Source: a virus | Lineage: Duplodnaviria > Caudoviricetes | Direction: 5' to 3' (one strand) | Length of the DNA: 64,000 bases | Virus record (IMG/VR): IMGVR_UViG_3300037455_000462 | Span: 32,001-96,000 of that record | Shown: one piece after another, positions 1 through 64,000 of the stretch | How the letters are laid out: the number at the start of each line of letters is the position of its first letter | How positions within the stretch are numbered: position 1 is the stretch's first letter | Translations under genes and position numbers: made by a program | The notes under the pieces: model-generated | What the model was told of the DNA's origin: nothing | Database searches by the model: none | The model's input: only the letters and a program-made list of their open reading frames with translations

Positions 1-60
1 GATATATTGTTCGCTGTTCAATACTTTTGTCATAGTCGCTTGTTTTCTATATTTATAACA

Positions 61-462
61 CTAATTGTCGCAATATCCTTCGACATCCTCGCCAAGCCAA
101 ACATACAATGTTTCTTGACGATATATTTTTACACTTGCATATCCGTCACTTCCGATTTTGGCGCGTTTTATGTCGTCTTCATAAACAACATCGGAATCTG
201 GTTTCACCGAATATGTAGCAAAATTTTTTGCTCCCTTTGTCAACTTATCCCCAATACGAACCAACCAAAGCCAACTCTTCGTCCTTTTTTCGATTTTATA
301 AAAATATACAATACCTCTATATGTACAATACACAATATCCCCAACGTGATAGAGTTTTCTTGCAACATTGGTTTTGTCAAGCCGTTCCTTGCTGATAGGT
401 TGTATATCGAGTTTCTCGGACAACGCCGTGACAAACTCATCAAACTTCATTATATTATTCAT
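61..462 (-). CDS. hypothetical protein with EKLDIQPISKERL tag (putative head/internal protein)
   Basis: 133-aa ORF; N-terminus FDEFVTALSE|KLDIQPISKERL; last gene seen in the late operon starting at 5838. Confidence 0.7.
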   Translation of the reverse strand: MNNIMKFDEFVTALSEKLDIQPISKERLDKTNVARKLYHVGDIVYCTYRGIVYFYKIEKRTKSWLWLVRIGDKLTKGAKNFATYSVKPDSDVVYEDDIKRAKIGSDGYASVKIYRQETLYVWLGEDVEGYCDN

Positions 463-471
463 AATCTGATA

Positions 472-1002
472 TTATTCTACTTTATCAAATATTTCATTGA
501 GTCGTTTTTCAATATAAGAAAAATCACCCCTAAAATTAGCACGGAATGGAAAGAGTCCAAATGTTGTTGACATCGGTATCAAATAACGGATACTGTCTTC
601 CACCCTGCAAGCAAACACATCACAGTTACCATACCCATACACCTTTGCTCTGTTATAAAAATCATCCCAATCATAAAATATTGACTTTGAAAAATCCATA
701 ACCCAATCATCCGTGACTATTTGACCGTTAATTTTGGGAAACCTACCATTACTTTTCGGTTGTGACGCAAGTGGATAAAACCAAGCACCTTTTTTTATTT
801 GTGTGACAAGTTTCGGCAATTTACTCATTTTTATAGGACGAATGTTTAATTTTTCTTCAATACCTCCTTCACTTCCATAATAGAAAAACGGTTTATATGT
901 GTCATTAAAGTCAATTTCATACGGATGATTGGCATTCATATAACTTCTAACCCCAAATTGCTTAACTTTAGCCATTTCATCAATTCTCATTATATGTATC
1001 AT
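472..1002 (-). CDS. hypothetical protein with degenerate tag (IEE|KLNIRPI)
   Basis: 176-aa ORF in same operon; tag at residue 50. Confidence 0.65.
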   Translation of the reverse strand: MIHIMRIDEMAKVKQFGVRSYMNANHPYEIDFNDTYKPFFYYGSEGGIEEKLNIRPIKMSKLPKLVTQIKKGAWFYPLASQPKSNGRFPKINGQIVTDDWVMDFSKSIFYDWDDFYNRAKVYGYGNCDVFACRVEDSIRYLIPMSTTFGLFPFRANFRGDFSYIEKRLNEIFDKVE

Positions 1003-1024
1003 AATTCAAATTATGTTTCAATAT

Positions 1025-2035
1025 TTATACAGACCGACCCACTCTCTCGAACTTCACAATCAAATCCAATATGTCAACATTCTTTATGTATTCGAATGTG
1101 AACGGCTGTATCTGCCGTTTCTCGTGTCTGTATATAGCCTGCACGGTAAGCGAATTTTGGTTTGACGATTTCGGCATCATCATACGGTCGTCCTCAAACT
1201 CGCCAAGCATAACACTATCTAAAAATTCACTATTAGCGTGTAGTTTGCGGCAAGTCAAAAGAACACCCTCGCTTTTGCCCTTTTGCTGTTTGGCTGCAAG
1301 GTATATCGAATGCGGAAGCGTGCTTGCATAGTCATATTTCTCAATATCGTCAATCGTCACATACACGTATATGGTCATCCTTGTGTCAAGCGAACCCGTT
1401 GTAATCACAACATCACCGCTTCTCAACTTTTTCTTCCAACCTTCCTTCTCTTCTATTCTAACCCACGGGTGTATGTCGCCGAGGCGTTCCTTGGATATGG
1501 GCTGTATGTTCAGTTTCTCATTGGTCGCCGATTTGCGTTCCCACACAACATAGGCGTTCTTTGTCGAAAATTCCTTCGCAAACACATTGACATAAAACTT
1601 GTTCCTTATCCAATATCCTTTGAGTGTCGGATAACGGTAAACTCTCATAATACTGCCGACTTTACCGTGAAGCCAATTCAAGTATTCATCATAATCCATA
1701 AGTCTCGTGGTGTTGTTTATGTCATACCCAAAGCCTGGTGTAATCATCACAAAACACCCCTTGTGCAAAAAATCCTTTGAAACGAGATACTCGGAGTCGG
1801 ATTTCGGAAAAAAGCCGTAATCGTCATAAGAAACATAAACCAAATAATTGAGTTCTTTGACATCGTTGTTCCCCGTGCCGAATGACACAACATCCCCCGT
1901 CTTGAAATTCTCACGCATCTCGCTCGCGGACTTGTATCTGACAAGGACACTACCAAGGCGTTCCTTGGTTATCGGCTGTATATTGAGTTTTTCCGTAACT
2001 TCGGAAAAACCGTCAACGCTTAACACTTTTGTCAT
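1025..2035 (-). CDS. two-module hypothetical protein, each module starting with the EKLNIQPI[TS]KERL tag
   Basis: Tag at residues 15 and 173; both modules share a GDVV...YV[ST].DD...G..[VL] pattern. Confidence 0.75.
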   Translation of the reverse strand: MTKVLSVDGFSEVTEKLNIQPITKERLGSVLVRYKSASEMRENFKTGDVVSFGTGNNDVKELNYLVYVSYDDYGFFPKSDSEYLVSKDFLHKGCFVMITPGFGYDINNTTRLMDYDEYLNWLHGKVGSIMRVYRYPTLKGYWIRNKFYVNVFAKEFSTKNAYVVWERKSATNEKLNIQPISKERLGDIHPWVRIEEKEGWKKKLRSGDVVITTGSLDTRMTIYVYVTIDDIEKYDYASTLPHSIYLAAKQQKGKSEGVLLTCRKLHANSEFLDSVMLGEFEDDRMMMPKSSNQNSLTVQAIYRHEKRQIQPFTFEYIKNVDILDLIVKFERVGRSV

Positions 2036-3729
2036 ATTTCATCTTGATTTTTCAAATCTGTATTCCATTTGTATTCAATGGTAACGTTGCCGAATCTATA
2101 TGTCGTGTTCTTGAATGTATGACCCGCGTCCTCGAATTTCTGCTCGTACTCACCGACAGCAAAGTCAACTTCCTTGATTATGAACGGGCGTTCCTTGTAT
2201 GACACGTGCCAATCGTCAGTGGTCGGTATTTTGTAGTCAACGCCGTTATACGTGAAATGCGTGAAACTCGCGTGCTTCTCGTCATACAGCATATTAATCA
2301 AATCACCGATATTGACATCGATTTCTATCGAGTTGGCATACCATCTCGGAAGCATACGCTTCATAAAAGACACGGGTTTCTCCACATAGTTCAAGTCACG
2401 TTTAAGCACCTTTTCGTTTATGGTGTAGCGACTGCCGCAATACAGCCTATCGCCCAAATCATAACTGTCGCCGAACAATGCGTACTCAAACATAGGCTTC
2501 TTTTCAATGACATAGAAGCATTTGCCGTTGTATGTGTACCAAGTGCCTTCAATGCCTTTGTTCTTGTCGTTTCTGACTTTTGTCATCATATTGCCCGCTT
2601 CCTTGAACGGCGCGTTCCAATTCTCTTCGAATTCCTCTTCGGGAATATCAACCAAATGGGAAACGCACTCGTTGCCAACGTGGAACGTCTCGCCTTTCGG
2701 GTTTTTTATCACCATAACATTGACAATCGGGTCTTTGCCGCAATGCTCGCAAACTTCGCCTGCATAGGTTCGATAGCACTTGACGAGTTCATAGTGGTCT
2801 TTCGGTAAATTCCTTTCTGTATAGACAGCCTTTCTTCTCGGAGATTCGTCCAAGTTGGTCATACCCGTTGTGTCTGGATGCTCGTCACGCCTAACAGCGT
2901 CCTCAAGCGACAACTTGGCGTTGAGTGAGAACGCATACCTTACATTCGCCACGGAATTCAAACCGCCACGCATTGTTTTCCGCATAACGGGTTTGCCTTT
3001 AAAATAGACTGTCATTTCCGCACCGTTCTTTTGTATGGCATCGCGTATTCTCTTTTCCTCCGCATCCCTTTCTGCGGCGACACGCTTTTCGTTTTCACGC
3101 TCTTCCATCTTCTCATAGACGGTATCTTCCAACCCCTTCAGTTCCGTGTTTTTTTCCGCATACAATCTGTCAAACCCCCAAGTCTTAACATAATGTTCGA
3201 CAACTTTCAATATGGACTTCAGTTCTTTCGATGGATTATATGAACTGAAATTGTTGTCAGCAAGATAATAATGGTTGAACTCGCCGTCAATCTTGGTAGC
3301 CTTTCCGTTGGCAACCGCATAGACCACGAGAACGCCGTATTTCGGGTCTGTGACCGTATTGGTCTCTTTGTCAAGTCTTGATTCATTGCCGCCGCGACTT
3401 TCGCTGCACATAGGATAAAAGACGAAACTGTGCGTATCATCAAGAGCGAACACGAATTTGTCGCCTTTGGGTGTTTCAACAAACTCATTCTTTATTCCGT
3501 AGAACTTGAATACATCGAACTCGCTCTTGTATGTCTTTTCATATTCATACTCGAAACTGAATCCGTGTTTTTCCTTTGCGTATGCTAAACGGCTTTCGTC
3601 ATACCCCGTTATGGTCGAGGCGAGGTATTTGAAGAATCTATCCAACGAATACCATCGGAACGTTTTGAGTTTGCAGTACACATTCTCGTTTATGAACTCC
3701 GAGGAGTCAAGCACATATTTCTTTTCCAT
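2032..3729 (-). CDS. hypothetical protein, possible Zn-binding domain
   Basis: Start moved to MEKKYVLDSSEFINE (3729); CEHC...HVGNEC motif. Confidence 0.65.
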   Translation of the reverse strand: MEKKYVLDSSEFINENVYCKLKTFRWYSLDRFFKYLASTITGYDESRLAYAKEKHGFSFEYEYEKTYKSEFDVFKFYGIKNEFVETPKGDKFVFALDDTHSFVFYPMCSESRGGNESRLDKETNTVTDPKYGVLVVYAVANGKATKIDGEFNHYYLADNNFSSYNPSKELKSILKVVEHYVKTWGFDRLYAEKNTELKGLEDTVYEKMEERENEKRVAAERDAEEKRIRDAIQKNGAEMTVYFKGKPVMRKTMRGGLNSVANVRYAFSLNAKLSLEDAVRRDEHPDTTGMTNLDESPRRKAVYTERNLPKDHYELVKCYRTYAGEVCEHCGKDPIVNVMVIKNPKGETFHVGNECVSHLVDIPEEEFEENWNAPFKEAGNMMTKVRNDKNKGIEGTWYTYNGKCFYVIEKKPMFEYALFGDSYDLGDRLYCGSRYTINEKVLKRDLNYVEKPVSFMKRMLPRWYANSIEIDVNIGDLINMLYDEKHASFTHFTYNGVDYKIPTTDDWHVSYKERPFIIKEVDFAVGEYEQKFEDAGHTFKNTTYRFGNVTIEYKWNTDLKNQDEI

Positions 3730-3730
3730 A

Positions 3731-4687
3731 TTATCTCTTGTCTTTGTTCTGCGGTTCGTCATATCCCGCTTTTTTTATTGTATAATCCAAATCTTTGTCA
3801 CGATTGGATTCGATGTATGTTTTCGGAAATTCCCTTTCGGTTATCAGATTCTTGTCAATCTCGCCGCCCTTTATCTTTTCGGCGAGTTCGGGTATGCTTC
3901 TGTCGTCATAGTGGTCGTCCCCAAGGTGGAACTTCGTCAGCAATCCGCCTGGGTATATGCCCGCGTTGCCGTATTCGTCTGAACGGAATGTCATAACAGT
4001 ACCGTCCTTGCCTTTAGTCATCTCGCTGATTTCGTCAAGCAATATGCCGTTCTCGAACACGGGGTAGAAACTCTTGACATCTATGCCGAATGACACCTTG
4101 TATTCCTTTTGGCTATCCATTCCAAACTCAACGGGTCTTTGTTGTGAATAATCCTGCGGCAGGGTATAGGATGACTGAACGTTCATCATACCCAAGTCAA
4201 CGAAAAATGTCGTGACTGAATACATCTTGCTCATTATGCTCTCCGTCACTTTCAACATTTCAATCTGTGACGAACAAACCATATCGCAGGAGAATGTCAT
4301 ATTGATTGGCAGGAAACAGCAACGCAGGTAGAATGTCTTTAGGTATCCGTCAACCTCGTGGACAAATTTAGCCTGCGTGAACTTGTTGACTTGACTCCCA
4401 GAATCAACGGTGATGTTATCCATATTCAGCATACCACGGGGAACTCGCTCGTAGTCGCCTATAGCCTTGCCGTTGTCTATGGCATCGTATTGGAACTCGT
4501 CTTTAAGAAAACGCTCGCTGCCCGTGACAGAGAAGAAAAACGGTATGTCAACCTTCTCCACAGTACCGTCAGCCAAGTGCTGATATATATAGAGTTTCTT
4601 CCGCAGTTCAGACAAAAGGGCGACAATAATGTATCTGATGACACTATTGTCGTAATTCTCCGTCTGATTATAAACATTCATTGCCAT
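3731..4687 (-). CDS. tail terminator/completion protein (T4 gp15-like)
   Basis: Y..S.IR.I.VA...KVDIPF...ERF...VPR pattern and size resemble the gp15 family. Confidence 0.55.
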   Translation of the reverse strand: MAMNVYNQTENYDNSVIRYIIVALLSELRKKLYIYQHLADGTVEKVDIPFFFSVTGSERFLKDEFQYDAIDNGKAIGDYERVPRGMLNMDNITVDSGSQVNKFTQAKFVHEVDGYLKTFYLRCCFLPINMTFSCDMVCSSQIEMLKVTESIMSKMYSVTTFFVDLGMMNVQSSYTLPQDYSQQRPVEFGMDSQKEYKVSFGIDVKSFYPVFENGILLDEISEMTKGKDGTVMTFRSDEYGNAGIYPGGLLTKFHLGDDHYDDRSIPELAEKIKGGEIDKNLITEREFPKTYIESNRDKDLDYTIKKAGYDEPQNKDKR

Positions 4688-4695
4688 AATAAGTT

Positions 4696-5259
4696 TTATA
4701 TGTTGTTCGGTTTTCTCGGATGTTTATCACGCTTGTTCAGCAAAGGCGAATATCCGAACATACCCCTTGTGTTGGTCGCATTCAGCAATTCCCATTTCGA
4801 CAAATCACCGTCAAAGCGGGAATATTCAAACATACGGGTTGCCCGCCGCACATTGCGCACATCCCAATCGGAAATGTCCCCGTTGAAATCGCTTCCAGCA
4901 AACATAACACACATATCTTCCACCTTACCCACATTCCATTTTGAAATATCCCCGTTGAATTTTGAATTTCGGAACATAGCGAACATATTTGTGACATTAG
5001 ATACATCCCACATCGAAATATCGCCGTTAAACTTGGAGTTGAAAAACACGCCGTTCATATCGGTTATCGCCGAAACGTCAATCACATTAAGATTGCACTC
5101 ATACCCCTGCTCGTCAATCAAACGGTCTATCGTGTAAATCAACTCTTCCCTTGTTTTGGAAAAATACAGACGGGTGAACATTTTATCCAACCGTTCTTTT
5201 GAAATGGGCGATATGTCAAGCCGCTCCCTTATATATCTTTCTGTTCCGAGAATCTCCAT
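4696..5259 (-). CDS. BspA/DUF285-type repeat protein with N-terminal tag
   Basis: Repeats FNGDISxWDVSNVTNMxxMF; N-terminal IRE|RLDISPISKERL. Confidence 0.8.
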   Translation of the reverse strand: MEILGTERYIRERLDISPISKERLDKMFTRLYFSKTREELIYTIDRLIDEQGYECNLNVIDVSAITDMNGVFFNSKFNGDISMWDVSNVTNMFAMFRNSKFNGDISKWNVGKVEDMCVMFAGSDFNGDISDWDVRNVRRATRMFEYSRFDGDLSKWELLNATNTRGMFGYSPLLNKRDKHPRKPNNI

Positions 5260-5813
5260 TACTGTTGTGCATTATATTTCTGCTCGATATCCGCAATGTA
5301 ATCTTCGAGATATTTGAGGTGTTCCTCCTCGTCAGCGAGAATATGCACAGCCATATCGTAAGTTGTCGTATCCTTTCCCCTCGTGAAGTCAAGTAGTTTC
5401 TGATAGCCGTCAATGGCACATTTCTCGTGGGCTATGTTCATAACAACAAGAGACCTTGTGTCGTATGGCTTCTGCGGAATTTGATAAGCGCATTCGCTCA
5501 ACGAAGCCAAGTTGCGGATGTCTTTGAGTTTTTCGGCATCGCCGCCGAGTTCCGAAATGCGCTTGATAATCTTCGCCGCGTGGTCGTTGAGTTCGTCATC
5601 AGCCATTTCAGCAAATGTTTTTTCGATACTCGGTCTTTCATCGCCAACCAAGAACGGAACAATGACGTTATAGTGATACCATTGCAGGATTTCCTCGGCA
5701 TAACGCTTTTCGAGCATCTCCACCAAAGCAACTCTGTCAATGCGTTCCTCAACGCTCTCATTCACCTTGTTTTTGAAATAATCCTTGTTTGTGTATTGAC
5801 TCAAATTTTTCAT
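5259..5813 (-). CDS. ferritin/bacterioferritin/Dps-like four-helix protein
   Basis: E...Y, DExxxH, HEKCAIxxY and DEEEH di-iron-type ligands; start moved to MKNLSQY, just below the late promoter. Confidence 0.8.
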   Translation of the reverse strand: MKNLSQYTNKDYFKNKVNESVEERIDRVALVEMLEKRYAEEILQWYHYNVIVPFLVGDERPSIEKTFAEMADDELNDHAAKIIKRISELGGDAEKLKDIRNLASLSECAYQIPQKPYDTRSLVVMNIAHEKCAIDGYQKLLDFTRGKDTTTYDMAVHILADEEEHLKYLEDYIADIEQKYNAQQ

Positions 5814-5830
5814 AATAACTATTGTTTGTA

Positions 5831-5838
5831 TATTTATA
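5831..5838 (-). promoter_or_regulatory. T4-type late promoter TATAAATA
   Basis: Exact TATAAATA about 18 nt upstream of the ATG at 5813. Confidence 0.7.
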
Positions 5839-5878
5839 ACTATTATGAATCTGACTGCCGTCAAACACCATAGCCAAT

Positions 5879-5906
5879 AAAAAACCCCGCATTTGCGGGG
5901 TTTTTG
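5879..5906. terminator. intrinsic terminator (bidirectional)
   Basis: AAAAACCCCGC-ATTT-GCGGGGTTTTT directly after the vWA gene stop. Confidence 0.8.
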
Positions 5907-8378
5907 TTATTTGTAAAACGGGCTGTTGTTTCTGCCCTTACAATTTTCGTCAAGTTCGATGTAGCAGCGTGACAATGGTTCATATTCGGGATTTACGCAC
6001 CAATCCAAATACTTTTTGAACTGGCTCATTATATCATAATTGTAGATAACAAAAAGCAACTTGTTCTTCATAGGTATGAGTTTTTTCAATGGATTTGCGT
6101 TGAACTCGCCGTCCGTCAAGAAAATCCATACGGAGAATCTGTCGTTCTGCACATTCTTCAATGCGTAATCAACACATTCGTTAACCTTTGTTGCAGTTCT
6201 GCCCGCATTATTGCTGTTAACCATATTCAGAATCTTCGTTATAGCCGCGTCTTTGTCTCTCTTGACCTCATCAGCCTTGAAGTAAACGGATGAACCCGTG
6301 TCGAGATTCCTTGCAAACGGCATAAGCGTAAGTCCAGAATATTCGAGTTTGTCGCAGCAATCGACAATTGTGTTGGCGAAAAGTTCGACAGTATTCCTAT
6401 CCACGGAATTTGATGTATCCACAAACACGTTTATATTCTGCGGTGCTGCATCGTTTTTGGGGTGATATGGCTGAATTATGTCGTGTGCAAGCGTTCTTCT
6501 GTTACCCCAACGAATCTTGTTTCTATCGGGTATCTTATGTTTTTTGTTGGCGTAGAGTGTATTGGATTCAAGGAATTTCTTGACAACTTCCTGCCATAAA
6601 TCATTTATGGTCTGCTGACTCATCTTCAACTTTGTGAATAATTTGCCCAACGCGCTTTTAGGACTGTTTTTGACAATATCATCACGTAGTTTTTGTATAT
6701 CGTCACCGCCCATAACGGGTCTGCTTGACAAATCGTGCATCAAATCCTTTATGCTATCCTCACCAAAACCGCTTCGTTTCAATGATTCACCAAGTCTTGA
6801 ATTCAAATCGCTCTGCCTAATCATCTCACCGACAACCCTCTGATTGACACGCTCGGTACTGTGGTTTATTCTGCCGCCATAGTCAAGAACCTTGCTCTTT
6901 CTATCACGGTTTCTTTCCTTTCTGTCAGTTCCATCGGAATAACCGTGTTGCTTTTTCTCGGAACGTTTGTCAATAACAGTGTCGGAATTGCCATTATTAG
7001 CCTTGCTTTCGTCACCGTTTTGACTATCCTGCTGATTGCCTTGCTGTCCGCTCTGCTGTCCGCTCTGCTGTCCGCTCTGCTGTCCGCTCTGCTCGCCGTT
7101 TTCTCGACTGCTTTCTTCACCATTTTGACCATTCTGCTGACTTCTCTGTTGACTTGCCTGCTGCTGTCCGTTGTCGGAACTGCTGTTCATATCTGCGGAG
7201 TTATCCGCTTCATCAACCGCTCTGTCAGCCGACCTTTGGGCTTTGTCGTTTTCGCCTTGTGCTTTCTTTGCATTTTCCCTTGCCGCATCGGTATCGCCTT
7301 TTTCGGCGGCTTCCTTTGCGCTGTCGGCTGCGTCTTGTGCGTCATTGGCTGCATCGTTTGCCTTATCAGCCGCTTCCTGCGCTTTGTCTGCGGACTGCTG
7401 CGCTCTATCAGCCTTTGACTTTGCGTTTTGGTATTCTTGTGAATCCTCGCCGTATTTACGCTTTGCTTTCTCGGCGGCTTCCTTTGCTTTGTCGGCTATA
7501 TCCTGCGCATCGTTTGCCGCTTCCTGCGCGTCATTTGCCGCATCCCAAGCATCTTCAGCAGCCTTTTGCGCTTCGTCAGCAGCCTCATCAGCGGACATAT
7601 CGGAAACGTTCTTTTGACCGCCGCCGTTGGAATCACCATTTTCGCCATTTGATTCCTTTTCTGCGTCTTGAGCAAACCAAGAGTTCATCTTGGCATCGTC
7701 CGCTGCGTTTTTCGCATCATTCGCATTCTCGCTTGCGCTGCCTGCGGCATCCCTTGCGGATTGGGTATCGCCATTCTTTGCCGCTTCTCTTGCCTTGTTA
7801 GCGTCACTTTGTGCTTTGTCTGCCGATTCCTGCGCTGAATCAGCGGCTTCCTGCGCATCGTTTGCTGCGGATGCCGCCTCGTCCGCGAGGTCTTTCATAT
7901 CCTTGTATTCCTGCGAATTTTCACCGAACTGTGCCTTTGCTTTCTCCGCATTTTCATTCGCTTTGTCCGCCGCGTTCTGTGCGCCGATAGCGGACTGACG
8001 TGCGGAATCAGCGGACTTCTGTGCTTTGTCTGCCGAATTCTGTGCGCTGTCAGCAGCCTCGTCAGCACTCATTTCGTCTATGCTTTTGGAACTGCTGCCG
8101 CCACTCTGACTATCGTCTTGCTGTTGACTATTATCCTTTTCGTCTGAAGGGAGAAGGCTGTCGTCTGACGATGAATCACCACCGCCTTGCTGATTCTTGT
8201 TCGGAACAATGGCACGCTCTTTATGGGTTTCGGGTTTTTTCTCTTCCTGCTGACCGCCTCCCCCTGGGGGTGGTGTTCCGCCAATCAATTCACCCATACT
8301 GTCGGACAAACCTTTTACAAGACCGTCCTCGTATTTGCTATAACCATTCGGTATTTCGGATTCGTTTATTTGTTTCAT
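5907..8378 (-). CDS. vWA-domain protein with long Ala/Asp/Gln low-complexity stalk
   Basis: C-terminal MIDAS-like VFVDTSNS...T...FLTDG; two copies of an MSADEAAD-led A/D-rich repeat. Confidence 0.8.
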   Translation of the reverse strand: MKQINESEIPNGYSKYEDGLVKGLSDSMGELIGGTPPPGGGGQQEEKKPETHKERAIVPNKNQQGGGDSSSDDSLLPSDEKDNSQQQDDSQSGGSSSKSIDEMSADEAADSAQNSADKAQKSADSARQSAIGAQNAADKANENAEKAKAQFGENSQEYKDMKDLADEAASAANDAQEAADSAQESADKAQSDANKAREAAKNGDTQSARDAAGSASENANDAKNAADDAKMNSWFAQDAEKESNGENGDSNGGGQKNVSDMSADEAADEAQKAAEDAWDAANDAQEAANDAQDIADKAKEAAEKAKRKYGEDSQEYQNAKSKADRAQQSADKAQEAADKANDAANDAQDAADSAKEAAEKGDTDAARENAKKAQGENDKAQRSADRAVDEADNSADMNSSSDNGQQQASQQRSQQNGQNGEESSRENGEQSGQQSGQQSGQQSGQQGNQQDSQNGDESKANNGNSDTVIDKRSEKKQHGYSDGTDRKERNRDRKSKVLDYGGRINHSTERVNQRVVGEMIRQSDLNSRLGESLKRSGFGEDSIKDLMHDLSSRPVMGGDDIQKLRDDIVKNSPKSALGKLFTKLKMSQQTINDLWQEVVKKFLESNTLYANKKHKIPDRNKIRWGNRRTLAHDIIQPYHPKNDAAPQNINVFVDTSNSVDRNTVELFANTIVDCCDKLEYSGLTLMPFARNLDTGSSVYFKADEVKRDKDAAITKILNMVNSNNAGRTATKVNECVDYALKNVQNDRFSVWIFLTDGEFNANPLKKLIPMKNKLLFVIYNYDIMSQFKKYLDWCVNPEYEPLSRCYIELDENCKGRNNSPFYK
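7042..7089. repeat. 12-bp tandem repeat x4 encoding (SGQQ)n
   Basis: TGCTGTCCGCTC repeated four times. Confidence 0.9.
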
Positions 8379-8404
8379 ATATCAGTCTTTTGTTTTTAAC
8401 ACCG

Positions 8405-8460
8405 CAAAAATATAAAATTTTTTTATACACAGTGCATTTTTTTACGAAAAGTTATCAACA
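8405..8460 (-). promoter_or_regulatory. host-type (Bacteroidota sigma-A) promoter with upstream TGTTGATAAC box
   Basis: Coding strand TGTTGATAACTTTT...GTGTATAAAA...TATTTTTGC; TAnnTTTG -7 element; same layout at 45640 and 50387. Confidence 0.6.
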
Positions 8461-8469
8461 CAATCTTGC

Positions 8470-9372
8470 TTATTGTTTTGCTCCGAATCTGCTGCGGAGT
8501 TCTTCGGCTACTTTGCTCATATCGCCGCCATATTTCTTTGAAAGACTTTCAAGTTCCTCAAACGTCTTTGTCGCATTGCGCTTATTAGCCTTGTATAATT
8601 GTCTAACAAGTTCCCTTCCGTCACGGTGTCCGTCCTTCCATTCAACAGAAGTCGGGATTTTGTTTTTCTTTTCTTGGTCGTTGTCGTCATTCTGCTGTTG
8701 TTGCTTCTGCTGCTGTTTCTGCTGCTGTCTCTGTTGCTTTTGCGCATTAGCCTTTTTCTGTCTGTCAATATAAAACTTGAAATCCTTTATAATGGTTTCC
8801 ATCGGAATACCTATAAGGCGTTTCTCATACCAACAGTCTATGGAAGGCCAGAACTCCTCGTTGCATAGACCGTCACTCACCATCATTCCGTTGATTTCCA
8901 AGTCGCCCGCAATATTGAGGTCTCCCCAAGTAGCCTTCGGAGTATTGACGGCATTATATGCGTGCATTCTCGAAATGTGGGCAAGCATAGAGTGCATAGC
9001 CTCGTGATAAAGACATCTGAACACACCGATTGCGCTCATATTCAAACCTCTTGGTGGTTTGTTATACAAGAAGCCGACATTTATGCAATAAATCATATTG
9101 TCGCTGACACACATAGTCGGAGTGACATAATCGTCCAACAAATACACAATGGTCGCACCACGAATGTACTTATATTCGTATGGATGGGTGTTCTTGAAAT
9201 ACATCAACGCGCTGTTAACGAGGTCAACAAACCTGCTGCCCTCGACCACATTGCCGTCATCCATAAGGATTCCGCCCATAGCGATAAGGTCTTCCGCATT
9301 GCCACCCTCTATATTGGTGTAACTTTCAAGAAGCACGGAATACTTCGTTGAGTCGTATATGTAATTTTTCAT
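8470..9372 (-). CDS. putative zinc metallopeptidase (DUF2201_N-like, vWA/MoxR-associated)
   Basis: LYHEAMH (HExxH) followed by NIAGDLEIN; start moved to MKNYIY. Confidence 0.7.
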   Translation of the reverse strand: MKNYIYDSTKYSVLLESYTNIEGGNAEDLIAMGGILMDDGNVVEGSRFVDLVNSALMYFKNTHPYEYKYIRGATIVYLLDDYVTPTMCVSDNMIYCINVGFLYNKPPRGLNMSAIGVFRCLYHEAMHSMLAHISRMHAYNAVNTPKATWGDLNIAGDLEINGMMVSDGLCNEEFWPSIDCWYEKRLIGIPMETIIKDFKFYIDRQKKANAQKQQRQQQKQQQKQQQQNDDNDQEKKNKIPTSVEWKDGHRDGRELVRQLYKANKRNATKTFEELESLSKKYGGDMSKVAEELRSRFGAKQ

Positions 9373-9388
9373 TGCCAAAAAATATTTC

Positions 9389-9420
9389 AAAACTCCCAAC
9401 CTATGAGATTGGGAGTTTTT
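9389..9420. terminator. intrinsic terminator hairpin
   Basis: AAAACTCCCAA-N9-TTGGGAGTTTT after the AAA gene stop. Confidence 0.7.
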
Positions 9421-9426
9421 ATGTTA

Positions 9427-12285
9427 TTAAATCATTGACTTCGGTATAGAATCATACAATCCCTTCAAGTCAATGTCGGGGTGATTCTTTTGATAGTTCC
9501 TCCAAATAGCGATGTACTGTTCACTTTTTTCGTCACCCTTGGTATAGTTAACGCCCGTGAGGTCGCAGTATTTGAACACCCTCGCAATGAAGTCGCTTGA
9601 TGTGTTGCCACCTTTGTTGTCGTAGTTGATTTCCAAGAACTTGATTAAGTTTTCCAATTCGTGTGGAGATATCGGATTTTTCACGTTGTAGTGGCGCATA
9701 ATGTAACGTTTCAGATAATTCGTCATAACAACGGATTTCGTATCTTCAACCCTCATAGTCGGATTGGCAACGATGTCCTCGTATTTGTACTTGAACACGC
9801 CGTTACCTTGGTTGTCCATATAGTCTTCGACATATTCTTCAGCCGTTTTGTCTGGGAGGAATTTCTTTACAATTCTCTTGAACTCCTTTTCTCCGAGTTC
9901 GGTGTAAGACTTCAGTCCGCGAAGTCTGCAAACACGGTTGAGTTCTTCAATGCAGAAAGACCAAGAACGAGGGCTAATCTGACGGGTCTTGTTGCCCGTT
10001 GTTGATTCAGTAGGGTCAATGTTATGCCACCTTGAATTCTTGGTGTCAGCACCCATAGCACCTATATGGTCGATTGTGAAATCGTCAAATCCGCCTTTCT
10101 CTTTCGCCCATTTAGCCCATTCCTTGAAGTCGGGAACAAAGTTCACTGAAACGAAACGCTGTTTCAGAGCATCGCTCAACAACTGCCAATTCTGATTCAC
10201 TTGGATATCGTCAGTAGGTCTGTTGGAGCAAGCCATACAATACCATTTGCTGCCGAGTCTGTAACCCGAAGTGGTCTGACGGTTCATCATAATCTGTGCG
10301 ATACCGAACAATGTGTCGGGGTCTGCACGCAGGAACTCGTCAAACATCAAGATACCGCCGCCGCCGTGGACTTCGCTGTCCATTTCGATTCCGTCCTTGT
10401 CGTAAACAATGTCAACAGAACCGTTTGCTTCCGCATTACGAGCCTTGTCTATTTCACGGTCGCCCGTTGGTTGCCACATAGGAAGCCAACTCTTCGGGGC
10501 ATCGGAAGAATGCGCCGAAATATATTTCTTGAAATCCTTGTCAGTCATATTCCTGCCCTTGACCATTTCTTGGATTACGGGGTTTTGTTTGACCCTCTCG
10601 ATGTCAATGTCATTTATCTTGACGGGCATAGGCATAAACAAGTCACCCGCCTGCAAGGTGGAACAGTCCACAACAATGATTGACATCATATTTCCCGTAG
10701 AACCGCCGCTTTCAGCGATTTTCTTGTTTGCCGCTTTTATAAGGATTGATGGGATTGTGGTCTTTCCGATACCTGGCGCACCCCAAACCAACATAGGCTT
10801 ACCCGTTGGACGACCGTCCATAAGGATTTCGTTGATGTTGTCGTTCAAGTCATTCTCCAACTCGGAAGTGGTGACATCAACGGCATCTATGTTGAGGTAG
10901 GTTTGACCGCCTTCTTTCTCGATGGCTTTCAGTCCGACACGGCGTTCATTGACCTCAACGGATTCGCTGATACCCGCAGCCTTTGAAACGTAGTCCAAGA
11001 ATTTGAGGTAGTTGTCATATTCGAGACTGCCCTTTTCGATTTTGTCATAGTAACCGCTCTTTGAAGGATAGTTGACGGGCTTTCCGATTTCGGCATAAAC
11101 GCCGCGAATCTTGTGCTTGTGGATGAAGTTAACAATGTTCTGCGGCAAGTTAGCACCGAACATATCGAATGTCTTGCCGACAACGAATGTGAATCCGTCC
11201 ATAAGTTTTATACCGACACTCTTGAAAGCACCTTTGATTTTGTCAAACGCTTTCTTGGCGTAGTCGCCGATAACACCCTCGTTCATCACATAGTTCTCTT
11301 GGATGAACTTGGCTGTATCCATAACGTAGGTTTTTTGTTCGTCTGTGTCCATAATTCCAGTATTTCTGTAACTTTTCAATGTTTTAACCTTTCGCTTAAC
11401 GTCTTGGGCATTGCCGACCATAGCACTCATCTGCTTCCTTGATATTTCGGCATCGTCAACGCTCATCTGACCGATAACGGGCATATATCCGAGGAACGGG
11501 TTGATTGTGGCTTCCCAATGGTCGATGACCTCTTGCTTATCGAAGTCTGAAGCAACAAACATATTCTTAACGGATTCAGCACTTGAAAGTTCCCACTCAC
11601 GTATTGAATCGTTATTGAATGTTGATTTGTAGAACATACCGTCAAAGACAGTTCCGTTTGAAACATTCCAACCGCTCAAGTCAACGTTTGGTAAATCCTT
11701 GAATGCGAATACAGCGCAGAAGTTCTTAACGTCTGTCACATTGAAAATGGAGTAGGGGAGTTCGACATCCTGCGTTGTCATACCTTCCAACTCGCCTTTC
11801 AGAAGCATATCGTAAACAAGGTCTGCCGCATAGTTTATATCCCTCTTATCACCTTGGATATACGCTTTGTCACCACGGTTTTTAAGGGTTATCTCTTGGT
11901 GCGAAAGCCAATCGGCTTGTTCATCAGAAAGAGATTTGGACTTGCTTGCGTTTTCCTTCTGATTTTGTCTGACCTCGAAGTCGTGCATAGACTTGACACC
12001 CTTCATATCGTCATCATCGTCATCGGGAATATCGTTTTCGAGAGAGTTGTTTCCGATGTTTTCGTCATCAACGTCATCGAAGAATCCCTCATTGACAACC
12101 ATACGGCTGTTTCTGTTTTTAAGGAGTTCGTCAACGGATTCAGAAATCATTTGCGAATTCTCCGCGAAAAACTGCTCATAAAGTTTTCTTTTTTCCGAAA
12201 TAGGCAGGCTCTTGTCAACCTTGTTCCAAAAGTTTTCCCTTGCGTATTTTGAAACAATGCCTATATTGTAATCAAATGCGTTCAT
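9427..12285 (-). CDS. MoxR-like AAA+ ATPase with N-terminal BspA/DUF285-like repeats
   Basis: Walker A GAPGIGKT, Walker B LMFDEF, ACSNR, ALKQRF, SPRSW; WNVSNGTVFDGMF-type repeats upstream. Confidence 0.8.
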   Translation of the reverse strand: MNAFDYNIGIVSKYARENFWNKVDKSLPISEKRKLYEQFFAENSQMISESVDELLKNRNSRMVVNEGFFDDVDDENIGNNSLENDIPDDDDDDMKGVKSMHDFEVRQNQKENASKSKSLSDEQADWLSHQEITLKNRGDKAYIQGDKRDINYAADLVYDMLLKGELEGMTTQDVELPYSIFNVTDVKNFCAVFAFKDLPNVDLSGWNVSNGTVFDGMFYKSTFNNDSIREWELSSAESVKNMFVASDFDKQEVIDHWEATINPFLGYMPVIGQMSVDDAEISRKQMSAMVGNAQDVKRKVKTLKSYRNTGIMDTDEQKTYVMDTAKFIQENYVMNEGVIGDYAKKAFDKIKGAFKSVGIKLMDGFTFVVGKTFDMFGANLPQNIVNFIHKHKIRGVYAEIGKPVNYPSKSGYYDKIEKGSLEYDNYLKFLDYVSKAAGISESVEVNERRVGLKAIEKEGGQTYLNIDAVDVTTSELENDLNDNINEILMDGRPTGKPMLVWGAPGIGKTTIPSILIKAANKKIAESGGSTGNMMSIIVVDCSTLQAGDLFMPMPVKINDIDIERVKQNPVIQEMVKGRNMTDKDFKKYISAHSSDAPKSWLPMWQPTGDREIDKARNAEANGSVDIVYDKDGIEMDSEVHGGGGILMFDEFLRADPDTLFGIAQIMMNRQTTSGYRLGSKWYCMACSNRPTDDIQVNQNWQLLSDALKQRFVSVNFVPDFKEWAKWAKEKGGFDDFTIDHIGAMGADTKNSRWHNIDPTESTTGNKTRQISPRSWSFCIEELNRVCRLRGLKSYTELGEKEFKRIVKKFLPDKTAEEYVEDYMDNQGNGVFKYKYEDIVANPTMRVEDTKSVVMTNYLKRYIMRHYNVKNPISPHELENLIKFLEINYDNKGGNTSSDFIARVFKYCDLTGVNYTKGDEKSEQYIAIWRNYQKNHPDIDLKGLYDSIPKSMI

Positions 12286-12307
12286 ATATGATGAATAATG
12301 TTTTTTC

Positions 12308-14284
12308 TTATTGTTCTGGGATATTGATTTGTGAAATAAGGTCTTCCTTCCAATCCAAACCGTTCAAGAAACTCTCTTTGAGAGAACCGTTCACGAAAGC
12401 ACGCCAAGTCAGATACTGACCGCGACCCTCGATAAATTCGTTCTCAACGGTTTCGATTACCTCATCAACATATTGTGGCGGAACAGCCCAACTTTCATCG
12501 TTGGTTTCTTTCACTTGTTGGAGTTTAGCCTTGACTTTCGTCCAAATGACAAGAACGGGCGGTGCTATGCGGTAGAACTTGCAGCGTCCTCTGATTGCGC
12601 CCCAACTGTCACCCAACTGACTTGAAAGTTTCTGCTCTGAAAGGTTGGTGATAATGATGAACCTGCTCATAATGTTCATTTCATCGGGTATCATACGCTC
12701 AATGCTCTTGACCTTTTCCTCTTCATCGGTCTGCTGCTGCGCCTTGCCTTTCTTGTTGAGTTTTTTCAACGTTTCTTGCGAAGGACATTCCTTCAGATAC
12801 CTTTTCTTGTAATTCACAATGCCGCCTTCCTTGCAACTCTCTATGCTGTAGAAATTGCCTCTGATAACATCGCCCATATCGGAAGCGGTCGGGCATTTCA
12901 CAGTAGGAAAGTCGCCTTTCGGCTCAAGAGCCTTTTTCCAAAAACCGATTTGGAAATCGCTGTCAAACAACTTCGGGGTATCGTCAAAAACAAGAACCTT
13001 TCCGTTGTTGTTGTATATGAAATTGTAAAGTTCCTTTGCGTTGCAGGTGGTGTTGTCACGCTCGGCATAGTCCCTTCCTTTTTCAAGTCTCATTTCTTTC
13101 TTGATTTCGTTCCAAGTTTCGGACTTACCGATACCGCCGACACCGCTGATGAAGATGGCGGGCGCACCGACATCCAATCTGTCCAATTTCTGAACCCTCG
13201 TGAGTTTGCAGAACTCAACAAGGAACTGTGTTCTTTTCTTCAAATCTTCCATCTGCGTGAAGTACAAATCAACCAATTTCTTGAACTCGCTGAAATTGTT
13301 TTTGTACATAATATTCACGAGACTGATGTCAATACCACGGTATTCAGTACCGTATTCGCTCGTAACACCCTCGGCTACATTGACACTCTCGTTTGTGAGA
13401 ACGTTTGCCTTGATGCCGAACATATCGTCCGTACATATAATATACACCACGGCGCAATAAACCTCGATGGAACTGCGTTTGTTGACGGGAATACCGCCAG
13501 AGAGGATGCGGCGCAGTTTGATGCCCTCGGCATCGCCAACACAAAGGCTTTCCGCAATGTCGTATGGTCTGAAATCAATGTTTTTCATATGTTCAGCCAA
13601 GTCGTTGATACCCTCGACTGTAATCTTGTCACCAAGCCAACTCGGTTTCTTCGCCTCGTTCTTGACCCACTTCAACACGGCTACGGTCTTTGGGTTCTTT
13701 GCAATGGAATTCCAAGCGACCCTAATGTCGTCATTGGTGAGAGCCTCGTTAATCATTTCCTCGGTGAACTCGACTTGCATACCCTCGTACAGACCATTCT
13801 GATAAGCATCTGGGTTCTTGATTATGTCAAACAGCAGGTCAAGCATACGGACAATACCCATATTCTTCGCGCTGATTGTGTAGTCGGCAACCTGCGAATC
13901 CTCTTTCAGATTGTAACTCTTGTAATAACGGATAACCGAACTGCTGCCGTTCCCAACGGGGGTCAACGTGACGGCGTTGCCGTTTCCGAGACCGCTCATT
14001 ATGAGAATTGTGTTCGTTCCGTCAATCAACTTGAAGAACGTATGGAAATACGCTTTCCAACCGCAGTTCTTGTTCAAGAGCGCGATTACGCTTTCCGCCA
14101 TTTTCTTCATTTTCGGATTGTCCGCCACGACCAAATTAGGCTCTGTGGCAAACGGTGTCGCATTAAGTTTGTCCGCAATGGCAACAGTGTCGATTTCACT
14201 GCCGTTGGATTCAAGCAGAAGATTAGGGTCTTCTTTCACAGCACTTTTGCTTATGCGACTTATTGAATCAGATAAATTTTTCAT
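12308..14284 (-). CDS. P-loop/AAA ATPase domain protein
   Basis: GVGGIGKS, VLVFDD, FIIITN, AIRGR. Confidence 0.7.
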   Translation of the reverse strand: MKNLSDSISRISKSAVKEDPNLLLESNGSEIDTVAIADKLNATPFATEPNLVVADNPKMKKMAESVIALLNKNCGWKAYFHTFFKLIDGTNTILIMSGLGNGNAVTLTPVGNGSSSVIRYYKSYNLKEDSQVADYTISAKNMGIVRMLDLLFDIIKNPDAYQNGLYEGMQVEFTEEMINEALTNDDIRVAWNSIAKNPKTVAVLKWVKNEAKKPSWLGDKITVEGINDLAEHMKNIDFRPYDIAESLCVGDAEGIKLRRILSGGIPVNKRSSIEVYCAVVYIICTDDMFGIKANVLTNESVNVAEGVTSEYGTEYRGIDISLVNIMYKNNFSEFKKLVDLYFTQMEDLKKRTQFLVEFCKLTRVQKLDRLDVGAPAIFISGVGGIGKSETWNEIKKEMRLEKGRDYAERDNTTCNAKELYNFIYNNNGKVLVFDDTPKLFDSDFQIGFWKKALEPKGDFPTVKCPTASDMGDVIRGNFYSIESCKEGGIVNYKKRYLKECPSQETLKKLNKKGKAQQQTDEEEKVKSIERMIPDEMNIMSRFIIITNLSEQKLSSQLGDSWGAIRGRCKFYRIAPPVLVIWTKVKAKLQQVKETNDESWAVPPQYVDEVIETVENEFIEGRGQYLTWRAFVNGSLKESFLNGLDWKEDLISQINIPEQ

Positions 14285-14313
14285 ATTTAGAATTGTATTA
14301 TATATGGCAAATA

Positions 14314-14321
14314 TATTTATA
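14314..14321 (-). promoter_or_regulatory. late promoter TATAAATA
   Basis: Exact match overlapping the upstream stop codon, about 30 nt before the ATG at 14284. Confidence 0.65.
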
Positions 14322-15063
14322 TGTTACGGGGATTCTGTTTCTGAAATTCATTTATGTCAACTTTAACCCAATCAAGATGTTCGCGTTTGTCCATCAAAAT
14401 GTACCAATGACCGCCGTAGTCACTTTCCTCCCAACACAACTTCGCGTAATAGATGGTTTTTCCGTGTATATCCATCAGAGGGTATCTGAACATTCTGTCG
14501 GATGAAACGTCTGTTGTCAATTCGCATTTGTCGTAATATTTCGCGGGGACATAATCCGCCCTCGCATAAACACGGAATCTTCTGTACTTCATCAAAGAAC
14601 GCAATCCGTCCGCAATATCGTCATAATCGTACAAATGAAATATCTCGTATTGTTCCTCCGTATTCATAAACGCAGGCATAATGCAGCAGAACGCATCAGA
14701 ACGCTTATGCCCAACGACATACCCGTTCTTTTCGAGTATGCGTATAGCATTGTCTATGTCGTTGGAGTTGACGGGAAACTTCCAAACCTCGTGTTCTATG
14801 TCGCAGTCTTTGTCGATAAACACGCCGCCGACCCGTGACTTGAACACGGAGTATTCCGTGTTTTTGTCATCAATGTCATACCACATAAGACTTGAAACGA
14901 GTGCCACGGCGACCGCTTTCATCCTCTCCACGTTGTTATTCGGCATTTCGTTGAATTTGTTGAATTCGTCCTTTTTGATTTTCAGATTCGACAATGACGC
15001 TCCGAGGTTTCCGAGCCTCTCCTTGCTTATGGGCTTTATGCCGAGTTTTTTTACGCCTTCCAT
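14317..15063 (-). CDS. hypothetical protein with N-terminal tag variant (KKLGIKPISKERL)
   Basis: 248-aa ORF overlapping the end of the tube-like gene. Confidence 0.7.
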   Translation of the reverse strand: MEGVKKLGIKPISKERLGNLGASLSNLKIKKDEFNKFNEMPNNNVERMKAVAVALVSSLMWYDIDDKNTEYSVFKSRVGGVFIDKDCDIEHEVWKFPVNSNDIDNAIRILEKNGYVVGHKRSDAFCCIMPAFMNTEEQYEIFHLYDYDDIADGLRSLMKYRRFRVYARADYVPAKYYDKCELTTDVSSDRMFRYPLMDIHGKTIYYAKLCWEESDYGGHWYILMDKREHLDWVKVDINEFQKQNPRNI

Positions 15064-15611
15064 ACAGCCAACTTTATTTCAACCTCCTGCGCACGGAATG
15101 TGCAGTTAAATGTTTTCATATCAATCGTATTGTTTGAATAGTTGAAGTCGAGACCGTCTATGCTCGTGAACAAGACGTTCTTGTATTCAATGGTGAACGC
15201 CTCGTACCCGTTTCCGTCAAAAATGCGCATAAACGGAACACCGTTTATGAACTTGTCGTTTGTTGACGAATAGTAGTAGTAGAACAAGTCGAGCATAAGA
15301 AAATAGTTTATGAACCCGTCATACAACTGCTGCGTGATTGTAAACTCCTTCTGCATCAGTTTCTCTGGCGATGCCGCCGAGCGGTATATCCTTGAATACG
15401 GGGTCTTTCTGTCGTATTGCTCGACCACATCGAACTGCACGTTCTGCATATTGAACCCTTGTATTCCGTAGTTCACATAGTCTATGCAGCGTCCGAACAT
15501 ATTGCCTGGGATTCTCTCCAAATACGGCATATACTTGTCTTCAATTTCTTGTGGAATGAGCGTCTTCGCAAAGAAGAACTCAAACATATTGTTTCTTGCG
15601 GGTTGTAACAT
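15051..15611 (-). CDS. putative tail tube-fold protein (gp19/gp54-like)
   Basis: RNNMFEF N-terminus, terminal LDFNYS...TFNCTF strand pattern, 186 aa, late promoter. Confidence 0.45.
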   Translation of the reverse strand: MLQPARNNMFEFFFAKTLIPQEIEDKYMPYLERIPGNMFGRCIDYVNYGIQGFNMQNVQFDVVEQYDRKTPYSRIYRSAASPEKLMQKEFTITQQLYDGFINYFLMLDLFYYYYSSTNDKFINGVPFMRIFDGNGYEAFTIEYKNVLFTSIDGLDFNYSNNTIDMKTFNCTFRAQEVEIKLAVWKA

Positions 15612-15627
15612 AAGTAAGAGTTTTCTT

Positions 15628-15635
15628 TATTTATA
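15628..15635 (-). promoter_or_regulatory. late promoter TATAAATA
   Basis: Exact match about 17 nt upstream of the ATG at 15611. Confidence 0.7.
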
Positions 15636-15645
15636 ACAATAAAAG

Positions 15646-15674
15646 AAAAACGCCCTCGGATTGGGGGCGTTTTT
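15646..15674. terminator. intrinsic terminator
   Basis: AAAAACGCCCTC-GGATT-GGGGGCGTTTTT. Confidence 0.7.
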
Positions 15675-15707
15675 CATAGAATGGAAAATATTTGAAAGTT
15701 ACAGAAA

Positions 15708-15908
15708 TTACTTATTTTCTTTTTTATCTTTGGTGTCATTCCCGTTTTCGGTTTGGGGGGCTTGGTTTTCCTCCTCTGCGAAATAGTTGGGAACGAGGAT
15801 GTTTACAGCCGCGTAAACCAACGCAGCGTCTTTCAATGAGTATATGCCGCTTTGCTGTCCGATGACAGCAGCCTGCACAAGTACGTTAATTGCTTCTTTC
15901 TCGTTCAT
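15708..15908 (-). CDS. small hypothetical protein
   Basis: 66-aa ORF abutting the Hsp20 gene. Confidence 0.6.
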   Translation of the reverse strand: MNEKEAINVLVQAAVIGQQSGIYSLKDAALVYAAVNILVPNYFAEEENQAPQTENGNDTKDKKENK

Positions 15909-15910
15909 AG

Positions 15911-16351
15911 TTATTGGATTTCAATTTCGTGTGACGCTTCTTCTTCCTTTTCCTTTTTAGGCATATAGATTTCAAGAACGCCGTTCTTGAGTTGCGCCTT
16001 GATGTCCTTTGCATTAACTTCGTCACCAAACGGGATTTTCACGTCCTCGTCCTTTTTCATATTGACGAAATTGCCGTTGATGTCCTCCCTTGCGTAGATA
16101 CGCACATAGTTGATACCGTTGGAAGTCTTGGCGATTTCAATGCCGATTTGCTCTCTGTCGATTTCGGGGATAAGCAGCAAAGCGACTTTCATATCGTCAT
16201 TATCCTCGATTTTCAGTCGCATACTGTCGTAACAGCAAGCGCAGTTGTTTTCGTTTCCTGCTGAAAAAAGTTTGTTGAAAGCCTCGTTGAAACCTTCAAA
16301 ATTAGCACCGAGTGCCGTAAACAAGTTGTCTAAATCTCTAATGTAGCCCAT
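15911..16351 (-). CDS. small heat-shock protein (Hsp20/alpha-crystallin)
   Basis: IKAQLKNGVLEIYMPK and terminal IEI motif. Confidence 0.85.
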   Translation of the reverse strand: MGYIRDLDNLFTALGANFEGFNEAFNKLFSAGNENNCACCYDSMRLKIEDNDDMKVALLLIPEIDREQIGIEIAKTSNGINYVRIYAREDINGNFVNMKKDEDVKIPFGDEVNAKDIKAQLKNGVLEIYMPKKEKEEEASHEIEIQ

Positions 16352-16376
16352 AGTTTAATTTGTTTGTTTTAATACT

Positions 16377-16388
16377 ATATAATAAAAA
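16377..16388 (-). promoter_or_regulatory. phage promoter-like motif TTTTTATTATAT
   Basis: One of 8 exact copies, all intergenic and oriented with the downstream gene. Confidence 0.6.
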
Positions 16389-16476
16389 TTGTCATTTTTT
16401 ATTTGCCGTTGAAATTTTTTTTTCAACAGAGCATTGTTAGCAAATAATATACCAATCAGAGCGGACTGACATTTTG

Positions 16477-17823
16477 TCAGTTCTTTATCGTTTTCTTCAA
16501 TGACTTCAAGTCATCCAAATACATATCAGACGGAACTTTCTTTCGCATTTCTTCAAGTTCTACCTTTTTGGAATCCCGCTCTTTTATGAGTTCGGCATAC
16601 CTTTCCTTGGTAAGCGAATAAATCGGCATATTTATCAGATAGTCGAATGAATTTGAAACCTTGTCGAACTTGTTTGCTTCAAGCCAATCGCAGATTTCCT
16701 TTTTCGGGACGTTGTTCACTTTCAGTTTCTTGTCGATTATGGACTTCACGAAACGCGCCTTGTTCGTCAGCACCATAAGTTCCTTTTCGAGAACGCCTAT
16801 CAGATATTTCTTGCGTTTGTCATACCAAGTGAGTCGGTAGTCGCAGAAATAAGGAACGATGTCTTCCGCCTTGTCGAATTGCAGAAGCCTGCCGTTCTCG
16901 TCAAGTGTAACGACATTCTCCGTTTCCGAACTGTTTATGTGAAGCACGCTTTCGAGTTTGTTGGATTCGATAAGTTCCTTCAGTGCCGTGCGTGTGAATT
17001 TCACCACATAATCGACAACTGACGAACTGTTGTTGTCATAATCCACAATCACCTTTTTGTCAACAAGTGAGTCAAGGTATTCCTCGTATTTCTCGAATGT
17101 TATGGACGGCGGCAAATCCGTCACCCTAACGGTGGTTGTGTTTAACACCTTGTAAACACCCGATATGAGCCACTTGTTTTTGTTTTCCTTATCCCTTGTG
17201 TATGTGCCTCCGAACTCCGCGAGCCAAGGCTTCAGTTCCTTCGGCTTTTTTCCGTTGAGATGCGCTATGCAGGCATCAACAACCTCAACGGGATTTCTGT
17301 TGAGTATGTTCGTTGAATACCCCACCGCTATGCCTGGACTTCCGTTCAGCAGCAACGTTGGAACTATCGGCAGAAAAAAGTTCGGCTCTACTACATAGCC
17401 TTCCTCGATTCTGTTTTCAAGCAACTCAAAGTCCTTGTATAAAAGTCTGAAATTTTTGGAAAGTTTTGTTCCGATATAACGGGGCGCACCCGCTGACGGA
17501 ACACGGAGGCTTCCGTACTGACCGTAGCCTTCAAGCAGCGGCAGGCTGTTCTTGAAAGTCTGCCCCATATAGGTTATCGCATCGTACATACTTCTGTCGC
17601 CGTGCGGGTACAACGCCATAGACGAAACATATCCGCCGAATTGAAAAACCTTCATAGATTTCTCGTTCCCGTTTTTCCAAATCTTGTTCGCAACAAAAAC
17701 AATCTTGCGCTGAACGGGCTTGAACCCGTCAATGCAACTCGGTATAGCCCTGTCCTCAACAACCGATTTCGCGAACAGCCGTTGGTCAACATCCAAAAAG
17801 TTGTCAATAGTCCTTAATTTCAT
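16477..17823 (-). CDS. gp52: DNA topoisomerase II medium subunit (gp52; GyrA/ParC-like)
   Basis: RAIPSCIDGFKPVQRK, YPHGD, APRYI catalytic Tyr, GIAVGYST. Confidence 0.92.
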   Translation of the reverse strand: MKLRTIDNFLDVDQRLFAKSVVEDRAIPSCIDGFKPVQRKIVFVANKIWKNGNEKSMKVFQFGGYVSSMALYPHGDRSMYDAITYMGQTFKNSLPLLEGYGQYGSLRVPSAGAPRYIGTKLSKNFRLLYKDFELLENRIEEGYVVEPNFFLPIVPTLLLNGSPGIAVGYSTNILNRNPVEVVDACIAHLNGKKPKELKPWLAEFGGTYTRDKENKNKWLISGVYKVLNTTTVRVTDLPPSITFEKYEEYLDSLVDKKVIVDYDNNSSSVVDYVVKFTRTALKELIESNKLESVLHINSSETENVVTLDENGRLLQFDKAEDIVPYFCDYRLTWYDKRKKYLIGVLEKELMVLTNKARFVKSIIDKKLKVNNVPKKEICDWLEANKFDKVSNSFDYLINMPIYSLTKERYAELIKERDSKKVELEEMRKKVPSDMYLDDLKSLKKTIKN

Positions 17824-18371
17824 CTTACATTCTCCTTATACGAGTTCTTAAACAATGTGTCGAACACGCCACCGTAATAGCCTTCCTCCGCCATAATGGA
17901 CAAAGCCTCCCTATAATCCCACTCGCCTATTACATTGTAGTCGCCTTTGTCCTTGCTGTCAAGCAGAAAATCCACGGTGACATCAAAATAATAGTCGCCT
18001 ATTTTGTTGAAAGCGTGGTCTATCGGTATTCCTATTACAGTCATATATCCCTCCACGTACTTAACTTCGGGGTTTTCCATAACCTGCCCGTTGACGCTCA
18101 ACTTACCGATTGATTCAAGTATGTTGGCTGCGTGGAGGGAATTGCTGTAACATTCCTTTTTCTGAAATCTCCCGTACTTGCGAAGTCTGTCGATGACATC
18201 GGACTCGAACAAATCGTAAACCGAATGAATCTCGATTGGGCGCAGGCAGGAGAGTTTCCTTTCGAAATATTCCTTTTGGTAGCCAGAAGAAAGTCGGGCG
18301 AAGTTCTTCAGCATATTCGCCGTAGAATGGTCGTCCGACTCCGTTATAAACTCAATATATTTCTTAACCAT
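17820..18371 (-). CDS. hypothetical protein, possible Cys-His-Asp (transglutaminase/papain-like) fold
   Basis: ECYSNS...YVEGY...PIDHAFN...YFDVT; N-terminal YIEFITE; own late promoter. Confidence 0.55.
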   Translation of the reverse strand: MVKKYIEFITESDDHSTANMLKNFARLSSGYQKEYFERKLSCLRPIEIHSVYDLFESDVIDRLRKYGRFQKKECYSNSLHAANILESIGKLSVNGQVMENPEVKYVEGYMTVIGIPIDHAFNKIGDYYFDVTVDFLLDSKDKGDYNVIGEWDYREALSIMAEEGYYGGVFDTLFKNSYKENVR

Positions 18372-18389
18372 TACAAATCCAATTTGTCA

Positions 18390-18397
18390 TATTTATA
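18390..18397 (-). promoter_or_regulatory. late promoter TATAAATA
   Basis: Exact match overlapping the DHFR-TS stop codon, about 19 nt before the ATG at 18371. Confidence 0.6.
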
Positions 18398-19970
18398 CCT
18401 GCTTGGAAGCATCGGTAAACAAATCGAATTTGAGTGTCGGGTATGATTCATAATTTGTTATCTTGATGTCGCTCGGCTCTAATCTCAAAAGCCTCTCGTA
18501 TTCATCGTGGAACGGGTCAAAGGAGAGGTATATCGGAATCTCAATACCAGCCGCACCGAACAAATACGGATTTCTGTTGAGCATACGCTTCACGCCGTCA
18601 ATGTGGTTTTTGTAGATGTGTGCGTTTCCGAGAGAACCTCCGAGCATTTTCGGAATCATATTCACTGTTTTTGCGATTACACACAGCATAACGGCGTAAC
18701 TCATTATGTTGAACGGAACGCCCAAAGCCATATCGCAGGAACGCTGAATCCAACGCAGACTCAAATAATGTTTCGGCACACCATATTCTTCCATAGCGTC
18801 CTCCTCGTTGCCTTCTCTGTCATCTTCCTCGCGTATCATTCTTTCTTCAAGAATGCGCTTCCTTTCCTCGTATGGAATAGGCTCTGTGTAGAACTCCATA
18901 GCGTAGTGGCAGGGCGGCAAAGCCATCTCGTCCATACGCTTCGGATTCCAAGCGGAAACAACAAGCCGTCTGTTGTTCGGGTCGTTTTTCAATTTGTCCA
19001 TAACCTCTTTCAGTTGGTTGATTCCGCTGTTGTCGAAATCAGTCCACTGCGAACCGTAAATCACGCCGACATCGCCGTAAGTGTAAACTTTGTCACCGAA
19101 CTTGGTGGATGAACCGAATTCCACGTTCTTCATAAAAGTATCGAAGTCAACAACCTCGCATCCGTCAGCCTTCGCAAGCCTCAAATAGTATGCGTATGCG
19201 TCCTTGTCCCAAATATGAACGTTCCGCTCGACAAGATATTTGATGTTCTTGCAGCCCTGCAAAAACCAAACAAGTTCAACGACAACAGACTTCAGAGCCA
19301 TTTTCTTCGTTGTGATAACTGGCAGACCCTTGCGCAAGTCAAAATGCAGGTGGGCATCAAACAGACTTCTCGCCGTGCCGACCCTTGTCGGTGTGTCAAC
19401 GCCGTTTTCAAGAATGTCGCGAAGCAGGTTGAGATACTGCACGTCACAATGTGATTCGTGGCGTTTGCGGAAAATATTCAAAAAAATGCACTCATCGTCC
19501 TTATACACAATGTCCTTATGATACAGATTGGTGTTCAGCATATCAAAATAAGGAAAATACGTGTCGAACTTGTTTTCGTAGCCTTTCTTTATGATGCTCA
19601 AATAAACGGTGTCAGCCAAGTCGTTGTCCATCAACTCCTTGAAAAGTTTAGCACCACCGATATAATACACTTCCTTGTAACCCTCGGCTTCAACAACGCT
19701 TTCGGCTTCCGCGATGCTGCCGACTATCCTCGGCATATTCTCATCCGTGGCGTTCATAGGCGCATAGTTCTTGTCACTTGTGACAATGACATTAAATCTG
19801 TCTTTTAGGGGATGTCCTATTGATTCATAGGTCTTTCTACCCATAACAACGGCGTTGCCTTTTGTCAGTTCGACAAAACGCTTCATATCCGTTTTGTTTT
19901 TCCAAGGCATACCGCCTCCAATCCCGATTCCTCCATCGGGGCTTGCTGCTGCAACAATGTTTCTAATCAT
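18393..19970 (-). CDS. thyA: bifunctional dihydrofolate reductase-thymidylate synthase
   Basis: DHFR: GIG..GGMPW, VMGRKTYES, IGGA; TS: MALPPCH, QRSCD, GVPFN, HIY. Confidence 0.93.
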   Translation of the reverse strand: MIRNIVAAASPDGGIGIGGGMPWKNKTDMKRFVELTKGNAVVMGRKTYESIGHPLKDRFNVIVTSDKNYAPMNATDENMPRIVGSIAEAESVVEAEGYKEVYYIGGAKLFKELMDNDLADTVYLSIIKKGYENKFDTYFPYFDMLNTNLYHKDIVYKDDECIFLNIFRKRHESHCDVQYLNLLRDILENGVDTPTRVGTARSLFDAHLHFDLRKGLPVITTKKMALKSVVVELVWFLQGCKNIKYLVERNVHIWDKDAYAYYLRLAKADGCEVVDFDTFMKNVEFGSSTKFGDKVYTYGDVGVIYGSQWTDFDNSGINQLKEVMDKLKNDPNNRRLVVSAWNPKRMDEMALPPCHYAMEFYTEPIPYEERKRILEERMIREEDDREGNEEDAMEEYGVPKHYLSLRWIQRSCDMALGVPFNIMSYAVMLCVIAKTVNMIPKMLGGSLGNAHIYKNHIDGVKRMLNRNPYLFGAAGIEIPIYLSFDPFHDEYERLLRLEPSDIKITNYESYPTLKFDLFTDASKQV

Positions 19971-19971
19971 A

Positions 19972-20544
19972 TCATTTAAGGTTTTCTTGTAAATATTCCT
20001 GCGCTTTCTTGAACAACTCCCTCGTTTTCGAGAGTGAGATGCCCATAGTTTCCGATATACTTATAAAATCGGTTTTTCCGTTATGCGTCTGCTTGAAACC
20101 GAACTTCATATCAACAATGTCACGGCTGTTGCTGTCAAGTTCGCCCACAAGACGCTTGTAGTCAAGCACCAATTCCTCATAGCGGTTGTCGGTGTGCTGA
20201 CCGTGGTCTATGTCGTCACCGTTGTCGTATGTGATTGAAGTGTAGGAATGAACGATGTTCTCATAGTTTCGGAAAGCCGAATTAAGTCTGTTGTAGGGTA
20301 TTTTGACGATGTTGCGCTGCAAGTTTATCTCGTTCTTCGCGTACTCCGTCATAAGCGGTTTGCAGAAAACCCAAAAATTAGGGTTTTTCTCTTCGTCATA
20401 CCGTTCCATACTTTTGGCAACGGCAATGGCACACACCTGCCTAACGTCATTTTGGGTTTCGACATTGAAGCAGTTGAATTTGCAGAATATGTAATTAAGT
20501 ATTCTGCTGAAATCCTTTGATTTAATCAATTCCTCGAAGTTCAT
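19972..20544 (-). CDS. sigma-70-like RNA polymerase sigma factor
   Basis: Region-2-like D..Q...A..KSMERYD..K..NF; region-4 HTH ISETMGISLSKTREL. Confidence 0.65.
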   Translation of the reverse strand: MNFEELIKSKDFSRILNYIFCKFNCFNVETQNDVRQVCAIAVAKSMERYDEEKNPNFWVFCKPLMTEYAKNEINLQRNIVKIPYNRLNSAFRNYENIVHSYTSITYDNGDDIDHGQHTDNRYEELVLDYKRLVGELDSNSRDIVDMKFGFKQTHNGKTDFISISETMGISLSKTRELFKKAQEYLQENLK

Positions 20545-20828
20545 ATCTCGTCAACTTTTTTGTACATAGCATTGGTGACTGTTTCGACCGTTATATTGTC
20601 GATTGATTCGGTGTTCGGTGTTCGCGAACACACTTCAAATACGCATTTCTTCGTGTTGTAAAAGGCAAATGCGTATTGCTTAATCTTTGTCACCGCACAC
20701 AAATAACGGCTTTTGCTGTCGTTATCCGAATCGCTAAACAAATCAAGTTGAACATTTCTCTTGATGGCGTACAAAACGCCATAGCCGCCTTCAGACGGCT
20801 TCTCCTTTCTCGAATCTTTCCATTCCAT
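20541..20828 (-). CDS. hypothetical protein with internal QLDLF motif
   Basis: 95-aa ORF, overlapping start/stop with its neighbour. Confidence 0.6.
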   Translation of the reverse strand: MEWKDSRKEKPSEGGYGVLYAIKRNVQLDLFSDSDNDSKSRYLCAVTKIKQYAFAFYNTKKCVFEVCSRTPNTESIDNITVETVTNAMYKKVDEI

Positions 20829-20846
20829 AATAATTAAGTTTTATAG

Positions 20847-21626
20847 TTAATCTTTAATAATTTCCACGTTGTTGTAATCAATAGGTGTGTAAAATTTTCT
20901 GTTCTTTATCAAACCTTCAGCCTCTCTGTAATATGATATGAATTCGTCCTTCGCGATTTCGTCAATTTCGTCCTTGTTCGGTATAATCTTCACATTAGGC
21001 ACAATTTCGGTACACGAATAGTCAAATCGGTTTATCTTCACAAGAATCCTGCCTCCATCTTCCTGCACGCCATAGCAGTCCGTATAGAGAAAGTCCTTGG
21101 TTTTCTTCATAAAGTAATCGGGATATCCGTCAGTCGCGTGAATCTCCTTTTCAACAACGGGCGGCATAGCGACCGTTGGTTTCGGCTTCGGTGCTTGTGA
21201 TTCCTCCGCAACTTGTGTTCTCGGCTTCATAACGGGTTCTTGCCTGCTCGGTTTCAGATTGAGCGTGTCCTTGAAATTGGGGTTCACGTTCTTCCAAACA
21301 AACTCGCCGTTCTCATTTTTTCTTATGAAACTGTCACGCTTATTGCACAGCGCATTTATCGACACCTCATCGTGTTCGCCACCAAGCCATTTCGTGCCGA
21401 TTTCGCCAATGAGATTATACAGTTCCTCCGCTATGCGCTTCGGGCTGTAAAACTCACAATAATCCGTATACAGAGATTCACAGCACTTTTGCAAGTCGCC
21501 GTCAATAGCGGTTGTTTCCAAAACACCGTCATTGTACACAGCCTTCCAACCGCCTTCGGCGAATTGGATATTCACGTGCTTGCCGTCATCCCCGAACAGT
21601 TCTATTATCTTTGTGGTAACATCCAT
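20847..21626 (-). CDS. hypothetical protein
   Basis: 259-aa ORF in operon. Confidence 0.65.
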   Translation of the reverse strand: MDVTTKIIELFGDDGKHVNIQFAEGGWKAVYNDGVLETTAIDGDLQKCCESLYTDYCEFYSPKRIAEELYNLIGEIGTKWLGGEHDEVSINALCNKRDSFIRKNENGEFVWKNVNPNFKDTLNLKPSRQEPVMKPRTQVAEESQAPKPKPTVAMPPVVEKEIHATDGYPDYFMKKTKDFLYTDCYGVQEDGGRILVKINRFDYSCTEIVPNVKIIPNKDEIDEIAKDEFISYYREAEGLIKNRKFYTPIDYNNVEIIKD

Positions 21627-21628
21627 AA

Positions 21629-22183
21629 CTAAACATTAAACACTTTTACAAAATCACTCAAAAAGTCACAGCGGATTATCTTGTCGCATCCGCCAAGCGT
21701 GCGTGTGTCAACATATCTGTTGTACGGCGCGGAAATAAGAATACCGACACCTGCGTCAACGCCCTTGAATTTCTTCGGGTTGTCGTCAATGAAGTATTCA
21801 AGCCTGCCGAATCTGTTTTTGTCGTGGAGAAAGCACAAGTCGTTGAACTTGAAACCGTTTTTCACGAGCCATTCTATCGTGTATGTCTTTTGCAAGACAT
21901 TCGGCTGCGTGGTAAGAATCACCACATCGTTTCTTGAAGCAAGTTCATTAAACGCATCCCTTGCACCCGCGATAGGCGGCGCATCATAGAAAAGTTCCTT
22001 GACGTGCTTGTTGAAGAAAAAGTCCTCGGCGTTGTCAAGCAATGGGAAGGATTCGCCCAAATCGTAGTGGGTCATATCCTCCATAGTCTTGTTGTCGTTG
22101 AACTCCTTGTTGTACACACCGATAGCCGCGAGAGTGAAATCCCGCAACACGCCATCGACATCTATACCTATTCTATTTCTCAT
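21629..22183 (-). CDS. 5'(3')-deoxyribonucleotidase (HAD, NT5C-like)
   Basis: IDVDGVL, ILTT, FIDD, APYN. Confidence 0.85.
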   Translation of the reverse strand: MRNRIGIDVDGVLRDFTLAAIGVYNKEFNDNKTMEDMTHYDLGESFPLLDNAEDFFFNKHVKELFYDAPPIAGARDAFNELASRNDVVILTTQPNVLQKTYTIEWLVKNGFKFNDLCFLHDKNRFGRLEYFIDDNPKKFKGVDAGVGILISAPYNRYVDTRTLGGCDKIIRCDFLSDFVKVFNV

Positions 22184-22202
22184 TTGTGTATCGTTTTATG
22201 TG

Positions 22203-22340
22203 AAAAAAGCACATACCAAGAACCGCTTTTTAATCACTATGACCTATGATATTCGAATTGCTGGATAATTCTTTCTGTATGCGCAACGAGGAACGTTATT
22301 ATGACTTTGGCAATCACGGATTATGCTGCGTGTTCCTCTC
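22203..22340 (-). ncRNA. putative structured RNA/leader with two CAGCA internal-loop units ending in a U6 tract
   Basis: Stems GAGGAAC/GTTCCTC and GCGCATAC/GTATGTGC plus AAGAATT/GGTTCTT; lies between a promoter motif and TTTTTT. Confidence 0.5.
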
Positions 22341-22347
22341 AATATCT

Positions 22348-22359
22348 ATATAATAAAAA
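22348..22359 (-). promoter_or_regulatory. phage promoter-like motif TTTTTATTATAT
   Basis: Exact copy preceded by TTCGGA, 8 nt upstream of the structured element. Confidence 0.6.
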
Positions 22360-22373
22360 TATCCGAAAAATAT

Positions 22374-23519
22374 TTACCTGCAATAAATTTTTCTTTCAAG
22401 CAACTCGCCTATTTCCGTGTCATACACGACATAGTATTGACAAGGCTCTTCGTATGCAAGACCGTTGCTCATCGCAAACGTGTTGTAGCCTATGATACTG
22501 CCGTTCACAGCGGCGTTTGAAATCGAAGTGCAGCAATGGAAGTGACCGAGGAAAATTCTGTCTTGGTCGAATGTGTTGTTCCATTTCAGACTCAACCTAT
22601 TGAGTGCAGGGTATATGCCGCAAACCGTACCCGTTCCGCTTCCACGAATCTGATAGCCGTGGCAGAAGATGAACCTTCTGTTGTCATCGGTGTCAACGAT
22701 GGCAAGTTCACTGTCGGGTATGTTGAACTCTATGGGGAGTTTCAGAGCGGCACAGAACTTTTCGATGTTTTTGTACATCAACCACTCGTAACTCATCCTC
22801 ACGCCGTTTGCGTGCTGAATCTTCTTTGTGGTGCGGCTGTGGTTTCCGACAATTCCGATGAACTGAATCTGCTTCAGTTTGGTGTTCTTGCATAGGAACT
22901 CCAACCCGCTTGTGATGAGGTTCTGTGCGAGCCAAGTCGCTTCAAGCGGTGTCATACCGTTGGTCTGCGCAAGTTCATCGTGGATATATCCGCTGATAGT
23001 GTCGCCAAGACTTGCAAAAATCAGACTTTCCACGTTATCCGAATTCAAGCAGGCTGCAAGATTGTCAAAGTAGTTTTCAATCCTATGTTTCGCAATCTCG
23101 ATATTGTACTCATTCTTTCCGAGAACGGATGCCGCCGTAACGGTTTCCTCTATGTGAGCGTCAGAAAACAACGCTATCGCATATCTGCTGCCGTCAACAC
23201 GGGTTTTCGACTTGAATTCATATCGTTCAAACGGAAGCGATTCCACATCCTTGAACTTTTTGAAATTTTCAAATTCCTCTTGGTCAACTGTCGGTTGCTG
23301 AACCTGCTCCGCATCGGTTACAGACCCATTAGGGTCGGCGGTTTTGAATGTGTAAACAACTCCATTGTGCTTGTAGAAACCGTCCAACTTCAGCATTTCC
23401 GCTATTCTGTCACGGTTTTTGTGAATGTGTTTCGCGAGTTTTCTGATGCTCGTGAACGTCATTCCGTTACTGCCAACAATGGCTTGGCTCACATTCGGTT
23501 TAATTTCATAGTTTGACAT
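22374..23519 (-). CDS. calcineurin-like metallophosphoesterase with N-terminal HTH-like region
   Basis: SDAH, LGD, GNH, HG and GHFH motifs. Confidence 0.8.
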   Translation of the reverse strand: MSNYEIKPNVSQAIVGSNGMTFTSIRKLAKHIHKNRDRIAEMLKLDGFYKHNGVVYTFKTADPNGSVTDAEQVQQPTVDQEEFENFKKFKDVESLPFERYEFKSKTRVDGSRYAIALFSDAHIEETVTAASVLGKNEYNIEIAKHRIENYFDNLAACLNSDNVESLIFASLGDTISGYIHDELAQTNGMTPLEATWLAQNLITSGLEFLCKNTKLKQIQFIGIVGNHSRTTKKIQHANGVRMSYEWLMYKNIEKFCAALKLPIEFNIPDSELAIVDTDDNRRFIFCHGYQIRGSGTGTVCGIYPALNRLSLKWNNTFDQDRIFLGHFHCCTSISNAAVNGSIIGYNTFAMSNGLAYEEPCQYYVVYDTEIGELLERKIYCR

Positions 23520-23534
23520 ATTAGTTTATTTTGG

Positions 23535-24482
23535 TTATTTATTCAGTTTTCTTATTAAAATTCTTTTATAAACGCCGTTTCCGTCAATGGTAAACTGACC
23601 TCCTTCAACGCCAAACCCACCATTTCCGTCCACATCGTGTTCGTGACCGACCAACTCAAACTGCCTACTGTTGTACTTATCCATAAAGGTAACGGGTACA
23701 CCCATAGTGCCTTCATAGTCCATAGGTATATCCTCAACCTTATCGACATTGATTGCGTTGTAATTGTCGTACACAGAATATATATACGGGTCGAATTTTT
23801 TGTTTGTTTCCAAGAATTCGGGTTCAAATCCTATGTCCATATTGGTGAACCATCTTATTCCCCTAACGCGGATTGTCCTGCCCGTTTCCGTTTCACCGCC
23901 GCACGCACCATCATAGGTTTCATACCCTTTCGGAACGTCAAACACACATCCCCCGCATCTTATACTGACACCAAGGCGTATGTCCCCGCGCTTGAAATAT
24001 TGGAAAAGTTCCTTTGTCGTGACGGCATTGATGTTGCCAAGCACGACAAATTCCTTGCCGTGTTTCATAACAAGCGAAACAAATTCTCTGAAAAGCGAGA
24101 ACGGGGGATTCGTCACCACAACGTCAGCATCCTTCAAAATCTTGACACATTCCATTGAACGGAAATCGCCGTCACCATCCAAATATATGACCGATATATT
24201 ATTGCCGTCATATTCAGCGCATACTGCGCGTTTTGAATCGGCAGTCAGAAGATTGCGTTCCACATAGCAGGAAGCAATAAGTTTCTTCAAGTCGAGTTCG
24301 GCGAAGCGGTCTTTAAAATAAGCAAAGAACTTACTGACACGATAGTCATCGCAGTTGCAATACACAACCTTGCCTCTGAAAAAATCGGCATAGTGAGCCA
24401 ATTCCTTCTCGATGTCGGAATACCGAGTGTAGAACTCGTCCTTTTTGTCCTTTCTCGCTATGTTAAGCCCGCTGTTGTCCAT
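23535..24482 (-). CDS. adenine DNA methyltransferase, M.EcoRI-like family
   Basis: DEFYT, YCNCD, GDFRS.EC, VVTNPPFSLFREF, MGVPVTF. Confidence 0.85.
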   Translation of the reverse strand: MDNSGLNIARKDKKDEFYTRYSDIEKELAHYADFFRGKVVYCNCDDYRVSKFFAYFKDRFAELDLKKLIASCYVERNLLTADSKRAVCAEYDGNNISVIYLDGDGDFRSMECVKILKDADVVVTNPPFSLFREFVSLVMKHGKEFVVLGNINAVTTKELFQYFKRGDIRLGVSIRCGGCVFDVPKGYETYDGACGGETETGRTIRVRGIRWFTNMDIGFEPEFLETNKKFDPYIYSVYDNYNAINVDKVEDIPMDYEGTMGVPVTFMDKYNSRQFELVGHEHDVDGNGGFGVEGGQFTIDGNGVYKRILIRKLNK

Positions 24483-25216
24483 CAGAAAAGTTTTTTGTTT
24501 GCTTCATCAATGCGTTTGCTCGCAATGTCAAAATATTCCTGCACCAATTCAAACCCTATGAAACTGCGGTTGGTATTCACGCAGGCTACGCCCGTAGTGC
24601 CGCTGCCCATACAGTTATCAAGAACGATACCGTTTTCGGGACAATACGAGCGTATTAGGAATTCCATAAGTTCAACGGGTTTCTGTGTTGGATGGATTTG
24701 GTCTTGTCTTCTCCACATCTGCGGAAAATCAAGAACGGTGGACGGATGCCTTGTTCCTTTGTTATCGGTCTGAACACCTTTTATTCCGTATTGCATATTA
24801 TTCACGTTATTTGGTGTATATTTTCTGCTGTACGGCTTACCTTCACCCATCTGTGGTTCATAATAAGACGCACTTTCACCAAATACAAGAATCATCTCGT
24901 GCTTTTTGAGTGGCATATATTTCGCAGTAAGCGGAGAGCCGCACTTCGACTTCTTCCACACCATATCGTATCGGAAAAGCCTCTCGTTTGACAACGCCAA
25001 CTTGAACGCAAAAAGACCCGCACCGAAAAGGACAATGTTGCCTTTCGGCTTGACTATGCGTTCATAGGCAGACCACATATCTTCAAACGGAATCACAACA
25101 TCCCATCGGTTAGCCGTTGTTCCGTATGGAAGGTCACACAGAACCAAATCGACACTGTTGTCCGCAATGCCTTTCATCAGTTCTATGCAGTCCCCGTGTT
25201 GCAGGTCAATCATCAA
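24482..25216 (-). CDS. N4/N6 DNA methyltransferase (beta class)
   Basis: DLPY, HPTQKP, LDNCMGSGTTG; ends KKLF. Confidence 0.9.
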   Translation of the reverse strand: MMIDLQHGDCIELMKGIADNSVDLVLCDLPYGTTANRWDVVIPFEDMWSAYERIVKPKGNIVLFGAGLFAFKLALSNERLFRYDMVWKKSKCGSPLTAKYMPLKKHEMILVFGESASYYEPQMGEGKPYSRKYTPNNVNNMQYGIKGVQTDNKGTRHPSTVLDFPQMWRRQDQIHPTQKPVELMEFLIRSYCPENGIVLDNCMGSGTTGVACVNTNRSFIGFELVQEYFDIASKRIDEANKKLF

Positions 25217-25932
25217 AACAGACCTCCTTTCGGCGTGCTAATTTCATCAACGACACGTTTGTTAGCCATATCGCAATATGCTTCGTCCAATTCAAACCCG
25301 ATATATCTCCTATTGCTTTTCAACGCGGCTATCGCGGTAGTGCCGCTGCCCATAAACGGGTCAAGCACAACTTCGTTTTCCAACGAACTGCACTCGATAA
25401 GCGTCTGCATAAGCCCAACGGGTTTCTGTGAATTGTGTATGTTAGAACCGTCCTCGTTTTTGTCCTTCGTGTTTTGGAACGAAAGAAGGTCTGATACACC
25501 GCAATCGTATATCGGTCGCCCGCTTCCCTTCCGCAAGAAGAATATATGCTCGACTTGACCCATATAGTATGTTCCGCATATCTTCGTCCTTTTGTCCCAC
25601 ACAAGCAATTTCACGAAATGGAATCCGCTGTTTTTCACAGAATCGAAGAAATGCGGGAGGTTCACGTTGTTGCACATAATGTAACAATGCGAACCGTCTT
25701 TGAGTACACGGTAGAATTCGGGCAGATAATCGTCAATGTCAATGTCATTGTTCTCGAATATCCTTCCTTTCATCGTTAGTTCGGATTCATAATGTCCGCC
25801 CATAGTCCCGTTATTGCCCTTTGGCGTAACCCTATATGGAGGGTCTGTAGCAATAAGGTCTATACTTCCATCGGGTATCTGCTTCATACCCTCAAGGCAG
25901 TCCATATTATATATCCGATTCAGTTCAAGCAT
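25213..25932 (-). CDS. N4/N6 DNA methyltransferase (beta class)
   Basis: TDPPY, QKP, LDPFMGSGTT; ends KGGLF. Confidence 0.9.
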   Translation of the reverse strand: MLELNRIYNMDCLEGMKQIPDGSIDLIATDPPYRVTPKGNNGTMGGHYESELTMKGRIFENNDIDIDDYLPEFYRVLKDGSHCYIMCNNVNLPHFFDSVKNSGFHFVKLLVWDKRTKICGTYYMGQVEHIFFLRKGSGRPIYDCGVSDLLSFQNTKDKNEDGSNIHNSQKPVGLMQTLIECSSLENEVVLDPFMGSGTTAIAALKSNRRYIGFELDEAYCDMANKRVVDEISTPKGGLF

Positions 25933-25939
25933 TTCTTAT

Positions 25940-25951
25940 ATATAATAAAAA
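25940..25951 (-). promoter_or_regulatory. phage promoter-like motif TTTTTATTATAT
   Basis: Exact copy about 8 nt upstream of the ATG at 25932 (near-leaderless transcript). Confidence 0.55.
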
Positions 25952-25960
25952 ATCAACAAA

Positions 25961-26764
25961 TTAAAATAGAGTTTTTGGCTTTTCTTCCAATCCGTCTATG
26001 TTGTCAAGCAGCACTTCGATTATATGATACTGTTGTAGTTTCTTCATAGCGATGCAGGATTTATACGATTTCCAATCAAAGGTCTTGAGCAGGTTCAGTA
26101 TCTCGTCCTTTTTGCGATGCGTGACCTTTATTTTGTATTCACCGCTGTAATGCTCGCCGTCATTCAGAATCTTCCCCATAGTGGCATCACCCCAACAACA
26201 CATACGGATATCGTAGTCGGTTATCGAATCATAACCCGCTTTGTCTTGGCGGTAAATTGTAACACCGTCCAATTGAAATTTGCGCTGCTTGTTGAGACCG
26301 TGCCTCGGTCGCCTATAGATGTTGAAACAGCACCAAAGGTTCTTGCCAGAATAGGATGCGTAACCCAAGTCCTCCGAATAAATCAAATCAAATTTATACA
26401 GCCGAACCGTATTGTTCAACTGACCTATCGGGAGAATAAAGGCGATATAGTCACATATATCCACAGCCTTGTTGAAGAATTTGATTGCAAGACCCATTTT
26501 ATCACCATAGGGCGGATTTCCTATCACAAGCCTGCCTTTTTTATAAGGTATATCCATTTCAAGGAAGTCACCGCACTCTATGCCGTCCGCTTCGGGTTCT
26601 ATGTCAATAGCCCTGCATTCCAATAAATTGGAGAAAGAACCGCTGCCCGCCGAAGGTTCTATTATGTCGGTGATGTTATCACGACCTATAACCTCGAATG
26701 TCTTGGCGACAAGTCTTTCAGCCAAATCTGTCGGCGTATAATATTTGTCCAACCTTATTTTCAT
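25961..26764 (-). CDS. amino-DNA methyltransferase (NPPY, gamma-like order)
   Basis: DKYYTP, IEPSAGSGSF, IGNPPYG; ends KTLF. Confidence 0.85.
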   Translation of the reverse strand: MKIRLDKYYTPTDLAERLVAKTFEVIGRDNITDIIEPSAGSGSFSNLLECRAIDIEPEADGIECGDFLEMDIPYKKGRLVIGNPPYGDKMGLAIKFFNKAVDICDYIAFILPIGQLNNTVRLYKFDLIYSEDLGYASYSGKNLWCCFNIYRRPRHGLNKQRKFQLDGVTIYRQDKAGYDSITDYDIRMCCWGDATMGKILNDGEHYSGEYKIKVTHRKKDEILNLLKTFDWKSYKSCIAMKKLQQYHIIEVLLDNIDGLEEKPKTLF

Positions 26765-27705
26765 TTCGGACGCACGGGTTGGTTGGCTAAATTATCTCTG
26801 TTTTTAAGAACCACAATGCACTCGCTCGGCAAAGCCTCGCACTCGCCAAAGTCGTTCCACAGTTTAACCATATCCTCTGTCGGCTCTTCGTACACCTCGT
26901 ATGCCGTTGTCGCGAATGTTTCGGAATCCGTCCACAGAACAATGTCGCCTTTGCCGATTATATTGCCGTTGATGTCGTATGCGTGGTCTTGCGTGAACGG
27001 CTCTGACGAAGCCGACCTAACGGCGAGATGCGTGTTGCGGTCAATCCAATACTTGTGGATTGTGTAACCGTATTGTTCCAAGAAACCGAATGTCTTTCTG
27101 TGGCGTTCCTCGGTCATACCAAATACGCCCACATCGAAGCACTCGAAAATGATTGGCGGGAAATTGTTACTCACTATGGTCTTTCTCGCGCCGCACAAAA
27201 CCTCAAACTCGTGATTCTCAACGTCAATCTTGATAAGACCGATGTTCACAAATCCGTAACTGTCAAGGGTTTTTGCATTGACTATGGGCGTGTATTCATC
27301 CACGTTAAGCGAGTCAAAACCGTTGAATCTGACTTCCTTTTCTTTGTTCGAAAGAAAATCCATATACACGTCAATGTGTTCGGATTTCTCCCACAGCAGA
27401 GCGTTGGCACACAGTGCATACGCGCTTTCCTTGTTAGGCTCGAATGCGTATGCGTGTACGAAATTGGTATCCCAACAATACTCGCCGAGGTTTGCGCCGA
27501 CATCTATGATGCACTTGCTGAAATCAAAGAAACCGTCCTCGTTTCTGTTTATCTTGTTTATGCCGTCAACCTCAAGACACAAAGGAACGGGGTAATGGTC
27601 GGGGTAGTTGCTTTTCAAGCAATTAACATCCCAATCGCGCATAATCACGGAGTTCTTCGGTATTCTGACTGGAAACTTGTTGTATTCCTTGTAATAAAGT
27701 TCCAT
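26761..27705 (-). CDS. FkbM-family methyltransferase with extra C-terminal domain
   Basis: IDVGANLG, AFEP, LIKIDVE..E. Confidence 0.8.
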   Translation of the reverse strand: MELYYKEYNKFPVRIPKNSVIMRDWDVNCLKSNYPDHYPVPLCLEVDGINKINRNEDGFFDFSKCIIDVGANLGEYCWDTNFVHAYAFEPNKESAYALCANALLWEKSEHIDVYMDFLSNKEKEVRFNGFDSLNVDEYTPIVNAKTLDSYGFVNIGLIKIDVENHEFEVLCGARKTIVSNNFPPIIFECFDVGVFGMTEERHRKTFGFLEQYGYTIHKYWIDRNTHLAVRSASSEPFTQDHAYDINGNIIGKGDIVLWTDSETFATTAYEVYEEPTEDMVKLWNDFGECEALPSECIVVLKNRDNLANQPVRPK

Positions 27706-27706
27706 A

Positions 27707-28570
27707 TTAAAATAATGTTTTGTTGTTTTCTATTTGATAATTGACGACAAGAACCTCGTCATCGGAATCGGACTTGTTTGTCTTATGATATGATGAATTA
27801 TTGTATTTGCTGCCGAGATGGAACGTGTTGTATCTGCCGCATATATCTTCAAGTATCGGGTTTCCGTATTTCAGATTGTTTGAAACGGCAAACCTCACAC
27901 CACGGCTGTCAAGGTCACGGAGAATGTCGGACAGCGTTTGCTCCTGCGATTCAGTCCAACCGTTCTTCTCGTTGTAAACAGCCACGCTTCCCAAATACGG
28001 TGGGTCGAAATACACGAAGTCACGCTCTCCGAAAACCGAATAGTCAATGCGGTCAAATGAAAGGTTCGTGCATTTCACATCCTTGCCGCTGAAACGGATT
28101 TTCATATCGTAGATGCCTGCCTTTTGGACATCGGAAAAATACGAGCGGTTCTCACCAAACGGCATATTGAATTTGCCGTTGCTTCCGAACCTGCCCTGCG
28201 CGTTGAATGCGTAGCAACAAAGAACATAGAGCGTAATCCAATCCCCGCCGTTTTTGTTGTAGTCGTCCCTCAACTTCAGATAGCCGTCCTTGTTGTATAT
28301 TGACAATCTGTATTTCTCTATCACATTGTATATCCCCGATATGATGTCATCAAAATCGGTCGTGGCAAAACCGTTGAACATAGAGAACACATAATCCGCA
28401 TATTCATTGTAAACATAAGAATCCGCATCGGCGTTCAGCAGCACAGTACCGCTGCCGCCGAACACATCGACAAACGTGCCGATTCGTTTCGGAAACAAAG
28501 GGACAATCTGCGGGAGCAACTTGAATTTGTTCCCCGTGTAGTTGATTGGCGATTTCAGATAAGCGCACAT
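27707..28570 (-). CDS. Dam-like (D12 class) adenine DNA methyltransferase
   Basis: YTGNK, DVFGGSG, FN.PFG, YFDPPY; ends KTLF. Confidence 0.9.
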   Translation of the reverse strand: MCAYLKSPINYTGNKFKLLPQIVPLFPKRIGTFVDVFGGSGTVLLNADADSYVYNEYADYVFSMFNGFATTDFDDIISGIYNVIEKYRLSIYNKDGYLKLRDDYNKNGGDWITLYVLCCYAFNAQGRFGSNGKFNMPFGENRSYFSDVQKAGIYDMKIRFSGKDVKCTNLSFDRIDYSVFGERDFVYFDPPYLGSVAVYNEKNGWTESQEQTLSDILRDLDSRGVRFAVSNNLKYGNPILEDICGRYNTFHLGSKYNNSSYHKTNKSDSDDEVLVVNYQIENNKTLF

Positions 28571-28572
28571 AA

Positions 28573-29001
28573 CTAATCCAATTCAGTAACCAAGAACGAC
28601 CTCAATTTGCCGTCAAGGTATGCGTGTACGGTTGGATTCGTGTTGAGTTCGTCCTCCGTGTCCTCAACGCCGTAATCCTCCGTGTTACTGTTGGCATAGC
28701 GTTCCATATCGGTGAAGATAAGCCCGCTCCATCCGCCTGGACCTCCGAGGCTGTAAGTTTCAATCCCGTCACGAACCTCTCCGCTTTTCAACGTGAAACC
28801 GCCGTCAAAGTATTCAAGTTCGTGTTCACATCTGTCCAAGAATTCGTCAGTGCAGGTAAACGGGTTTTCGTGTTTCGCTTGCGGATTGTCCCACATAAGC
28901 GCAATCAGATGCTTGGCAAAGCCGAGGTCTTTCACCTCACCGTACTTGTCAATGACTTCATCGTACTTTACATCGTTGTAGTTTTTGTTCTTGCTTTCCA
29001 T
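28573..29001 (-). CDS. hypothetical protein
   Basis: 142-aa acidic ORF, tightly packed. Confidence 0.6.
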   Translation of the reverse strand: MESKNKNYNDVKYDEVIDKYGEVKDLGFAKHLIALMWDNPQAKHENPFTCTDEFLDRCEHELEYFDGGFTLKSGEVRDGIETYSLGGPGGWSGLIFTDMERYANSNTEDYGVEDTEDELNTNPTVHAYLDGKLRSFLVTELD

Positions 29002-29002
29002 A

Positions 29003-29731
29003 TTAAAAAAGTTTACTGTTAAACATATCCAATCGTTCCTTTGCTATGTTGAAATAGGTTTCGTCATTTTCTATGCCTATGAAATCCCTATTAAGATTAA
29101 GGCAGGCTACACCCGTAGTTCCGCTGCCCATACAGTTGTCAAGCACAACATCGCCCTCGTTAGTACCCATTCGGATTATACGCTCCATAAGGGCAACGGG
29201 CTTCTGTGTCGGATGACTTGTTTTCTCCTTCGAGTTATGCGGCAACGCGGGTATGTCAGCCCACACATCGGACAGCGTGATTCCGTCTTTCAGAACACCG
29301 TCCGTGTATTCTTTGCGTTTCGTGTCTGGTAATATCTTTATGTTATTGAACGTCCCGTTCTCGCCTTTGCAATAATACGAGATTGGCTCGTAGCCGCTTG
29401 CGAGAGCGTGACCGCGTGTGTTGTTGAAACCGCGCTTCCTGCACCAAATGATTATCCGTTTCTCCTTGAAACAAGTGTCGAGGATTCGGCAGATGTGTCT
29501 GTTATATTGGCGACTCGTGAAAAGGAAAACGTTGCCATTCGGCTTCAATATTCTGAAGTATTGGGCGACCAAGTATTCCACCCAAGACAAATACTCGCTC
29601 GATGTGTGCCATTGGTTGTCAAAGCCGTCAGCGACCACTTGGAAATAAGGAAGGTCGCAGACAACACAGTCAACCGAGTTGTCGGCGAAAGTCGGCATAA
29701 CCGAAAGGCAGTCGTCATTATACAGTTTCAT
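29003..29731 (-). CDS. N4/N6 DNA methyltransferase (beta class)
   Basis: DLPY, HPTQKP, LDNCMGSGTTG; ends SKLF. Confidence 0.9.
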   Translation of the reverse strand: MKLYNDDCLSVMPTFADNSVDCVVCDLPYFQVVADGFDNQWHTSSEYLSWVEYLVAQYFRILKPNGNVFLFTSRQYNRHICRILDTCFKEKRIIIWCRKRGFNNTRGHALASGYEPISYYCKGENGTFNNIKILPDTKRKEYTDGVLKDGITLSDVWADIPALPHNSKEKTSHPTQKPVALMERIIRMGTNEGDVVLDNCMGSGTTGVACLNLNRDFIGIENDETYFNIAKERLDMFNSKLF

Positions 29732-29733
29732 CG

Positions 29734-30135
29734 CTACAGATTGAAATACGAATTGACTGTATCATATATGGAAGCCATACACGCATCAAGTTTGTCTATA
29801 TAAACAAACCTGCTGTCGATGTCGAACTTGGCATCCTTCCACGCGATTCTGTAAGTGACCGAGGTTTCGATGTGCGTGCCATCGGTCTTGAGGTTGTCAT
29901 CGGGCTTGTTCATAACCTCGTATTCGTTGGTTATGATTCCCGTTATCTTTCCTTTGGAAACCGTAACGACATCGTTCACATCGTCATAACACTTGAAATA
30001 CACCGTGTCGCCAATCGACAACTCGTGCCAACCGAATCTGTTGTTTGTCTGCGTGTCCTTTATGGCGTGCCTGCCTGCCTCCAATATGACACGGAGAGCG
30101 TTTTCCGTCTTTTCGAAATCTTTTTTATTGCCCAT
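29734..30135 (-). CDS. hypothetical protein
   Basis: 133-aa ORF in operon. Confidence 0.6.
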   Translation of the reverse strand: MGNKKDFEKTENALRVILEAGRHAIKDTQTNNRFGWHELSIGDTVYFKCYDDVNDVVTVSKGKITGIITNEYEVMNKPDDNLKTDGTHIETSVTYRIAWKDAKFDIDSRFVYIDKLDACMASIYDTVNSYFNL

Positions 30136-31180
30136 TGATAAGTTTTTTTGCTATTTTCTTGATGTTCGATTTCACTTTGTCATCATATTCAAGCACATTG
30201 TCAACATACTTGTCAAGCATATCCTCTATGCTGACACACTCGCTCATACTGACTTTCGGCACATCTATAGTCAACGAACTTTTCTTCGGCACAAAATTGA
30301 TGTTGTAAATGTCGGAGTTGTTGTTGATGTAGCCGTATATCTTGTGAAAACTCAATTTCGAAAGAAGGTCGGAATCAACGCAAATATCAATATACTTGCG
30401 TTTGCAGAACTCCTTGAATTCGCGAAGCGGAAGGTCTTTCACTTCCTCATAGTCAACTCTCTTGAACTCTGCCGACACGCCGTTCCTATAAAACTCTTCA
30501 TCGCCGTTCTCTTTGACGCACATAACGCCTCTGTCGTTATCTCTGTCATTCTGCGACATCTGATATGGCGAACCCACATAGACTACGTTCTTGTAAGTCT
30601 GACGATGGTGTATGTGACCCGAATATATACGGCAGTCGAGTCGCGTGTCGTCCAAGTGGAGTTGGGATTCGGACTTGGTTCCAGAGGCGTTCATAGTGAC
30701 ACCGTTGAAATCGGCGTGGCAGACAACAATGTCGCAGTCATCCATACCGCAGAGCGTTTCGCTCAACAGACCGTTGTCGTTTATCCAAGGGACAAAGCCG
30801 ACAACCTTGCCATTTGGCATAGCGATGCTTTTCGGCTCTTTGATTACACTGATGTTCGGTATATGCTTCAAGCAATCAATGGAAGTGATGTCGTTGCTGT
30901 CTTTTTCATAGGCATCGTGGTTGCCGCAAAGCACATACACCTGCGAGAACATACGACCGAGTTTCTCGAAGATGTCCATAGTGAACGCCAACGTAGTAAG
31001 CCCGACCGTCTGTCTGTTGTCGAACACGTCCCCGCAATGTATGAGTATATCACCCTTGCGAGCCTTTTTCTCGAAAAGCGGGAACACGAATTTATCGAAG
31101 CATTCCCTAAAATGCTCCTCCCAAACTTTTGAATTGTTCTTTAATCCGAAATGCGTGTCGGAAATAAGCCAAATATTCAT
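30125..31180 (-). CDS. gp47: recombination endonuclease subunit (gp47/SbcD/Mre11-like)
   Basis: SDTHFG, GDVFD, GNHD, SGHIH, YVGSP. Confidence 0.9.
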   Translation of the reverse strand: MNIWLISDTHFGLKNNSKVWEEHFRECFDKFVFPLFEKKARKGDILIHCGDVFDNRQTVGLTTLAFTMDIFEKLGRMFSQVYVLCGNHDAYEKDSNDITSIDCLKHIPNISVIKEPKSIAMPNGKVVGFVPWINDNGLLSETLCGMDDCDIVVCHADFNGVTMNASGTKSESQLHLDDTRLDCRIYSGHIHHRQTYKNVVYVGSPYQMSQNDRDNDRGVMCVKENGDEEFYRNGVSAEFKRVDYEEVKDLPLREFKEFCKRKYIDICVDSDLLSKLSFHKIYGYINNNSDIYNINFVPKKSSLTIDVPKVSMSECVSIEDMLDKYVDNVLEYDDKVKSNIKKIAKKLINGQ

Positions 31181-31666
31181 TTAGAAAAGTTTTGACCACC
31201 CGTCATCGCAGACGAGCAGGTTGTTCAACAATGCTTTGTTTGTCGTGTATTTTGACAACTCCTCGTAGAGTTTCACTTTCGCGCCGTTTGGCAGGTCTTT
31301 GATTACGGAATCGTATTTGAGGTTGAAGTAGTCGCAATATATAAGCAATATATTACTCAACGTGGTTATGTTCTTAAACACCACATATATCCTCAAAAGG
31401 TTCATAGGTATGTCGGCGATTCCGAGTTTGCGGGAGTCAACATTGAATATGTCATTGCAGTCGCGAATGTCCATAGTCTTTATGTAATTCACAACGCTCT
31501 CCTCGATTTCATCGACAACGCCGCCATAGTCGCTGACGGCGAACACATCCATATCCTCCGCCATAACACGCTTCATCGAAGATATGCTGTCCGATTCGGC
31601 AAAGGAATCCTTGTCGTTGTTGTAGTAGATTCCGCGCAGTTTATTAACGTCAATTCTTTTTCCCAT
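31181..31666 (-). CDS. hypothetical protein, possible gp33-like late-transcription co-activator
   Basis: C-terminal helical pattern YCDYFNL.YDSVIK.LP...K.KL..E...NLL and terminal KLF. Confidence 0.35.
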   Translation of the reverse strand: MGKRIDVNKLRGIYYNNDKDSFAESDSISSMKRVMAEDMDVFAVSDYGGVVDEIEESVVNYIKTMDIRDCNDIFNVDSRKLGIADIPMNLLRIYVVFKNITTLSNILLIYCDYFNLKYDSVIKDLPNGAKVKLYEELSKYTTNKALLNNLLVCDDGWSKLF

Positions 31667-32348
31667 TTTCTATCATTTTGAAAAACTCACCAATGGGTAT
31701 CTTCATAGTTTCGCCCGTCCTTTTGTTGCGCACACAGATTTCCGATTCTCCGCAAACGCACTTACCAATATTGGACTGACCAACATAGCATACGAGTGTT
31801 TTCTCGTCATAGCCGCCCGTGATACCATCCATATATTTATAGCCGCTGCGGATTTTCTTGCTCGTGTCTTGGTAGTGCGAATCTGGCTCAAAGAAGTCCA
31901 ATCCCTCGTCAAAATTGAAATTAACCCCGCTCGAAGAGCCAACCGTATCAACAATGCGCTGAACAACCGTGTCAACGTTGTCGATGTTGACATTCGTCAT
32001 CTTGGCGAACTCAACACTGTCAACAAGATTCTTCTGCAAGAACTTCCACTTAATCCAAGACTCCGCCGTTTTCTTCAGCCACTCGCTGTCGTAGTTGTCC
32101 GTGTCTATCGCGTAAACGGTTTCTATGAGTTCGTCTTCGATGTCAAGTTTGTCGCTATCGTGAACCAAAGCCTTCATTTGGTTCTCTGTCGGGACTTCCT
32201 TGTATTTGTCATAGAAACGCTTGGCAATGAGAATAAGGGCGGAGAGCGTCTTGTTGGAAAAGAAACTCTTGTCAACATTCTTGTAGTAAGTAGGGTTGTC
32301 CAAAATATATTTGAACACCACGCTCTCATTAGTCGTCACTTTCTCCAT
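31650..32348 (-). CDS. gp41: replicative helicase (gp41/DnaB-like) N-terminal part fused to a 36-aa split-intein N-fragment
   Basis: GLDFF...KIRSGY..MD.ITGG...Walker A GQSNIGK, then CVCGESEICVR...IPIGEFF and stop. Confidence 0.8.
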   Translation of the reverse strand: MEKVTTNESVVFKYILDNPTYYKNVDKSFFSNKTLSALILIAKRFYDKYKEVPTENQMKALVHDSDKLDIEDELIETVYAIDTDNYDSEWLKKTAESWIKWKFLQKNLVDSVEFAKMTNVNIDNVDTVVQRIVDTVGSSSGVNFNFDEGLDFFEPDSHYQDTSKKIRSGYKYMDGITGGYDEKTLVCYVGQSNIGKCVCGESEICVRNKRTGETMKIPIGEFFKMIENGKKN

Positions 32349-32598
32349 CCCACGGTGTGTTTAATATTGTTATGTTATCGTCCTTGACTTTTATGTTACC
32401 GCGATTGACAAGTTCCTGCATAAGTTCGGAGAGTATCTCATCATCCGCACTCACAACCTCGGACAACTTGCCGTACTTGAATTTCTGACCGCAATACACG
32501 ACCATATCATACAGCAGGTCATCCGAAGTCGGATAGGTGCTTTCATACTGATAAGTTCCCGTTATGTACTTGACGGGAACTTTGTTATAGTCAATCAT
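32329..32598 (-). CDS. hypothetical protein
   Basis: 89-aa ORF between the uvsX C-part and the helicase. Confidence 0.6.
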   Translation of the reverse strand: MIDYNKVPVKYITGTYQYESTYPTSDDLLYDMVVYCGQKFKYGKLSEVVSADDEILSELMQELVNRGNIKVKDDNITILNTPWDGESDD

Positions 32599-33278
32599 TA
32601 GTTTTCAAGTTGTTCTTTGATGAGGGTGTCGGTGTCGATGTCATCGCCGTCACCGTCCTCATCCAAAATGGTTTCAATTTCGTCATTGTTCTTGCTGTCG
32701 CTGTAAGCGAATATGCCTTTGATTACGTTTTCGTCAAGGCGTTTAATCGCATCCTCGTTCCAAACTTTAGCGGAACACACCTCCGACCATTTGAACGGTT
32801 CTAACCGATGGTCGGTGCAGATATACCTGCCGCTGTCTGACGGTTGGAAATAGACGTTCTCGTCAAGCGGGTGCTGACGGCATTTCTCCTTCTCGGCATC
32901 GCCGAGTTTGGCGTATTCCTTCGCCGTGATGAACTTTCCGCGACCGATACCGCAGGCATCCCAACTCATATACTCCTGCAAGCCGACAAATCGGTTCATA
33001 CCTTTTTGGAACGAGATATGGAACTTCACGACAGTCGGTACGCAGAAGCGGTTTTTCTGCGGCTTGGCTGTGACAATGATACCCGTTTGGTCTGTGCCTT
33101 CCTTCAGTTTGGCTTTCGTCATATTGAGAATGATGGACGCGCCGTACACAACACCAGTGTTATGATTGATGACACCATTATCTGTGATGTAATGCTGAAC
33201 TTCAGCAACAGTCAAATCATTAACTTTCATACAAGAGCCTTCTTGTACACTTTTTACCTTTAATGTCTTTAATTGCAT
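32598..33278 (-). CDS. uvsX: split-intein C-fragment (40 aa) fused to UvsX/RecA C-terminal part
   Basis: VNDLTV...HY..NGVINHN|TGVVYGAS...KNRF. Confidence 0.88.
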   Translation of the reverse strand: MQLKTLKVKSVQEGSCMKVNDLTVAEVQHYITDNGVINHNTGVVYGASIILNMTKAKLKEGTDQTGIIVTAKPQKNRFCVPTVVKFHISFQKGMNRFVGLQEYMSWDACGIGRGKFITAKEYAKLGDAEKEKCRQHPLDENVYFQPSDSGRYICTDHRLEPFKWSEVCSAKVWNEDAIKRLDENVIKGIFAYSDSKNNDEIETILDEDGDGDDIDTDTLIKEQLEN

Positions 33279-34230
33279 ATTCTACTGCTTTTTTAATTGA
33301 TTGTATGTTATTATTTTTTACATATAAATCGTTTACCCTTATTATTCCCAAAATATCATCGCGCACAGACATAATAACTTTATCTCTAATTTCGTCATAT
33401 TCCATATTATGCCAATATCCACCGTCATATTCCAATATGATAATACCATTATCGCATTTTATATACCCGTCACACACAATATACTGTTTATTATATACAT
33501 CACACAACATTGTATTTTGCACATTAATTCCAAAATGTAAATGTTTCACGTCAGATAAAAATGAAGACAAATTATCAAAAAACACATTCTCCTCCTTTGA
33601 AGAATAAGGTGTCCGCTCTCTCCAAAATTTATCTGGATTATCAATATATAACGCTTTTTTACTTTCAGACATTTTTTGAATATGTCTATAATACTCTTGT
33701 TCATCGGAATAACATTCTTTACAAGAACCGTTATATTTTCTAATAATCTTCTTGGATTCTTCTTCGCTAAAGCCAAGACCAATCCAATACGCAACAGACC
33801 AAACACTCATTTGGGATAACTCCTCGCGGCTATATTTTTGATTTTTAATTTCTGTAAACTTTTTTTGATAACCCGACACCATTTTAATAGCATCGTCTTC
33901 AGAATACCCACGAGATATATAGTATTCAGCACATCGTTTACTATTTCTACGCTGTTGATATAGAATACGCCTTTTTATATCCGAAACATCATCCCATCCC
34001 ATAGATTTCCAATAATCTATGGAAACAACACTTGAATTCTTACCATTACGCAATGACTTCATATATTTTGATATATTGTCATATACAGTCCTCATACGTT
34101 TTGTTTTTGATGTTTTGAATATATCATACAACAATTCTATGTGGTTTCTATTGTCTAAATTGACATTCGGGAATGAAACTGATATGTATTTTAAAAAATC
34201 GTTATAATTTTTGATGTCATCGTATTTCAT
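33220..34230 (-). CDS. free-standing homing endonuclease (Vsr/PD-(D/E)xK-like C-terminal domain)
   Basis: Three YW/YY..G[WYF]SE-type repeats; SKEE..F, CDGY, ILEYDGGYWH, D..RD; AT-rich; lies between the intein halves. Confidence 0.75.
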   Translation of the reverse strand: MKYDDIKNYNDFLKYISVSFPNVNLDNRNHIELLYDIFKTSKTKRMRTVYDNISKYMKSLRNGKNSSVVSIDYWKSMGWDDVSDIKRRILYQQRRNSKRCAEYYISRGYSEDDAIKMVSGYQKKFTEIKNQKYSREELSQMSVWSVAYWIGLGFSEEESKKIIRKYNGSCKECYSDEQEYYRHIQKMSESKKALYIDNPDKFWRERTPYSSKEENVFFDNLSSFLSDVKHLHFGINVQNTMLCDVYNKQYIVCDGYIKCDNGIIILEYDGGYWHNMEYDEIRDKVIMSVRDDILGIIRVNDLYVKNNNIQSIKKAVEYAIKDIKGKKCTRRLLYES

Positions 34231-34264
34231 TGTACTTTATTTTTAATATTTATAAAGTACAATG
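34228..34264 (-). promoter_or_regulatory. 13-bp hairpin sequestering the endonuclease start codon, with embedded late promoter TATAAATA (34247-34254)
   Basis: CATTGTACTTTAT-N11-ATAAAGTACAATG perfect inverted repeat. Confidence 0.75.
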
Positions 34265-34271
34265 CGGCGGA

Positions 34272-35252
34272 TTATTCATTAAAAATGAATTGTTTTACAA
34301 TATCGCCGTTAATCAAATCTCTTGCATATACCCAATTAGAATCATCATTAACATCGTCAGTTTCTCCTCCAACATAAAAACGATGGTCTTCCGAGCAAGT
34401 TATGACACTACCATCTTCAAACTCAATAGTATATGTGTTTTTTTCAAATTCCCAAGTTTTCAATATCTCCTTATTTCCGCATAATGTCATAACTTCATCA
34501 CCAACTCGTATATCCTCAATGTTTTTATACAAACCATCGGACATCAAAACTTTTGAACCAGGTATCAAACATCCACCGCTCTGTATGTCCTGCGAATACA
34601 AGTCAAGGGTTTTGTATGTGTGGTTGGTGAACACGAAAGTCCCGCCGATGATTCCGAGTTTGGACATCATAATTCTGAACACGGACTTCATCATCTTGGC
34701 GCGGCTCATATCAGCCTTGTCTGTGTAAGCCTTCGCATCGTCAATCTCTTTCTGCGAGGCAAGGTTGCCCGCGCTGTCAAGGGCTATGAAAAGTTTCGGA
34801 ATCTCGTTGCCGTCCGATTTCTCCTCGATGAGTTTGTCAAGGATGTTTGTCACATTGCTTCTGAACTCTTGGATTGTCTGCACGGGTTCGTAGCGCATCA
34901 TATCCAAGTCGATTCCGAAATTGGACGCAAGCGTGTCGTCAACGGCGTTCTCGCTGTCGTAGAATATGACGAAATATCCCATCTTCTGCGCCTCTCGGCA
35001 CATATTGAGCAGAAGGTAGGTTTTGCCGACACCCGACTCACCAGACAGACAAACACTTCTGTTGTTCGGAACGCCTTTCAAAAGGCTTCCGCTCATACAA
35101 GCGTTGAGAATGTAGTTGCCCGTATGGATATACTCGGTGATTTTTGAAGTGCCTCCGCCCTCGGACAGAAGTGCGCCGAATTTGGAGTTCTTGTTCATTT
35201 CCTTGTTGAGGTCGGCGATTGAAAACACGCCGCCTTTTGACTGTTTTGCCAT
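34272..35252 (-). CDS. uvsX: UvsX/RecA N-terminal part fused to split-intein N-fragment (99 aa)
   Basis: GESGVGKT, YDSE, LDSAG, TNHTY, QSGG|CLIPGSKV...CSEDHRF. Confidence 0.9.
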   Translation of the reverse strand: MAKQSKGGVFSIADLNKEMNKNSKFGALLSEGGGTSKITEYIHTGNYILNACMSGSLLKGVPNNRSVCLSGESGVGKTYLLLNMCREAQKMGYFVIFYDSENAVDDTLASNFGIDLDMMRYEPVQTIQEFRSNVTNILDKLIEEKSDGNEIPKLFIALDSAGNLASQKEIDDAKAYTDKADMSRAKMMKSVFRIMMSKLGIIGGTFVFTNHTYKTLDLYSQDIQSGGCLIPGSKVLMSDGLYKNIEDIRVGDEVMTLCGNKEILKTWEFEKNTYTIEFEDGSVITCSEDHRFYVGGETDDVNDDSNWVYARDLINGDIVKQFIFNE

Positions 35253-35270
35253 AGTGATATGTATTTTGGT

Positions 35271-35591
35271 TTATAATAATTCCATTTCAGAATAATCATC
35301 GTCATCATCGTCATCGGATTCAAATGCCTCGTCCGATTCAAAATCGACAATTTCATCCTCGTGAATGTCGCTGATATAGTCGCAAATGTAGCCATACAGT
35401 TCCATAATGTACTCTTTGTCGCCGTCAACTGTGAACGTCTCTCTGTCCTTGCATTCGATATGCAGGCGGAAACGCTCCGAATCAAGAGCATTGTGTTGCA
35501 GTTCCTTGATATAAATGCGACCAAGGTCTTCATCCTTGAAATGCACGAGCATCCCGTGTGGTGCTTCCTCTGATACAATTCTAATCCACAT
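35271..35591 (-). CDS. acidic hypothetical protein
   Basis: 106-aa ORF directly downstream of a promoter motif. Confidence 0.6.
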   Translation of the reverse strand: MWIRIVSEEAPHGMLVHFKDEDLGRIYIKELQHNALDSERFRLHIECKDRETFTVDGDKEYIMELYGYICDYISDIHEDEIVDFESDEAFESDDDDDDDYSEMELL

Positions 35592-35609
35592 AATATTCCG
35601 TTTTTACTA

Positions 35610-35621
35610 ATATAATAAAAA
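35610..35621 (-). promoter_or_regulatory. phage promoter-like motif TTTTTATTATAT
   Basis: Exact copy heading the uvsX/helicase operon. Confidence 0.6.
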
Positions 35622-35636
35622 AACACAAAAAATAAA

Positions 35637-36491
35637 TCAAAACAAGCCTTTTCGTGAGCATCCCTTCAGATACAGACTTTCCTTTACGATAGTGTCGTTC
35701 CTGCTTCCGAAAATCCTTGTGTAGGAACTGTTGCCGCTCAACACGTACTCGTGTCTGTCATAAAGGTATCTCGGAACTTCGTATGTATTGTCGTCATCCC
35801 CGTTTATTCCGTTGAACGAAAGGGCGTATGGACATTTCAATTCAAACATCCAATTCCAAAGTTCCTCAAAGTCGATAGAACCGAAATACATCCCCTTTGT
35901 GTTCGCATACGGCGGGTCAAGGTAAACAAAGTCATTTGCATTCGGCTTTATGTCACTATACGTGCAATTTATGAATTCAACGTCATTCTCATTCAAAAGA
36001 GAATTCCACTCATACACAATGGTCGCGAGTTTATCGGGTTGTATGCCATCCCGTGTCGCGTGATATGTATTGTTGAAATTACCATCCTTGTTGAACCTCG
36101 GAACACCGTTTGTCGTTGTGCGCATAATGAACATAAAGTCAAGCGGGTCTTTTGTCTCGTTATAACGAGAACGAATACCAACGAAGTAATCTTTCTTTTC
36201 CTCTATACTCTTTTTCTCGTGAATACCGCGCCACAATTCGCGGTAATGCTCAATCACATCGTAAGGTCTGTCCTTTATCGCGTTCCACAACTCGATAAGG
36301 CTTCCGTTCAAATCGCTGCACACATAGCGACCAACCTTGATTTTGCTCGAAAGCAGCCTGCGCAAAACACTCGCACCGCCGCAAAACGGCTCGTAGTATG
36401 TTTCTATTTTCTTCGGGAAATATCCGATTATATATTCCGCTTGGCTGCGCTTGCTGCCGCTCCACTTGATTACGGGTTCAAACATTCTCAA
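35637..36491 (-). CDS. Dam-like (D12 class) adenine DNA methyltransferase
   Basis: KWSGSK, YEPFCGGAS, YLDPPY; ends KGLF. Confidence 0.9.
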   Translation of the reverse strand: MRMFEPVIKWSGSKRSQAEYIIGYFPKKIETYYEPFCGGASVLRRLLSSKIKVGRYVCSDLNGSLIELWNAIKDRPYDVIEHYRELWRGIHEKKSIEEKKDYFVGIRSRYNETKDPLDFMFIMRTTTNGVPRFNKDGNFNNTYHATRDGIQPDKLATIVYEWNSLLNENDVEFINCTYSDIKPNANDFVYLDPPYANTKGMYFGSIDFEELWNWMFELKCPYALSFNGINGDDDNTYEVPRYLYDRHEYVLSGNSSYTRIFGSRNDTIVKESLYLKGCSRKGLF

Positions 36492-36503
36492 ATTACCCTT
36501 TCT

Positions 36504-37055
36504 CTATTTTTCAACGTAGTTCAACTCAAACGATTCGTATGTCTTGAACATTCTGATTCCGTGGAAATCGTCCTGCTTCTTCAGCACGTTCTTCAACTCG
36601 GCGACACATTCCTCCGTTTTGGTATACTCTCGCCTTCTGACATAGTATTGCATATTTTCGATGCATTGGTTGCACTTGGCTACACAGTATTCCATCTCCT
36701 TCTTGAACCCGCCGATGAGGATGAACGGCTTGAACTCGTCCTTGCCGAAGTATTCGTCCGCTTCTTTTCCGTTTTTGAAATCGACATCACCGTTGTCGTC
36801 AAACACTGCGACATTCGTGTTCTTATAGGTGTTCATAAATTGCAGAACCGCGCTTCTGAACTTTCCGTTTTTGAGCAGGTTCACGAAATGGTAGTAATGG
36901 GTATCCTCGAATTCCTCGATTCCCTCGACCATTCCGTTGATGTAATTTTTGAACTTCAGCGCGATTGCAATGCGTTTCTGCGCTTCAAGTTTGTCGTGAT
37001 TGATTTCACGCCAACTTTTTTTCAACACATAAAAAATAAACTTGATTCTTTCCAT
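36504..37055 (-). CDS. hypothetical protein
   Basis: Start moved to MERIKF to avoid overlap. Confidence 0.6.
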   Translation of the reverse strand: MERIKFIFYVLKKSWREINHDKLEAQKRIAIALKFKNYINGMVEGIEEFEDTHYYHFVNLLKNGKFRSAVLQFMNTYKNTNVAVFDDNGDVDFKNGKEADEYFGKDEFKPFILIGGFKKEMEYCVAKCNQCIENMQYYVRRREYTKTEECVAELKNVLKKQDDFHGIRMFKTYESFELNYVEK

Positions 37056-37056
37056 A

Positions 37057-37677
37057 TCATTTCTTTTTGTAGATTTCCAAAAATTCATCAACACTGATAA
37101 CGTGCATAATGTTCTTTCTGTCCGCAACCATCTCATCATAAGTAAGTTGGGATTTTTCGGGGAACACCAAATCCTGCGGGTTGTCGTGGTATTCGATTAC
37201 ACAGCATCCGCAGTCGGTATCGACCGTGTTGAACTTGATGCCCTGCTTGTGGAGCATAGTTATCGCTTTCCACACGTCACCGTTCCAACCTCCGACCACT
37301 CTCGGCACAAGTTGAGCCTCGTAGTTGAGCGGTATGCAGTCGTGTACAACAATGCGACCGCCCTTGTTCAGATGTTTGAGGCTGTTGATAATGTCCCTGC
37401 CCGCGAATTCCTCCGTGTGCATACCGTCAACGAAAATGATGTCAAACTTCTGCTCGGTCTGCGCGAACAGTTCGTCAGAAGTCATACGCCAAGTGAGGCA
37501 AGGCGGAATCATATCCTCGTTCTTTATCAAGTCGTTGAACTCCGTGAACGGGTCAACACAATACTTTTCCTCACATTCAACGAACACAAAGCAGCGTCCG
37601 TCATCCAAGCCGATTTCGAGATAACTCTTGTAACCGTTTTGCTTGATAAGATAATTGATAATATCAGTATGTTTCAT
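37057..37677 (-). CDS. class I SAM-dependent methyltransferase (Methyltransf_24-like)
   Basis: YLEIG, VDP, FDIIFVDGMH, GGRIVVHD. Confidence 0.85.
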   Translation of the reverse strand: MKHTDIINYLIKQNGYKSYLEIGLDDGRCFVFVECEEKYCVDPFTEFNDLIKNEDMIPPCLTWRMTSDELFAQTEQKFDIIFVDGMHTEEFAGRDIINSLKHLNKGGRIVVHDCIPLNYEAQLVPRVVGGWNGDVWKAITMLHKQGIKFNTVDTDCGCCVIEYHDNPQDLVFPEKSQLTYDEMVADRKNIMHVISVDEFLEIYKKK

Positions 37678-37699
37678 AAGAAAAAAATTTTACAATAGA

Positions 37700-37711
37700 A
37701 TATAATAAAAA
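37700..37711 (-). promoter_or_regulatory. phage promoter-like motif TTTTTATTATAT
   Basis: Exact copy preceded by TTCGGATT. Confidence 0.6.
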
Positions 37712-37745
37712 AATCCGAAATAATCAAACACCTATGCACATTTCT

Positions 37746-37753
37746 TATAAATA
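37746..37753 (+). promoter_or_regulatory. late promoter TATAAATA
   Basis: Exact match 16 nt upstream of the ATG at 37770. Confidence 0.7.
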
Positions 37754-37769
37754 TTAAAAATATTCAGCG

Positions 37770-38690
37770 ATGAAAATATACACAGTCACAGAACTCACAA
37801 GAATACTTGAAGGAAAAGAGGGTATATGCAACGGTATGACCCTTGACGAGATTTCCGACAAATACGAGAATTTCAAGGGAAGCGACAAATCAATGCTCCG
37901 CTCAATCTTGCAACTCCTTTCCGATATGGAATACACGGAGAACTATCTTGACGTGCTTAACGAACTGCTTTCCGACAAGCGTGTCCGCAACATTATGAAA
38001 AAAGGATTCGGCGGTATTTGGGCTGATATGGACATAAGGGTTTCAACGGACACCACGGTTAGAACCGACATTGTAATCCCCACACAGAACGAGATTGATA
38101 TGACGAAGAGCCTCAAATGGGGTCTCACCAACCACGGGAACACAATCGAGCATATCCACAAGAAATACCCTATGCTCAAAGGCACGCCAATCGTGACGTT
38201 CAACGGCAAATACATCATTGACGGACATCACAGATGGTCGCAGATATACTGTATGAACAAGGTTCGTGACGGAGAGCCGACAAAGTTCGCCGCAATCAAT
38301 CTCGTGAACAAGGACGTTGACCCCATCGACATTCTGAAAATCACACAGACAACGATAGGAGTGGACTTGCACCCAGAGGAAATTGTGCCGCACGTCACAA
38401 CCGAAAACCCGAAGAACAACCTTCTGAACAAGGCGTGCAGCGAGGAAATCCTTAAAGAGTACATCGAAAACAAGATTTCTGACGATACTGTAAGCCGTAT
38501 GATTGAATACCACAAGAAAGACGGTCTGAAAGACAAAAACAGCGTCATCGGTTTCATACTGAAGAACTCGCTCGAAATGAAAGAGAACAACAACTGCATA
38601 GACGATGCCCCGAATCGCGGTGCTATGCCGCAGACCGATGCGGACAAAAACCTCTTCAACCACATCAAAAAGACATCCGACATATCATAG
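37770..38690 (+). CDS. ParB/Srx-like domain protein
   Basis: IPTQ.EI, PIV...YIIDGHHRW. Confidence 0.7.
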   Translation: MKIYTVTELTRILEGKEGICNGMTLDEISDKYENFKGSDKSMLRSILQLLSDMEYTENYLDVLNELLSDKRVRNIMKKGFGGIWADMDIRVSTDTTVRTDIVIPTQNEIDMTKSLKWGLTNHGNTIEHIHKKYPMLKGTPIVTFNGKYIIDGHHRWSQIYCMNKVRDGEPTKFAAINLVNKDVDPIDILKITQTTIGVDLHPEEIVPHVTTENPKNNLLNKACSEEILKEYIENKISDDTVSRMIEYHKKDGLKDKNSVIGFILKNSLEMKENNNCIDDAPNRGAMPQTDADKNLFNHIKKTSDIS

Positions 38691-38705
38691 AACACAACCG
38701 ATAAT

Positions 38706-39119
38706 ATGGAACACATAAAAGACTATAAGTCGTTTATCGGGGAAAAGATGAACATCGCCCCTATGACAAAGGACAGACTCGACAGAATAAGCAAGGGCGA
38801 GGGGCTGTTCTACGTGTACAAGGACACGGACGGCGAATCGGTCTATGTGAGCGATTTCCCGTTGAGATGGGACGGCATAGAGGGAATCGGAAAATATAGG
38901 GATTTCAACGATGCCGTGAAATCCATATCGAACTACGACACAGCGAACACGCTGTATTCCGCGAACATAGCGAATACAGTGATGGACACTTTCAAATACG
39001 ACACACTTGACAAGATATATGAAAACGGAATCCGACTGTTCGACCCGAAGAAAAAAGACTTCGAGTCAGCCGTCTTGCCGACAATAACCGATGTTGTGAG
39101 ATACATATTAAAACATTGA
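38706..39119 (+). CDS. tagged hypothetical protein (single copy of the domain triplicated in the next gene)
   Basis: FIGE|KMNIAPMTKDRL; LYS...MD.F.Y..L......FDP. Confidence 0.75.
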   Translation: MEHIKDYKSFIGEKMNIAPMTKDRLDRISKGEGLFYVYKDTDGESVYVSDFPLRWDGIEGIGKYRDFNDAVKSISNYDTANTLYSANIANTVMDTFKYDTLDKIYENGIRLFDPKKKDFESAVLPTITDVVRYILKH

Positions 39120-39125
39120 CGGAAT

Positions 39126-40490
39126 ATGCTGAATTACCAAGAATACATAAACGAAAAACTGAACATCGCGCCCGTCACAAAGGAAAGGCTTGACAAGATA
39201 ACGCACAGCATACGCGATGAGAAAAGCATCAAGATATACAAGAACAAATATACCGAACTGCTAATCAGCAGAGACAAAATAGACTCAACCGACTACAAAG
39301 AAATCGGTTCATTCGATACATTGAAAGACGCTATCCGCTTCAAGGGTGAAAACTACCAAAAGCAGACCGTACTGTATTCTATGTTCTTGGCTGTGGAATT
39401 GATGGATTTGTTCGGTTACAAAAAATTGGAAGAACTGTTCAGCGGTGGATTTGAACTTTTCGACCCGTCCTCGATATACAACAAAGGCGAATTGACAATA
39501 ATCATCGACACCACCGACTACTTCAATGCCATACAAGAATACAATAGGCTTGAGTTGTATAAAAAGATGCAGGAAGACGCTAAAAAAAGGATGCAGAAGA
39601 ATGAAAAGGAACAAATGATGAAAGACCTCTGCGGGAGGTTGTCATACAGCGTCACCGAAAAACTGAACATTTCCCCCGTTACAAAAGAAAGGCTGTCCAA
39701 ACTAACAGATAAATTACACAAAGACAACAAAATACGTTTGTATCAAAGCAAAGACAGAGAAATCATAGTCAGCGAAGAAATAATCGACTCAAGAAAATTC
39801 AGCGAGTTCAAGTCATTCAACAAAATAGAAGACGCGCTGACTTATTTGGATTCATACACAAAAGGCAAGACCACTCCCGTTGTGTATTCTATGCTAATGG
39901 CGGAAGAAATGAGGGACGCGCTCAATTACAAATCAATAAATGACTTGTTCGACAACGGATTTGTGATGTTTGACCCGCTGACAATAAACAACAATTATAT
40001 ATCCATTGTATGCACGGAGGAAGAATACATAAACGCTATGCTTTATTACACAATGAATAAACGCGACCTTAACGTCTCGGTAAAACAACCTATGGCAAAC
40101 GGTGGATTGTCGGAAAAACTGAACATAAAACCAATCACCAAAGACAGACTTGGACGATTGAAAGACAACCTCGGCATACACATCTACCAAGACCATTATG
40201 GCGAATGCCTCATAAGCAGGGAGGAAGTAAAAAACAGCAGATTCACAGAGGTGGCAAAGGTGAGCGATTTAAGCGATGTGCTAAATTGGATTGAGGAATA
40301 CGACCCTACCGCCGCCATATATTCAATACATTTGGTCAAAGACCTAATCGAAGAATTCGGATATTCATCTTTGGAAGACGCTTTTGAAAACTTTGCCGTT
40401 TCGTGTTTCGACCCGTCAGATGCGTCCGATGTGATAACGGTAATCGAAGATATGGAAAACTATGAACGTGCTATGAAGAACGCAAAATAA
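39126..40490 (+). CDS. three-module tagged protein (putative polyprotein)
   Basis: Tag at residues 10, 178 and 330, each followed by a homologous YS...Y..L...FDP domain. Confidence 0.8.
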   Translation: MLNYQEYINEKLNIAPVTKERLDKITHSIRDEKSIKIYKNKYTELLISRDKIDSTDYKEIGSFDTLKDAIRFKGENYQKQTVLYSMFLAVELMDLFGYKKLEELFSGGFELFDPSSIYNKGELTIIIDTTDYFNAIQEYNRLELYKKMQEDAKKRMQKNEKEQMMKDLCGRLSYSVTEKLNISPVTKERLSKLTDKLHKDNKIRLYQSKDREIIVSEEIIDSRKFSEFKSFNKIEDALTYLDSYTKGKTTPVVYSMLMAEEMRDALNYKSINDLFDNGFVMFDPLTINNNYISIVCTEEEYINAMLYYTMNKRDLNVSVKQPMANGGLSEKLNIKPITKDRLGRLKDNLGIHIYQDHYGECLISREEVKNSRFTEVAKVSDLSDVLNWIEEYDPTAAIYSIHLVKDLIEEFGYSSLEDAFENFAVSCFDPSDASDVITVIEDMENYERAMKNAK

Positions 40491-40495
40491 ACGGC

Positions 40496-41200
40496 TCATT
40501 TCAGACATATCCTCACATACAAATCATCCCGCACACCCTTATAGAAATATCCGAAACTCGGAATACGCAGATACATACCGTTGCGTAAACGCATAGGTGT
40601 CTTTATGTACCTTCCGACACCGTTCACCTTTATGTACATAATATCCCGTATATCGTTTTTTCTCATATAATAGTAATACACGAGAACGTATTTGCCATAA
40701 TGCTTCTTGAACGAAAAGTTTTTGTCGAGCGCGAATTTAACTGACAAAAACATATTGACGCGAAAACCGCCGACCTTTTTGCCCATACCTTCGTAGCACA
40801 CAACATCCCCTATGCAGATTTTCGGCGGAATGGTGACGGTCACGCTGTCGCCGTTGTCGTAGGTTATGGTTCTTATGCAGCCGTTAAAACCCTCTTCGAG
40901 CGTTATGACAACCTCGACACGGGTATCTTTTTCCGTCATCTTCGGTTCTTCCGACTTTTTGCGTTTCAATTCGGCACGCTCCTTGCGATGCTTGACACGA
41001 TATCCCTTGCAGATTCGGTTGTAGGCATCGACAATTTTCTTATACAGTTCCTCGTCACCGCCTTTGTCGGGGTGTTTGAACATCGACAGCACTCTGAACT
41101 GATGCTTGACTTCATTCAAGTCAGCATTGTCTTGTAATCCGAGAGTCTTGTAAGGGTTGTCGGAATCAACGAACACGCCGTTTATGTCACCGCCGCTCAT
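40496..41200 (-). CDS. dnaJ: DnaJ-domain co-chaperone (J domain plus DnaJ-C-like region)
   Basis: NPYKTLGL, HPDKGG, ITLEEGFNG. Confidence 0.85.
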   Translation of the reverse strand: MSGGDINGVFVDSDNPYKTLGLQDNADLNEVKHQFRVLSMFKHPDKGGDEELYKKIVDAYNRICKGYRVKHRKERAELKRKKSEEPKMTEKDTRVEVVITLEEGFNGCIRTITYDNGDSVTVTIPPKICIGDVVCYEGMGKKVGGFRVNMFLSVKFALDKNFSFKKHYGKYVLVYYYYMRKNDIRDIMYIKVNGVGRYIKTPMRLRNGMYLRIPSFGYFYKGVRDDLYVRICLK

Positions 41201-42051
41201 ATCGCACAAATATTTCTTTTCTTTTTGTACTGCATAAGGTTAAGCAACTCCATATACTTGTTGGTTATATCCCTATACAGTATCGCCGTCTTGGAAGGCT
41301 CTTTTCCGCAATACGATGTTGTCGAGACATTATCGCTGTTATAACCGACATAATAATAACCGATTGACGGTATGTATGTTTCCTCAAGCGAATGGGTTAT
41401 GAGGTCGTATGCCGAATCGTCCATTATCTCCGTGTCCTCGATAAAGGCATATCTCCTATCCCTAACAGTACCCTTTGAGAGAATCTTCGGGCAATCGCAG
41501 GAAAGGAACGGATGCGACCATCGGTAAACACCAAGAGGCTCTTGAAACGAAAAATACATATTCCCGAAATTCACACGTATAGTGTCGCCGCAGCGAACTC
41601 CCCCCATAAACTCACCCCTGCTTGAATATACATTGCCGTTGATGTAAAGGAAATTCGAATAGTTGGTCGAAATCATTTCCGTTGACGGGTACTGTATCTG
41701 CGCAAGCCGCATATAGCGCAGTATATTCTCCCCAATAAGGTCATCGTGGTCGAGAAAAAACACAAAGTCATCGTCTTGCCGACAATTTTTGAAACCGAGC
41801 ATTTTCATAGCCCCAGGGAAAGTGCGTTTCTCGGTCGCTCTGACAATCTTCATTTTCTGTAGTTTATGCCTAACACGCGAAAGCGATTCCACTTTGTCGA
41901 ACAGCGAAAGACATTCGTTCTCAAAGTAAGCGTCATCACTTGCATCGACAACAACAAACTCGAAATCGTCAAAGTCCTGGCAGAACACCGACATAAGCGT
42001 GGCGTACAGCAGGGGCATATTCCTATGGGTGGGCATCACTATCGAAATCAT
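41197..42051 (-). CDS. glycosyltransferase family 2 (GT-A)
   Basis: ISIVMPTH, SV..Q.F.DFE.VVVD.S, FLDHDD. Confidence 0.8.
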   Translation of the reverse strand: MISIVMPTHRNMPLLYATLMSVFCQDFDDFEFVVVDASDDAYFENECLSLFDKVESLSRVRHKLQKMKIVRATEKRTFPGAMKMLGFKNCRQDDDFVFFLDHDDLIGENILRYMRLAQIQYPSTEMISTNYSNFLYINGNVYSSRGEFMGGVRCGDTIRVNFGNMYFSFQEPLGVYRWSHPFLSCDCPKILSKGTVRDRRYAFIEDTEIMDDSAYDLITHSLEETYIPSIGYYYVGYNSDNVSTTSYCGKEPSKTAILYRDITNKYMELLNLMQYKKKRNICAI

Positions 42052-42052
42052 A

Positions 42053-43990
42053 TCAGAACAGTCTCTTCGGGCGTTTAACGGTTTTTTCTGTATAGACACG
42101 CTTCAAACCCTCTCCTTCAATGAGAGCCTTTTTGCGCAATGACGAATCACCGCCAAACCAAACATTGAGTTTCTCATCGCTTTTGTCGGTTATCTCGTAA
42201 TAGTACAGCCGTGGGTTCTTTATGATTTCCTCATACTCGGAATCCGTTAGGGCGGCAAGACCTTTCTTGTACGAAACGTCCCACTTGGAAGCATCGTTCT
42301 TTTTAAGCCAATCCTCCCACTCGTCATCGTAGTAGAAGTCTATGCGCTTACCCGTTTTCTTGTTTTTCGCTATAATCACGGGGGTTTCACAACGGGCGAT
42401 TCTGTGTTCCCTAAACAGTTCTGGCCACCATCTCTCAAACAGATTCACCAACAAACTCGCGCAACTTATGCCGTCCACATCGGCATCGCTGTAAATGTAT
42501 ATCTCTCCGTAGCGCAGGTTGTCCTCAACCAAGTTGCCGCTTTTGTCATAGACAAACGGGCTTTTGCCAAACTGCAAGCCGAGCGCACCAAGTATGCTCT
42601 TTATTTCCTCGTTGGCGATAGCCTTTGATTCGCTGACTTCCCTCACGTTCAATGATTTTCCTTTCAGCGGGAACGCGCCTTGCGTTTCGGGGTCGCGGTA
42701 TTTGCGGAAACCCGCCATAGGGCTGTCGCCCTCGCATAGCATAAGCGTGCATTTCCTGCGGTTCTTGCCTTTCGCCTCAACGAGTTTGTTTATCTTGACT
42801 TTCGCTATCTCCTTGTTGGCGTTGCGCACGGCGGCTCTGTCGTCCGCCTCCGCCTTTCTCGAAACCCAATCCATAATGGAGTTGGTGATTTCGGAATTGA
42901 ACACAGACTTCAAAGTCTTTTCCGTGACAGTGTGGCTTGTGCCGAAATTCCTCGCATCGGTTATGAGTTTCTCCTTTGTCTGCGAACTGTACGCTGGGTT
43001 CTCGACAGAGCAGGACACAAACACCCAAAGTTTGTTCTTGATGTCGCTCGGCTTCAAGTCAACCTTGTGGCGTTTCTTGATACGCTCGCGAAGATAACTC
43101 ACAACTTGGTCTGCTATATAGTTGACGTGCGTGCCGCCGTCCTTCGTTTCGGCAGAGTTTACAATCGAAATCTGCGTGAACGAGTCTGCGGGCGCGAAAC
43201 CCACTTCCCATCCTTTGCCTTTCTCGAATATCACGTTATCGCAGTACATACCGCAATATGCCTCGAATGACTTGAAAGCGAACAGTTTGCCGTTGAACTT
43301 GATTTTCAGATTCGGGTTGGTGGCGGCAGCGTCAATCACACGCTTCTGCATCATAAGCAGATGGTCTTCGTCAATGGATGAAATGCCAAATCTTTTCAAG
43401 TCGGGTTCAAATGTAATCTCCGTGTATTTCTTCTTGCTATCCTTGACTTTCGGCTTTGACTGTTTCGACATATTGTTCTCGAACACCTGCGCGAATTCCT
43501 TTTTGCCGTCAGCGGTCTTGACCGTGAACTTGGTGGAGAATATGTTTGTCAACGTAGCACCAAGCCCGTTTGTACCGACCCAATCCCTTTTTTCCGTGTC
43601 ATCGAAATTAGAGCCTGCGCGTAGTTTGGAAAATATGAGCGTTGGGACGTACATTTTCTCCGTCTTGTGCATCTCAACGGGAATACCTCCGTTGTCATAT
43701 ACTGTTATCGTGTTTTTCTTCGAGTCAACGGTTATGTTGATTGCGTTGAGTTTTCCGTTGCGCTTCGATTCGTCAACGGAGTTGCTGAATATCTCGTCAA
43801 AGAGTTTCAGCAGGGCGGGAACATAGCGGACGCAGCGTTCCGTGAACCTGCCGCTTTTCTCATCATACACCCATTCGGTAACGGGTTCGGTGAGAACGGT
43901 AGAACCGACATAGGTTCCAGGTCTCAAGAGGACGTGTTCGGTTTCCGTCAGACTCTTGTATTTTTCCTCAATGCTTTTCTGTTTTGCCAT
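42053..43990 (-). CDS. gp39: DNA topoisomerase II large subunit (gp39+gp60 fused; GyrB/ParE-like)
   Basis: HVLLRPGTYVGS, EIFSNSVD, G.NGLG, EGDS, PLKGK, DADVDG, KGL; ends KRLF. Confidence 0.93.
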   Translation of the reverse strand: MAKQKSIEEKYKSLTETEHVLLRPGTYVGSTVLTEPVTEWVYDEKSGRFTERCVRYVPALLKLFDEIFSNSVDESKRNGKLNAINITVDSKKNTITVYDNGGIPVEMHKTEKMYVPTLIFSKLRAGSNFDDTEKRDWVGTNGLGATLTNIFSTKFTVKTADGKKEFAQVFENNMSKQSKPKVKDSKKKYTEITFEPDLKRFGISSIDEDHLLMMQKRVIDAAATNPNLKIKFNGKLFAFKSFEAYCGMYCDNVIFEKGKGWEVGFAPADSFTQISIVNSAETKDGGTHVNYIADQVVSYLRERIKKRHKVDLKPSDIKNKLWVFVSCSVENPAYSSQTKEKLITDARNFGTSHTVTEKTLKSVFNSEITNSIMDWVSRKAEADDRAAVRNANKEIAKVKINKLVEAKGKNRRKCTLMLCEGDSPMAGFRKYRDPETQGAFPLKGKSLNVREVSESKAIANEEIKSILGALGLQFGKSPFVYDKSGNLVEDNLRYGEIYIYSDADVDGISCASLLVNLFERWWPELFREHRIARCETPVIIAKNKKTGKRIDFYYDDEWEDWLKKNDASKWDVSYKKGLAALTDSEYEEIIKNPRLYYYEITDKSDEKLNVWFGGDSSLRKKALIEGEGLKRVYTEKTVKRPKRLF

Positions 43991-44496
43991 TTTTCGTTTA
44001 CAACCTTTTTCAATAGTTCCAATGCTTCGCTGACCCTTATGCCCGCAGGAACGGATATACCGTCACACTTGCCGCGAGAGCCTACAAAGTATAGCCAAGC
44101 GGCTCTGCCCGAATTTATCTCACACGCACTCAAACTGTGGTTGGCATAATCGCAGGGCATTTTCAGCATATCCCTATTTATAGGGAGTTCAACGGTCAGC
44201 GTGTATATGTTGTAGCAATTGCGAGTTCCGTTTTCGTCAATATAGGAATCGTATGGTTCGCCCGCCTCTTCCTCGTATGGAGCGTCATCCCAATCGTCAC
44301 CCCACTGCTCGCGCATATCGGCGACAGTGAACCAAAGTTTCACGGCGACACCGCCGTGTTCGGATTCCTCATCGGGTTCGACACATTCCACATAGCACAG
44401 TTTTGTGTTGTGGTCTGTGTCGTAGGCTTCCGTGTCGGTCATAAACCATTCTCGGAATTTCTCATCCTCAAATTTGTCGGTCAAGTCAACTTTCAT
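43948..44496 (-). CDS. hypothetical protein
   Basis: 182-aa ORF with QWGDDWDDAPYE motif. Confidence 0.6.
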   Translation of the reverse strand: MKVDLTDKFEDEKFREWFMTDTEAYDTDHNTKLCYVECVEPDEESEHGGVAVKLWFTVADMREQWGDDWDDAPYEEEAGEPYDSYIDENGTRNCYNIYTLTVELPINRDMLKMPCDYANHSLSACEINSGRAAWLYFVGSRGKCDGISVPAGIRVSEALELLKKVVNEKWQNRKALRKNTRV

Positions 44497-44912
44497 AAAT
44501 CATTAGGGACTTTGCAATAAGTCGATGTGTATTTGATTATGTATATGGCATCAGCGTCCTTGTCATTGGTATCGTCAAGCATACCGATTGACGGGTTTTC
44601 ATAAACACGCACTTTTGTTATAGTGCCGTCCCTTTCAAACTCGACAATCTCAAACGGTTTCTTGTACTGACCGCAAACCATTTCGCTGTCGTACATCCGC
44701 TTTTCAGTACCCATAAACTTTTTCAAATTGGGCATAGGTCGGCAGGCGAGGTACGGGTTTTTGCACCGCATAATAATCTCGCCGAGATGCACGTCAAGAC
44801 TCATAACGCTCTCCGTCACCAAAAGGCGGTCAACCGCCGTCAAGTCTTCGGGCATCCTAACTTCAAAAAGGGAGTTAGCCCCTCTTGCGCAGTAATCATA
44901 AGTGTGTTCCAT
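44493..44912 (-). CDS. hypothetical protein
   Basis: 139-aa ORF, 4-bp overlap with next gene. Confidence 0.55.
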   Translation of the reverse strand: MEHTYDYCARGANSLFEVRMPEDLTAVDRLLVTESVMSLDVHLGEIIMRCKNPYLACRPMPNLKKFMGTEKRMYDSEMVCGQYKKPFEIVEFERDGTITKVRVYENPSIGMLDDTNDKDADAIYIIKYTSTYCKVPNDL

Positions 44913-44999
44913 TATGTATTGTTATCTTTTTCTTCGGATTTGTCATCGGATTCGCCGTCAGACAAAGCCTTTTCGTATCATCAATATATGCGTTATATA

Positions 45000-45617
45000 T
45001 CACTTGCCTATATTATCGGCTTCGTTGTAACCAATCAAACGCATAAGTCTGTCCTTATGCTGCTCTGTCTGCGGAGTACCCGAAAAGTTATAGTAGTTGA
45101 ACAGCAGTATTTTCACCTTGTCGGACACGGGCGCAGCCCAATCCGAATAGTACACCCTCGCGGTGAACGAGTTTACGCGGCTTCTGAAATACATCTTCAG
45201 TTCATCGGAAAAGTCGCTGAAACGGACATTCTCCCCGACCCAAATCGAAAACGAGTCGCGTATGAAGCGCGAAACGGTCGTTAGCCTCTGTTTTCCGTCA
45301 ATGACCTGCTTGACTTTCGAGCCGTCTTTGAACTCGTGTTCAACAACAACGAATTCCTCTATGGGTTTCTCCAACAATATGTTCTCGATGAACGATGTTC
45401 TTTGGCAGTCGTTCCAAACATAGTCGCGTTGCAGTTTTATTCCGTAGTCGGGCAGAAACACGTCAAAATCATAGCGTCTGTTGCGATAAGTGTAATTATC
45501 GTCCCGAAGGGCTTCAAACAGTCTGTTGTCAAGAACAACATTCTTGTTCATATCCACGGTTGAGGGAACGCCGTTCAGACCGCAGATTCGTTTCACATCT
45601 TCCAATTCAACTTTCAT
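45000..45617 (-). CDS. DUF262 (GmrS/ParB-like) domain protein
   Basis: QRDYVW, VIDGKQRLTT, F...N..GT. Confidence 0.8.
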   Translation of the reverse strand: MKVELEDVKRICGLNGVPSTVDMNKNVVLDNRLFEALRDDNYTYRNRRYDFDVFLPDYGIKLQRDYVWNDCQRTSFIENILLEKPIEEFVVVEHEFKDGSKVKQVIDGKQRLTTVSRFIRDSFSIWVGENVRFSDFSDELKMYFRSRVNSFTARVYYSDWAAPVSDKVKILLFNYYNFSGTPQTEQHKDRLMRLIGYNEADNIGK

Positions 45618-45639
45618 AGCAAAAAATCTTATTACGCCG

Positions 45640-45706
45640 CAAAGATACAAATTTTTTATATACACAAGATTTTTTTATACAAAAGTTATGAACAGATTTA
45701 TCAACA
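45640..45706 (-). promoter_or_regulatory. host-type promoter TATCTTTGC with upstream TGTTGATAA/TGTTCATAAC boxes
   Basis: Same architecture as 8405-8460 and 50387-50454. Confidence 0.6.
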
Positions 45707-47701
45707 CTATTTCGATGTGACGCTGAATTTGAGTTTGTTGTTTTTCTTGTCAACGCCGACACTCACCTTGTTCTTGCCATCGCCGTCATTGATAATCAAG
45801 TCGGTTATCTCATCGGATATGTCGTGTTGGATTGAGCGTATCAATGCCCTCGCGCCCATTTTCTCCTCCGCAGACTTCTTCACAATGAACGTCTTTGCTT
45901 CGCCGCTGATGGAAAGTGAATATCCGAGGTCGGAAAGCGACTGTCTGACTTCCTCGATTTCGTTGTTGAAAATCTTTTCGAGTTCGGACTCTCCGAGTTC
46001 GTTGAAATAGCAGATGCTGTCGATTCTGTTCAAAAACTCTGGTGAGAAAATCTTGTTCACCGTTTTCTCTATGATTTTCTTTCGGTTTTCCTCGTTCCGT
46101 CTTTCCAAGTCGTCCTTTTCCGATGCAAAACCTATGACACCGCCTGCGTTTTTAGCCTCCTTGACACCCGCGTTGCTTGTGAGTATGATGATGGTGTTGA
46201 CGGCTGAATGCTTCACGCCGTTGGCATCCGTTATGTAGCCTTCGTCAAGCAGTTGGAGTATCGTGTTGAAAATGGACGGATGCGCCTTTTCGATTTCGTC
46301 AAAAAGGATGACAGAATAGGGGTTGTTCTTGATTGCGTTGCAGAGAACACCGCCCTCGCCGTAGCCTACGTAGCCAGGGGGCGCACCAATGAGTTTGTTC
46401 ACGCTTATTTCATCGGAATACTCGCTCATATCAAGGCGAACCATAGAATCCTCCGAACCGAAAAGATACTCGGAGAGTTTCTTCGCGAGGAACGTCTTGC
46501 CGACACCCGTAGAGCCGAGGAATATGAAATTGCCTACCGTGTGGTTTTTCTTGCGGATTCCGAGTCTGTTTCTCTTGACGGTCTTGCAGACCATAGACAC
46601 AGCCTCATCCTGCCCGATGACCTTTTTCGATATGTCGCTCTCCATATTCTTCATCCTCGCCATATCGCTTTCCGTGAGTTTGGCAACGGGAACTCCCGCC
46701 ATATCGCTGATTGCGGAAAACACGTCCTCGTCCGTTATCACGTTGTCGGTCTGCGACTTGAACGCCATAGAACTCAAATCGTTGATTGAGCATTCAAGGT
46801 CGGAAGCCTCCTCGTTCAGTTTCAGAATCCGAAGCATACTGTCCTTTATGCTGCCGTCATTGTGGTTGACGGCATCCTTAATCTCGTTTTTCTTATCCTC
46901 AAGTTGGGAAGCCCGTTTCGCGATGTGCGAGTCTGGCGTATGCACCCTATTGGCGTGCCTTGCGTAAATATGCTCCATAACAAGCACAGCCTTTTTCGGC
47001 ATTTGGAAACCGTTTTTGACATACTTGTCGGAGAGGGCGACAATCTTGTCGGTTGTCTGCTCGTCCATAACGGTTCTGAAATACTGATTGTAGTGCGAGA
47101 TTTTCTTGTGGAGGATTTCCTTCGTGTTCTCGATGGACTGCGGCTTGACATTGATTCTCGTGAAGTGGCGGAGAAGGTCGTACTTGTTCTCTATGCTCTT
47201 GAGTTCGTTGTTGTTGCAGCAGCAAATGACCTTGACACCGTATTTTATGGCACGCTCGATATGCTGCCATATCATAAGGTTCACAACATTGTCGTTGATT
47301 ATGGAGGCTATGTTGTCGATGAACAGAACACGCTTGTCGTGTTTGTCCATAATGTACTCGAACACGCTGTTAAGCCGTTCCTCGTAGTCGGAAACCTTCT
47401 GTATGCCATCGGTGAGGCGCAACTGAATGAGTTCCCATATCTTCATATTGTAGAACGGCATAGGTGATTTGTATGTGTCGGCGAGATATTGTATGTGCTT
47501 CACAAGGGAAGTCTTGCCAACGCCGTTTGCGCCCGTGATTATGACGTTGTTCTGCGGTATCAGCAGAGCGTCAAATACACGTCTCGCATAGTCCTCGAAA
47601 AAAAGTGATTCAACGCCTTCGACCTTATCGAGGCATTGGTTTTCTGGTTTCGTGTCCCCGTAAATCTTAACGGGTTCGCCTTTCGGCATATCAATCTTCA
47701 T
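45707..47701 (-). CDS. clpB: ClpA/ClpB-family AAA+ chaperone lacking the N-domain
   Basis: GANGVGKT; VIGQDEAV, GSTGVGKT, RLDMSEY, GAPPGYVGY, LFDEIEKAH, PEFLNRID, GAR. Confidence 0.88.
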   Translation of the reverse strand: MKIDMPKGEPVKIYGDTKPENQCLDKVEGVESLFFEDYARRVFDALLIPQNNVIITGANGVGKTSLVKHIQYLADTYKSPMPFYNMKIWELIQLRLTDGIQKVSDYEERLNSVFEYIMDKHDKRVLFIDNIASIINDNVVNLMIWQHIERAIKYGVKVICCCNNNELKSIENKYDLLRHFTRINVKPQSIENTKEILHKKISHYNQYFRTVMDEQTTDKIVALSDKYVKNGFQMPKKAVLVMEHIYARHANRVHTPDSHIAKRASQLEDKKNEIKDAVNHNDGSIKDSMLRILKLNEEASDLECSINDLSSMAFKSQTDNVITDEDVFSAISDMAGVPVAKLTESDMARMKNMESDISKKVIGQDEAVSMVCKTVKRNRLGIRKKNHTVGNFIFLGSTGVGKTFLAKKLSEYLFGSEDSMVRLDMSEYSDEISVNKLIGAPPGYVGYGEGGVLCNAIKNNPYSVILFDEIEKAHPSIFNTILQLLDEGYITDANGVKHSAVNTIIILTSNAGVKEAKNAGGVIGFASEKDDLERRNEENRKKIIEKTVNKIFSPEFLNRIDSICYFNELGESELEKIFNNEIEEVRQSLSDLGYSLSISGEAKTFIVKKSAEEKMGARALIRSIQHDISDEITDLIINDGDGKNKVSVGVDKKNNKLKFSVTSK

Positions 47702-47740
47702 TGTAAGAAAGTTTAGAACAACAATTGTGCGTTTTGAATA

Positions 47741-47752
47741 ATATAATAAAAA
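47741..47752 (-). promoter_or_regulatory. phage promoter-like motif TTTTTATTATAT
   Basis: Exact copy preceded by TTCGGATT. Confidence 0.6.
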
Positions 47753-47776
47753 AATCCGAAAAATGCAAACAACGGG

Positions 47777-47932
47777 TTATTCGCCGTTGTTTTCCTTTTT
47801 TGAATCCTCCCACAATTTCTTCAGCATATCAAGTTTGCGCTTCCTTTCCTCCTCGCGCTCCTTGTTTGTTTTCTTTTTCGGTTTGAGATTTAAATTCCTA
47901 ATTCTCTGCCTTCCGCAGTTGCATCCTCCCAT
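47777..47932 (-). CDS. small basic protein MGGCNCG... (51 aa, absent from the ORF track)
   Basis: Translated by hand: MGGCNCGRQRIRNLNLKPKKKTNKEREEERKRKLDMLKKLWEDSKKENNGE; fills the gap after the 713-aa gene. Confidence 0.6.
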   Translation of the reverse strand: MGGCNCGRQRIRNLNLKPKKKTNKEREEERKRKLDMLKKLWEDSKKENNGE

Positions 47933-47940
47933 AACAATTA

Positions 47941-50082
47941 TTATCTTAAAATATCATAAACGAAAGCATCGCCCGTGAGCGTTTGGTTGACGCAGACAAC
48001 CTCTATGATTGGTCTGTCGTTTATCTCCGATGCGGGTATGACAACACCGCATCCGTATGCACCGTTGTCGCCTTTGTTCAAGGCATCGGTCTTAATCACT
48101 ATGTTATGCCCGTGCAACTCGTTCACCGTCATATTGTCGAACACAATGCGGACAGTCTGCCCGTTGCACCAAGAAACGAATGTGTCGTCAATGTAGAACA
48201 CTATGTCGTATGCGGCGGGGGTGTTCTGCACAACGTACATCCTCACCATATTGGTAGCCTCCATAAGTCTGAACCTAACGTTGTTGTTCTCTCTGTCCTG
48301 CTCGTTCAGACTCATATAATGCTCCGACTGCGAATCGATGACACCCGAATCGCACACAACAGTCGGCAGGTTGTAGCCGTTGTTCTTTGTCTTGATGGTT
48401 ATCTCATTCGGAACGCTGCTGTCGATGTCAACGCCGTAGCCCTTGTGAATGATGTCGGTGTTGTATTGAAGTCTGTCGGTAAGCCTGCCCCTAACGATTG
48501 AATTGATGTCATCACTGTTCTTGGCAATCAAGTCGATGAGCGTGTTTCTGTCGGCAAACGCGAGGTTGGCATTCTCAACGCTCCTTTCGAGGTCAAGAAC
48601 CTTGGCGACAATGGAATTGTAGTTCGTCATAAACAGAAGCACGTTCTCCAAGTCGGTCAGCCTCTCGTTCATAGAATTCACGCTGTGGTTCATTCTCATA
48701 AACATATCCGCTGATTGCAGCATACGGGTCATAGCATCGCTGAACAGACTCATTGAGAATGTGTTGTACTCGTTCACCAATGTGGTGATGCCCTGCTTGT
48801 TCGGCTCGATGTCGATACGCAGGTTCAGTTTGAAACCGTAACTGTTTCCGTTCTGAACACCGTTCAGCGGTTTGTATTTCGGGTATCTTTGAAAATAGTC
48901 CCAAATAGTAGTTGACTTCACATCGTCAAGGAACAGTATGCCGTAGAGGTTTGATGTTTTCTTGCCCGAACTTCTGTCAACAATGTTGTAATAGACAAGG
49001 ACGGTGTTGAACTCGAAACTGTCGCTCAATGCAGACTTGTTGTAGTCGTCCATAGTAACCATAGCACCCTCGACTATCTCCTTGTACGAGTTAGCCTCAA
49101 AGTCTATGCACATACCGTCAATGTCGGTCTTGTACAGAAATGCGTTTGCGTTATCGTGCGTCATCGGGGTCACATCGTCACCTTGGGATATGTTGTATGT
49201 GCCTTGACCGTCATATAATGCGCCATAAGTCAAGCCTGCGTCATCCGTTGCATAATGCTCGTCAAATGACGGGTTCTCGTCCGTCTGACCGAGAATCCAA
49301 GCGTCACTCGCATTGACATTGTAGGTATTATGGACAGAGCCTTCCTCGAAGTTGCCGTCAAACTCCTGCTTGAAAAGAACGTGGGGGGTGTTGCCCGCCT
49401 CGCTCGGTATATGCACATAGACCTCGGTGTAAGCCTCCTGCTCGATATCAACATTGTTCGTTATGTCAATCTGACCTATGTATTTCACAACAGACTTGTA
49501 TCCACCGATTATTCCCAATTCGGCGTTACTGTCAAATTGTATCGAATCACCGCCCTCGACAAACCTTTTCTCATTATGGTCTAATATGGACTGCGCTGTA
49601 TAGTTGTCGCCATTCTCCCAATTGACAGCACCCATCTCCTTCAAGAAATGCCAAAAGACACGTTCCGCCACTGAACGGTCTGTGTCATTATCGTTGCCTT
49701 CCGATATGAGAAGTTCCTCCATATTGAAAAGATAGTCCTGCATAAGTTCGGCGAACCTAACGGCGGACTTGGTTTGCACGCCTTGGCTACATCTTGTATT
49801 CATTCCATCAAAACCAAGTAACTGCAAATAATTCTGATAATAGTTACTTAAAGATTGTGAACGGGCATAAGAACTGCTATCGCCTTGATAACCCGCATCG
49901 GGTGATGTGTTTCTATTGGGATTTATAATGTCGGGCAAATCCAAACACACGAAATGTGAGAACACGAAATCCTTGTCATTATTGGCAAGACACTTTGACA
50001 AATCCCTTGCGGCACTTGAGAATGTGTAGAACGTTGTTCCGTTTGGATTGAGTTTCTTTATGACGGGTGTAAATGCTGACAT
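47941..50082 (-). CDS. putative virion structural protein
   Basis: 713 aa, late promoter, coiled-coil segment and beta-rich C-terminus. Confidence 0.6.
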   Translation of the reverse strand: MSAFTPVIKKLNPNGTTFYTFSSAARDLSKCLANNDKDFVFSHFVCLDLPDIINPNRNTSPDAGYQGDSSSYARSQSLSNYYQNYLQLLGFDGMNTRCSQGVQTKSAVRFAELMQDYLFNMEELLISEGNDNDTDRSVAERVFWHFLKEMGAVNWENGDNYTAQSILDHNEKRFVEGGDSIQFDSNAELGIIGGYKSVVKYIGQIDITNNVDIEQEAYTEVYVHIPSEAGNTPHVLFKQEFDGNFEEGSVHNTYNVNASDAWILGQTDENPSFDEHYATDDAGLTYGALYDGQGTYNISQGDDVTPMTHDNANAFLYKTDIDGMCIDFEANSYKEIVEGAMVTMDDYNKSALSDSFEFNTVLVYYNIVDRSSGKKTSNLYGILFLDDVKSTTIWDYFQRYPKYKPLNGVQNGNSYGFKLNLRIDIEPNKQGITTLVNEYNTFSMSLFSDAMTRMLQSADMFMRMNHSVNSMNERLTDLENVLLFMTNYNSIVAKVLDLERSVENANLAFADRNTLIDLIAKNSDDINSIVRGRLTDRLQYNTDIIHKGYGVDIDSSVPNEITIKTKNNGYNLPTVVCDSGVIDSQSEHYMSLNEQDRENNNVRFRLMEATNMVRMYVVQNTPAAYDIVFYIDDTFVSWCNGQTVRIVFDNMTVNELHGHNIVIKTDALNKGDNGAYGCGVVIPASEINDRPIIEVVCVNQTLTGDAFVYDILR

Positions 50083-50141
50083 AGTGTTTTATTTTTATCG
50101 TTGTAAAATTTATATCCGTAAAAAATACAAATCGTTGTTAT

Positions 50142-50149
50142 TATTTATA
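50142..50149 (-). promoter_or_regulatory. late promoter TATAAATA
   Basis: Exact match about 60 nt upstream of the ATG at 50082. Confidence 0.55.
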
Positions 50150-50350
50150 TCTTATCCGTTTTTCGGACAAACAAAACCAAAATCGCGGAAAAACCAAAAA
50201 ATCAAAAAAATCGCGCCCGCTTCAGCACTTTAAAAACGCGCACACTTTACCTATAATTACAGATTTGGTAAAAACCTTATAAATGATTATATACCAAGCA
50301 TATATCATTTGAATAAAAAAATTTTGCCATACATAACCAAATATTATGGT

Positions 50351-50454
50351 TTTTTATTATATTATGATACCCCGAAACACATCGGTTGTTGATAACTTTG
50401 TTGATAACTTTTTCAGAAAAACGTGTCGGGTGTATAAAATATTTTGTATTTTTG
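50351..50454 (+). promoter_or_regulatory. tandem promoters: TTTTTATTATAT (50351-50362), two TGTTGATAAC boxes, host-type TATTTTTGC (50447)
   Basis: Direct motif matches upstream of the exonuclease gene. Confidence 0.6.
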
Positions 50455-50496
50455 CAGCGTGATTGAATGAAAAAATAACCATTAAAAATAGCGATT

Positions 50497-51255
50497 ATGA
50501 AGAGCAACAACAAGCACATTGTATTCTTTGACCTTGAAACAACGGGTCTTGACAAGGAAAAGGACAGAATCGTCCAAATCGGTATGCGCAAGATGGACTA
50601 CGAGGGCAACGCGATTTCGACATTCGATATGAAGTTCAACCCCTGCGGGGTGCAGTCAACGCCAGAGGCTTTGGAAAAGCACGGGCTGACCGATGAGTTT
50701 CTCAAGACGCAGCCTACATTCGCCGAATACGCCGACCATATCATCCGCTATTTGGACGGCTGCGACCTCGGCGGTCACAACTGCATCAAGTTCGACATCC
50801 CGTTCCTTATGATGGAGTTCGAGCGTTGCGGCAAGTTGTTCACCATCGAGAAGCGCAGAATCATCGACACCCGCCTGCTCTATATGCAGTTCAACGCGAA
50901 GGTTCTCGTTGATATGTATCGCGAGTATTGCGGCGAGCCTGCCTGCAATCCGCACGATGCTATGTGCGACACGCTTATGTGCTGCGGTCTGTACGAAGCC
51001 CTTGTGGAGAAACACGGAATCTCGATGGATGACGTTGACGACATCTGCGGCAACAACACCCGTATAGACATTGACGGTTTCTTCGTCTTGAACGATGACG
51101 GCAAAGTCTGTCTCGGCAAAGGCAAATACAAGGGTATGCCCATCGAGAAGGCTGACCCTTCATATTTCGAGTGGATGTTCAACAACAAGGGCATACCCGA
51201 AGAAACGAGGAATCTCGCGGCACGATGCCACAAATACATAATGCGCCGCAAATAG
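50497..51255 (+). CDS. DEDDh 3'-5' exonuclease (DnaQ/epsilon-like)
   Basis: FDLETTG, GHN...FD, HDA..D, C-terminal GKYKG. Confidence 0.9.
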   Translation: MKSNNKHIVFFDLETTGLDKEKDRIVQIGMRKMDYEGNAISTFDMKFNPCGVQSTPEALEKHGLTDEFLKTQPTFAEYADHIIRYLDGCDLGGHNCIKFDIPFLMMEFERCGKLFTIEKRRIIDTRLLYMQFNAKVLVDMYREYCGEPACNPHDAMCDTLMCCGLYEALVEKHGISMDDVDDICGNNTRIDIDGFFVLNDDGKVCLGKGKYKGMPIEKADPSYFEWMFNNKGIPEETRNLAARCHKYIMRRK

Positions 51256-51288
51256 CGGTGGGCGTTTTTGTTCTTTTTCATATTGATA

Positions 51289-51317
51289 GGGCGGATGCAG
51301 AAGCACCCGCCCTTTTT
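51289..51317 (+). terminator. intrinsic terminator
   Basis: GGGCGGATGC-AGAA-GCACCCGCCC-TTTTT. Confidence 0.7.
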
Positions 51318-51370
51318 ATATATCGCGCATATATGAAGAAACCGCACTGCCTCGCAATGCGGTATCCTTG

Positions 51371-52486
51371 TTATGAGTTTGTCGTCAGTATCACATAGTG
51401 GTCGATGTACTTCATTGTTGTCTTGACAACTTTGTCGTAGGTCAGCCGTTCAAGTGAAGGCGGCATTTTCATACCGCTGATGTTGGTGAACCTCATCGGG
51501 TTCTCGTACAGAACGGCATCGTTCATTTCGCGTCTGATTTGCAGGCTTGACATAACGGTTTCGTAGCGTTCCTTTGTGAGAAGGTTTTTCGCGTCCGCTA
51601 TGAGTTCCTCCATACGTCCTTTGAGTTTGTTTGTGTTCACAGAATCCGTGCAGGCTGTGATATAGACCACGCCGCTGTCGTGTTTTGCCATAACGCCGCC
51701 GCATACATAGTAGGTCAGACCGAGTTTCTCGCGGAGTTCGACATAGAATGGGGATTCGAGACCGTTTGTCAGCATATCTATGCCTACTTGCAGGAACGGG
51801 TAGTCGGATTTGTTCACCCTTTTCTTCGAGAACAAGAACACGGGTGTTTTGTCATCGGACGCGATTTCAACGGGTTCTATTCCGCTGCGCTTTCCGAATT
51901 TGTATGGGGCTTCGTCTTTGTCGATGCTGCGGTATTCCGCTTTGTCAAAGAACTCCGTTCTCTTTCTGCCGACTTCGACCACGCGGGCTGCTTTGGTGAA
52001 GCGTTCAGCGTAAACGCGATTCATATCCTCGTATGTGAAGTTCTCAATATCGGATTTCTTTCCGATTGTCATATATTCACCCCACCATTTGCGCATAACT
52101 TGCAGCCAACTTGCTCTGTCGGAGTCGAATATGTTGTCCATATATTCTTGCAGGACTACGTTGCGCTCGTTGATGAAATCTTCATCGGTCACACAATCCA
52201 AACCGCCCGTCAGACGCTTGTAGAGTTCGGTTTTCAGTTCGTTTGTAAGATATTTGTCGAGACCCGTGAAATACACGACAACGCTTTCTGTCGATGTGTA
52301 TGCGTTCCAATTGATACCGAGTTTCGACAGTTTGTCGTACATATCCTTGAACGTCTTGCAGATTAAGTGTTCCATAAGGTGCATTGTTCCCTGCTGACCT
52401 TCTTTTTCGATTCTTGAGCCTGCATCAAAAACAATATGCAGGGTAGTCATTTTCAGACTTTTCTTTTTGAAAATGTAGTTTTTCAT
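51371..52486 (-). CDS. M16 family (insulinase-like) zinc peptidase
   Basis: HLMEH (HxxEH), NAYTS, ERNVVLQE, LREKLGLTY. Confidence 0.88.
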   Translation of the reverse strand: MKNYIFKKKSLKMTTLHIVFDAGSRIEKEGQQGTMHLMEHLICKTFKDMYDKLSKLGINWNAYTSTESVVVYFTGLDKYLTNELKTELYKRLTGGLDCVTDEDFINERNVVLQEYMDNIFDSDRASWLQVMRKWWGEYMTIGKKSDIENFTYEDMNRVYAERFTKAARVVEVGRKRTEFFDKAEYRSIDKDEAPYKFGKRSGIEPVEIASDDKTPVFLFSKKRVNKSDYPFLQVGIDMLTNGLESPFYVELREKLGLTYYVCGGVMAKHDSGVVYITACTDSVNTNKLKGRMEELIADAKNLLTKERYETVMSSLQIRREMNDAVLYENPMRFTNISGMKMPPSLERLTYDKVVKTTMKYIDHYVILTTNS

Positions 52487-52527
52487 CTATGAATGGATTT
52501 AAGTGGTTTGTAATATATGTATAACTC

Positions 52528-53271
52528 TTATCTTTTCAGCGACATATTGAGCGGGGGCTTTATTTCGCCCATAACCGTTTTCGGCAGGTTCGCCGATTCA
52601 TCTGAAGGCAGGCTGACGCAGCCTTCCATATTGAGGTCGCCTCCCACGTATTTTGGTGCGCCTTTCAGCGAAACGAGGTTTTCGCAGTCGAACAAGTCGA
52701 AGTCGCCCCCTATTCGTGACGGTGCGCCATCGATTGTTTTCAGATTATGGCAATGCGCACATTCCAAATATCCGTGGATTATCTTCGGTGCGCCCTTCAG
52801 TGACGTTATGCCGCTTGAACTGACAATGAGGTTGCCGACCTCATTCGGCATACCTTCAAGCGATGTCAATTTCGTGCATCCGTAGCAGTTGAACAGACCG
52901 TCAACGAATTTCGGAGCGTGTTCGAGTGATTCAAGGCTTGTGCAGTCGTGGCATTCGAAAGACAACGCGGATATGGGCGCACCTTCGAGGGTTTTCAGTT
53001 TCGTGCAGTAATTGCAGTCGAATTTGCCTTCTATCGTCCCGAATTTGAGCGGCAGTTTTCCATCGACCAAATCATCGTTCCTTACAGTCACCCTCTGTTT
53101 TGAATCGTAGCGTCTCGTTCCGATGTTGTATTTCAGATTGTAAATACGGATGAACTTTTTCGTTTTTTCATCGTGTTCTGGCTCATTGCCCATCTCGTCC
53201 AATGTCTTTTTCGATATGGGCTTTATGTCGAGTTTCTCGTTTACGAATTCAGAACTGTTCAGTATTTCCAT
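52528..53271 (-). CDS. leucine-rich repeat protein (LxSLEGxP repeats) with N-terminal tag
   Basis: FVNE|KLDIKPISKKTL; about seven L[KT][ST]L[EK]G[AM]P repeats. Confidence 0.8.
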   Translation of the reverse strand: MEILNSSEFVNEKLDIKPISKKTLDEMGNEPEHDEKTKKFIRIYNLKYNIGTRRYDSKQRVTVRNDDLVDGKLPLKFGTIEGKFDCNYCTKLKTLEGAPISALSFECHDCTSLESLEHAPKFVDGLFNCYGCTKLTSLEGMPNEVGNLIVSSSGITSLKGAPKIIHGYLECAHCHNLKTIDGAPSRIGGDFDLFDCENLVSLKGAPKYVGGDLNMEGCVSLPSDESANLPKTVMGEIKPPLNMSLKR

Positions 53272-53286
53272 AATTCAGTGTTTTTG

Positions 53287-53320
53287 TATTTATATGTATG
53301 TTGTTTCGCCCATATAAATA
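53287..53320. promoter_or_regulatory. back-to-back divergent late promoters TATAAATA (- at 53287-53294, + at 53313-53320)
   Basis: Exact matches serving the LRR gene and the tape measure gene. Confidence 0.7.
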
Positions 53321-53344
53321 TAAAGATATATTGTTCATAAAGAT

Positions 53345-56300
53345 ATGGGAGGAAAACCCGCTACTATTTCAGATTTGTTCACGCCGATGCAAGCCATACA
53401 GACTTGTATGGAAAGTAATCATAAGGAGATTTCGAGCAGCATAGCGACTCTCAACGAGTCGGTTCTTGGGTGTTCGAAGTCTATGGGCAGTGTTTCCAAA
53501 TCGTTCAAGCGGACGGTTGAGAATGCAAAAACACAGACCGTTTCTTCAATAAAGGAACTGAACAAGTCCGTGAAAAATGCAATAAAGGACGCGACCAACG
53601 CAATCGCCAAGTCTTTGAGTGATGGTATGAGCGGTGTCGCCGCCGCAAGCGCGGCTGCTGCATCTGCTTCGGCTGCGCCTATGGGCGCGATAGGGGAGGC
53701 TATGCAGCAAAACGCCATCGTTATGAACAATATGCTGAAAGAAGTCACCGCGATAGGCAAGAGTGTCAGCCAACTCAAAAAGTCGGTCAAGAAAAACGCA
53801 AATAGCGACAAGAAGAATGTGGGCGACAAACTGAAAGAAGGTGCTGCGCCGAAAAAGGAGGCTGCACCGCAGAAAAGCGGCAAGTTCCAAGGTCTGAAAG
53901 ACTTGGGCGAGGCTGCTTCCCTTTTCAGCGAACTGTCTATGAAAGACGCTGTGCTGATGAAAACAAAGGTTCAGAAAGTCCTTGCAGCCGCAAAGGAAAT
54001 GGAGGATTTCGGAAAGGACTTCGATGCCAAGAACGCGGAGGAACTCGCAAAGGTTCTCGCGACACTTGGAAAGTCAGCCGCTTCTTTCACGGGCTATCTC
54101 GCATCCGTTGCCCTTATCGCCCCGCTTGCTTTGGTGACTGCCAAGTTGCTCAATCCGACAATCAGTTCCGTTGTCGAGGCGGTAGAGCCTATCGCTGACG
54201 AGGACGTGAACAAGTATGACGGTGCTGCTATAACGCTCGAATCCCTCGCCAAGGGAACAGTCAAGTTCGTGGCATACCTCGGTTTGGGAGCGGTGTTCGC
54301 TCCGTTTGCCTTGGCTACGGCTCTGCTTATGAACCCGACCATCAAACTGATGGTGAAAGCACTCGACCCGATTGCGGACACGGAGGCTAACAAGTATGAC
54401 GGCGCAGCCGTTACGCTTGAGGCAATGGCTTCGGGTTCTCTGAAATTCCTCGCTTCTATGGCGTTGAGCGTTGTTCTCGCCCCCGTTGCTATGGTCGGCG
54501 CGGGACTGTTCGCCCTGCTGCTTCTTGAAACAAGGGCGGTGTTCGGCATAATGGCGAAAAAGGAAACCACACGCGATATGCGCAGGGCTTCCAACAACCT
54601 TGACAAAATGAGCGGCGCAGCCTTGATGTTCGAGGCTTCTATGGCGTTAAGCACCATACTCGCTCCCGTTGCTATGGTCGGTGTCGCTTTGTCAACGCTC
54701 GTTATTGGCGGAAGCGCGACACTGTTCAACGCTATAGGGGACGCTAAAATCAGCAGGAATATCAGACGTGGTGCTATAACGCTTGAATGGATGAGCATCG
54801 GAATTCTCGGATATACATTGTCGCTGCTCGCAACGACTATGATACTTCGCTACCTCATCACGGGCGGAGGCGAGAAAGTCGATTGGATGAACATAGTGGC
54901 GGTCGCTTCGGCATTGCCCGTGTTCGGTCTTATGGTAGGTTCTGCTTTCGTTTTCAACGAGATAGGTATGGCATCGACTTCTATAGCGAAGGGCAGTCTT
55001 GCCGTTATGCTTATGGGCGCGTCAACGGTTCTTTTCACATTGAGCCTGCTCGTCACCTATATGATAACCAAATCGATGGTCGGCGACATATTCAAGGACG
55101 GCAAGTTCGACATAAAGAACGTGGTCGCCCTCGCGAGCATACTGCCCGTGTTCGGTCTTATGCTCGGTGCTAACGCAGTGTTCAGCAGGATAGGAAACGA
55201 AAAATCAGTCAAGGACACGCTTATGGGTGGACTGTCCGTAATCGTTATGTCTGTTTCCCTCATATCGTTTGCGGGTGCTATGTGGGTGACACACCAAATC
55301 ACAAAGAACATCATAAGCAAGGGCGACAAGACCGACTTGTGGGCTATCGTGGCTGACGTGGCGGTGTTTGCCCTTATGCTCGGAGGCAACTATGTGTTCC
55401 GCAGGCTTGGCAAGGAAAAGTCTGTGAAGGAAACAGTGGCGGGCGGTGTGTCCGTTGTCGCTATGAGCGTTGGTCTTGTGACGTTTGCGGGTGCTATGTG
55501 GGTCACTCATCAGATGACAAAGAACATTATCAGCAACGCCAACGGAAGCGACATAGGTGCTTTGGTTGCCGATGTCGCCGTGTTCGCGCTTATGCTTGGT
55601 GGCAATTATATATTCAGAAGACTTGGCAAGGAAAAGACCGTCAAGGAATCATTGATGGGATTGGCAAGCATAGCCGCTATGAGCGTTGGTATCATAGCGT
55701 TCAGCGGTGCTATGTGGGTGGCTCACAAGATTGCTAAACAGATTGTCGGTGACGCTGACGCAAAAAGCATAGTCACCACGCTCGGCATATTCGCATTGAT
55801 GACGGGTTCTGTATTCTTGTTCAAATTCGCGGGCAAGAACTTCAAGGACATCGCGAAAGGTACGGGCAGTATGGTTCTTATGGCTGTCGGCATAGGCGCA
55901 TTCGGTTACGGATTGAGTTTCTTCACCGATGCGGTCAAGGACACTAAATGGTGGCAGTTGCTCGCTATGCCCGCACTTGTTCTCGCATTCGGCGTTGAGT
56001 TCGCCGCACTCGGATACTTGGTCGAGTTCATTGCCCTCGGTGCTGTTTCGGTTGCCGCTATGGGCGCAGCCCTCGTTCCGTTTGGTTGGGGTGTCGGCAA
56101 ATACGCTGGCTATCTGAAAGAGGCGGGTCTTGATTGGAAAACGGTCGGTCAGATGGCGGGATTGATTATGATGTTCGGCGTGGAGATGTCCTTATTGGGG
56201 CCGCTCTCCCCGCTGATACTTATGGCTGATGCCGCTATGGGTGTTATGGGTGCTACACTCGTTGCATTCGGATTCGGTGTGAACAGTTACGCAACTTCCG

Positions 56301-58894
56301 TCAAGGATAGCGGCATTGATTGGAAAACTGTCGGCAAGATGGCAGGACTGATTATGCTGTTCGGTGCTGAATTCGCGGCGATAGGTCCAGTATCACCACT
56401 GATACTTATGGCTGACGCTGCAATAGGCGTTATGGGCGGCTCGCTCTATTCAATAGGTTTGGGCATAGGCAGGTTCGCAGGAGAAATCAACAAATCCCGT
56501 GTAGGTGTCAAGACCATATTGAAGATGGCGGGCATAATCGGAACGTTTGCAACGGAATTCTCCGCATTGGCTTTGGTATCCCCGTTTGTTATGGCGGGTT
56601 CTGCCGCAGGCATCTCTATGGGTGCTGCGCTGAATAGCATAGGAAAAGGTTTGCAGGAGTTCGCCGCAGCCAAACTCCAACCGAATAGCGTTGAAACGTT
56701 CTCGAAAATGATGATAACGCTCCGCGACACTTTCGCTGTTATGGCGGGAAGCGGCGAGGCAGGAGGCAAGGGAGGCATACTTGGTACGCTCATCAAGGGA
56801 ACTATCGCGGCGTTCAGTCCGAGCGGTGTCGAAAAGGGTATCGCGGTTTCAAAGAAAATGGGTGACGCGCTCTACAGCATAGCAAAAGGACTGATGCAGT
56901 TCCAAAACGGAATAGGCGACCAAATAACCGACAAGGAATTTATGCAGCAGTTCGCCGATTCCGTTTCGACAGCCGTGTCCTCAATATCGAGCGCGTTCAG
57001 AACCGTGGGTGAAAGTTGGGTCAGCATCAAGTCGCCCGAACCGAGAACCGTGTTCGGCAAACTGTTCCGCAGGCTTACGGCGGGTGTGTTCGATGTCAAG
57101 ACGAAAAATTCTGTCGAGGAAGGCATAAGGGCTACCCGCAATATGGGCGACAGTCTCGCAAGCATAGCGAAAGGTCTGAAGGAATACAAAGACCTCGTTC
57201 CGAATGAAAAGGACGCAGGATGGGTAGGCGCGGTCGCCAACAACATCGCCATAATGCTTGACGCATTGGTCGCCCCGCTTGCGAAGTTCGGTACTGTCGA
57301 GGAATCATTCGAGGTTGTCAAGTCACAATCTTCCAATATCTCGCAGGGCTTCGCCTCCATACAGAGTGCGGTTGACAGCACAGTAAACTACAACAGCAAG
57401 AAAGTTGACATTGCCCGCGCTATGGAGAATGTCGGTCAAATCGGAACTTTGATTTCGGGTATGGCTGAAGGTGTCAAGACGTTCTCGCAACTCAACCCGA
57501 AGAAAGACATCGGAACGGCATACGACATCAATGACGATTGGACTTTGACGGGCAACGGCGGAGGTATGATTGGAAACATACAGCAGATGCTCTGCGGATT
57601 CTTCCCCGCTTTCATACTTCTCGGAAAGAAACTTGAGGAAACGGGTACTTATGAGGAAATCATAGAACCCGCCGAATACGGTTTCTTGGGCAACACGAAG
57701 AAGGCGGCTAAAACCGAGAAGAAATCCTATGTCGGTATGGCGATAGATGCCGCCTCCAACATAGGCACTATAATCAGAGACCTCGCGGAGGGTATGAAAA
57801 CCTTTAACGAGTTGTACCCCGATTCTTCAAAACTGACTGTCGGCGTGGGCAATGTTATCAAGGCAATCTCAACCATATTCACGGCATTCGGTAACATAGG
57901 ATATGTCATCGAAAGCGGTAGCGGCGGTGTGCAACCCGTTCTGCCAAACGGCGCGGAAAACGGTTTTGACTTTGGTATGATTCACGCCAATGTGAGGAGA
58001 CTTCGCTATTCGGCAAACGGCGGCGATATGTCCGAAACATTCGAGAAAGTGAATTCGAATATAAGCAATATCATAAAAGGCTTGGGTGAGTCTATGAACA
58101 CCATTAAGGGTCAGATGGGTACGGTGAGCGAAATCAGCAAGAATATGCGCGGATACATATTCTCCATAATGAATATGTCAACCGCAGCATTTGTGTTGAG
58201 CGACCACGAGGCTGGTGATTCAGCCCTTATCTACGAAGGCAACAAGATAGAGGCATACGAATTGGGCGCATTTGACTTATTCATCGCAAAAAGCGCGGAC
58301 GAGAACGCTGCGCAGATGAAGAAAGTCGTGAACAAGGTTGCCACTATGGGCGATACCATTATGAAGATTCCGAAAGACGCAGGCAAGAAGTTCACCGTGT
58401 TCACACAAGACCTCGTTAAGGGTATGAACCAACTTGCGGCTACACGCAACAACGTGACCGCCGCAACCAAGTTCATCGACAGTCTGACAAAGGCGAAAAA
58501 CGAGCAGGTGTTTGAGAACATCGCGTCCAACACGGAACGAATCGCGCAGGCTTTGAACTCCATAAGTGTCAACACTATGCAACCATACGCTGAAATGATT
58601 GCGGGTATGGGAGAAATGGCGAAGAACGCTTCTAATGCGAAGAAGATTATGGACGAGATACGCGACCTCATCGAGGATATGGTTGACAAAATCGGTGAAC
58701 TCCGTAACGGCGGAGGCGGCAGTTCTGACAACAACGGAAGCGGCAACAAACCGCAGACCGTCATTCCTCAACAGAAACCTCAACCTACACCTCCTCAACC
58801 TCAACAGAGAGTCAAGGCTGACGTTTCGTTTGACAAGAACACAATCGATGCGTTGAAGAAACTTACACAAGCAATAAACGACAAAATATTGTAA
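53345..58894 (+). CDS. tape measure protein
   Basis: 1849 aa, Ala/Gly-rich helical, hydrophobic internal repeats (NKYDGAA.TLE x2, F[AS]GAMWV.H x3), late promoter. Confidence 0.75.
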   Translation: MGGKPATISDLFTPMQAIQTCMESNHKEISSSIATLNESVLGCSKSMGSVSKSFKRTVENAKTQTVSSIKELNKSVKNAIKDATNAIAKSLSDGMSGVAAASAAAASASAAPMGAIGEAMQQNAIVMNNMLKEVTAIGKSVSQLKKSVKKNANSDKKNVGDKLKEGAAPKKEAAPQKSGKFQGLKDLGEAASLFSELSMKDAVLMKTKVQKVLAAAKEMEDFGKDFDAKNAEELAKVLATLGKSAASFTGYLASVALIAPLALVTAKLLNPTISSVVEAVEPIADEDVNKYDGAAITLESLAKGTVKFVAYLGLGAVFAPFALATALLMNPTIKLMVKALDPIADTEANKYDGAAVTLEAMASGSLKFLASMALSVVLAPVAMVGAGLFALLLLETRAVFGIMAKKETTRDMRRASNNLDKMSGAALMFEASMALSTILAPVAMVGVALSTLVIGGSATLFNAIGDAKISRNIRRGAITLEWMSIGILGYTLSLLATTMILRYLITGGGEKVDWMNIVAVASALPVFGLMVGSAFVFNEIGMASTSIAKGSLAVMLMGASTVLFTLSLLVTYMITKSMVGDIFKDGKFDIKNVVALASILPVFGLMLGANAVFSRIGNEKSVKDTLMGGLSVIVMSVSLISFAGAMWVTHQITKNIISKGDKTDLWAIVADVAVFALMLGGNYVFRRLGKEKSVKETVAGGVSVVAMSVGLVTFAGAMWVTHQMTKNIISNANGSDIGALVADVAVFALMLGGNYIFRRLGKEKTVKESLMGLASIAAMSVGIIAFSGAMWVAHKIAKQIVGDADAKSIVTTLGIFALMTGSVFLFKFAGKNFKDIAKGTGSMVLMAVGIGAFGYGLSFFTDAVKDTKWWQLLAMPALVLAFGVEFAALGYLVEFIALGAVSVAAMGAALVPFGWGVGKYAGYLKEAGLDWKTVGQMAGLIMMFGVEMSLLGPLSPLILMADAAMGVMGATLVAFGFGVNSYATSVKDSGIDWKTVGKMAGLIMLFGAEFAAIGPVSPLILMADAAIGVMGGSLYSIGLGIGRFAGEINKSRVGVKTILKMAGIIGTFATEFSALALVSPFVMAGSAAGISMGAALNSIGKGLQEFAAAKLQPNSVETFSKMMITLRDTFAVMAGSGEAGGKGGILGTLIKGTIAAFSPSGVEKGIAVSKKMGDALYSIAKGLMQFQNGIGDQITDKEFMQQFADSVSTAVSSISSAFRTVGESWVSIKSPEPRTVFGKLFRRLTAGVFDVKTKNSVEEGIRATRNMGDSLASIAKGLKEYKDLVPNEKDAGWVGAVANNIAIMLDALVAPLAKFGTVEESFEVVKSQSSNISQGFASIQSAVDSTVNYNSKKVDIARAMENVGQIGTLISGMAEGVKTFSQLNPKKDIGTAYDINDDWTLTGNGGGMIGNIQQMLCGFFPAFILLGKKLEETGTYEEIIEPAEYGFLGNTKKAAKTEKKSYVGMAIDAASNIGTIIRDLAEGMKTFNELYPDSSKLTVGVGNVIKAISTIFTAFGNIGYVIESGSGGVQPVLPNGAENGFDFGMIHANVRRLRYSANGGDMSETFEKVNSNISNIIKGLGESMNTIKGQMGTVSEISKNMRGYIFSIMNMSTAAFVLSDHEAGDSALIYEGNKIEAYELGAFDLFIAKSADENAAQMKKVVNKVATMGDTIMKIPKDAGKKFTVFTQDLVKGMNQLAATRNNVTAATKFIDSLTKAKNEQVFENIASNTERIAQALNSISVNTMQPYAEMIAGMGEMAKNASNAKKIMDEIRDLIEDMVDKIGELRNGGGGSSDNNGSGNKPQTVIPQQKPQPTPPQPQQRVKADVSFDKNTIDALKKLTQAINDKIL

Positions 58895-58896
58895 TA

Positions 58897-60801
58897 ATGG
58901 TAAACGGCAACAAGACAACGGCTAACAACGACCAACTTCTGATAAGTGTCAAGACCCCGTATAACGGTGTGTCGAAGGTCAACTCATACTCCGCTTCAGT
59001 GAAAGGGGAAACCGAATCCCTATATTACAGAAAGGAGTTCAGATGGTCTTATGACGGCATATTGTACAATGATTGGCGAGAACTGACAAACGACAATCTG
59101 CGTGTTTTGCTGCCCGACCCCGCGAAACCGTTTTACCCGCAGTACAAATTCACGCAGGTCGGTGACGGCGAACTTGAATTTGAGAGCATCGCGCTTGAAG
59201 TCGTGTCGAAAGAGGGAATAATCAACAACATACCGCTTTGCGGAATAAGCGACAACGAAGCCTGCTGCGGTCAGCAGAACTTGGTGTTCGATTGCTGTGG
59301 CGGCGGATTCAACCCATACGCCCTCGGAAACTCGGCGTTCATATACTCGCAGTTGTCGCAGGTTGTTTCCAATATGTTCGGTTTCTGCGTTCAATATTAC
59401 AAGACAAGCGCAGACCAACGCTCGAAGGACGTTGTGCTTCACGAATACTCGCTGCTCAATGTCATAGCGGAAGGCAGTATCAAGATAGTGATACCCGACA
59501 ACCAACTTCCGAGCAGGGAAATCAACTTCAACCCGCTTATGATGGACTACCCGACAGTGTTCGAGGTGCATATCGTTAAAAACGGGTTCAGACAAGTGTT
59601 CGGTCAAGACTCCAAACCCGAAGTCGGTGACTATCTGTATTTCGAGCAGTATATGAACAAGATGTACGAGATAAACGCTGTTTCCGAAACGGACGATTAT
59701 CTGTACAGCGGTTCGTATTGGAGAGTGAGCCTCGTTCAGTATCAAAAGAAAGCGTCCGTGAAGTTCGAGGATAAGCAGTTTGAAGAGGAAGTTGACACGC
59801 TCATATTCAATATGGACAAGTTCAACATCGAAGCCGAGAACGAGGAAAAGGATGCAAGAAAACCCGACCAATACAACACAATCGGAACAAACGAGAATGA
59901 TTATGTCAGAAGACTTCTCGACAAGAAACTGCATATCGGCACAGACCCGCTTTATAACAATTGGACTATGATTTCCAAGTCTTATTACGCATTGAAGTCA
60001 ATCGAGCGCGGAAACATCGCCTTGCAATACCGATACAACAGAGGTTGGGACAGCGAGGAGCGTATGTTCACTTTTTGGATAAGACCGAAATACACGAACA
60101 CGAAGAATATCAGCAGGCGAATTGAAGCCATTGTTGATGTTGACGGCTATATGGGTCTGAAGGTTGACAACACAGCCGTTTTTGTTGCAGGCACTTATCT
60201 CAACCTAACGGGTACTGACTATCCGAAGTTTGTCAAGATAACGGGTATTGTTGATGACGTTCTTGTTACGAACCAAATCTATGTTGACGATTGTATGAAA
60301 AATGCGGTTGCGACACAGATTTCGAGTAATAATTTCTTGTATTCCGAGGGCGGCTTCAATCTCATACAGACACCGAACAGTTTCATTGTGTCAATCAACG
60401 GGGATGAACATATATTCAATTTCGGAAGCGAGTTGGTTATGAACGCTGACGAATGGTATGGCATCGTTCTCGCTGTCAAGCCCGAAGACAAGAAACTCGG
60501 ACTTTGGGTTTATCCTCTTGGCAAGGGCGACAGAAATTTACGCAGTATGGATTCAACGATAGACCTCAAATACTATAAGACAATAGGATGCAAGGGTGAT
60601 ATGAGCGTTGATGACGGATATTGGGGGTTGCTTGGCTGTGAACTTGACATAACTAACATAAGGATATGGAACGAGATTTGCGAAGAGAGCCTGCACAACA
60701 TCATACTGTCGCAGTATGTCGTAAAGGATTCTCACCTTTGCGAACTTGTTGACAACGCGCAGCCCGAACTTCTGATTGACCGTGTTACCAATCCGAGGTA
60801 A
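58897..60801 (+). CDS. virion protein with neck/head-closure (gp14-like) domain
   Basis: F..VFG...KPEVGDYLYF...MYEI pattern; follows the tape measure gene. Confidence 0.5.
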   Translation: MVNGNKTTANNDQLLISVKTPYNGVSKVNSYSASVKGETESLYYRKEFRWSYDGILYNDWRELTNDNLRVLLPDPAKPFYPQYKFTQVGDGELEFESIALEVVSKEGIINNIPLCGISDNEACCGQQNLVFDCCGGGFNPYALGNSAFIYSQLSQVVSNMFGFCVQYYKTSADQRSKDVVLHEYSLLNVIAEGSIKIVIPDNQLPSREINFNPLMMDYPTVFEVHIVKNGFRQVFGQDSKPEVGDYLYFEQYMNKMYEINAVSETDDYLYSGSYWRVSLVQYQKKASVKFEDKQFEEEVDTLIFNMDKFNIEAENEEKDARKPDQYNTIGTNENDYVRRLLDKKLHIGTDPLYNNWTMISKSYYALKSIERGNIALQYRYNRGWDSEERMFTFWIRPKYTNTKNISRRIEAIVDVDGYMGLKVDNTAVFVAGTYLNLTGTDYPKFVKITGIVDDVLVTNQIYVDDCMKNAVATQISSNNFLYSEGGFNLIQTPNSFIVSINGDEHIFNFGSELVMNADEWYGIVLAVKPEDKKLGLWVYPLGKGDRNLRSMDSTIDLKYYKTIGCKGDMSVDDGYWGLLGCELDITNIRIWNEICEESLHNIILSQYVVKDSHLCELVDNAQPELLIDRVTNPR

Positions 60802-60805
60802 TAAT

Positions 60806-60813
60806 TATAAATA
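60806..60813 (+). promoter_or_regulatory. late promoter TATAAATA
   Basis: Exact match 21 nt upstream of the ATG at 60835. Confidence 0.7.
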
Positions 60814-60834
60814 ATATAATATAAGCAAACAAAT

Positions 60835-62787
60835 ATGCCAACTGATGTAGCATTAAGCGAACTCATATTGAACATATTGTCAAAGGCGCAGTATGAATCA
60901 ATACAAAACCCATCGTCAGACGAATTATATCTGACACCGATATTGTTGGATTCCGTTCCCACAAGTGGGAGTATGAATCTTGTATCATCAAACGGTGTAC
61001 TTGAAGCGTTGAATTTAATGTCATTGCTTGGACTCTCTGATGTTTCACTTCAGAATTCGGACGATAGCGAAATTTTGTCATTTGATGTGTTACAAAACAA
61101 ATGGACTAATATTTTTTTAAAAACCATAGGAAATGAATCGCTACTTGGTTATGGAAATATAAAAACCAATAACGATTTTTCAAAAGTTCAGTCGTTGACA
61201 TCTGATATAGATATGAGCGAGGTTTACGGCAGTGTATCATATAACAACTCGAATGTGATGTTTAGTGCTAAAAACTCATTCACGGTATATGTTGATACTT
61301 TTGCAAATAATGAAAATGTTTTTATTTTGATGAATATTTCGTCATCAACAATAACATATACATTTAATTTTTCATCACTTCTGGTTTCTTCTATTTTTGG
61401 TGACGGCGGAACATTGTCTGGGTATAATTTATCAATACCAATTCCGTCTAATTCTTCTGTATTATTAACATACAGAATATTTCCAAATGAATGTGTGTCA
61501 TATAGTGTTTTTGACTATAATATCACAAATGTTTTAGTGGAAGATAGTGTCTTGGATGATGACACTGTAGCCCTCGTGTTCAAGAACGACTCAACGGGCG
61601 ATTTGAGGTTTTTCGACATAGATGACGCTGCAATCTACCCGCCCGTGTTCAGCGGCTACACAATCCAACCTTATGTAAGATTTACTCGTAACAAGAACGG
61701 CAAAAGTGTTGTGATTCACAAAACTAATTTTTCATCTCGCCGTTGGGGTGAATTTAACAGATATCGTTTGTATTGTGATACTTCTGTTAGTGGCGGCTTT
61801 GATTGGATTGTAAAAATAAATGGTACAAATAAAAGTGGAACTGTATCGTGGAATGTTGGTGATACACTTGATAGTATAGTCACACAGTTAAATACGGGCA
61901 GGGTTGATACATACCTTACATTCACCCACAATACTGATGAGTCATTCATCCGCATCGTGAAGGGTGGCTATTCGAGTTCGGCATTCACGATTTCCAACGT
62001 CAGCAACGCAACGCTTGAGGACTTGAGCCTCTACACGAGGGTAGGCGGGGTTCAGCAGTCGGAGTCCCATAGGGAATGGCAGGCGCAGACCGTGGAGTCT
62101 ATGTTCCCGAACAGCGGATTCCTGCCCGCCAACACAGCGCAATACGCGCAGAACGGTTACAACCTCTCGTACAGATGCGGTGCTAACCTCGCAAAATACA
62201 AGTCCTATTGGCGCACCAACGGCAGCGCGTCCTATGTCGCAGAAAGCAGTGTCGGCAGGATGAGCGAGGCGGGATTCAACAGTCTCAACGGAAGTTCAAC
62301 GCCTGCGTATCAAGCCCTCTATGACAAATACCAAGGCTCTTGGGACAACTATATGGAGGCGGGTATGGTTCAGATAGACGACACCCATACGGGAGGCATA
62401 GAATACCAATCCTACGACAACGGTGACGTGCAGAACGCATTCCTCGCCTCCGTGGAGACGATGACTTTTGACGGCTCGTACATCCACGCCTTCCCCGCAG
62501 CCTACGCAGCCGCGTCAGTCGCGGATTCAGACCTCGGCGCGTTCCATCTTCCAACGAACCACGAGATTGCCGTGTTTATGCGGGATGACGCGATGGCTAA
62601 AATAAACACTGCGTTCTCCTATCTGTCTTCCGCCAATGCGTTGAGCAACGGGGGATATTATTGGTCTGTTGCCCAGTATTCGAGTTACAACAGTTGGTTC
62701 TACTACGGCGGCACTGGTGCATTGCCTAACCGCACCAAGTCCTACACTTACTCGGCCCGCGCGTTGGCTTACCTACCCCTATCTTGA
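60835..62787 (+). CDS. tail fibre/receptor-binding protein with C-terminal C-type-lectin-like DGR variable region
   Basis: Fibre motifs LDSVPTSGS.N.V.S.GV and LKTIGNESLLGYGNI; HLPT..E...YYWS......NSW.....G......K......RAL C-terminus. Confidence 0.75.
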   Translation: MPTDVALSELILNILSKAQYESIQNPSSDELYLTPILLDSVPTSGSMNLVSSNGVLEALNLMSLLGLSDVSLQNSDDSEILSFDVLQNKWTNIFLKTIGNESLLGYGNIKTNNDFSKVQSLTSDIDMSEVYGSVSYNNSNVMFSAKNSFTVYVDTFANNENVFILMNISSSTITYTFNFSSLLVSSIFGDGGTLSGYNLSIPIPSNSSVLLTYRIFPNECVSYSVFDYNITNVLVEDSVLDDDTVALVFKNDSTGDLRFFDIDDAAIYPPVFSGYTIQPYVRFTRNKNGKSVVIHKTNFSSRRWGEFNRYRLYCDTSVSGGFDWIVKINGTNKSGTVSWNVGDTLDSIVTQLNTGRVDTYLTFTHNTDESFIRIVKGGYSSSAFTISNVSNATLEDLSLYTRVGGVQQSESHREWQAQTVESMFPNSGFLPANTAQYAQNGYNLSYRCGANLAKYKSYWRTNGSASYVAESSVGRMSEAGFNSLNGSSTPAYQALYDKYQGSWDNYMEAGMVQIDDTHTGGIEYQSYDNGDVQNAFLASVETMTFDGSYIHAFPAAYAAASVADSDLGAFHLPTNHEIAVFMRDDAMAKINTAFSYLSSANALSNGGYYWSVAQYSSYNSWFYYGGTGALPNRTKSYTYSARALAYLPLS

Positions 62788-62804
62788 TTCTTGTCCGATT
62801 TTTG

Positions 62805-62830
62805 GCGACCGACCGCTGTCGGTCGGTCGC
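62805..62830. other. GC-rich perfect hairpin downstream of the putative VR (DGR homing-type cruciform)
   Basis: GCGACCGACCG-CTGT-CGGTCGGTCGC, 17 nt after the stop codon. Confidence 0.65.
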
Positions 62831-62860
62831 GGACAATTTTTTGAATAAACTCTCATTTTT

Positions 62861-62891
62861 AATAAAGCCCGTTAATTCGGGCTTTATTTTT
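62861..62891 (+). terminator. intrinsic terminator
   Basis: AATAAAGCCCG-TTAATT-CGGGCTTTATT-TTT. Confidence 0.75.
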
Positions 62892-62914
62892 ATAGTTTAA
62901 GTATATTTGTGATT

Positions 62915-62926
62915 TTTTTATTATAT
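62915..62926 (+). promoter_or_regulatory. phage promoter-like motif TTTTTATTATAT
   Basis: Exact copy on the + strand upstream of the + gene at 62953. Confidence 0.6.
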
Positions 62927-62952
62927 TAGTTTGTAACCAAAAATTTAGAATT

Positions 62953-63666
62953 ATGGATTTGAAAGGACTAATGGCGGTTCAAGTGCCGCAAAAAACAAGA
63001 ACTTACGCCCCGATTTCTTACGAGGAAATTCACAATTCCATTATGGAAAACATTGAGCGTAACAACTTTGTACTCAACGGAACATCCGTCCGCACCCGCA
63101 ATGGTGCTGATGCTGTCGTTATGTATGACCTTGGCGACAAACTCGCCAAGGAGGACAGCAAGGAACTCGGAATCCGTGTAGGATTCAAGAACTCGTACAA
63201 CCGAAGGGTCAGTTTCGGTTTTGCCATCGGCAGCGTTGTGTTCATCTGCACAAACGGTATGGTTAGCGGCGAGTATATGATTAAGAAGCAGCATCGTATG
63301 AACGACTTGAACGTCTATGTCACCGACCTCATCGGTCAGTATTTCTCCCAAGTCCGTTACGAGCATACTCGGAACATTATGTTTATGAACGACTTGAAGC
63401 AGCAGAGGGTTGACCGTGCGGTCGCCTCCCGCGTAATCGGTGACTTGTTCACGAACAACAGAATCATCAACCAAGGTCAGTTGCGTAAAATGGCTGACGA
63501 AATCTACCATTCCACGAATTTCGGCAATCTGACCGACAACGAAACAATCAGTGGTTGGGATTTGTACAACCACGGAACTGAAGCATTAAAAACATCGGCT
63601 AATGTCAACTACTTTGCAAAACATACAACCTACAACGATTATTTCAGAGGATATTTTGGAATCTGA
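62953..63666 (+). CDS. DUF932/DUF945-like protein
   Basis: NSYN......G....ICTNGM...H and WDLYN..TE motifs. Confidence 0.7.
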   Translation: MDLKGLMAVQVPQKTRTYAPISYEEIHNSIMENIERNNFVLNGTSVRTRNGADAVVMYDLGDKLAKEDSKELGIRVGFKNSYNRRVSFGFAIGSVVFICTNGMVSGEYMIKKQHRMNDLNVYVTDLIGQYFSQVRYEHTRNIMFMNDLKQQRVDRAVASRVIGDLFTNNRIINQGQLRKMADEIYHSTNFGNLTDNETISGWDLYNHGTEALKTSANVNYFAKHTTYNDYFRGYFGI

Positions 63667-63822
63667 AATAAACGACCTCATTGACAAGTTGGACAAGCCG
63701 AAGGGAACGCTCAAACTTATGAATGACGCTCTCTTCGGCTGCGACTTGGAAGATGTTGATTTTGACGGTTGTGATATGGAAGTAGAGCCGAAAGAAAAGG
63801 AAAAACCAACAATAACGTATAT

Positions 63823-64000
63823 ATGATGTACACATTGCTTATAGACGGACACAACTTTTTGTTCAGAACGATGTATGTGTTTCCGAGCAAGAAAGGCGAA
63901 CTTATGCTTTCGACTGACGAATCTCGGAAATTGTATGTGTCCAAACTCGAACAGAATCTCAATGCTGTTCTCCGCGACTTGGAGAATATCGTTGACAGAT
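63823..64000 (+). CDS. 5'-3' exonuclease/RNase H (FEN-like), truncated by window edge
   Basis: MMYTLLIDGHNFLFRT N-terminal motif, translated by hand. Confidence 0.7.
   Translation, partial: MMYTLLIDGHNFLFRTMYVFPSKKGELMLSTDESRKLYVSKLEQNLNAVLRDLENIVDR

Follow-up and report, generated by a model that had tools for sequence, protein, structure and literature searches.

Why should otherwise unrelated proteins of a single megaphage begin with, or be divided by, the same short peptide? The question is raised by a 64,000-nucleotide stretch of viral DNA (the window), which belongs to a 106-kb contig that represents about 33% of a megaphage genome. Capsid-targeting sequences (CTSs) are known from phage T4, on a handful of its proteins. 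On balance, our judgement tips toward the shared tag being a two-part head-cargo label of a T4-related megaphage.

Extent and conservation of the tag

A six-frame regular expression search of the window recovered 11 copies of the tag in 8 ORFs, 10 strict and 1 degenerate, which is the number given in an earlier note on this DNA; all 11 are in frame with long ORFs. On the minus strand, the 15-residue core lies near the N-terminus of ORF 61-462 (positions 379 to 423; regular expression and profile HMM, 35.6 bits), and the degenerate copy is internal, at residues 48 to 62 of ORF 472-1002 (817 to 861; regular expression and HMM, 24.7 bits). ORF 1025-2035 (cargo family A) has two modules, with one core at 1955 to 1999 and a second, between the modules, at 1481 to 1525, each found by both methods. 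Three further minus-strand cores are located in ORF 4696-5259 (5188 to 5232), ORF 14317-15063 (15013 to 15057; regular expression) and ORF 52528-53271 (53200 to 53244; regular expression). On the plus strand, the regular expression identified a core in the single-module ORF 38706-39119 (38736 to 38780; cargo family D) and three in the three-module ORF 39126-40490, at 39147 to 39191 and, internally, at 39651 to 39695 and 40107 to 40151. AlphaFold2 modelled both tags of ORF 1025-2035 with low confidence, as linkers next to two compact domains; the second core has a pLDDT below 60, and the domains on either side of it have 85 to 95. The prediction is of a flexible tag that links compact domains.

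A profile HMM of the core, a scan that had been proposed earlier, found 18 copies in 15 ORFs across the entire contig. These sites score 24.7 to 39.9 bits; the runner-up reaches 10.3 bits, the remainder 5 bits or less, and reversed or shuffled six-frame peptides at most 6.5 bits. The tag extends past the eight genes described earlier: 7 further tagged ORFs lie in the contig beyond the window. A complete 413-kb relative (G001), whose core genes are 60 to 97% identical to those of the window, carries 68 copies in 58 of 580 ORFs; about 10% of its ORFs bear the tag at the start or as an internal divider. A search of 185,579 cellular species genomes did not find the tag, apart from 1 match, which is a mis-binned phage fragment.

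The conserved unit is a 15-residue core with sharp borders, [VIL]-x-E followed by K-L-N-I-x-P-[VI]-[ST]-K-[DE]-R-L, and conservation ends abruptly past the terminal R-L. N-terminal tags (n = 206) have a leader of 9 to 12 residues ahead of the Glu; internal copies (n = 58) keep the core without the leader. Codons are only 41 to 49% identical among pairs encoding the same residue, and they are mixed within tags (CGN and AGR for Arg, TCN and AGC for Ser, CTN and TTG for Leu). Because the synonymous sites are scrambled, the tag is conserved at the protein level, a claim of the earlier note that these figures bear out. They also weigh on the idea that the shared N-terminus is a mere trace of duplication or cassette shuffling behind a common promoter and start, with no function for the peptide. 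Tagged genes do lie in tandem arrays with many paralogs, and several have in common a late promoter at the same distance from the start codon. This explanation was already disfavoured, however, by residues that are kept while synonymous sites are randomized; moreover, internal copies preserve the core but not the leader, the tag sits on unrelated bodies (about 30 sequence clusters), and across metagenomes it recurs in 169 clusters (50% identity). We regard it as highly improbable.

The putative cut site and leader resemble those of T4

Glu occupies the proposed P1 position in 232 of 234 distinct tags and Asp in none, whereas the other acidic position of the tag varies freely (Glu 93, Asp 65). 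The P3 residue is Ile (101), Val (74), Phe (24) or Leu (22) in most of the 234, and almost never Ala, Ser or Gly. In the T4 CTS, processing depends on residues 8 and 10 and is blocked by Asp at position 10 (PMC9026906). A P1 Glu that is never Asp, combined with an aliphatic P3, matches the T4 processing rule at the sequence level.

In T4, the CTS is found on IPI, IPII, IPIII, and Alt and is removed by gp21 (Mullaney and Black 1996; PMC9026906, PMC5694885). We compared the leaders with the T4 CTS sequence given in PMC8442874. Some match it at 6 or 7 of 10 positions: the leader of ORF 39126-40490 is identical at positions 1, 4, 5, 6, 8, and 10, and near matches were also seen in protein P0011 and in leader-only neighbours of tagged genes in G001. 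The position equivalent to CTS residue 7, three ahead of the Glu, is Tyr or Phe in 138 of 234 tags, while that equivalent to residue 4 is aromatic in a subset only. As in T4, a short N-terminal peptide with an aliphatic-x-Glu end, and in many tags an aromatic residue three positions ahead of the Glu, precedes unrelated, nonessential, fast-evolving proteins. The megaphage side of this comparison comes from the sequence of an uncultivated phage.

The resemblance to T4 has limits. In N-terminal copies the T4-like targeting part precedes the proposed cut, but the most conserved residues (Ile, Pro, Leu) follow it; the 12 residues after the Glu would remain on the mature protein, unlike in T4, and the core also occurs internally, between modules. 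The earlier proposal that the conserved part lies after the predicted cut thus holds for these 12 residues but not for [VIL]-x-E, which stands ahead of it. This conservation past the proposed cut is unlike that of T4 CTSs, and cleavage alone is no explanation for it. The core of ORF 14317-15063, already noted to lack the Glu, lacks the leader as well, and so does its syntenic ortholog in G001; such a copy cannot function through cleavage. The leaderless and internal copies together argue that the retained 12-residue piece has a function of its own, and the position of the core between modules suggests polyproteins.

Giant phages offer a second comparison. In phiKZ, 201phi2-1, and SPN3US, propeptides of head and ejection proteins are cut by proteases of the gp175/gp245 type (PMC5694885, PMC10052503), which also cleave their own C-terminal part (PMC5694885, PMC10052503). 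The two systems appear analogous in having many head-internal proteins, paralogous cargo families, and a cut after Glu by a diverged gp21 homolog. The cut motif there is S/A/G-x-E or A-x-E (PMC5694885), unlike the T4-like Ile, Val, Leu, or Phe at P3 here, and the propeptides often exceed 100 residues and are not common to unrelated proteins, whereas here one short tag is common to dozens of them. With P3 rarely Ala, Ser, or Gly and a tag that is short and shared, we rejected a propeptide of the phiKZ/SPN3US type as the identity of the tag.

A prohead protease of close relatives carries the leader motif in a repeat array

The earlier note had linked the tag to a T4-type prohead protease and its CTS substrates, a link that the sequence pattern at P1 and P3 strengthens and that the head genes of close relatives strengthen further. 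Neither protease nor capsid genes were found in the contig of the window itself, a 33% fragment. G001 encodes a 647-residue protein with an S77/gp21 protease domain (Pfam E = 1.4e-12; also phrog_207), which matches PDB entry 5JBL (E = 1e-5); its His and Ser align to those of T4 gp21, and the GEL-x-[H]-P and SSR segments are present. Pfam PF03420 was matched (49.5 bits) in G001 and in a second relative, G003, and PF07068 in G001 (98 bits); G003, which is 48% complete, gave no major capsid protein (MCP) match. The lineage thus has a gp21-type (S77) protease together with head genes of the gp23, gp20, and gp17 types, as T4 does.

The protease domain of G001 is followed by 12 tandem repeats of 14 residues carrying the motif Y-[LI]-x-E-[KQ]-L, and such an array is typical for a protease-extension family with more than 6,000 members. 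In the G001 proteome (128,134 residues), the pattern Y[LIV].E[KQ]L, which was defined after both the tag and the repeat sequences had been viewed, occurs 9 times in the protease repeats, 26 times at tags, and nowhere else. A profile comparison of leader and protease repeats did not reach statistical significance on its own. Since the protease's own repeat array carries the tag motif, cargo could enter the core by imitating the scaffold, an idea that is directly testable.

A proposed two-part label for head cargo

The first part of the label that we favour would be the N-terminal leader, ending in aromatic-[IV]-x-Glu, as the counterpart of the T4 CTS. It is similar to a single unit of the helical Y-L-A-E-[KQ]-L array on the phage's gp21-type protease and would draw the protein into the prohead's scaffolding core. 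The prohead protease would then cut after the conserved Glu, freeing single-domain cargo and, in multi-module ORFs, splitting the polyprotein into separate modules. The second part, K-L-N-I-x-P-[VI]-[ST]-K-[DE]-R-L, would be kept on the new N-terminus as an exposed peptide consisting of a strand-like stretch, a Pro kink, and a helix cap, and would most likely dock to a common partner inside the head. An earlier suggestion cast this retained stretch as the address label itself, for head packaging or for ejection in a set order; it may have such a role. We infer targeting, cleavage, packaging, ejection, and the partner of the second part. The cargo would be a large, quickly changing set of mostly binding-type domains, presumably virion borne and possibly released into the host.

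More tentatively, the label may amount to a two-step address, in which the removable leader mimics a protease-scaffold repeat and loads the protein into the prohead core, while the 12 retained residues provide a further docking signal, independent of the first. Their binding site could be on the shell, in the portal channel, or on the DNA, and binding could set the position or the release order of the cargo; multi-module ORFs would be polyproteins cut into individually addressed pieces, and one tenth of the megaphage genes would be a swappable protein payload. The cargo-loading peptides of encapsulins offer a possible analogy for the retained 12 residues: they are short, conserved, and flexible, occur on unrelated cargo, and dock inside an HK97-fold shell, but they are usually C-terminal, have another consensus, and have no tie to a protease site.

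If the label is what we propose, T4-related megaphages of the gut or rumen type have expanded the CTS principle to dozens of proteins per genome, a rapidly exchanged payload delivered as single domains and polyproteins, with a second conserved peptide that stays on each mature cargo protein. A simple sequence rule would then predict virion cargo in uncultivated huge phages and suggest a candidate purpose for much of their "dark" gene content, and the compact tag with its matching protease/scaffold repeat could be tested for loading foreign proteins into capsids.

Tagged genes are enriched behind late promoters

The box TATAAATA is overrepresented, with 35 sites against about 8 expected, and lies 20 to 37 nucleotides ahead of ORF starts. 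We recovered the four positions described previously and added a fifth. On the minus strand, the box at 5831 to 5838 heads a run from 5813 to 1025 that includes the tagged ORFs 4696-5259 and 1025-2035; the added box, at 1022 to 1029, lies 27 nucleotides ahead of tagged ORF 472-1002, with tagged ORF 61-462 next in line; and the box at 15628 to 15635 heads ORF 15051-15611 and tagged ORF 14317-15063. On the plus strand, the box at 37746 to 37753 heads ORF 37770-38690 and the tagged ORFs 38706-39119 and 39126-40490. The remaining box, at 53287 to 53294 on the minus strand, is 23 nucleotides upstream of tagged ORF 52528-53271, which precedes a peptidase gene on the same strand. A gp55-like late sigma factor is encoded at 19972 to 20544 on the minus strand (weak matches to phrog_1740 and phrog_351, E about 2e-4); its ortholog in G001 is 87% identical, and it is likely to read the TATAAATA promoters.

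An own box was found for 13 of 58 tagged genes versus 45 of 522 untagged genes (p = 0.004), and 38 of 58 versus 149 of 522 lie in operons headed by it. Some nonstructural genes also have such a box, among them 17820-18371 and 33220-34230. The earlier statement that no tagged gene lies in a replication operon holds in the narrow sense, but tagged genes are interspersed with genes for replication and methylases. In relatives, same-strand arrays of tagged genes stand directly behind each of the genes for the T4-type MCP, the portal, and the large terminase; together with the late-promoter enrichment, this placement also strengthens the link to a T4-type prohead protease and CTS.

The same context bears on the suggestion that the tag is a docking peptide for a nonvirion partner in the infected cell and the bodies are adaptors bringing host targets to it. 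As a linear motif the tag is flexible and exposed, the bodies consist of protein-binding repeats, a tagged share of about one ORF in ten would fit a host-interaction gene family, and the phage encodes a candidate partner, a two-ring AAA+ protein of the Hsp100/Clp type (45707 to 47701). The tag has no specific link to this protein, however, and its protease-site features would go unexplained; late promoters and a place behind the genes for capsid, portal, and terminase indicate the virion instead. We consider a cellular docking function improbable.

The gene downstream of tagged ORF 52528-53271 encodes an M16 (insulinase-type) peptidase (51371 to 52486, minus strand) whose H-x-x-E-H motif is intact and which may act as a second enzyme for processing or for clearing peptides. 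Enzymes of the M16 type, the mitochondrial processing peptidase among them, cleave two residues past an Arg, and the whole 24-residue tag might be a presequence removed after its Arg-Leu by this insulinase/MPP-type enzyme. Conservation does halt right after R-L, the two genes form one unit headed by TATAAATA, and both G001 and G003 retain the M16 gene. Only one genome shows the adjacency, however, the M16 gene of G001 having no tagged neighbour; M16 enzymes are not known to act in the maturation of phage heads, and our literature search found none in that role. The Glu and the likeness to the protease repeats would also be left unexplained, and we rate this possibility as very unlikely.

The bodies of tagged proteins are diverse and change rapidly

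LRR, DUF285, and Fib_succ_major (lectin-like) domains make up most of the bodies. That of ORF 4696-5259 is a DUF285 domain (E = 4.7e-45), and that of ORF 52528-53271 is LRR-like (cargo family B), other members of its family matching Pfam LRR_4. Where heterologous modules are fused in one ORF, each retains its own core. The pI of tagged proteins is no different from that of the remaining proteome. Such bodies are typical of surface binding proteins rather than of compact basic internal proteins, and in this they differ from the small basic T4 proteins. They differ in number as well, with at least 58 tagged ORFs per genome against about 4 to 5 in T4. To our knowledge, at least 58 tagged proteins per genome far exceed any set of internal head proteins. 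Both the kind of body and this number count against head cargo.

These bodies give some weight to another interpretation, in which the core serves to anchor variable binding domains to the virion, on the capsid exterior, the neck, or the fibres. The tagged proteins would then be uncleaved decoration proteins or adhesins, and multi-module proteins would be multivalent, as the core kept in every module would allow. Tagged genes are late and stand beside structural genes, and ORF 14317-15063, which with its ortholog keeps the core alone, adjoins a tail-tube-like gene. An anchor does not explain the strict Glu (never Asp) with its aliphatic P3, the leaders resembling the T4 CTS, or a motif shared only with prohead protease repeats, and we think it unlikely.

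Judged from sequence, the tagged fast-changing proteins are probably cargo within the phage head, encoded by genes that are hypervariable beside conserved neighbours. Between phages, tagged genes are 29 to 47% identical or are replaced, whereas neighbouring genes are 60 to 97% identical; the MCP is 89% identical, yet the tagged genes behind it differ from phage to phage.

Copies of the tag in the window and its contig

A six-frame search of the window for the tag, [VIL]-x-E followed by the 12 residues K-L-N-I-x-P-[VI]-[ST]-K-[DE]-R-L, returned ten strict copies and one degenerate copy, each in frame with one of the eight ORFs in which the earlier note had counted 11. The contig is 105,907 bp long and 33% complete by CheckV, and the window corresponds to its bases 32001 to 96000. 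A profile scan of the genome and its relatives, as the earlier note had proposed, located 18 core sites in 15 ORFs of the whole contig (24.7 to 39.9 bits), as well as tags in four related IMG/VR contigs. The best site below these 18 scored 10.3 bits and the remaining sites at most 5 bits, and reversed or shuffled peptides reached a maximum of 6.5 bits with the same profile. Identical residues in different tag copies are encoded by the same codon in only 41 to 49% of codon pairs, and Arg, Ser, and Leu are each drawn from both codon families. Conservation is therefore on the peptide and not on the DNA, as had been claimed from the differing codons. The same codon data disfavor the explanation that the tag is a relic of cassette shuffling, without function.

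The phage, its relatives, and the range of the tag

T4-like genes for replication and recombination are present in the window: both topoisomerase II subunits, a DHFR-thymidylate synthase fusion, a UvsX-like recombinase, gp46/47-like nuclease subunits, and a gp55-like sigma factor. A gp15-like tail sheath stabilizer and large unannotated ORFs are found as well. GenBank phages gave neither a DNA match nor a protein match. The relative G001 is 413,021 bp long and rated complete, and the window's contig is collinear with its 312- to 411-kb region; identity to G001 is 60 to 97% for core genes, and tagged genes are 29 to 47% identical or have been replaced. The major capsid proteins of G001 and G002, another tag-bearing relative, are 89% identical, with N termini so alike that conservation of the predicted L-N-E cut site would carry little information; the tagged genes behind them differ.

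In G001, 68 tags reach 12 bits or more, spread over 58 of its 580 ORFs, and an alignment search of the four relatives gave 81, 94, 23, and 26 matches. Searched exhaustively with the profile, 1.84 billion cluster representatives yielded 169 proteins with an E value of ≤0.001, nearly all of which match at residue 1 or contain two to five matches. When the first 40 residues served as the query, a word-indexed protein search returned nothing but the query. Among 185,579 species genomes, a degenerate nucleotide pattern representing the core matched one contig (L039; JAZOQL010000020.1, 1,344 bp), which is binned into a Rikenellaceae MAG. Since this 1.3-kb piece carries three genes of the tagged type, we regard it as a mis-binned phage fragment, and its binning is at most a weak hint to host or habitat. 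Given the 169 profile matches and this single phage-fragment match in the species genomes, we conclude that the tag is specific to phages and limited to a small clade. Our literature search found no paper describing it, and the Jug-phage paper does not mention N-terminal tags (PMC12880540).

Anatomy of the tag

Comparison of 234 distinct tags defined a 15-residue unit, [I/V/L/F]-[N/S]-E-K-L-[N/D]-I-x-P-[V/I]-[S/T]-K-[E/D]-R-L, with almost no variation at E, L, I, and P. The Glu at the predicted cut is present in 232 of the 234 and is never Asp; the second acidic position of the core varies (Glu in 93, Asp in 65). On either side of the unit, information content is below about 1 bit in the internal copies (n = 58), and the N-terminal copies (n = 206) have a moderately conserved leader, M-x-I-L ... 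Y/F, ahead of it. ORF 14317-15063 and its syntenic G001 ortholog have the core with neither leader nor Glu. In multi-module ORFs, one core precedes every module, even when the modules come from different families. An AlphaFold2 model of ORF 1025-2035, based on 44 aligned sequences, places both tags in low-confidence linkers (pLDDT of about 36 to 59), with a short helix at K-E-R-L, flanking two compact beta-rich domains (pLDDT of 85 to 95). As modeled, the tag is an exposed linear motif and not part of a fold.

At the nucleotide level, AAA encodes the Lys that immediately follows the Glu in 42 of 44 tag copies from the window and G001, whereas AAA and AAG are equally frequent at the second core Lys; this bias may reflect a small nucleotide-level constraint.

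Prohead protease repeats and the T4 capsid-targeting sequence

The protease and head genes are known from the relatives, not from the window's own contig fragment. Among the head genes of G001 are those for a gp23-type capsid protein (62022-63818; PF07068, 98 bits), the portal, and the large terminase; its gp21/S77-type protease is 647 residues long (290916-292859; L031:10916-12859; minus strand). By alignment, the protease domain resembles structure 5JBL of T4 gp21, with His and Ser present where T4 gp21 has GEL-x-[H]-P and SSR. The C-terminal half of the protein contains 12 tandem copies of a 14-residue repeat, typified by D-H-N-D-Y-L-A-E-K-L-Q-Q-N-F, an array predicted to be helical in a single-sequence AlphaFold2 model of low confidence (pLDDT of 43). 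The same architecture, with 10 to 22 Y-[LIV]-[AGS]-E units, recurs in more than 6,000 metagenomic proteins, marine ones included, and the Y-L-A-E repeat is nearly invariant throughout the family; the protease looks like a self-cleaving scaffold. Pfam labels part of the G001 protein as DUF7603 only. A PF03420 match in G002 and in G004, a further relative, was rejected as the protease because it is a small paralog of 150 aa.

In the G001 proteome (128,134 residues), the pattern Y[LIV].E[KQ]L, chosen after inspection, is confined to the protease repeats (nine occurrences) and the tags (26). Tags or the protease ranked high when a protease-repeat profile was run against the proteome and a leader profile against untagged proteins, with scores of at most 5 bits, which are not significant; of these comparisons, the pattern count alone gave a clear result. 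The T4 capsid-targeting sequence (CTS) comprises 10 residues, the last four being F-I-A-E (PMC8442874); residues 4 and 7 set its targeting and residues 8 and 10 its processing, which Asp at position 10 prevents (PMC9026906). Several tag leaders are identical to it at 6 or 7 of the 10 positions. Other proteins have a leader of the CTS type, with aromatic-[IV]-x-Glu at its end, and no 12-residue core: one is encoded at 17820-18371 of the window, on the minus strand, another at 96959-97489 of the contig, just beyond the window's end, and about ten in G001, several of them adjoining tagged genes. In these leader-only neighbors, a small residue follows the leader, as in T4. Across all untagged ORFs, such leaders are only weakly enriched (19 observed versus 10.8 expected).

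These sequence patterns are most economically explained by a system of the T4 type that loads and processes head cargo, with a predicted cut after the invariant Glu. The resemblance of the leader and cut site to the protease repeat suggests that cargo enters the prohead core by imitating the scaffold, to be freed by the same cut.

Late promoters and gene position

The late-promoter box TATAAATA, whose likely reader is the gp55-like sigma factor, occurs at 35 sites in the contig versus about 8 expected, and 27 of the 35 are no more than 150 nt ahead of an ORF start on their own strand, most of them 20 to 37 nt away. In G001, 13 of 58 tagged ORFs have a box of their own, compared with 45 of 522 untagged ORFs (P = 0.004), and 38 of 58 tagged versus 149 of 522 untagged ORFs belong to a unit headed by one. 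Same-strand tagged arrays stand directly behind the G001 terminase (four genes), capsid (three), and portal (two) genes, and two tagged genes are found ahead of a tail-tube gene. A ferritin/rubrerythrin-like gene of the window (5259-5813, minus strand; Pfam Ferritin, E = 5e-17) opens a late operon that includes tagged ORFs 4696-5259 and 1025-2035.

Bodies of the proposed cargo

The bodies behind the tags comprise 90 modules in about 30 sequence clusters. The largest is a 140-residue beta-rich family of 24 modules, including those of ORF 1025-2035 (family A), followed by LRR-like modules (19, including 52528-53271), Fib_succ_major (7), and the family of 38706-40490 (6). Pfam matches among 187 tagged proteins were mainly to Fib_succ_major (17), DUF285 (15), and LRR (5), with single matches to a deaminase and to pentapeptide repeats; most proteins had no match. 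For the family A fold, Foldseek gave no match at an E value of ≤0.001, and a wide VIA-align search gave a top Z score of 5.9, with scattered papain/NlpC-P60-like rows below a trustworthy level. In pI and Cys content, tagged bodies resembled the remainder of the proteome. Both the number of tagged proteins and their binding-type domains are atypical of internal head proteins. A rival reading is that the tag anchors proteins for surface decoration; the reading we prefer is loading into the head.

Residues predicted to be retained, and genes for AAA+ and M16 proteins

Cleavage does not account for the 12 residues that would be retained on the cargo, which are the best-conserved part of the tag. 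The leaderless copy and the internal copies show that these residues are kept for their own sake, and they probably form a docking peptide for a putative partner. Alternatively, the docking partner could lie outside the virion, for instance the phage's two-ring Clp/Hsp100-type AAA+ protein (45707-47701, minus strand; Pfam AAA, AAA_lid_9, AAA_2, and ClpB_D2-small; phrog_4871, E = 3e-145), whose G001 ortholog is 86% identical. A Clp/Hsp100-type unfoldase is, to our knowledge, unusual in a phage.

Behind tagged ORF 52528-53271, and transcribed from a TATAAATA box, lies a gene for an M16 (insulinase-type) peptidase of 371 aa (51371-52486, minus strand) with an intact H-x-x-E-H motif, conserved in G001 and in the relative G003. 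This enzyme could clear head-maturation peptides or process tags. In the latter case the tag might be a presequence cut off by its neighbor; the T4-type explanation assigns the predicted cut to the prohead protease.

Other genes in the window

At least nine DNA methyltransferase-family ORFs, several in tandem, lie within 23535-37677. The UvsX-like gene is in pieces on the minus strand (32598-33278, 33220-34230, and 34272-35252): two ORFs correspond to the N- and C-terminal parts of a 412-aa G001 ORF and are separated by a 336-aa ORF with its own TATAAATA box, so the recombinase gene is interrupted in the window. Two adjacent HNH-endonuclease family ORFs on the minus strand, 5907-8378 and 8470-9399, match phrog_1314 at positions 238 to 377 and 47 to 182, respectively, and both have orthologs in G001.

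Follow-up and report, generated by a model that had tools for sequence, protein, structure and literature searches.

A Lys-x-Leu-Phe C-terminus shared by DNA methyltransferases, topoisomerase II and a flap nuclease of a giant phage: a putative docking hook for a phage sliding clamp

In phage T4 the C-termini of gp43, gp33 and gp55 bind the clamp gp45 and are interchangeable (PMC2988020), and clamp binding via a short motif at the C-terminus is common among B-family polymerases (PMC3201878). In bacteria the β-clamp motif is QL[S/D]LF, known from Pol II, Pol IV, MutS and Hda among other proteins (PMC11139829); it closes with Leu-Phe, is frequently located at the C-terminus and allows numerous clients to use a single hydrophobic cleft. 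In the archaeal and eukaryotic systems based on the PIP box, Qxx[LIM]xx[FY][FY], the clamp has the PCNA fold and its clients include FEN1, PolB, ligase and RFC, FEN and PolB being engaged via their C-termini. A DNA methyltransferase is also among the described cases, since the maintenance enzyme DNMT1 has a clamp-binding motif and methylates new DNA behind the fork, as stated in the passage of PMC9690074 that cites Iida et al. 2002.

We have analysed a window of 64,000 nucleotides belonging to a 105.9-kb contig, a fragment of the genome of an uncultured giant phage (CheckV completeness 33%). An earlier note had pointed out eight proteins of this window which end in Leu-Phe (LF), and all eight C-termini read as given, all being encoded on the minus strand (Table 1). 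Two further LF-ending proteins lie on the same contig outside the window, namely a 5'-3' exonuclease/FEN, whose gene runs past the window edge, and a protein of 219 residues. Overall, 10 of the 112 likely genes of the contig have a C-terminal LF, against an expectation of 0.41, whether derived from composition or from how often LF occurs internally as a dipeptide (binomial P 1.8e-11), so that the count proposed by the earlier note yields a clear excess, which is still evident when the seven unrelated families are counted once each (P 1.6e-7). The codons of the tails vary, with CTT, CTG, CTA, TTA and TTG for leucine, TTT and TTC for phenylalanine, and TAA and TGA as stops, which indicates selection at the protein level; judging from these sequences, a conserved DNA element is excluded as the cause of the LF ends. 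No published description of this LF-tail phenomenon was found in the literature.

Table 1. Tail-bearing genes of the contig and genes lacking the tail (positions in the window unless otherwise given).
Feature	Position	Strand	C-terminus or motif	Matches	Orthologues (identity, end)
Topoisomerase II A-type subunit (gp52-like), without LF	16477..17823	-	KKTIKN	PF00521 E 4e-89	
95-aa protein	20541..20828	-	internal QLDLF, residues 27-31	sequence read	
EcoRI-family DNA adenine methyltransferase (counter-example)	23535..24482	-	KLNK	PF13651 E 5e-102	
N6/N4 (beta-class) DNA methyltransferase, 244 aa	24482..25216	-	NKKLF	PF01555 E 2.6e-31, domain 22-233	G001, 82%, GKKLF
N6/N4 DNA methyltransferase, 239 aa	25213..25932	-	KGGLF	PF01555 E 5.7e-35	G004, 70%, ERKLF
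Methyltransferase-like protein, 267 aa	25961..26764	-	PKTLF	phrog_5172 E 1e-29; phrog_799 'DNA methyltransferase' E 5e-14	G001, 71%, TKSLF
FkbM-type (non-DNA) methyltransferase within the array	26761..27705	-	VRPK	PF05050 E 2.3e-10	
D12/Dam-class N6-adenine DNA methyltransferase, 287 aa	27707..28570	-	NKTLF	PF02086 (MethyltransfD12) E 2e-31, domain 11-239	G004, 70%, KKSLF
N6/N4 DNA methyltransferase, 242 aa	29003..29731	-	NSKLF	PF01555 E 1.5e-49, domain 20-232	
161-aa protein, putative helical core	31181..31666	-	WSKLF	no family	
D12/Dam-class DNA methyltransferase, 284 aa, TTG start	35637..36491	-	RKGLF	PF02086 E 3.3e-33	67-69%, KKTLF (G001), KRCLF (G004)
Topoisomerase II large subunit (GyrB-like, T4 gp39-type), 645 aa	42053..43990	-	PKRLF	PF00204, PF01751, PF16898, PF02518	VKSLF, TASLF, PKELF
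5'-3' exonuclease/FEN, 378 aa	63823..64000 (start), L003:1823-2959, ends contig 96959	+	KKTLF	PF02739 E 6e-19	NKALF (G004), PNTLF (G003), NGKLF (G005)
219-aa protein	L001:8747-9406 (outside window, same contig)		EPKLF		

The tails follow the consensus K-x-L-F-COOH. Within a set of 51 tails a lysine occupies position -4 in 31 and a lysine or arginine falls at -3 to -5 in 44, positions -5 to -10 being variable; between orthologues the LF pair is constant and residues -3 to -6 drift. The catalytic domains do not include the tail, as the Pfam domains stop 9–48 residues short of the C-terminus in the N6_N4 enzymes at 24482 and 29003, in the D12 enzyme at 27707, where an extension of about 48 residues precedes NKTLF, and in the topoisomerase. 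In the latter the last domain stops at residue 622 of 645, leaving a tail of about 20 residues, and the alignment with homologues of other phages breaks off near residue 625. The protein at 31181 has no Pfam or PHROG match, and its AF2 model, which has no PDB fold match, consists of a helical core with a disordered N-terminus and tail (residues 155–161 with pLDDT <50), this being the one tailed protein that was modelled. In an alignment of ten members of its family, with identities down to 22%, L160 and F161 are among just ten invariant columns.

These tails resemble those of gp43, gp33 and gp55 of T4/RB69 in being short hydrophobic peptides at the extreme C-terminus, preceded by a variable linker. 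However, the T4 tails are acidic-hydrophobic (SLDFLFG in gp43, which we read as EEKASLDFLFG), whereas those of the present phage are basic. With respect to the bacterial pentapeptide the Leu-Phe end is shared, but the tails have neither the conserved Gln nor the first Leu, and no preference for Q/L at -5/-4 is seen in the 51 tails. They also differ from the PIP box, as the LF motif is much shorter, has no Gln and carries a single aromatic residue. The only canonical bacterial-type match is that of the 95-residue protein at 20541–20828: the QLDLF reported by the earlier note is indeed present, but internally and not at the C-terminus. It is kept in orthologues with 52–78% identity, the residues right after it being variable, and it looks like a bacterial β-clamp-binding pentapeptide, in sequence a class separate from the LF tails.

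The note had counted six DNA methyltransferases among the tailed proteins, and Pfam matches support five of these, the sixth (25961) having no Pfam match and being methyltransferase-like via PHROGs only. A plus-strand ORF (35751–37097) overlapping the D12 gene at 35637..36491 is not a real gene, the latter being the real one. The picture of a bank of DNA methyltransferases bearing the tail does not hold throughout, as the EcoRI-type enzyme had been overlooked and its orthologues in two relatives (G001 and G004) are likewise without LF. The non-DNA methyltransferases had been said to lack the tail, which is correct for the FkbM-type protein, and no 'Methyltransf_24' gene could be confirmed. In topoisomerase II the tail is found on the large subunit only. 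The tail has also been lost in some orthologues, such as an N6_N4 enzyme of G003, the FEN and topoisomerase of G006, and the 219-residue protein in G003, G005 and G006.

The comparison set comprised the contig itself (G000) and five large related contigs, G001, G003, G004, G005 and G006. LF ranks first among the C-terminal dipeptides of G000, G001 (12/246), G003 (8/149), G004 (24/537, P 5e-18) and G005 (17/496); in G006 it is enriched (9/426), yet it is not the top one. The closest complete relative is G004 (413 kb), whose topoisomerase and FEN are 89.6% and 86.5% identical to those studied here, and the window's contig is colinear with just its last ~100 kb. Across the six contigs, Pfam domains of DNA or nucleotide enzymes are present in 49 of 75 LF proteins versus 2 of 75 random non-LF controls, in agreement with the expectation that the tail is enriched among DNA-acting proteins. 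The 75 LF proteins include 24 N6_N4, eight D12, four topoisomerase, four FEN, two C5 and two resolvase matches, plus one each of PolB, dUTPase, NT5C, Mom, HNH, radical SAM and GNAT, while no DNA methyltransferase, topoisomerase or FEN occurs among the controls (methyltransferases in LF proteins versus controls, Fisher P 9e-13). The dUTPase-like, NT5C, GNAT and radical SAM proteins are carriers without evident clamp use.

A polymerase with the same end, which the note had suggested looking for, is found in the relatives. The C-terminal piece of the family-B polymerase of G004 (PF00136) ends in SKSALF and its orthologue in G005 in FNKLF. In the more distant G006 the 981-residue PolB ends in EGLW and six methyltransferases end in LW, a dipeptide seen at seven C-termini versus 0.37 expected (P 1.3e-7). 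As read from the sequences, the tails of polymerase and methyltransferases thus co-vary between relatives, being either LF or LW. The relatives encode a gp44-like clamp loader (phrog_168, E 3e-68), and an acidic protein of 263–293 residues (pI 4.5–4.8) is a candidate clamp in G003, G004, G005 and G006. The AF2 model of its form of 263–265 residues and pI 4.5–4.7 (pLDDT 87.9, pTM 0.85) is predicted to comprise two similar β-α-β-β-β domains in a PCNA-like fold which, together with the acidic character, are the features of PCNA/gp45 superfamily clamps; the best 50 PDB matches in Foldseek are all PCNA-type sliding clamps (prob 1.00, E ~1e-11, TM 0.55–0.66), one of them the 9-1-1 checkpoint clamp. 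The homologue in G006 (E 3.5e-8) sits inside the methyltransferase array, adjoining the polymerase gene. No match of the relatives' clamp to gp45 Pfam or PHROG models was obtained and, contrary to the gp45-like clamp that had been envisaged, it is by sequence not recognisably gp45-like. On the window's contig, at 33% completeness, neither a clamp nor a clamp loader nor the C-terminus of a polymerase was found, and the key links therefore rest on the relatives.

Since the same K-x-L-F tail is carried by the DNA polymerase of the closest relatives, it most likely hooks enzymes to the clamp, and we consider it probable that the tail is a docking hook for the phage's own PCNA-fold sliding clamp. 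The K-x-L-F-COOH end would be a short linear peptide for docking, placed at the tip of a flexible tail and inserting into the partner-binding pocket of the clamp at the same site as used by the phage family-B polymerase via its own LF terminus. This polymerase hook would have been copied onto N6A/N4C and Dam methyltransferases, topoisomerase II, the flap nuclease and other enzymes and, in relatives, onto C5 methyltransferases and Mom. As in T4, the peptide would be common to the replicative family-B polymerase (here that of relatives) and to unrelated proteins of the same phage, and a putative trimer-type clamp goes together with a gp44-like loader, both known here from the relatives; unlike gp45, this clamp escapes the gp45 models, and the T4 review names as clients the polymerase, the clamp loader and two transcription factors, but no DNA methyltransferases (PMC2988020). 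The earlier proposal of clamp-docked methylases and topoisomerase is thus partly supported, on strong but circumstantial grounds given by the polymerase tail, the LF/LW co-variation, the loader, the PCNA-fold clamp and the FEN.

The data speak for a shared receptor and not for which receptor it is, and the tail might instead dock on another common hub, such as SSB, helicase/primase, the host β clamp or a phage replication-factory scaffold. Apart from the hydrophobic end the tail has none of the features of the T4, PIP or bacterial motifs, the nucleotide-enzyme clients (dUTPase-like, NT5C) are more reminiscent of a dNTP-synthetase/replisome complex than of a clamp toolbelt, and N6_N4 homologues elsewhere end in QLTLF or Q..TLF, which are typical host β-clamp motifs. 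We nevertheless judge such a hub unlikely, as the polymerase tail sits where T4-type and archaeal PolB bear their clamp hook, the tail is present on FEN, a classical clamp client, and in G006 the clamp gene lies within the methyltransferase-polymerase operon; moreover, a clamp loader is encoded by the lineage itself, and a search for DnaN (PF02768, TIGR00663) in this contig and in the relatives found none. The position of the polymerase tail equally favours the clamp over a signal for sorting into a replication compartment or the capsid. Protein sorting is known from giant phages, the carriers are DNA and nucleotide enzymes only, and these may include a small terminase (just an Atlas lead, score 0.90; PF11053 is present in 21% of the cluster). 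However, neither a compartment nor import machinery could be identified, and we find this reading distinctly improbable. Clp and Tsp classically recognise non-polar C-termini as tags, and among the phage genes is one for a ClpA/ClpB-like double AAA+ protein (45707–47701; PF07724 E 1e-57, ClpB_D2-small), which could point to a C-terminal degron for a Clp-type unfoldase, limiting the lifetime of DNA-modifying enzymes; this is very improbable, as the replicative polymerase, topoisomerase II and FEN are needed throughout replication and are yet tailed, no ClpP-type peptidase occurs among the genes scanned, and the co-variation with the polymerase end would be left unexplained. Finally, the N6_N4 paralogues align right to their C-termini and the tail is therefore inherited within that family, but an artefact of shared ancestry, by duplication of one methyltransferase, is ruled out by the number of unrelated families with the tail (seven or more on this contig, over 12 across relatives), by the family-only count given above, and by tail gains and losses between orthologues. 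The convergent acquisition that had been proposed accordingly stands, at sequence level, across families only.

Returning to docking on the clamp, a close parallel for the methyltransferases is DNMT1-PCNA, in that a DNA methyltransferase carries a clamp-binding motif, here a putative one. However, DNMT1 is one enzyme with an internal PIP box, whereas here the motif is a C-terminal dipeptide found on up to about a dozen methyltransferases per genome, of several classes. The hooked enzymes would concentrate on clamps left behind on newly made DNA, and, at the fork or directly behind it, nascent DNA would then be modified, untangled and processed. Clamp binding, the pocket used and the benefit, a fast protection from host restriction, are what we infer. 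In DNMT1 the docking relates to epigenetic inheritance; if the present reading is true, the presumable purpose of methyltransferase docking in these phages would be protection from restriction.

The window covers positions 32001-96000 of a linear IMG/VR contig of 105,907 bp, which CheckV rates as 33% complete and which thus represents part of a giant phage genome. The replication gene set is T4-like: besides a topoisomerase II split into two subunits, it comprises a Mre11-type phosphoesterase, the exonuclease subunit of the polymerase, a FEN/RNase H and a RecA/UvsX gene interrupted by an intein. A megablast of a 20-kb region against GenBank phages returned no match, and the closest topoisomerase matches among those phages are at 47% identity in uncultured huge phages and 36% in Lak phages; there is no close GenBank phage. 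Five large related contigs (G001 and G003 to G006), all examined whole, came from IMG/VR searches in which the topoisomerase and, subsequently, a clamp loader served as queries. The nearest is G004 (identities of 89.6% for the topoisomerase, 86.5% for FEN and 91% for a 161-aa protein), the last ~100 kb of which are colinear with the contig under study. As a side observation, many unrelated proteins in G003 (91105-98000 and elsewhere, as in its stretch L021) have near-identical N-terminal leaders of ~25 aa, for example M-K/R-I-L/F-..-F-V-.-E-R-.-K, detected as recurring short tblastn matches.

Re-reading of the sequence bears out all eight C-terminal Leu-Phe (LF) ends listed in the earlier note, and a scan of the whole contig adds those of a 219-aa protein (EPKLF) and of the FEN/RNase H (KKTLF), RNase H being one of the enzymes in which the note had proposed to look. 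This amounts to 10 of the 112 likely genes, against 0.41 expected (P 1.8e-11), and the enrichment holds if only seven unrelated families are counted (P 1.6e-7). The codons for Leu, Phe and stop vary between these genes, as does the downstream DNA, which places the signal in the protein and rules out a DNA-level cause such as a conserved terminator, promoter or ribosome-binding site over the stop. In four of the relatives (G001, G003, G004 and G005) no C-terminal dipeptide is as frequent as LF, which is also enriched in G006. Across orthologues LF is constant and the preceding residues vary, as in the topoisomerases (PKRLF, VKSLF, TASLF and PKELF), and in the alignment of the 161-aa family, where identities go down to 22%, L160 and F161 are among just ten invariant columns. 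The consensus of 51 tails is K-[KTSA]-L-F-COOH. The tail is both gained and lost among orthologues, a pattern consistent with a short linear motif. Convergence between methyltransferase classes, as proposed earlier, is retained across families, where the tail must have been acquired repeatedly, but not within the N6_N4 paralogues, in which it was inherited by descent. A G004 ORF with a T4-type-looking end (FLFDFLF, 23765-24298) was discarded as low-complexity sequence and is probably spurious.

Six of the eight proteins had been described as DNA methyltransferases; Pfam supports five (three N6_N4 and two D12), the sixth being methyltransferase-like by PHROGs only. Over the six contigs, the Pfam tally of 75 LF-ending proteins comprises 24 N6_N4, eight D12 and two C5 methyltransferases, four topoisomerases, four FEN and two resolvases, together with single PolB, dUTPase/dCTP-deaminase-like, NT5C, Mom, HNH, radical SAM and GNAT proteins. 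The 75 random non-LF proteins taken as controls from the same contigs are thymidylate synthase, DHFR, lysozyme, proteases, tail proteins and similar, with no DNA methyltransferase, topoisomerase or FEN among them. LF termini are therefore enriched among DNA-acting proteins, as anticipated (Fisher P 9e-13 for methyltransferases). The tail is missing from an EcoRI-family DNA methyltransferase that the earlier note had overlooked and, among replication proteins, from the topoisomerase A subunit, the polymerase exonuclease subunit, the clamp loader and the primase. Specific roles were considered for two LF proteins. A gp33-like identity of the 161-aa protein is not supported: Pfam and PHROGs give no match, the PDB holds no matching fold (lowest E 0.7), and Atlas scores are <0.85. 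A small-terminase identity of the 219-aa protein was set aside as a lead only: PHROGs and Pfam are silent, and the lead is a set of ESM Atlas look-alikes including a cluster with PF11053, the T4 gp16-type small-terminase family, in 21% of members (score 0.90). Three consecutive LF-ending genes in G005 may constitute a DNA hypermodification cassette.

In the split family-B polymerase of the relatives, the C-terminal piece ends SKSALF in G004 and FNKLF in G005, where the piece opens with an intein C-fragment; the LF sought in the polymerase is hence present in relatives, while the window's own contig contains no polymerase end. This C-terminal position is that of the clamp hook in T4/RB69 gp43 and many B-family polymerases (PMC2988020, PMC3201878), the end of T4 gp43, read for comparison, being SLDFLFG. 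G006 is more distant; its polymerase is unsplit (981 aa) and ends EGLW, and Leu-Trp (LW) also ends six methyltransferases (7 LW ends versus 0.37 expected, P 1.3e-7), so that the tails of polymerase and methyltransferases change together. FEN, another bearer of the tail, is a classical clamp client.

A clamp is to be expected in this lineage, since it encodes a clamp loader of the gp44 type (phrog_168, E 3e-68). Nothing usable was retrieved from the contigs with the clamp profiles PF02768, PF09116, PF02916, phrog_223 (the T4 gp45 family) and TIGR00663 or with a home-made gp45 HMM: a weak PF09116 match in G006 (311 kb) is not clamp-like, and a weak PF02916 match in G003 falls within the prohead protease. 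No clamp is annotated near the clamp loader of Sphingomonas phage PAU either. The candidates, an orthologous pair of acidic proteins (263-265 aa), were picked up because both stood among the noise-level matches of the gp45 HMM. An AlphaFold model built with 18 homologues (pLDDT 87.9, pTM 0.85) has PCNA-type sliding clamps as its top 50 PDB matches, one of them a 9-1-1 checkpoint clamp, with prob 1.00; this structure comparison confirms the family as a predicted PCNA-fold sliding clamp. It is invisible to every Pfam, PHROGs and NCBIfam clamp model tried, and has 18 homologues among 5.8 billion clustered proteins. An HMM of the family detects members in G003 to G006 and none on the window's contig fragment. 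As this fragment holds neither clamp nor polymerase end, the case for the clamp is drawn from close relatives. The clamp gene of G006 is located inside the methyltransferase array, in one minus-strand block with the polymerase gene first. The clamp has a pI of 4.5-4.8, and such an acidic clamp suits a basic tail.

Features of the window's contig and of its relatives (positions without a prefix are window coordinates; L001 is a stretch of the same contig outside the window)
Feature	Position or size	Strand	Remarks
G001	192 kb		CheckV 70%; LF ends 12/246 ORFs
G003	122 kb		CheckV 38%; LF ends 8/149 ORFs
G004	413 kb		CheckV 100%; LF ends 24/537 ORFs, P 5e-18
G005	388 kb		CheckV 93%; LF ends 17/496 ORFs
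G006	363 kb		CheckV 96%; LF ends 9/426 ORFs
Topoisomerase II GyrA-like subunit	16477-17823		split enzyme
Topoisomerase II large subunit, GyrB-like	42053-43990		split enzyme
DHFR-thymidylate synthase fusion	18393-19970	-	525 aa; end not LF; FDLF twelve residues before C-terminus
95-aa QLDLF protein	20541-20828	-	
EcoRI-family DNA methyltransferase	23535-24482		no tail
RecA/UvsX region	32598-35252		
ORF opening with intein-splicing C-fragment	32598-33278	-	RecA/UvsX region
Free-standing 336-aa ORF	33220-34230	-	within interrupted RecA/UvsX region
RecA N-part and Hint/intein N-fragment	34272-35252	-	
ClpA/ClpB-like protein	45707-47701	-	two AAA+ modules (AAA_2 E 1e-57, ClpB_D2-small); PHROGs label 'ATP-dependent protease'
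Family-B polymerase in separate genes	50497-51255; G004 286876-288198; G005 272920-274395	+ (window)	exonuclease subunit apart from C-terminal piece
219-aa protein	L001:8747-9406	-	
IS605 OrfB/TnpB-type gene	L001:9764-11071	-	OrfB_IS605, Cas12f1-like TNB, HTH; adjoins 219-aa protein
PCNA-fold clamp gene (predicted)	G004 L044:3606-4397; G003 L020:9057-9854; G005 30614-31450; G006 131692-132573		
LF gene trio	G005 299673-302664 (L090 and neighbour)		C5-methyltransferase-like (KEKRLF), 242-aa protein (FDRLF), radical-SAM protein (NSKKLF)

Taken together, we give about even chances to the proposal that this uncultured clade of T4-like giant phages, whose source is probably gut or rumen, operates a clamp toolbelt, with at least 12 DNA-modifying enzymes per genome and a minimal K-x-L-[F/W]-COOH code. 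The code would derive by copying from the clamp hook of the polymerase itself and would co-evolve with the cryptic PCNA-fold clamp; multi-site methylation and other DNA modification would thereby be strictly co-replicative, as an anti-restriction strategy. With the acidic T4 peptide, the bacterial QL[SD]LF and the PIP consensus, the tail has only the hydrophobic end in common. The tail might instead bind another hub protein, the host beta clamp included, or act as a sorting signal, or be a degron for the phage ClpA/B-like AAA+ protein. These readings are weaker, because none of them accounts for the occurrence of the tail at the clamp-hook position of the polymerase or for the linkage of the clamp gene to methyltransferase genes.

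A distinct case is the QLDLF attributed earlier to a 95-aa protein: the canonical motif is present but internal (residues 27-31), and belongs to a separate class. It is kept in the G004 and G001 orthologues, with variable residues after it, and by its sequence is a canonical bacterial beta-clamp pentapeptide; the protein may be a host-clamp binder.

Clamp-tethered methylation could extend beyond this clade. A library of 1.8 billion proteins, clustered at 50% identity, was compared with the 244-aa N6_N4 enzyme (24482-25216). Of the 150 best-matching cluster representatives, 10 end in LF (~0.6 expected, P 7e-10), and in ~10 further of these 150 LF lies within the last eight residues, four times as QLTLF or QQTLF/AQTLF. 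Phage methyltransferases with hydrophobic ends of the clamp type may thus be widespread, and the LF and near-terminal QLTLF or Q..TLF of many other homologues hint at clamp-tethered methylation as a common trait of phages. In the literature searched in full text, clamp-coupled methylation is described only for the eukaryotic DNMT1-PCNA pair (PMC9690074), and none was found for phage or bacterial methyltransferases; the toolbelt phages would be the viral counterpart of that pair, serving anti-restriction. The tail would be a clamp-interaction peptide whose consensus and client class are both new.

Binding of the tails to the clamp, if real, would couple methylation and kindred modifications of phage DNA to the replication fork. 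It would explain the way in which a phage carrying numerous orphan methyltransferases shields every newly made genome before restriction enzymes of the host can cut it. The clients of sliding clamps would be extended to methyltransferases of prokaryotic viruses, Mom-type enzymes, topoisomerase II and resolvase by means of a very short, portable clamp-targeting tag, and plain C-terminal dipeptide statistics would expose replisome clients and point towards clamps that sequence profiles overlook.
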